DNA from: an uncultured virus (IMG/VR IMGVR_UViG_3300032326_001267)
Lineage: Duplodnaviria; Heunggongvirae; Uroviricota; Caudoviricetes
DNA length: 20,000 nt
Reading direction: 5' to 3' (one strand)
IMG/VR virus record: IMGVR_UViG_3300032326_001267
The position numbers were made by a program, and so were the translations under genes. This document shows positions 1 through 20,000 of this stretch, one piece after another. Below the pieces are notes generated by a model that did not search any database, was not told the origin of the DNA, and saw nothing but the letters and a program-made list of their open reading frames with translations. The stretch's first letter is position 1. The number at the start of each line of letters is the position of its first letter.

Positions 1-687
1 TCTTTGATTAACAAAAGCAGATTTTGTTTTTTTTGTAGTATCTTTAATTGCGTCTTCTTTTAGAATAGAAATTATTCTTTTCAACTTAGATTCAATACTT
101 TCATTCACTTTATTATACTTAAACTTCTGTGTCAAGTCTTTAAATAAAGCAATATCATACCATCCAAAGATGAATCTGAAAAACTTTTCTTTTTGTTCAT
201 CAGTGTATTTATCAGATCCCAACATTTGTCTTACAGCGGTACCACTTAAAATTCTACCATCAACCATGGTTTGATTTTCTGGTATAATCAGTACATATCC
301 ACTCTTATTAAGAGGGTCTAATTGGTTTGTGTCTCCCTTGAATGACTTGAAATAACCACCTTGATCTACTTTTAGTCTTTCTGCATCTTTTTGACCCAAT
401 GCAAATATTACACTGGTTTTGTCTGGATCATACTTCTGTGTGATTTCTAATGATTTGTAGGGACTCTTTGTTTGTACAATGTGATCAGGTGCTACACCGT
501 GTCTTACCCAGATTTGTTGTTTTTCACCAAATGTAAGTGGAGAGTCTGGTAGTTCTACTTTACCACTAGTAGAAACGTAGGTGTCATTTCCAGTTATTGA
601 CTTTAAAAAATTAAAGGCATTTAAATGACCTCTGTGTGGTGGGTGAAATCTACCAGGATATATTCCAATTACGCTTTTCAAGTTCAT
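1..687 (-). CDS. Cytidylyltransferase-like (HIGH/HxGH) nucleotidyltransferase; 3' end runs off the window
   Basis: Not in the ORF track; translated manually from ATG at 687, open to position 1: MNLKSVIGIYPGRFHPPHRGHLNAF...SGTAVRQML. It has the GxFxPxHxGH motif and a C-terminal SxTxxR motif of the PPAT/NadM/CTP_transf_like superfamily. Confidence 0.85.
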   Translation of the reverse strand, partial: MNLKSVIGIYPGRFHPPHRGHLNAFNFLKSITGNDTYVSTSGKVELPDSPLTFGEKQQIWVRHGVAPDHIVQTKSPYKSLEITQKYDPDKTSVIFALGQKDAERLKVDQGGYFKSFKGDTNQLDPLNKSGYVLIIPENQTMVDGRILSGTAVRQMLGSDKYTDEQKEKFFRFIFGWYDIALFKDLTQKFKYNKVNESIESKLKRIISILKEDAIKDTTKKTKSAFVNQR

Positions 688-692
688 GTTAT

Positions 693-700
693 ATAAATAT
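693..700 (-). promoter_or_regulatory. Candidate phage late-promoter motif ATATTTAT
   Basis: ATATTTAT on the coding strand 5 nt upstream of the ATG at 687; the same octamer precedes the starts at 1270, 2653 and 18957. Confidence 0.5.
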
Positions 701-723
701 AGTACTTAATTGTTAATGTACAT

Positions 724-753
724 AAAAAAACTCCTTGTTTTATCAAGGAGTTT
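724..753 (-). terminator. Rho-independent terminator after the tail tube gene
   Basis: Perfect 10-bp stem aaactccttg (728-737) / caaggagttt (744-753) with a 6-nt loop. On the minus strand it ends in a run of 7 T and lies about 25 nt after the stop at 779. Confidence 0.85.
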
Positions 754-778
754 AAAAAGGATAAATGTTTTGTTTTTA

Positions 779-1270
779 TTAGTATTGTAGAATACAGTAA
801 TCTACAGATAGAGTCAAACTAATAGTTGCTGGATCACCGCTATCAGTCCAATCCATTTCACCAAAGTCAGCACTGGTGATAAATGCACCCTTTAATGTCC
901 ATTCTTCTACTTTATCACCTACTGGACCTAGAACGTTTACGGTTAGATCTTTCTTATAAAAGTCACTATAACCATCACGGCCGGTTACAGATTCATGGCT
1001 CAAACGTACCCATTCCATTACTGCTTGAGCACCAGATGGTACAATTGGATCATACAATTCCATTGTAATGTTATCCCATGTGGTTTTGCCTTTGTAGTAA
1101 CGTTGGATGTTGATGTGATCCAATGTCTTCTTTTCACTTGTTACTGTTGGTCTCTTGACCTTTCTGATCAAGAAGCTTGGAATACCATCACAGTACAATA
1201 GAAACCTATTTTTAACTTTAGGTTCAAATTGTGTGAAGAATATTTCGTTGGAATTTAGTAAATCTGCCAT
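779..1270 (-). CDS. T4 gp19-like tail tube protein
   Basis: 163 aa with typical tube motifs: FEPKxxNRF, KGKTTWDNITMELYD, VMEW, YKKDLTVNVLGPVGDKVEEWTLKGAF, LTLSVDY. AAGGA Shine-Dalgarno upstream. Confidence 0.9.
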   Translation of the reverse strand: MADLLNSNEIFFTQFEPKVKNRFLLYCDGIPSFLIRKVKRPTVTSEKKTLDHINIQRYYKGKTTWDNITMELYDPIVPSGAQAVMEWVRLSHESVTGRDGYSDFYKKDLTVNVLGPVGDKVEEWTLKGAFITSADFGEMDWTDSGDPATISLTLSVDYCILQY

Positions 1271-1300
1271 ATTTTTTTATCCTTAAATAAGTTCTATTGT

Positions 1301-1308
1301 ATAAATAT
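1301..1308 (-). promoter_or_regulatory. Candidate phage late-promoter motif ATATTTAT
   Basis: 30 nt upstream of the tail tube ATG, in an intergenic spacer. Confidence 0.5.
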
Positions 1309-1337
1309 AATGAACAATTTGTTTTTATATAAATTTT

Positions 1338-2021
1338 TCAAGATTCTTTTAAACTTGCCTTTTTATCAAATATCTGATTGATACCATTTCTGAGTTTGTC
1401 TAGGTGACCTCTGGATCTTAATACTTTAAAAACAATATTCTCTGTACTAAATTCTCCAGACTTGTTTAACCCTACTTCTCTCATATCATACAAATCTTTT
1501 AAAACCTTCTTTAACTTAACCAAACTTTCAGATTCTAGTGCGTTTTTAATTTTCAACACCATATCACTGTATTTTTGTTGGATTTGTTCTTTATCCAATT
1601 CAAAATTTTCCTTCTTTGGTTCTGTCACCCATTTGTTATTTAACAATGAATAAACTCCAGTGGATCTGTTTTTCTTAGAAATGTCTTGAATGTATACTTC
1701 AACGTTAAATCCTTTAACATGAATGTCATGGTCTTCATTCCATTTACCTTTAATGGCATTTACCATCTTTTCAACCATTTCTACATCTTCAGATACGTCT
1801 TTGAAATCTATGACTATATGAATGTCAATATCACTAAAATCTGACCAGTTATAATTTGCGCTGCTACCAACCATTATAATATCTTTAACTGGAGCGGTTA
1901 ATTCTGTATCCTTGTAGAAGGACTGTCCTATAGACTTTAAAGATTCAGCTACATCTGGTTTTAGTTTTAAACCATCCCAAAGAGCTGGATTTAGAGTATT
2001 ATTATAGATTCTTACTTTCAT
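1338..2021 (-). CDS. Pol-beta superfamily nucleotidyltransferase
   Basis: hGS...DxD signature (MVGSSANYNWSDFSDIDIHIV) and a third acidic strand (VEVYIQD); ATGA overlap with the upstream gene. Confidence 0.8.
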   Translation of the reverse strand: MKVRIYNNTLNPALWDGLKLKPDVAESLKSIGQSFYKDTELTAPVKDIIMVGSSANYNWSDFSDIDIHIVIDFKDVSEDVEMVEKMVNAIKGKWNEDHDIHVKGFNVEVYIQDISKKNRSTGVYSLLNNKWVTEPKKENFELDKEQIQQKYSDMVLKIKNALESESLVKLKKVLKDLYDMREVGLNKSGEFSTENIVFKVLRSRGHLDKLRNGINQIFDKKASLKES

Positions 2022-2653
2022 ATATTAGAATAACTATAACCAAATGATTCTGGCAATTGATTTATTAACAATTGTAAACCAGATAATGTACTTGACGCAT
2101 TTGTATGTATAATACCTTTACCACCAGCAGTTTCAAATGATTCTACATTTTTAGGCAAATCATCAATTAAACAGCTATTTGGTTTAGCAAATCTACCTTT
2201 TCCTCTACCTGAACCGCTGAAGTTAACTTTTAAGCCAGACCAATTGTTACTTAACCACTGTAATTTACCTTTTTCTATATTTCTAATGATATCTTTGGCT
2301 TCTTCTCTTGGGTGGTTTTTAAGAATCCAGTTACCGCTAGTGCTTGTTAAAACTTGTAGATCTAGATTGTTATCATTAACAATTTTAACTATACCAGCTT
2401 TAAGTTGATCAAAATCAGGCATTTTTTGCATGCTTGACCAAAACAATTCACCTTTATCAGCAATTGCATCCCAAAACTTTAAAGTGCCATATTGAGATTC
2501 AAATTCTTTAGGTGATGATCCTATCATTTGAGCAAATTGTAAATCAAAATTGCACATCACACCATCCATGTCACAAAATACAATAAATGGTTCAGATTGC
2601 TCCAAGAGGTTAGCATCCCAAACTTCAGGTAAAAGCGCTTTAAGCTTGATCAT
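2018..2653 (-). CDS. HAD-superfamily phosphatase, 5'(3')-deoxyribonucleotidase-like
   Basis: Motif I FCDMDGVMCNF, motif II VLTS, K in GKGRFAK, motif IV LIDD, and C-terminal AGGKGIIH typical of phage NT5C-like proteins. Confidence 0.85.
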   Translation of the reverse strand: MIKLKALLPEVWDANLLEQSEPFIVFCDMDGVMCNFDLQFAQMIGSSPKEFESQYGTLKFWDAIADKGELFWSSMQKMPDFDQLKAGIVKIVNDNNLDLQVLTSTSGNWILKNHPREEAKDIIRNIEKGKLQWLSNNWSGLKVNFSGSGRGKGRFAKPNSCLIDDLPKNVESFETAGGKGIIHTNASSTLSGLQLLINQLPESFGYSYSNI

Positions 2654-2659
2654 AATAAA

Positions 2660-2667
2660 ATAAATAT
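2660..2667 (-). promoter_or_regulatory. Candidate phage late-promoter motif ATATTTAT
   Basis: 6 nt upstream of the ATG at 2653. Confidence 0.45.
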
Positions 2668-2684
2668 CAGCAGGTTAAAATAAG

Positions 2685-2713
2685 TTGACTTAAATGTATA
2701 AAAAGCATATATT
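2685..2713 (+). promoter_or_regulatory. Sigma70-like promoter TTGACT-N17-TATATT
   Basis: 5/6 match at each hexamer with 17-nt spacing; no + strand ORF follows. Confidence 0.45.
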
Positions 2714-2813
2714 AAAAGCGCAACATTTATATATAAAAAAGCATTAAGCATTTATTATAATAATAAAGCAACCGCAATATAAAAAGCGCTGCGCTCCTGA
2801 TAATTGTAAAAGT

Positions 2814-3092
2814 TTACTTAGGATTTGGTATAAAAGTACCATTTTTTAGATTTAGTGAACCTTCACCATATTTGGTTGTGATGGAGTTTAACCACTCATC
2901 TTCATCTTTTTGAATCTTTTCATAGTTGGTTCTAAGGTTAGATTCAACTTGAGATAGTTCTTTGATTTTTGCATCTAGTGTCATTTTATCTAGATACAAT
3001 TGACCAAATGACATAATATTCTCTTGAAAGCTCAATTGAATATTTTTTAATGCATCTAATTCTTGTTGTGTAAATTTGATAGGTTCTGACAT
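2814..3092 (-). CDS. Hypothetical small coiled-coil phage protein
   Basis: 92-aa ATG ORF with a heptad-like helical body and a C-terminal KYGEGSLNLKNGTFIP hairpin; function not recognised. Confidence 0.8.
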   Translation of the reverse strand: MSEPIKFTQQELDALKNIQLSFQENIMSFGQLYLDKMTLDAKIKELSQVESNLRTNYEKIQKDEDEWLNSITTKYGEGSLNLKNGTFIPNPK

Positions 3093-3109
3093 ATAAAATA
3101 TATAGGGGT

Positions 3110-3946
3110 TTATTTAATTATTGAAATATTATTTTTTATCTTTTCAAACACATCATGTGGTGATATGCTAGTGGTACATTCAAACATTCTTTTTGTGTTT
3201 TTATGATTTGGACACCAATTCCAATCATGTTTGTCAAACGGTTTTTCATTTAAACATCCGTGACAAACTGATTCATTGTCAACTCTTACTATATTGGTGG
3301 TAAACTCACACCATTTTTTTGTTACATTTGTAATCAACACAACCTTTTTCCCAACAGCATGAGCTAACCAACTTAATCCGTTTGAAGTGCCTATATGAAA
3401 TTCTGCGTGATTCATATAATGTGTAGACTCTAATAGTGATATACCAGTTTTATCAATTGCGCCCGCAGGAATTGTGTTATAACAGTCTTTTGTTCCGTAA
3501 CTACTGTACATATCAACACAGACTGCAGTTAAACCATAACGTTGTTTCAATAGATTCAAAAGTATGTTCCATCCTTTTTTTGCATTCCAATATCTTCCTT
3601 GATGAGTTGACTGGGTTGAAATAGTAAAGTATTTTTCTTTAATTGGTCTTTCTTTTATTACCGTAGCAACTTTAGCACAGGTTTCTTCAAATGGTAAACC
3701 CAACAAATCAGACGCATACTTTTCAAGAGGTTGGTCTAAGTTAACATGCAAAACTTTCAATTCATCATATTTGACAGGTTCATCAAAACTAATATTTGGA
3801 TAAACGGTCTTAAACAATTCAACATACTTTGAATTTATAATAAAATGTACGTTGTGATTTGTTAATTTCTGATACTTGTCAACTTGTCCAATCGACGCAA
3901 TTGTGTCACCCAAAGAACTTGTTGTTAACTCTATTTTAATTGTCAT
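3110..3946 (-). CDS. Aah/TibC-like (GT9-related, GT-B) heptosyltransferase lacking the N-terminal barrel domain
   Basis: SSLGDT, STQSTHQGRYW, HAEFHIGTSNGLSWLAHAVGKKVVLI and the four-Cys motif CHGC...WCP...FEC. Start moved from the TTG at 3967 to the ATG at 3946, which overlaps the upstream stop (ATGA). Confidence 0.8.
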   Translation of the reverse strand: MTIKIELTTSSLGDTIASIGQVDKYQKLTNHNVHFIINSKYVELFKTVYPNISFDEPVKYDELKVLHVNLDQPLEKYASDLLGLPFEETCAKVATVIKERPIKEKYFTISTQSTHQGRYWNAKKGWNILLNLLKQRYGLTAVCVDMYSSYGTKDCYNTIPAGAIDKTGISLLESTHYMNHAEFHIGTSNGLSWLAHAVGKKVVLITNVTKKWCEFTTNIVRVDNESVCHGCLNEKPFDKHDWNWCPNHKNTKRMFECTTSISPHDVFEKIKNNISIIK

Positions 3947-4881
3947 AAATTTACTTTTTTGAAACAAAAGTGATCTTCCTTTTCATTAAATAGTCTCAAC
4001 TTAAAATATGGATATTTTAATATTCCATCAAAAATTATATAACTAGTTGTACGAATTGGATTCATATTAATTGCGTAATCACCAAAAGTATGAAGCAACG
4101 TTTGTTCATAGTCATTTATACCATAAAGTTCTATAGTATATATGCCTGATGCATCCAAATCATAATGAATTGCGTCTCCATATTGAAACAGTAATGACAT
4201 CTTATTATTTTGTTCTCTTGTATAAGCATTCACCAATCTCTTATATTTTGTTGGTGTATCACTTCCTGCGTGATAAACAAACAATGTGTTTTCAGAAAGA
4301 AAGTGATAACGATATGGAATTATTTTTATATTGTTTGTTATAACTGGTTTGGTTATATCAAAATATTCCATGTTTATCAAATTGTCATCAGTTAATGTTT
4401 GTCTAATAAAATGGTCCATGACAGTTTGTTCATGGAAAAATTCATAATTATATTTCCCACTGTTATCCCAAATATAATTTAAAGTATCTATTGACCATTG
4501 AGAATTTTTCCATATCATGAATCCTGTACTAGTCATTGTGTACATCCTTCTATCAGATTCTGAAGGTGGATTCTTTGAAATAACTAAATCAATTCCGTCA
4601 TCAATAAAATCTTCAATTTTTATGTTTTTTAGAAATATTGCATCTGCGTCTATCCAAACAACATAATCATAGTTAGGTAAGTGTTTTTTTATTAATGGAA
4701 TCTTCAACCATGTATTTTGTCTATCAGACAACTCAGTTTCAGATATTTCACATACAAAACTATAATTGTGTCTATTTGCATATTTTAAGTTTACTTCTGC
4801 GCAAAATTTACCAAAATCACAATTACCATAATTGTTCCAAACTACTTTTTTTGTAAATGCGGTTAATATTAAAATATTCAT
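3943..4881 (-). CDS. GT34-like (GMA12/MNN10 galactosyl/mannosyltransferase family) glycosyltransferase with C-terminal extension
   Basis: YANRHNYSF, WLKIPLIKKHL, YDYVVWIDADAIF (DxD), TGFMIWKNSQWS, HEQT, VYHAG. Confidence 0.75.
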   Translation of the reverse strand: MNILILTAFTKKVVWNNYGNCDFGKFCAEVNLKYANRHNYSFVCEISETELSDRQNTWLKIPLIKKHLPNYDYVVWIDADAIFLKNIKIEDFIDDGIDLVISKNPPSESDRRMYTMTSTGFMIWKNSQWSIDTLNYIWDNSGKYNYEFFHEQTVMDHFIRQTLTDDNLINMEYFDITKPVITNNIKIIPYRYHFLSENTLFVYHAGSDTPTKYKRLVNAYTREQNNKMSLLFQYGDAIHYDLDASGIYTIELYGINDYEQTLLHTFGDYAINMNPIRTTSYIIFDGILKYPYFKLRLFNEKEDHFCFKKVNL

Positions 4882-4882
4882 T

Positions 4883-5977
4883 TTATTTATGATATAAAAT
4901 TTTTTCTATATTGTCAATTATCATTTTTGGTGTTATTGATTTAGAACATTCATATGCTCTATCTGTATTTTTAAGTTTTGGACACCACCACCAATCTGTT
5001 CTATCAAAATCATATCTATCATCACTCCAACATCCATGACACACATTTTTGTTTATTACTCTAAATGGAGTGAAAAATTCAGTTGTTTCTTTGCTCATTC
5101 CACTAACCAATATACATGGTTTGTTTAAACACCATGCTAACCAACTCATACCAGATGAAAGACCTATAAAAAATTCACTATTATATAACAAATTAATAGG
5201 TTCATTTAAATCAACTGAGTTACATAATTCAATGTCCAGATCAGGATCATTTATCAGATCCACAGATTCTTTTTGTAAAACTACTACCTTATATCCTTTA
5301 GAATTTAAGTATAAAACAATTTCTTTCCATCCGTTTGTATATTGCCATTCTTTACAAAAAGCGGTTGATTTTGTAGATATACAAACATATTTTTTATCAA
5401 TTTTTCTTGCTTTGTTTTGTACTTTTAATGGTGGAATAAGTTCTTCAAATTTTAACCCTAATATGTTTGCACAGATTTCTTGATTGTTTAATGACTTCCA
5501 TTTAACTTTATTACCATTTTTATTTTCAAAGCATCCTATTGGATATGCTGCGTACAAACCGTGAATAGAAGTACCGGGTTCAACAAAATTAATATCAGGA
5601 TAAATGTCTTTGAAAAGATAATTGAAAAAAGTTGAACAGTACATTATACAGTTGTGTTTTTTTCTAAATTCTTCTACATATGGAATCCATCCTAAATTGT
5701 CACCCAATGAATTGCTATCAAACCATATATAAACACGTTTACCACTTGGATTGTAATCAATCTCATCAACTATTAATTTTGATTTGAAATCAATAATTCT
5801 TATTTTATAATCAATGAAATAAGTATATGAACTCTTACACCACATATTGGATGTAATAACATCATCATACATGATTTTGTTTGTGTCTTTATCTATAAAC
5901 TGAACATAGTACTTATTATCTACATCAGATAGTATTTCACAAAAAGCTCCATCTACAAAATTTATATTATACTTCAT
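4883..5977 (-). CDS. Autotransporter O-heptosyltransferase-like protein (Aah/TibC family), full length
   Basis: N-terminal NFVDGAFCEI beta domain, GKRVYIWFDSNSLGDNLGWIPYVEEFRKKHNC, STAFCKEW, FFIGLSSGMSWLAW, TEFFTPFRVINKNVCHGCW...WCP...YECSKSITP (iron-finger cysteines). Confidence 0.88.
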   Translation of the reverse strand: MKYNINFVDGAFCEILSDVDNKYYVQFIDKDTNKIMYDDVITSNMWCKSSYTYFIDYKIRIIDFKSKLIVDEIDYNPSGKRVYIWFDSNSLGDNLGWIPYVEEFRKKHNCIMYCSTFFNYLFKDIYPDINFVEPGTSIHGLYAAYPIGCFENKNGNKVKWKSLNNQEICANILGLKFEELIPPLKVQNKARKIDKKYVCISTKSTAFCKEWQYTNGWKEIVLYLNSKGYKVVVLQKESVDLINDPDLDIELCNSVDLNEPINLLYNSEFFIGLSSGMSWLAWCLNKPCILVSGMSKETTEFFTPFRVINKNVCHGCWSDDRYDFDRTDWWWCPKLKNTDRAYECSKSITPKMIIDNIEKILYHK

Positions 5978-7148
5978 GTTTGATTGTAAAAATTATGTGT
6001 CTGAAATAAGAGTAATATGAAAAATAAGGAAAATAAGTAGATATATTTGACTTGAATTTATTCAATTTTTCAGTCAAAAACGCATCTCTTGATGAAATAT
6101 TAGGGTGTATATTTTCATTTAAATAGTATAAATTTATATGCATTTTTCTATTGAATATCTTTAATTGACTCAATAAACTACAAAAACTATCTTCACTTTC
6201 AAAATAGTTTAACACAATTGCATACTGTTCAAAACCACTGTATTTGTTAAAATCAATCTGTTTATCAATATATACGTTTTTAATTTTATTCTGTTGATCT
6301 ACACTTAATCTTGGAGATATAACGCATACGTTTTTGTTTAATTCATTTATGTCAAAGTATATCAGTGAATTAAATTCTTTATAACACTCATTATAATCAT
6401 ATATAGGTTCATATGAATTGGTTTTACATTTATCATATCCAACGTCAAAGTTTCCGTTAAAATTGTCCTTTACTGCAGAATGTGATTCAGAGTCTGTTCT
6501 ATAACTCCATCTGTACAAGTTTCTTGGAACATGTAACCACTTTCCAAATCCATTTGAGTACATTGTGTGATATGAATCTTCTGCGCATGCATCAAAGTCT
6601 TTTATCTCAAAATTCAATTCTTTTAAATTTTTAAAACATCTTCCGTGACCAAGACAATAATAATTCAAGTTATTCAAATAATCTACCGTTGGATGAAAGT
6701 GTTCTAGTTTTTTATGTAAAACGTCATCATTTCTGATAAAACCAATAGAATGAACTTGGTTATCAGATTCATTCATTTTTTTATAATCACATGATAAAAG
6801 TGCAACGTCTGGGTATTTTTTTGCTAAATGATTATAAACAGTCAATATGTTAAGATCTACTAAATCATCACTATCAACCAACAGAATGTATTCATAGTCA
6901 GATGGAATCATAGAATTTGGTTTCCAATACATTTGTTTTTTATATTGTTGTTCCAAATATACAATTCTGTCATTTCCTTTAATTTTGTTTAATAACAGTT
7001 GTTTGGTGTTATCAGGACTAAAATCATCAGTAACAAACCAAGTCCAATTAGAATAATTGATTGACATTAAGTTATCATAAATCTGATCTATATAACGCTC
7101 AGATTTATAAAATGATGTATAAATTGCAAACTTTAATTCTGTGTTCAT
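5967..7148 (-). CDS. GT2/GT-A glycosyltransferase with C-terminal extension
   Basis: FAIYTSFYKSERYI, WFVTDDFSPDNT, LLVDSDD, AEDS motifs. Confidence 0.85.
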   Translation of the reverse strand: MNTELKFAIYTSFYKSERYIDQIYDNLMSINYSNWTWFVTDDFSPDNTKQLLLNKIKGNDRIVYLEQQYKKQMYWKPNSMIPSDYEYILLVDSDDLVDLNILTVYNHLAKKYPDVALLSCDYKKMNESDNQVHSIGFIRNDDVLHKKLEHFHPTVDYLNNLNYYCLGHGRCFKNLKELNFEIKDFDACAEDSYHTMYSNGFGKWLHVPRNLYRWSYRTDSESHSAVKDNFNGNFDVGYDKCKTNSYEPIYDYNECYKEFNSLIYFDINELNKNVCVISPRLSVDQQNKIKNVYIDKQIDFNKYSGFEQYAIVLNYFESEDSFCSLLSQLKIFNRKMHINLYYLNENIHPNISSRDAFLTEKLNKFKSNISTYFPYFSYYSYFRHIIFTIKHEV

Positions 7149-8140
7149 AACAAATTTGTTTTAAATAAATAGGTAATTGTTTTAGTTACATCTTCTACTG
7201 AAGAATGACATTCAAATGTAGGTTTGTTTTCTAAACATTCAGTCAACGGTGGCACATTATTCATGGTACCCCATTCTCTAACCCCATATTTCATATTATT
7301 TGTACAAAACAGATCACATTTTCCTTTTACATATAGATACTTGTAATTCCGTGTTCCTTTTCTATACGGTGAAGAAAATCTTGGGTCTTTTGCACTTCCT
7401 AATTGAAGTATAAATGTATCAGTAGTACCAGCAAGATGTAACAAACCAGAATCAAGAGTAATAAATAATTTTGCATTGTTCAATAAATGCCATGTATCAC
7501 TCAAATCTAATTGGTCTGCTAAATCTAATCCGTATAAATTATTGAACTTTTTTATGTGTTTTTCTGTTACTAAATTTACCTCTTGTTGAACAGTTGTTTT
7601 GCCTGTTATCACAGTAAAAATGTTATTTTTTGCCAAAAAGTCAACAAGTAGTTGCCAGTTTTCATATTTCCAAGTTCTGTTGGACCAGTTAGTGGACGGG
7701 TGAATAACTACATAGTCTTTTGGTAATTGTACGGTATTTGAATATTTATTTGGAAAAAAGTCACAATGCAATTCATCATCAAACAATTGAAATCCCAAAT
7801 CATTTGCATGAATTTGACGCAAATCTACTAATTGAAATTTTCTTTCTACACCAAATTGATTTTTTTGACCCGGTAAAACGTAAGTTTGAAAATACTCAAT
7901 TTCATTATTTATTAGATGATTCCAATCTTTATTTTTGAATTTTTCATTGAATTCTTCATAACTATACAGTTTGTCAATATAAGGATTGTTAATCCAAATT
8001 CTTTTTGTTTCACTAGGAACAACCACATTTATTTTTTTGTTGTACACAAAAAACATTTTACGTAATGATGGTGTTGCACATAGAGTGTCTCCAAGAGTTC
8101 TACAGTTGACTGATAAATAAACATCTCTAGGTTGGATCAT
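7145..8140 (-). CDS. GT9-family (ADP-heptose heptosyltransferase-like) glycosyltransferase
   Basis: TLGDTLCATPSLR, NNPYID, YVVIHPSTNWSNRTW, AKLFITLDSGLLHLAGTT; four Cys near the C-terminus (CDLFC...C...FEC). Confidence 0.85.
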   Translation of the reverse strand: MIQPRDVYLSVNCRTLGDTLCATPSLRKMFFVYNKKINVVVPSETKRIWINNPYIDKLYSYEEFNEKFKNKDWNHLINNEIEYFQTYVLPGQKNQFGVERKFQLVDLRQIHANDLGFQLFDDELHCDFFPNKYSNTVQLPKDYVVIHPSTNWSNRTWKYENWQLLVDFLAKNNIFTVITGKTTVQQEVNLVTEKHIKKFNNLYGLDLADQLDLSDTWHLLNNAKLFITLDSGLLHLAGTTDTFILQLGSAKDPRFSSPYRKGTRNYKYLYVKGKCDLFCTNNMKYGVREWGTMNNVPPLTECLENKPTFECHSSVEDVTKTITYLFKTNLL

Positions 8141-8219
8141 AACAGATATTACATATAAAAATTTAAATTAAAAAAATCAATTTATCCCAAATAAAAATAC
8201 GTATAATCATAGGTTACAG

Positions 8220-8792
8220 ATGAAAAATTTATACCACATAGTTACTAGATTTACGAGAAGTGATATCAAATGGTTAGATAATTGTTATAAAAGTATTATA
8301 AATAATGATATAAACTATAAGTGGTATATAATTGGCACTGAAGATTATGTTGACGTTTCTAAATATAAAAACACAACATATTTAAAGTTTCCTAATAAAC
8401 CCAATTGGAAAAATCTATGCAACTACTATTTGGATGTAGTACCAGATGAAGGTCAGTGGTTTTTCATATTAGATGATGATAATTTATTGCACCCAAACTT
8501 TAATAGGTTAGATGACAAAATACATTCTAATACTAAATTGGTAATAATGAGCCAACTGTATGAACCAGATAGAGTGAGAGTTGCATGTGAACAAAACATA
8601 ATGGTCCAAAAAATTGATATGGCACAGTTTTGTATCAAAAGAGAGATAATTAATGATTTGAGATTTTGGGAAATATATAGAGGTGATGGTTATTTTATTA
8701 TGGAACTATACATAAGATGTAGAGAGTATGGAATACAATCACAAATATTTACTGAAGTTTTTTCCTACTATAACGCACAACATTGGATATGA
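8220..8792 (+). CDS. Small GT-A fold (GT2-like) glycosyltransferase
   Basis: YHIVTRFTR start strand, WFFILDDDNLLHP (DxD), IDMAQF, GDGYFI, SYYN. Confidence 0.7.
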   Translation: MKNLYHIVTRFTRSDIKWLDNCYKSIINNDINYKWYIIGTEDYVDVSKYKNTTYLKFPNKPNWKNLCNYYLDVVPDEGQWFFILDDDNLLHPNFNRLDDKIHSNTKLVIMSQLYEPDRVRVACEQNIMVQKIDMAQFCIKREIINDLRFWEIYRGDGYFIMELYIRCREYGIQSQIFTEVFSYYNAQHWI

Positions 8793-9487
8793 TAAATATT
8801 GATAGTATAGATATATTAAAACTCAAAGAACAGTTCAAAAATCACAATAGAATTATCATTAATAACTTTTTATTGAATGATTATGCTGAATCTTTATATG
8901 AATTTTATAATGAAAAAATGCCATCTAACTGGTGGCATGCGTCTTCTTATCCTTCTTTTACTAGAGGAGAAGCACATGAATTTATACCAGTAATAGATGA
9001 AAACTATCACACAATACAAATAAATAAGTCCTATTCAAATAAATGTTTGAATGATAACATCTACTCCTATTTCTTTTACAGAACAATGCCTCATGCTGAA
9101 GGATGTAATTGTACACACTGTTCTATCCACAACTTTTTATGTACGCCAAAAATGGCTAACATATTGAATGAAATCACAGATTTAAACATAGAAAAACCCA
9201 CAACAATATTTGCAAATAAATATACATCAGACTGTTTCTTGGCAACTCATACAGATGATGGAAACGGAAGACTGGCATTTGTTCTTCATTTAACAAAGAA
9301 CTGGAATCCATGTTGGGGTGGTCTTTACATGGATCATACAGACCCAAATAACATCAAAACAGTAATTCCAAGTTTTAATAAAATGGTAATGTTTAAAGTA
9401 GGAAATAATCAAACTCCACATAGTGTTAGCTGTGTAACTAACAATTTAACTAGAAAAAGAATATCAGTAACAGGATGGTTTAATTAA
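8789..9487 (+). CDS. 2OG-Fe(II) dioxygenase, prolyl-hydroxylase-like (Tpa1/OGFOD1/EGLN-like)
   Basis: HxD...H triad (FLATHTD ... TPHSVS), RxS 2OG-binding motif (RISVTGWF), LAFVLHLTKNWNPCWGGL and PSFNKMVMF. ATG at 8789 overlaps the upstream TGA. Confidence 0.88.
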   Translation: MINIDSIDILKLKEQFKNHNRIIINNFLLNDYAESLYEFYNEKMPSNWWHASSYPSFTRGEAHEFIPVIDENYHTIQINKSYSNKCLNDNIYSYFFYRTMPHAEGCNCTHCSIHNFLCTPKMANILNEITDLNIEKPTTIFANKYTSDCFLATHTDDGNGRLAFVLHLTKNWNPCWGGLYMDHTDPNNIKTVIPSFNKMVMFKVGNNQTPHSVSCVTNNLTRKRISVTGWFN

Positions 9488-9490
9488 AAT

Positions 9491-10570
9491 ATGAAAAATT
9501 TTTGTATATTAACATTGACACATGAATCAAAAAATAGACCATCTTACTTAAAAGAAACGGTTGATTCATTTTTGAATAATACTGAGTATGATGAAATAAT
9601 TGATTGGTTTATTTATATAAACAAATCAAATGAAGAATTTATTGTTACTTGTAATGAATTAATAGAAGAATATAAGGATAAAGTTGATTTCAAAATAGTA
9701 CATTCCAACGTAAATAATGGTGTAGGATATGGAATAAATAGACTGAATGAACTTGGTGCAGATTACACTTACAGTCTTTTCTTAGAAGGTGATTGGAAAT
9801 GTATGGCACCAGAAATAAGCGGTCAATCAAAAAGCTGGTTAAAAACAAGTTTAAAATTATTAGAGGAAAATAAAACTGTAGATGCTGTATTCTTAAGAAG
9901 ATATATAAATGATTATGAAAGTAGATCCACGGGAATATTAGGATATATGCATACAGAGGATTCTGTAGAACTTGAACTAGATGGATTGAAATATTTTATT
10001 GCTCCTATAGGTTCTTATACAAACAATCCGTTGATAAGAAGAAATAGTTCATTTTATAAGAAAAAAGTATTTCCACTTAAAGAATTTTTTGATGAAAACG
10101 GAAATCCTACAGAATTGAAGATAGACAATGAAATGTATCCAAACTGGGGAGCAGCAGAAATGGAAGCAGCGGCAGTATTACATTGCGGTCTTAATAATAA
10201 ATCAAATACAATGACGTATGCCTTTATCATGTGGGGCACTCATTGTCACATTGATCATCTAGGTGATTATGATCATGAAAATCAGTGTTTTTATGAAAAA
10301 GAAAACACAAAAGGTTGTAAAAAATATAAAAACGGACAATCTACATGTAAATTTGGATATTACAATATATCCCCTCATTTTTGTACATTGTGTAGTGCAG
10401 ATACAAAACCAATTAGTTTAGTACATCTATTTTCAATTGAATCTCAGATGTTGGATACATTAGAAATAAACAAAAATACATGGTCAGTTGATGAAAAAGT
10501 TGACTTTGTTAAAAATTATATAAAAAATGCTGAATTAAATGCGGAGAATTTTACTAAGTATTTTATATGA
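9491..10570 (+). CDS. Putative GT-A fold glycosyltransferase with Cys-rich C-terminal region
   Basis: RPSYLKETVDSF, NNGVGYGIN, YSLFLEGDW (ExD variant), YTNNP; C-terminal C-x9-C...CxxC. Confidence 0.6.
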   Translation: MKNFCILTLTHESKNRPSYLKETVDSFLNNTEYDEIIDWFIYINKSNEEFIVTCNELIEEYKDKVDFKIVHSNVNNGVGYGINRLNELGADYTYSLFLEGDWKCMAPEISGQSKSWLKTSLKLLEENKTVDAVFLRRYINDYESRSTGILGYMHTEDSVELELDGLKYFIAPIGSYTNNPLIRRNSSFYKKKVFPLKEFFDENGNPTELKIDNEMYPNWGAAEMEAAAVLHCGLNNKSNTMTYAFIMWGTHCHIDHLGDYDHENQCFYEKENTKGCKKYKNGQSTCKFGYYNISPHFCTLCSADTKPISLVHLFSIESQMLDTLEINKNTWSVDEKVDFVKNYIKNAELNAENFTKYFI

Positions 10571-11247
10571 TATCTTTTATAATTCCAACAATATGGAAAG
10601 CAGAAGAAATATATAAATCAATAGAACAATTTAAACGGATCAAAAATAAAAATGTTGAACTGATTATAGTTGACAATACCCACTCCAATTTTTATGATAG
10701 TGATCCAAGAATCACAGTTGTCAAATGTTCAAAAAATATATTTGTAAACCCAGCTTGGAACATTGGCGCAAGATTGGCCAGAAACAAATATATTTGTTTG
10801 TTAAATGATGATATATACTTTAATTATATCTCACTAATAAACTCTTTTCCTCTATTCATTGAATCATATCCCAATTTAGGATTGATAGGATTTAATTATC
10901 ATTTATTAAAAATTGACGGTGAATTAAATAATGATAATGATAAATTAGAATTATTTGATACTACCGGGACGGTACCATATGCATATGGATGTTGTTTGTT
11001 TCTAAAAAAAGATGATTATATACAAATTGATGAATCATACAAAATTTTCTATGGGGACACTCTTTTAATTGTATTTCTTATTGACAAACAAAAAAAGAGA
11101 ATGTATTATATAGACAATATAAAATGTATTGGAAGAATAAGTGTAAGTAGTGATCCTCATTCTGAGGAAATGAATGATGAATCTCCTCTTTTTTCTGTAC
11201 AATATCATAAATTAATAAAATATGGACCAGACTATTTCAAAAAATAG
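10567..11247 (+). CDS. GT2 glycosyltransferase
   Basis: MISFIIPTIW, ELIIVDN, NIFVNPAWNIGARLARNKYICLLNDDI, YGD. Confidence 0.88.
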   Translation: MISFIIPTIWKAEEIYKSIEQFKRIKNKNVELIIVDNTHSNFYDSDPRITVVKCSKNIFVNPAWNIGARLARNKYICLLNDDIYFNYISLINSFPLFIESYPNLGLIGFNYHLLKIDGELNNDNDKLELFDTTGTVPYAYGCCLFLKKDDYIQIDESYKIFYGDTLLIVFLIDKQKKRMYYIDNIKCIGRISVSSDPHSEEMNDESPLFSVQYHKLIKYGPDYFKK

Positions 11248-12463
11248 CAAAATAACAGTTTGTATATTTGGAAAACATATAGATGCGTTATTTTCAGAAA
11301 AAAATGCTCCTGAATATGAGGAGAATACATTTGAACTTTTAAATTATGAAAATGATCATCAATTAAATGATATCATAAAAAAGTATGATCCTCACGTTTA
11401 TATTACATTTGGTGATTGGCAACAATACAAATTGTTGTGTAATGCTCCATATGAAATAAGAAAAAGATGGATGAACTATCCGTCTGATGTAAATTTGGAT
11501 CAATTAGGAGTAGACGCATTAAATTGTTATATAAGTTCCACTTTTTGTTACAATACAAGTGATGGTGGACATCCATTAGTATCAGTGTTTACACCAGCAT
11601 ACAGATCTGCACAAAGAATATTTAGACCACTACAATCATTATTAGATCAAACTTACAAAAATTGGGAATGGGTTATCATAGATGATTCTGATGATAATGA
11701 TGTAACTTTTAACTTATTAAAAGAAATAAGTGAAATTGATCACAGAATAAAAGTATTCAAAAATGCAAGAAAATCTGGAAGTATAGGTGAATTAAAAAGA
11801 TGGGCAGCAGGTCTTTGTTCTGGTGAATATCTATGTGAATTGGACCATGATGATGAACTAACATCAAAATGTTTAGAATATGTAGTAAAAACATTTCAAA
11901 AATATCCTGAAGCAGGATTTGCATACACTGATTCAGCTGAAATATATGAAGATGATAAATCCAATGTCAAATATGAAGCGGGATTTTCACTTGGATATGG
12001 TAGTTACAGACAAGAAATTTACAACGGTAAAACATATGAAGTTGTAAACGGTCCAAAAATAAATCCAAAAACAATCAGACACATTGTTGGCGTTCCAAAT
12101 CACATAAGATCCTGGAGAAGAGATACCTATTTTAAAGTAAATGGTCATAACCCACATTTACATGTATGCGATGATTATGAATTGATTATAAAAACATTCC
12201 TCACCACAAAAATTGCATACATACCAAAATTAGGATATATTCAATACAGAAACAAAGACGGTAATACAACCGTTTCCAGAAATAAAGAAATTCAAAGATT
12301 AACCAGAATAATCAAAAATTCATATGACCATCTAATTCATAAAAAATTTGTGGAATTAGAAATCAATGACTTTTTATATGATGAAAAGACACAATCTTCA
12401 AATATAGATGGACCAAATCCACTATTTGAACAACATGTGTGTATCATCTCTGATGTTAATTAA
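11222..12463 (+). CDS. GT2 glycosyltransferase with N-terminal extension
   Basis: PLVSVFTPAY, SLLDQTYKNWEWVIIDDS, GEYLCELDHDDEL, CDDYEL. Confidence 0.9.
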   Translation: MDQTISKNSKITVCIFGKHIDALFSEKNAPEYEENTFELLNYENDHQLNDIIKKYDPHVYITFGDWQQYKLLCNAPYEIRKRWMNYPSDVNLDQLGVDALNCYISSTFCYNTSDGGHPLVSVFTPAYRSAQRIFRPLQSLLDQTYKNWEWVIIDDSDDNDVTFNLLKEISEIDHRIKVFKNARKSGSIGELKRWAAGLCSGEYLCELDHDDELTSKCLEYVVKTFQKYPEAGFAYTDSAEIYEDDKSNVKYEAGFSLGYGSYRQEIYNGKTYEVVNGPKINPKTIRHIVGVPNHIRSWRRDTYFKVNGHNPHLHVCDDYELIIKTFLTTKIAYIPKLGYIQYRNKDGNTTVSRNKEIQRLTRIIKNSYDHLIHKKFVELEINDFLYDEKTQSSNIDGPNPLFEQHVCIISDVN

Positions 12464-15400
12464 TTATTCTTTAATACTTTAATCTCTTCCTTTAAAGTAT
12501 CAACCTCAGTCTTTAATACTTCAATGTCTTCAATTGCTTTCTTCAAAGCACTCCACATTGTTGGTACAAAGCTCCACGTATCAAGACTTTGATATATAGG
12601 ATCTCCATTTTCATCAACTGCATTTTTTTCTCCAAATACAGCTTGTTTCAATCCACCATCTTGTACTTCATGTGCAATAAATCCAGATTCAACTTTCTGT
12701 AATGGATCATTTATACGTATGAACGTTTTTGGTTGAATGTTCTTAACAATTCCCCATCCATCATTATAATTTTGAATGTTGGTTTTTAATCTGTAGTCAG
12801 ATTGTGAACCTTGTGGACCAGCCGGACCTTGACGACCCTGTGGACCTTGTGGTCCAGCCACGTTACTAGGTGAACCACTTGATCCGCTTGTACCATTGAC
12901 ACCATTGACACCATTGACACCATTAACACCTGCTGGTCCTTGTGCGCCTTGTCTGCCTTGTGGACCTATGTTACCTGCTGGACCTTGTGGACCTGCTACG
13001 TTGCTTGAAACACCGCTTGATCCACTTGTACCGTTAACACCATTAACACCATTAACACCATTAACACCATTAACACCATTAACACCACTTGATCCACTTG
13101 TACCGTTAACACCATTAACACCATTAACACCATTAACACCATTAACACCACTTGATCCACTTGTACCGTTAACACCATTAACACCATTGTTGCCGTTAAC
13201 GCCTGCTGGTCCTTGTGCGCCTTGACGACCTTGCGGACCTGTGTTACCTGCTGGTCCTTGTGGACCAGCCACGTTACTAGGTGATCCGCTTGATCCGCTT
13301 GTACCACTGTTACCATTAACACCACTTGATCCGCTTGTACCATTGTTACCATTGATGCCGTTAATACCATTAACACCTGCTGGTCCTTGTGCGCCTTGTC
13401 TGCCTTGTGGACCTATGTTACCTGCCGGTCCTTGTGGACCGGCCACATTGCTTGGAGCACCACTTGATCCGCTTGTACCACTTGATCCACTTGTACCGTT
13501 GTTTCCGTTAATACCGTTGATGCCGTTTACACCATTTGTACCACTACTTCCACTTGTACCAGATTCACCCATTGGTCCAAATACACAGTTTGTTATACCA
13601 TTTGTGGATGATACTGTATAAAAACTTGAATCTAGATACAAAGCACTACCAATTGCTCTTGCTACTGTTCTTTGTACAACACCGTCTTTCCAATATCTAA
13701 TGTTTATACCATCATATGTAATTGATAATTGTGTAACTGATGTATAAGTGCCATAAGAACCTATGTCAGTTCCTGATTCATAAATTCTTAACCCGCCACC
13801 GGATTGAATATACCAACAATAATCAATACTAGCAAAACTTGCATCAAGTGTTGGATCTGTATTTAATCCAACCATTGTATACGTACCAGTATTAATTGCT
13901 TGGAATGCCATGTAACACCCTCTGGCATAACCTTCAGTAGAATATACTTGACCGTCCCACGTAGCGTTATTTCCTGTTGCTTTAACGAATGTATTTGAAT
14001 TTGTTCCGTAAGTTACACCACCACTAAAATTTGGAGTCCAATTACCTACACCTCTTGTTCCACTTGAACCAGATGTACCGCCTGGACCTATTGGACCTTG
14101 TGGTCCAGCTACGTTACTAGGTGATCCGCTTGATCCACTTGTTCCGCTTGATCCGCTTGTACCATTGTTACCATTGATGCCGTTGATGCCGTTAACACCC
14201 GCTGGGCCTTGTGCGCCTTGACGACCTTGCGGACCTGTGTTGCCTGCTGGTCCTTGTGGACCAGCTACGTTGCTTGGTGATCCGCTTGATCCACTTGTTC
14301 CGCTTGATCCGCTTGTACCATTGTTACCATTGATGCCGTTGATGCCATTAACACCTGCTGGACCTTGTGCGCCTTGACGACCTTGTGGACCTGTGTTACC
14401 TGCTGGTCCTTGCGGTCCAGCCACGTTACTTGGAGCACCACTACTTCCACTTGTTCCGCTTGATCCACTTGTTCCACCTGGACCTATTGGTCCTTGCGGT
14501 CCAGCCACGTTACTTGGAGCACCACTACTTCCACTTGTTCCGCTTGATCCGCTTGTACCTGATGAACCTGATGTACCTGCTGCGGTTGCAGTAGATTTAT
14601 AAACAATACCGTTAGTGTCAATTGTTAAAAATGTACCAGTTGAAAGAGTAGCTAGACCGTCAATTTCAACTGAACCAGAAACATGCAATCTAGCTGCTGG
14701 TCTTGATGTACCAATACCAACACTGCTGCCTGTTATAACAAATGCGTTTGAATTGAATGTACCACCAACCACTCTGTTGTCACTGAAGACTTCAAGAATT
14801 GGTAAACCTGATATATCATTTACACTGAATAGTGAACCGCTTAAACTGTCATCTACAGCAAATAGTGATCCACTGGTACCTTCTACTCTAAATACAATTG
14901 ATCCAGCAGCAAGTGAACCACTACTGTTTACATTCAATTTAGCATTTGGATTTGTTGTGCCTATACCTACGTTACCACCGTATGGTTGTAAATGAATTTG
15001 ACCATTATTTGCACCTGATGATATTGTTTGCCATTGAAATGTGGCTGTTGAGAGTCTTCTTATATAAGACATATCAGTGTTACTTGCACCAAATGAAAGT
15101 GCAACTCCACTGCTTAATACTGTTAACTGTGCATTCCCTCCAGTTGTAAATTGGCTTGAATTATTTATAACAACATAACCATCTGCGGTAAATCTAATTG
15201 TTTCAGCCCAAGCACTAGGAAAATATCTGCCTATACCCATTGCAGATCCACCAACTCTTGTGATTGCTAAATCTCTACTATTTGCAGTGTCTCCTAAATA
15301 TAAAGCAGTACCAGTTCCAACTGCACCTGTACTTCCAAATGTTAGAAGATTACCTGATATTGTTATTTTTTCTCCAGCTGCAGTTGTACCAATACCAATA

Positions 15401-18400
15401 TTACCAGATGAGTTAATTCGCATTGCTTCTACAATTGCACTGGTTGATCTAGTAGTTCCTAATGCTAAATATCCATTCCAAGTACCTCCAGATTCTTTTG
15501 CTCCTTGAATTTTTCCAAACACATATGGGGTTGTACCTTGAGCGTTTTCTCCACCTAGTGCAATCGACCCGCCCATATCAGTTGTACTAACATTAGTAGT
15601 AAACACATTGATGTTACCATACGCATCAAAAGTTCTATTTGCAGAGTGGACTGCAAATGATGTTAATGGGTTTGTCGTTCCTATCCCAACGTTACCACCG
15701 TTTGGGTTTAATAATAATGGATAATTAGCGGCTAAACTGGTTTCATCAGTAGATTGCAACCAAGCTCCAGCACCACCAGACCTCATACCAATATCTAATA
15801 CTGCATTATCAGTGGTATTACTTAATCTTACCATACCACCTTGAGCAGTACCTGAAGTAGCAGGATTACCTACAACACCATCTAAATGAAATTTCTGAAC
15901 TGGATTAGTTGTACCTACACCTACATTGCCTGACGTTGGTACCAACAATAAGTTTCTGTTACCGCTTACTTGTAAAAATGTTTGAAATGAATTATTTGCA
16001 GATCCATTTCCTGTTGCCATGTATAAATTATCACCGTTATGACCAATTGCCCAGCTGTCACCTAAGCCAGCATTACCGCCAATTGCAGACGTTACTCCCC
16101 AACCACTTCCATCTGCAATTGCACCGGCAACTACTGCATTTGAATAAGCGTCTGGATCAATTGATGTATTGTTTGCCAAAATACTTGCGCCTACAACATG
16201 CAATCTTTGAGCTGCAATTATTGTACCAATACCAATACCACTTCCACTATCATAAAATTGAGTAGATGTATTACCAATTGTAGTTGCACTTGTAAACTTA
16301 ACTATATTGTTGGTAGTACCAGATACACTAACTGATGTGCCTGAACTACCACTTGTTCCGCTTGAACCACTAGTTCCACTTGAACCAGAAGTTCCTGAAC
16401 TACCACTAGTTCCACTTGAACCGGATGTACCTGCTGGACCTTGTGGTCCAGCCACGTTGCTTGGAGCACCACTAGATCCACTAGTACCGGAAGAACCGCT
16501 TGTTCCACCTGGACCTATTGGACCTTGTGGTCCGGCCACATTGCTTGGAGCACCACTGCTTCCACTGGTGCCACTTGAACCACTTGTACCGCCTGGACCT
16601 ATTGGACCTTGTGGACCAGCTACGTTGCTTGGAGCACCACTAGATCCACTAGTACCGGAAGAACCAGAAGTTCCTGAACTACCACTGGTTCCGCTTGAAC
16701 CAGATGTACCTGAACTACCGCTAGTACCACTTGACCCGCTTGTTCCGTTTGTTCCGCTTGAACCACTAGTACCTGATGAACCTGATGTACCTGATGAACC
16801 TGATGTACCTGCTGCGGTTGCAGTTGATTTATATACTACACCAGTAGTGTTATCTACAGTTAGATAATAACCCGTAGCATTTGTACTTAGACCGTCAATT
16901 TCAACTGAACCAGAAACATGCAATCTAGCTGCTGGTCTTGATGTACCAATACCAACTGAACTACCTGTTAATACCAATACATTTGAACCGTATGTACCTG
17001 CAACTATAGTATTATCACTAAATACTTCCAAAACAGGTATACCAGAAATTGTATTTACACTGAACAATGAACCGCTTAAATTATCAGTTACTTCAAATAA
17101 TGTACCACTAGAACCATCTGTTTTAAATACACTTAAATTGCTTCCACTACCATATACATTCAATTTACTAGTTGGTGTTATAGTGCCTATACCAACATTG
17201 TTGGATGAATCTATTGTGATTGATGGAGCCGCAGATCCATAACCCAAATGAATTTTACCTGTAGAATTTTGTTTAATTACTGCGTCACCAGCAACGGTAC
17301 CGGTAAAAAATTGATTTGCACCACCTACAACTCCAAATTCAAGTTCACTTGCAGTTCTACCAAGATATTGATATGCATATTGTCCGCTATTATTACTTAA
17401 TGTTGACAATCCAGGACTATTACCAGCAATAATTTGTAATTTTGAAGTTGGTACTGTTGTACCAATACCAACATTTGCACCTGAAAATACAAAATAACCT
17501 CCAGAACCACCAAGTTGATTGGCTCTGAAAACCATTGTGTTATAAGAATTTAAATAAGCAGTACTACTATTATCATATAAACTAAATATTTGATTGGTAG
17601 CTGTACCATAAAAATTCAAGAAATATCTATCTGTACCAGCAGTTACATTTGATATAAAAGCACCGTCAGTTGCAGTAATTGAACCTGATACATATAATTT
17701 GGTAGTACCACTTGTTGTGCCTATACCTAAATTACCATTACCATCAATACGCATTCTTTCACTCAATGAAGCTAAACTTCCAACAGCAACAGTTTGTGTT
17801 GGACCAGTATACCAACGATGAGTGCCTCCATCTTGGATATAAGCAGATCTTACAATACTTATTCCTGTTGAACTAAAAAATGAAGCAGCTGATGCAGTTG
17901 AAGGTGACACGCCATAACCTAAAAATGGACCACCGCTACTTTGTTCAGATCCAAATACAGTCAAACTTCCGTTATTATAATAGCCTTGAATTATTGTGTT
18001 TCCGCTTGTTGATGTAGTTGCACCAGCAGTAATTGAACCCAATACATGTAATTTATCAATTGGAACTGCTGTACCTATACCTAAATTACCACCATCTAAT
18101 AGAACCATTTTATTTAATCTACCACCACCACCAACTGATGTAACAGTACCAAAGTATAAATTTTGACCACTAGCCCAATCAAAGTAATTTATACCAGTAG
18201 TTCTGTATAATCTTAATGCCGCATTATCACCTTCAAGTTGCAATTCACCTGCACTTATTCTAGTTGATCCGCTTACGTTTAATATAGTAGCAGGACTTGC
18301 AGTTCCTATACCAACACTTCCATTATCAAGATTAACTATTGATCCAGTGGTTATTGTTGTTGTGCTATTAAATTTAGCAACATAGTTTGTCAATCCTGAT

Positions 18401-18957
18401 ACAGTAACACTTGTACCAGATGAACCACTTGTACCTGAACTGCCGCTAGTTCCACTGCTTCCAGACGTTCCGCTTGAACCGCTGGTACCATTATTACCTG
18501 CCGGACCTTGTGGACCGGCCACGTTACTTGGAGCACCACTACTACCACTTGTACCACTTGAACCAGAAGTTCCGCTTGATCCACTTGTACCACTACTTCC
18601 ACTGGTACCACTTGACCCACTTGTACCAGCAGTACCAGATGAACCACTAGTTCCGCTTGATCCACTTGTACCACCTGGACCTTGTGGTCCTTGAGGACCG
18701 GCAACATTGCTTGGAGCACCACTTGAACCGGAAGTACCACTTGATCCGCTTGTGCCTGAACTACCACTAGTACCAGATGAACCAGAAGTGCCTGATGCGC
18801 CACTTATAGTTTTTGAAACAATACCACTTGCATCAACGGTCAAAAAGGTTGTATTGCTTGCGCTTGATGACAAGTTCAAAATCTGCAACGGTTGTGTTGA
18901 TGCAGATGAACTTATTATTAGACTACCTGTTACTGTGGTTGACTGTAAAATTGCCAT
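12460..18957 (-). CDS. Large tail-fibre-like protein with Ser/Thr-rich collagen-like blocks, GNVGIGT beta repeats and a C-terminal S74 intramolecular chaperone
   Basis: 2165-aa ORF with four Gly-X-Y blocks (GTSGSS, GPQGPA, GVN/GIN) and many G[NS][VLI]GIGT repeats. The C-terminus SDYRLKTNI...GFIAHEVQ...coiled coil matches Peptidase_S74. Confidence 0.88.
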   Translation of the reverse strand: MAILQSTTVTGSLIISSSASTQPLQILNLSSSASNTTFLTVDASGIVSKTISGASGTSGSSGTSGSSGTSGSSGTSGSSGAPSNVAGPQGPQGPGGTSGSSGTSGSSGTAGTSGSSGTSGSSGTSGSSGTSGSSGTSGSSGAPSNVAGPQGPAGNNGTSGSSGTSGSSGTSGSSGTSGSSGTSVTVSGLTNYVAKFNSTTTITTGSIVNLDNGSVGIGTASPATILNVSGSTRISAGELQLEGDNAALRLYRTTGINYFDWASGQNLYFGTVTSVGGGGRLNKMVLLDGGNLGIGTAVPIDKLHVLGSITAGATTSTSGNTIIQGYYNNGSLTVFGSEQSSGGPFLGYGVSPSTASAASFFSSTGISIVRSAYIQDGGTHRWYTGPTQTVAVGSLASLSERMRIDGNGNLGIGTTSGTTKLYVSGSITATDGAFISNVTAGTDRYFLNFYGTATNQIFSLYDNSSTAYLNSYNTMVFRANQLGGSGGYFVFSGANVGIGTTVPTSKLQIIAGNSPGLSTLSNNSGQYAYQYLGRTASELEFGVVGGANQFFTGTVAGDAVIKQNSTGKIHLGYGSAAPSITIDSSNNVGIGTITPTSKLNVYGSGSNLSVFKTDGSSGTLFEVTDNLSGSLFSVNTISGIPVLEVFSDNTIVAGTYGSNVLVLTGSSVGIGTSRPAARLHVSGSVEIDGLSTNATGYYLTVDNTTGVVYKSTATAAGTSGSSGTSGSSGTSGSSGTNGTSGSSGTSGSSGTSGSSGTSGSSGTSGSSGTSGSSGAPSNVAGPQGPIGPGGTSGSSGTSGSSGAPSNVAGPQGPIGPGGTSGSSGTSGSSGAPSNVAGPQGPAGTSGSSGTSGSSGTSGSSGTSGSSGTSGSSGTSVSVSGTTNNIVKFTSATTIGNTSTQFYDSGSGIGIGTIIAAQRLHVVGASILANNTSIDPDAYSNAVVAGAIADGSGWGVTSAIGGNAGLGDSWAIGHNGDNLYMATGNGSANNSFQTFLQVSGNRNLLLVPTSGNVGVGTTNPVQKFHLDGVVGNPATSGTAQGGMVRLSNTTDNAVLDIGMRSGGAGAWLQSTDETSLAANYPLLLNPNGGNVGIGTTNPLTSFAVHSANRTFDAYGNINVFTTNVSTTDMGGSIALGGENAQGTTPYVFGKIQGAKESGGTWNGYLALGTTRSTSAIVEAMRINSSGNIGIGTTAAGEKITISGNLLTFGSTGAVGTGTALYLGDTANSRDLAITRVGGSAMGIGRYFPSAWAETIRFTADGYVVINNSSQFTTGGNAQLTVLSSGVALSFGASNTDMSYIRRLSTATFQWQTISSGANNGQIHLQPYGGNVGIGTTNPNAKLNVNSSGSLAAGSIVFRVEGTSGSLFAVDDSLSGSLFSVNDISGLPILEVFSDNRVVGGTFNSNAFVITGSSVGIGTSRPAARLHVSGSVEIDGLATLSTGTFLTIDTNGIVYKSTATAAGTSGSSGTSGSSGTSGSSGAPSNVAGPQGPIGPGGTSGSSGTSGSSGAPSNVAGPQGPAGNTGPQGRQGAQGPAGVNGINGINGNNGTSGSSGTSGSSGSPSNVAGPQGPAGNTGPQGRQGAQGPAGVNGINGINGNNGTSGSSGTSGSSGSPSNVAGPQGPIGPGGTSGSSGTRGVGNWTPNFSGGVTYGTNSNTFVKATGNNATWDGQVYSTEGYARGCYMAFQAINTGTYTMVGLNTDPTLDASFASIDYCWYIQSGGGLRIYESGTDIGSYGTYTSVTQLSITYDGINIRYWKDGVVQRTVARAIGSALYLDSSFYTVSSTNGITNCVFGPMGESGTSGSSGTNGVNGINGINGNNGTSGSSGTSGSSGAPSNVAGPQGPAGNIGPQGRQGAQGPAGVNGINGINGNNGTSGSSGVNGNSGTSGSSGSPSNVAGPQGPAGNTGPQGRQGAQGPAGVNGNNGVNGVNGTSGSSGVNGVNGVNGVNGVNGTSGSSGVNGVNGVNGVNGVNGVNGTSGSSGVSSNVAGPQGPAGNIGPQGRQGAQGPAGVNGVNGVNGVNGTSGSSGSPSNVAGPQGPQGRQGPAGPQGSQSDYRLKTNIQNYNDGWGIVKNIQPKTFIRINDPLQKVESGFIAHEVQDGGLKQAVFGEKNAVDENGDPIYQSLDTWSFVPTMWSALKKAIEDIEVLKTEVDTLKEEIKVLKNN
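12802..13578 (-). repeat. Collagen-like block 4 (GPQ/GVN/GTSGSS)
   Basis: Gly-X-Y triplets interrupted by SNVA; includes perfect 9-nt tandem arrays. Confidence 0.9.
13034..13186. repeat. Perfect tandem arrays (ttaacacca)x6, x5 and x2 separated by an identical 18-mer
   Basis: Arrays at 13034-13087, 13106-13150 and 13169-13186, with spacer cttgatccacttgtaccg; encodes (GVN)n-GTSGSS. Confidence 0.95.
14056..14577 (-). repeat. Collagen-like block 3
   Basis: GTSGSS / G[AS]PSNVAGPQGP / GPQGRQGAQGPAGVNGINGIN units. Confidence 0.9.
16333..16809 (-). repeat. Collagen-like block 2
   Basis: (GTSGSS)n with three GAPSNVAGPQGP units. Confidence 0.9.
18409..18801 (-). repeat. Collagen-like block 1
   Basis: (GTSGSS)n with two GAPSNVAGPQGP units. 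Confidence 0.9.
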
Positions 18958-18967
18958 AATTCATGAT

Positions 18968-18975
18968 ATAAATAT
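18968..18975 (-). promoter_or_regulatory. Candidate phage late-promoter motif ATATTTAT
   Basis: 10 nt upstream of the fibre ATG at 18957, in a 47-nt intergenic gap. Confidence 0.5.
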
Positions 18976-19004
18976 AAAACGGTTTAGTTACTTATCATTT
19001 AAAA

Positions 19005-20000
19005 TCATTTGAATTTATTGGATAAATCCTCAATTTGTTTTTGTTGATTATCTATGATATTTTTTAATTCTTTAATACTCTGGATCAACACTGAGGTTAT
19101 TTTACCATAACTAATTGAATCATTATTAGCAGAGGTAAATTCAGGATATATTTTTGCAACTTCTTCTGCAATTAGACCAATACTATGTTCATTATTAGTT
19201 TTATAATTAAAAGATACTGGTTGTAGTTTTAAAACATTATCTAATTGGTTTGGAAGTGGTAATATATTATATTTAACTGCTTCTGTGGATGTTTCTGTTA
19301 AAGACAAACATGTAACGTTTGCGCTTACATTTAATGATCCGGTTATTATTGAACTTCCACTAACATCAAAAGTTGCGGTTGGAATTGATTTATTAATACC
19401 AACTCTACCACTACCAGTGACATATATTATATTTCCGCTAATTGGAGATTTGATATTAAATAATACGTCACTGGATGATCCTGTTATTTCTAATTTAGCA
19501 GCAGGACTACTTGTTCCTATACCAACGTTTCCTGCGCCATTGATTCTCATTCTTTCAATTGGAAGAAGTGAAGCGTCATTTGCACTTCCACTGCCAACAT
19601 TAAATGATAGAAATTCTGTTCCCCATACACCACTATCAAATCCTGTAACAATAGTTGATGTTCTTCTAGCACCAACGTCAGAAGGATAATTAAAAAATGT
19701 AGTATAAAAATCAATATAAGCTTTTCGACTTGAACCGCCATCATTTGCTCTTATTGTTAAAACTGGATTTGTGTCATTTATTTGTAATTTAGAGCCAGGA
19801 CTAATTGTACCTATACCAACTGAACCTGACGGTACTATAAAATTACCCGTTTCAATTGAAGTAACATATGGAGAAGCATTACCATCAATTTTTAAAATCA
19901 ATGTTCCATCAGCAGATAGTCCTAAAGTTTTTCCTGCGGGTCTATATATTCCAGTATTTGGTATTGTTGATATGCCTGTAACTTCAACATAACCAGATGA
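19005..20000 (-). CDS. Second tail-fibre-like protein with S74 chaperone domain; 5' end outside the window
   Basis: The frame stays open to 20000 (SSGYVEVTGISTIPNTGIYRPAGKTLGLSADGTLILKI...). It has GSVGIGT/GNVGIGT repeats and C-terminal STEAVKYNI...LQPVSFNYK...IGLIAEEV...IQSIKEL. Confidence 0.85.
   Translation of the reverse strand, partial: SSGYVEVTGISTIPNTGIYRPAGKTLGLSADGTLILKIDGNASPYVTSIETGNFIVPSGSVGIGTISPGSKLQINDTNPVLTIRANDGGSSRKAYIDFYTTFFNYPSDVGARRTSTIVTGFDSGVWGTEFLSFNVGSGSANDASLLPIERMRINGAGNVGIGTSSPAAKLEITGSSSDVLFNIKSPISGNIIYVTGSGRVGINKSIPTATFDVSGSSIITGSLNVSANVTCLSLTETSTEAVKYNILPLPNQLDNVLKLQPVSFNYKTNNEHSIGLIAEEVAKIYPEFTSANNDSISYGKITSVLIQSIKELKNIIDNQQKQIEDLSNKFK

Follow-up and report, generated by a model that had tools for sequence, protein, structure and literature searches.

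The question raised by this locus is what ten contiguous enzyme genes do beside the gene for a very long collagen-like fibre. The window, a 20,000-nucleotide stretch from an uncultured virus, is a fragment of a far-T4-like myovirus in which the enzyme genes (3110-12463) adjoin a gene for a fibre of 2165 aa (12460-18957). The original prediction described them as nine glycosyltransferases and a hydroxylase abutting the fibre in a virion-structural neighbourhood. All ten ORFs and the fibre were found exactly where it had placed them, and the neighbourhood was confirmed by a tail tube gene and a second fibre gene with an S74 domain. The features are as follows:

779-1270, strand not stated: tail tube (PF06841, phrog_4542)
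3110-3967, minus strand: short Aah/TibC-like paralogue, 285 aa (TIGR04414, 210.1 bits against a cut-off of 200, profile positions 84-372)
3943-4881, minus strand: GT34 or nucleotide-diphospho-sugar transferase-like GT-A enzyme, 312 aa (PF05637, 47.7 bits; PF03407, Nucleotid_trans, 30.1 bits)
4883-5977, minus strand: full-length Aah/TibC-family protein O-glycosyltransferase, 364 aa, candidate priming enzyme (TIGR04414, 307.8 bits against a cut-off of 200)
5967-7148, minus strand: GT2 glycosyltransferase, 393 aa (PF00535, 38.6 bits)
7145-8140, minus strand: GT9 (heptosyltransferase-family) glycosyltransferase, 331 aa (PF01075, 60.2 bits)
8141-8219, no strand: AT-rich divergent intergenic region between the two five-gene arms (read from the sequence)
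8220-8792, plus strand: small probable GT-A fold transferase, 190 aa (ILDDDN motif, low-confidence model, GT2-like atlas neighbours)
8783-9487, plus strand: 2OG-Fe(II) oxygenase of the prolyl-hydroxylase kind, 234 aa (PF13661, 65.2 bits; PF13640, 48.3 bits)
9491-10570, plus strand: probable divergent GT2-like transferase, 359 aa (PF00535, 18.1 bits, below cut-off)
10567-11247, plus strand: GT2 glycosyltransferase, 226 aa (PF00535, 38 bits)
11222-12463, plus strand: GT2 glycosyltransferase with N-terminal extension, 413 aa (PF00535, 70.4 bits)
12460-18957, minus strand: collagen-like tail fibre, 2165 aa, proposed substrate (PF01391, E 1e-73; Peptidase_S74, PF13884, at the C-terminus)
19005-20000, minus strand: second fibre gene, C-terminal 331 aa in the window, with S74 chaperone domain (PF13884, 43.4 bits)

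The last plus-strand enzyme gene converges with the fibre gene and overlaps its 3′ end by 4 nt, and two genes of nucleotide metabolism, for a deoxyribonucleotidase and a nucleotidyltransferase, flank the cluster. The fibre gave partial matches to phage tail-fibre and structural proteins; 27 PHROG families matched the second fibre, 22 of the best 25 listed being of the tail category. No convincing promoter consensus was found in the divergent region. An exact motif, TATATTTATA, lies upstream of the fibre, tube and cytidylyltransferase-like genes and is missing before both enzyme arms; thus, the motif does not support co-regulation of the enzymes with the fibre, which counts against a role in fibre maturation. 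The cluster is kept in the syntenic relative L001 (83% identity), where a GT25 gene is also present, adjoining the fibre.

The fibre contains 225 G-X-Y triplets in 17 runs, which fall in four collagen regions (residues 53-183, 717-875, 1461-1638 and 1794-2052). The predicted "dozens" of GTSGSS units amount to 52, compared with a mean of 0.03 and a maximum of 1 in 1000 composition-preserving shuffles. Fifty-six Pro residues and no Lys occur in the collagen part, which includes GPQ, GPA and GPI triplets. The remaining residues, about 1300, carry repeated N[VIL]G[IV]GT and V-S-G-S-like motifs.

The count of nine glycosyltransferases had to be revised to seven firm and two probable, since family calls for the latter are weak or absent. 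Besides the two TIGR04414 proteins, one GT34/Nucleotid_trans, one GT9 and three GT2 proteins score above Pfam cut-offs. The 8220-8792 product has no family match in Pfam, PHROG or NCBIfam; its ILDDDN motif, with the DDD, is invariant, its protein-atlas neighbours are GT2-like, and its model, of low confidence (pLDDT 61.6), matches GT-A glycosyltransferases at TM about 0.55-0.63. For the 9491-10570 product, whose gene is conserved in L001, L006, L007 and L011, the nearest atlas cluster (score 0.99) has GT2 on 18% of its members, which is a lead only. The GT34-like gene is missing from the close relatives L009-L011. Homologues of the GT9 enzyme (E 1e-44 to 1e-85) lie beside TibC-like genes in L015, the L056 group, L071/73, L087, L131, L136 and L154, and a homologue of the 11222-12463 product (E 7e-36) adjoins collagen ORFs in L155. 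The hydroxylase of the original prediction was recovered as the single 2OG-Fe(II) oxygenase; among solved structures it is closest to OGFOD1 (1.7e-10) and Tpa1, and the HxD motif, the distal His and the Arg align.

The enzymes most informative about the substrate are the two members of the TIGR04414 (Aah/TibC) equivalog family. The 364-aa protein aligns with TibC (PDB 4rap) at E 7e-63 across residues 7-359, and its AlphaFold model (pLDDT 90.5) superimposes on 4RAP with a TM of 0.90, N-terminal barrel included. Equivalents of TibC Asp-110, Thr-226, Lys-230, Trp-305 and Cys-339/342/358/370 are retained; the catalytic Asp, the Lys, the Trp and the four iron-finger Cys are invariant in 22/22 relatives. 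The 285-aa paralogue (E 1e-36 to 4rap) keeps the Asp-110, Trp-305 and four Cys equivalents and is devoid of the N-terminal β-barrel, a short form also kept in L001 and L009-L011. Where TibC has its adenine-contact Arg-286, the window proteins have Pro or Ser (Ser in the paralogue), and only 4/22 relatives have Arg; the dodecamer thumb is deleted in the 364-aa protein. The donor and the oligomeric state may accordingly not be those of TibC. Because this Arg is mostly replaced and GmhA scored above cut-off in only 1/5 TibC-bearing phage records, heptose is uncertain as the donor sugar. Elsewhere, the TibC-like domain forms the end of 700-1600-aa fusions with GT4, GT25, GT32 and methyltransferase domains, adjoining the fibre. 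Such fusions are an assembly-line architecture without membrane parts.

To survey viral contigs for TibC-like genes, 599 candidate stretches were examined, 572 of which were confirmed among the matches listed; by this measure, such genes are common in viral contigs. The best 80, together with L001-L005 and the window, gave 86 sources that collapsed into 44 clusters at 70% identity. A Ser/Thr-rich collagen ORF, defined by a minimum of 20 triplets and an S+T content of 25% or more, lay within 10 kb in 34/44 of these lineages and within 1 kb in 14/44, as opposed to 8/46 control loci anchored on the tail tube and at least 10 kb long (Fisher p = 1.4e-8 for 34/44), counts in which lineages are not phylogenetically independent and ORF calling is mechanical. 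The ten lineages of 44 with no collagen ORF nearby count against fibre maturation. Conversely, a TibC-like gene was present in 17/56 loci with at least 10 G[ST]SG[ST]S units, in 0/15 collagen loci with fewer than 10 and in 0/80 tube-anchored loci. When whole records were considered, TIGR04414 was above cut-off in 7/10 whose fibre locus had none, and in 4/4 records at least 90% complete. Among complete or near-complete genomes, the gene occurred in 6/6 positive for a GTSGSS-type pattern and in 1/6 negative ones (Fisher p = 0.015). Co-occurrence of TibC-like genes with GTS/GSS collagen persists genome-wide with the genes 4-16 kb or more apart. A cultured example is Microcystis phage Mel-JY01, which has a TibC-like fusion and a GTS/GSS collagen ORF. 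Counted on the other side is the huge phage LR756504, with a TibC-like gene and no GTSGSS-type pattern. L165 and L175 have GTS/GSS fibres with no adjacent glycosyltransferase, and no Pfam glycosyltransferase was found within 10 kb of TibC-less GTS/GSS fibres in the 10 loci scanned.

P4H-like 2OG genes recur in fibre loci (the window lineage, the L054 group, L090, L113, L130, L135 and L156) and were found in 0/80 control loci. No fewer than three other locus groups (L113, L135 and the L054 group) combine a TibC-like gene, a 2OG oxygenase and a GTS/GSS fibre. In L130, a 2OG gene and a GT4-GT25-OGFOD2-like fusion directly follow a Pro-containing GTS/GSS fibre. Counted against a link to proline, the enzyme also adjoins the Pro-free fibres of the L054 group, L113 and L135, so its presence appears to follow fibre proline content only partly. 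The expectation that Aah/TibC-like and 2OG genes accompany (GTSGSS)n fibres across phages was therefore upheld for TibC, and for 2OG as a recurrence with a partial proline link.

The glycosyltransferases could instead act on host LPS, O-antigen or capsule, blocking superinfection or changing the receptor, with fibre adjacency reflecting a shared hypervariable host-interaction region. GT9, GT2 and GT25 are best known from LPS and polysaccharide synthesis, and the accessible parts of two accounts read pelagimyophage and cyanophage glycosyltransferase clusters in the tail-fibre hypervariable region in this way (PMC7029224; PMC12801897); fibres and glycosyltransferases could also share such a region for other reasons (PMC7029224, in part). 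Moreover, the closest tail-tube relatives, L157-L161, hold different genes at the cluster position, so that the cluster behaves as a variable island. Yet Aah/TibC enzymes are cytoplasmic protein-Ser glycosyltransferases, and both copies exceed the equivalog cut-off. The ten genes show no match to lipid-carrier priming enzyme, flippase, polymerase or ligase families and no TM-like segment (maximum 19-residue Kyte-Doolittle mean at most 1.07), and the GT9 protein matches LPS heptosyltransferase models weakly, all far below cut-offs. These data, together with the specificity for Ser/Thr-rich collagen ORFs and its persistence over distance, make action on the host surface fairly unlikely.

Alternatively, the enzymes might glycosylate another protein: the β-structured parts of the fibre, the second fibre, or a Ser-rich virion, phage or host protein. 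TibC targets Ser in β-helix loops (PMC4358343, in the portion available), and the fibre has repeated motifs in its non-collagen part. In Mel-JY01 the collagen ORF and the TibC fusion flank a Ser-rich, non-collagen "structural protein", and in several collagen-less TibC lineages the adjacent ORFs are large and fibre-like, with an S+T content of 19-23%. What the lineages have in common is nevertheless the G[ST]S collagen block, and collagen triplets are almost entirely GSS/GTS in some neighbouring ORFs (L021, L025 and L045), which renders a different protein target improbable. Hypermodification of phage DNA by the 2OG oxygenase and glycosyltransferases, as in systems converting 5mC to 5hmC and glycosyl-5hmC, is highly implausible: phage clusters of dioxygenase and glycosyltransferase genes are known DNA modifiers, in some cases with sugars the size of heptose, and can be found near structural genes (bioRxiv 10.1101/2023.12.21.572611, in part), the nucleotide-metabolism genes flank the cluster and a Mom-like gene lies nearby in L001, but no cytosine C5-methyltransferase or TET/JBP-type (5mYOX) family match was found in the window, the nearest solved relatives of the 2OG enzyme are protein prolyl hydroxylases and TibC-family enzymes are protein-specific.

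No published description of a link between TibC-type enzymes and phage collagen fibres was found. The nearest parallel is the bacterial autotransporter heptosyltransferase (BAHT) pairs Aah/TibC with AIDA-I/TibA of E. coli, which share with the phage proteins the curated-profile family and the fold, the catalytic Asp, the Lys, Thr and Trp that bind phosphate and sugar, and the Cys4 iron finger. They share the same logic too: the gene for a soluble enzyme lies beside that for a long, repetitive, Ser-rich fibrous substrate, which BAHT hyperglycosylates before assembly. Differences are that the phage neighbour is a collagen-like tail fibre instead of an autotransporter β-helix, that the adenine-contact Arg and thumb are not conserved, that one paralogue has no N-terminal barrel (barrel deletion abolishes TibC activity), and that most phage lineages have the domain joined to GT4, GT25 or methyltransferase partners. 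Freeman and colleagues are said to have found in 2023 (Cell Host Microbe) that mycobacteriophage glycosyltransferases encoded beside structural genes modify virion proteins, the targets reportedly being the C-termini of capsid and tail-tube subunits in actinophages; here, BAHT-type enzymes and a hydroxylase are proposed to act on a collagen fibre. Collagen-like fibril proteins of mimivirus are matured by the L230 lysyl hydroxylase/glucosyltransferase, and animal collagen by LH3 and ColGalT1 (GT25). Mimivirus likewise combines a virus-encoded collagen-like protein with a 2OG hydroxylase and glycosyltransferases, and GT25 domains are present in phage loci L001, L041 and L130; however, both systems hydroxylate and glycosylate Lys, which the collagen runs of the window fibre do not contain. 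BclA of Bacillus anthracis, a collagen-like (GXT)n exosporium protein, is O-glycosylated on the triplet hydroxy-amino acid, as proposed for the phage fibre, but is bacterial rather than viral and acquires rhamnose/anthrose chemistry through transferases unrelated to the TibC-like enzymes. A comparable comparative-genomic prediction is that of Iyer et al. 2010, in which co-encoded 2OG dioxygenases modify collagen-like or tail-collar proteins in bacterial operons and a second enzyme decorates the new hydroxyl (PMC2938197); in the available part of that paper, the operons involve β-hydroxylase or PhyH families and sulfotransferases, without TibC-like enzymes, GTS/GSS fibres or phages. Sulfotransferases adjoin collagen fibres in L129 and L126, as in those operons.

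Family, context and comparison together lead us to postulate that the cluster probably matures the phage's own collagen-like fibre by attaching O-linked glycans to Ser, extending them and hydroxylating residues. The full-length TibC-like enzyme (4883-5977) would act in the cytoplasm late in infection, O-glycosylating Ser of the (GTS/GSS)n triplets, perhaps together with the barrel-less paralogue (3110-3967). The priming donor would be a nucleotide sugar, heptose being hinted at by the enzyme family and the adjacent GT9 gene. The GT9, GT34-like and five GT2/GT-A enzymes would then lengthen and diversify the glycan, the OGFOD1/P4H-like oxygenase would hydroxylate fibre residues, most plausibly Pro in the GPQ, GPA and GPI triplets, and the C-terminal S74 chaperone would subsequently drive trimerisation. 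The core of the prediction, action of the Aah/TibC-like enzymes and their neighbours on the Ser/Thr-rich collagen fibre, withstood the comparative test, with reservations as to Thr, heptose and proline. In repetitive substrates the residue that TibC hyperglycosylates is Ser and not Thr, at sites N-S-G-G and T-S-A-A, and Ser is the only documented BAHT acceptor (PMC4358343, in the portion available). Related enzymes accompany Ser-rich collagen fibres in many phages known only from uncultured sources, an association which suggests that such phages sugar-coat the fibres they make. If so, the coat would stabilise and shield a triple helix almost free of hydroxyproline, and a different set of enzymes would give a different fibre surface.

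The ten enzyme genes and the fibre gene are arranged as follows.

1-687, minus strand: cytidylyltransferase-like gene
779-1270, minus strand: tail tube
1338-2653: deoxyribonucleotidase-like and nucleotidyltransferase-like genes, separate and overlapping
3110-8140, minus strand: five enzyme genes
79-bp AT-rich spacer between the minus-strand and plus-strand enzyme arms, which diverge from it
8220-12463, plus strand: five enzyme genes
12460-18957, minus strand: 2165-aa fibre ORF, its 3′ end met convergently by the last plus-strand enzyme gene
19005-20000: second fibre gene

This map agrees with the ORF coordinates of the original prediction and confirms its basic observation, namely that an enzyme cluster adjoins a collagen-like fibre. 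Downstream of the minus-strand arm lie a small coiled-coil ORF and the deoxyribonucleotidase, nucleotidyltransferase, tail-tube and cytidylyltransferase-like genes. The tail-tube protein shares 64% identity with its counterpart in Microcystis phage Mel-JY01, 57% with that of Flavobacterium phage immuto and 40% with that of Rhodothermus phage RM378; therefore, the window represents a fragment of a distant T4-like myovirus. Searching the phage collection returned no near-identical DNA match to the whole window among deposited phages. The G+C content is about 29%, reaching 35-46% across the collagen-coding stretch, and the host is probably a low-GC organism. A role for the 1-687 gene as a heptose-1-phosphate adenylyltransferase was considered and discarded, as its matches were weak and generic or NMNAT-like, with no solved relative. 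In three of the viral contigs compared with the window, the deoxyribonucleotidase-like and nucleotidyltransferase-like sequences form a single fused ORF of 386-387 aa (L165, 7371-8534; L167, 8781-9941; L175, 6687-7850). Relatives also carry a gene, about 500 aa long with DUF7487 and Mom-family domains, that separates the nucleotidyltransferase gene from that of the tail tube and is absent from the window (L001, the syntenic relative, 13265-14773, minus strand; L157, 4058-5623; L158, 4416-5921; L160, 5519-7027).

No tRNA genes and no Rfam families were found in the window. Scans for sigma-70 promoters and terminators stayed at background level, and the T4 late-promoter motif TATAAATA showed no enrichment (6 matches versus 4.3 expected). 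An exact 10-mer, TATATTTATA, occurs three times on the minus strand (692-701, 1300-1309 and 18967-18976). In each case it precedes a gene of that strand (cytidylyltransferase-like, tail tube or fibre) by anything from a few to about 40 bases. The 10-mer is missing upstream of both enzyme arms and represents a candidate late-promoter element.

Translation of the fibre ORF delimited four collagen regions (residues 53-183, 717-875, 1461-1638 and 1794-2052), comprising 225 G-X-Y triplets; these form 17 runs, each four triplets or longer. The GTSGSS unit is present 52 times, as opposed to a mean of 0.03 and a maximum of 1 in shuffled sequences, and the runs are interrupted 12 times by the motif [AS][PS]SNVAGPQGP. 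Thirteen stretches match the Pfam collagen family (PF01391, E 1e-73), from which a triple helix is predicted. The collagen regions are separated by two regions of beta type, each about 530-585 residues long and carrying N[VIL]G[IV]GT motifs, and by a globular insert (approximately residues 1644-1797) that resembles structural proteins of Cellulophaga phages. Residues 2053-2100 match the S74 chaperone domain (PF13884, 28.5 bits against a cut-off of 22) and the C-terminus is 40-44% identical to the ends of cyanophage tail fibres. Family and context thus identify the product as a tail fibre or whisker-like virion protein, presumably incorporated into the particle. The 675 residues of the collagen runs include 56 prolines and no lysine. 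In this they differ from the acceptors of the mimivirus L230 and LH3/ColGalT1 systems, where a lysine at the Y position of the triplet receives the sugar.

Two of the enzymes belong to the Aah/TibC family. Both exceed the curated equivalog cut-off of TIGR04414 (200 bits), the 364-aa product of 4883-5977 scoring 307.8 bits and the 285-aa product of 3110-3967 scoring 210.1 bits; their orthologues in L001 score 311 and 204.7 bits. Over residues 7-359, the longer enzyme can be aligned with the solved TibC structure (E 7e-63). Its model, built from a 22-sequence alignment (pLDDT 90.5), superimposes on TibC (4RAP) with a TM score of 0.90, the next-best folds being LPS heptosyltransferases (TM 0.4-0.55). 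With eight strands in residues 1-86, the modelled protein shows the predicted protomer fold of the bacterial autotransporter heptosyltransferases (BAHT), that is, an N-terminal flattened beta-barrel followed by a GT-B-like catalytic domain. The shorter paralogue begins at profile position 84 and lacks the barrel; in the TibC study (PMC4358343), deleting this part rendered TibC inactive. This barrel-less form is conserved in L001 and in three other relatives (L009-L011). The L010 copy (record G020, 2251-3084) has one in-frame TGA, and may be a broken gene or reflect a sequencing error.

The same study assigns the role of catalytic base to Asp-110, contacts with the beta-phosphate to Thr-226 and Lys-230, and a contact with heptose O4 to Trp-305 (PMC4358343). 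Equivalents of all four residues are aligned and kept in both paralogues, as are those of the iron-finger cysteines 339, 342, 358 and 370. Among 22 environmental relatives, the Asp, Lys, Trp and four Cys are found in all and the Thr in 21. Position 300 is a serine, like in AAH. Two further TibC features are described in that study (PMC4358343): a contact between Arg-286 and adenine N1, proposed as the basis of ADP specificity, and a thumb, a beta-hairpin with Phe-265/Val-266 through which the dodecamer ring is assembled. The Arg-286 position is occupied by Pro in the 364-aa enzyme and by Ser in the paralogue, with Arg in only 4 of the 22 relatives. At the thumb, the HMMER alignment has a gap and the 22-sequence alignment lacks most of the residues; residues 233-251 of the model form a short helix and no hairpin. 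Thus, both proteins are members of the BAHT fold and catalytic family, while TibC's donor nucleotide-sugar and quaternary structure are not transferable to them. In BAHT systems the substrate is the passenger of an adjacent autotransporter and the heptose comes from ADP-heptose. In the window, no autotransporter family was matched and the neighbour of the TibC-like genes is instead the collagen-like fibre. A GmhA homologue scored above cut-off in only one of five TibC-bearing phage records. In that record (LR756504.1), the sedoheptulose-7-phosphate isomerase gene (430182-430640, over the curated cut-off) lies 27 kb from the TibC-like gene (457157-458236).

By Pfam and NCBIfam matches, the remaining cluster genes encode one GT34/Nucleotid_trans protein, one GT9 and four GT2 proteins, three of the latter above cut-off and one below, as well as a single 2OG-Fe(II) oxygenase. 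A 190-aa ORF had no match in either database. It carries an invariant ILDDDN motif, and its model resembles GT-A glycosyltransferases (TM 0.55-0.63); because confidence in the model is low (pLDDT 61.6), we consider it only a probable GT-A enzyme. Protein-atlas neighbours of this ORF and of the below-cut-off GT2 fall in GT2-like viral clusters, a lead at most.

The association between enzyme and fibre was examined from both ends. Starting from the enzyme, more than 1000 relatives of the 364-aa protein were found in the metagenome protein collection at E ≤1e-10, and a profile scan of IMG/VR confirmed at least 572 TibC-like stretches among the 599 candidate matches listed. The best 80 of these, together with L001-L005 and the window, gave 86 sources, whose TibC-like ORFs formed 44 clusters at 70% identity. 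Within this best-80-based set, a collagen ORF (at least 20 triplets, at least 25% Ser+Thr, flank of up to 10 kb) was present in the locus for 34 of the 44 clusters and within 1 kb for 14; at 95% identity the corresponding figures were 38 and 15 of 57 clusters. Such an ORF was found in 8 of 46 tail-tube-anchored control loci of at least 10 kb (34 shorter ones dropped; Fisher p = 1.4e-8), and a TibC-like gene in none of the 80 control loci. GTS and GSS triplets dominate the collagen ORFs that neighbour TibC-like genes, one of which (L015) has 955 triplets in 3195 aa. One member of the set, the IMG/VR contig L002, has four in-frame TAG codons in its TibC-like frame (match 10001-11041); reading TAG as sense extends the longest ORF of the locus from 317 to 1414 codons, and the phage is probably TAG-recoded. 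No collagen ORF was found near its TibC-like gene, even with TAG read as sense.

Starting from one of the fibre's collagen blocks, we confirmed 88 of 672 stretches, which yielded 72 loci, many of them cut by contig ends; 71 were new, L014 being omitted as already in the forward set. A TibC-like gene was present in 17 of the 71. All 17 come from the 56 loci that contain 10 or more G[ST]SG[ST]S units, and the 15 loci with fewer have none. TIGR04414 was then run against ten whole records in which the fibre locus has no TibC-like gene. Seven had a hit over cut-off elsewhere, including all four that are at least 90% complete; the three misses are 15-33% complete. Among seven tail-tube-anchored control records, one (55% complete) carries a TibC-like gene, another (70% complete) has a GTSGSS-type DNA pattern at its very end, and two complete ones have neither. 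Neither feature was found in the related complete genomes of immuto, RM378 and LR756508; both occur in Mel-JY01 and in the 735-kb genome LR756501. In the latter, 1022 of 1024 matches to the two-unit pattern lie on the minus strand, from about 103.5 kb onward, indicating very large GTS-type collagen genes; its TibC-like gene is at 580165-581256. The exception is the huge phage LR756504, with a TibC-like gene and no such pattern, where the substrate may be different. Overall, TibC-like genes were found in 6 of 6 complete or near-complete genomes with the pattern versus 1 of 6 without it (Fisher p = 0.015). Since the numbers are small and the lineages related, we take this as an indication and not as proof.

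The original prediction that TibC-like genes neighbour Ser/Thr-rich collagen was thus borne out in the forward direction; GTS/GSS fibres without an adjacent glycosyltransferase do, however, exist. A rule that every GTS/GSS fibre has such a neighbour was rejected, as none of ten TibC-less loci had a Pfam glycosyltransferase domain. One of these ten contains two methyltransferases and another a sulfotransferase. GTS/GSS fibres directly adjoin nucleotide-metabolism genes in L165 and L175. Other modification genes accompany GTS/GSS or GXT collagen fibres in L119, L126 and L129. In L119, methyltransferases of the FkbM and class-I types (4325-5603) lie upstream of the collagen ORF at a distance of about 4 kb. 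Directly after the collagen ORF come an arylsulfotransferase domain fused to a lectin-like domain in L126 (10819-13443) and a sulfotransferase in L129 (13786-14604).

Elsewhere, most lineages have the TibC-like domain at the C-terminal end of a protein of 700-1600 aa, fused to GT4 (Glycos_transf_1), FkbM or class-I methyltransferase, GT25, GT32 or DUF6165 domains. That of Mel-JY01 lies within a protein annotated as 'methyltransferase FkbM' (record 4750-8430). A GT9 homologous to the product of 7145-8140 accompanies the TibC-like gene in several lineages. In the window lineage (L001, L006-L011), the enzymes are separate genes and the set is variable: L001 has an extra GT25 adjoining the fibre, and L009-L011 lack the GT34-like gene and one GT2. 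The closest tail-tube relatives (L157-L161, 86-90% identity) have other fibres and a GT4-like gene at the position of the cluster. This variation is the pattern expected of a glycan-building set diversifying with its fibre. Three of these contigs (L158, L160, L161) stop in or just past the fibre gene upstream of the deoxyribonucleotidase gene, which suggests that the repetitive or hypervariable fibre region interrupts assembly.

The oxygenase matches PF13661 (65.2 bits) and PF13640 (48.3 bits), and its nearest solved relatives are the protein prolyl hydroxylases OGFOD1 (E 1.7e-10) and Tpa1. The OGFOD1 alignment shows the H-T-D and distal His of the predicted iron triad and the R-x-S with the predicted 2OG-binding Arg, as expected for the double-stranded beta-helix domain of this oxygenase class. 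We combined the proteins of the window lineage (five) with two P4H-like proteins of 199 aa identified by Pfam (L130, L090) into an HMM. It picked up additional members in L156, L113, L135 and five loci of the L054 group, in every case next to a collagen ORF, and in none of 80 control loci. The L054 group has the gene flanked by the TibC fusion on one side and the collagen ORF on the other; in L135 it abuts the TibC-like gene. In L130, a proline-containing GTS/GSS fibre is followed by the oxygenase and then by a GT4-GT25-OGFOD2-like fusion. Among GTS/GSS fibres, proline at X is substantial only in the window lineage (20-29% of triplets) and in L130 (13%), which would fit prolyl hydroxylation. 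A strict rule linking fibre proline to the oxygenase fails, given that the gene also lies beside fibres with 0-3% proline in the L054 group, L113 and L135. In locus L156 (3051-6108 and 15034-18088), genes for a P4H-like 2OG oxygenase, a GT4, a GT2 and a 'GlcNAc' transferase of PF11397 flank a GPQ-rich collagen (Pro at X in 70% of triplets). PF11397 is the family of the Skp1 hydroxyproline GlcNAc-transferase. L156 resembles a gene set for glycosylating hydroxyproline that lacks a TibC-like enzyme.

Counting against the proposed fibre modification are the GTS/GSS loci free of glycosyltransferases, the rarity of GmhA and the lack of the 10-mer ahead of the enzyme arms, together with two published readings of such clusters. 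In publications on pelagimyophages and cyanophages (PMC7029224; PMC12801897), glycosyltransferase genes in fibre-rich hypervariable regions are interpreted as serving host LPS modification or DNA protection. We rate this explanation lower because the TibC family is protein-specific, its association is specifically with Ser/Thr-rich collagen and no membrane or lipid-carrier components are present. Gtr-type membrane components (flippase, polyprenyl-phosphate glycosyltransferase with transmembrane helices, serotype-specific glycosyltransferase) were not found in the cluster, and a crude Kyte-Doolittle scan gave no transmembrane-like segment in the ten enzymes (maximum ≤1.07). The only PHROG match among the ten genes, a weak one to the GtrB-like phrog_22739, covers the soluble GT2 domain of 11222-12463. 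Hypermodification of DNA, for which clusters of glycosyltransferases and dioxygenases do exist (bioRxiv 10.1101/2023.12.21.572611), rates lower on the same grounds and also because the 2OG enzyme is of the P4H/OGFOD1 type and the Pfam/NCBIfam matches of the 17 window ORFs include no cytosine C5-methyltransferase or TET/JBP-type dioxygenase.

Together, these results partly support the original proposal of a glycosylated and hydroxylated phage collagen, and with it virus-encoded glycosylation of a virion protein by BAHT-family enzymes acting on a new class of substrate. The comparative support for the enzyme-fibre link is strong and, as far as can be seen, gathered here for the first time; as to the chemistry, we infer the sugar, the modified residues and the role of the oxygenase. 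In a search of the main text of open-access papers, no publication that connects TibC-like enzymes with collagen fibres of phages turned up. The nearest prior idea, from Iyer et al. (PMC2938197), is the predicted hydroxylation of bacterial collagen-like/tail-collar proteins by co-encoded dioxygenases, followed by sulfation.

We tentatively suggest, as a possibility somewhat short of probable, that collagen in aquatic phages is matured by BAHT-type enzymes. From T4-like myoviruses up to huge phages of 735 kb, many of the uncultured aquatic phages would have tail fibres of proline-free (Gly-Thr-Ser/Gly-Ser-Ser)n collagen. Maturation of the triple helix would involve hyperglycosylation of serines by phage BAHT-type enzymes, often organized as assembly-line fusions with GT4, GT25 and methyltransferase domains and joined in some lineages by a prolyl hydroxylase. 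Such a pathway would be convergent with those of animals and mimivirus, glycans replacing hydroxyproline as the stabiliser, and many 'LPS genes' annotated in phage hypervariable regions would be virion-glycosylation machinery.

The cultured Microcystis phage Mel-JY01, having both a TibC-like fusion and a GTS/GSS collagen ORF, offers a testable model. Its collagen frame (L003, PP395634.1, 2-3052, plus strand) is unannotated, spans at least 1016 aa, contains 202 triplets and 30 GTSGSS units and runs off the start of the record; in its place, the deposited annotation shows two ORFs on the opposite strand and covers just the final 534 bases of the frame. Virion glycosylation has reportedly been seen in mycobacteriophages. 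If our suggestion is correct, it would be widened from a few actinophages to a large and diverse set of environmental phages, and the TibC/Aah family, until now linked to autotransporter adhesins of pathogens, would gain a second and probably far commoner class of substrates. The stability of proline-poor, Ser/Thr-rich collagen fibres would be explained, and the glycosyltransferase clusters of phage host-recognition islands, for which modification of host LPS is now the routine annotation, would acquire a new reading.
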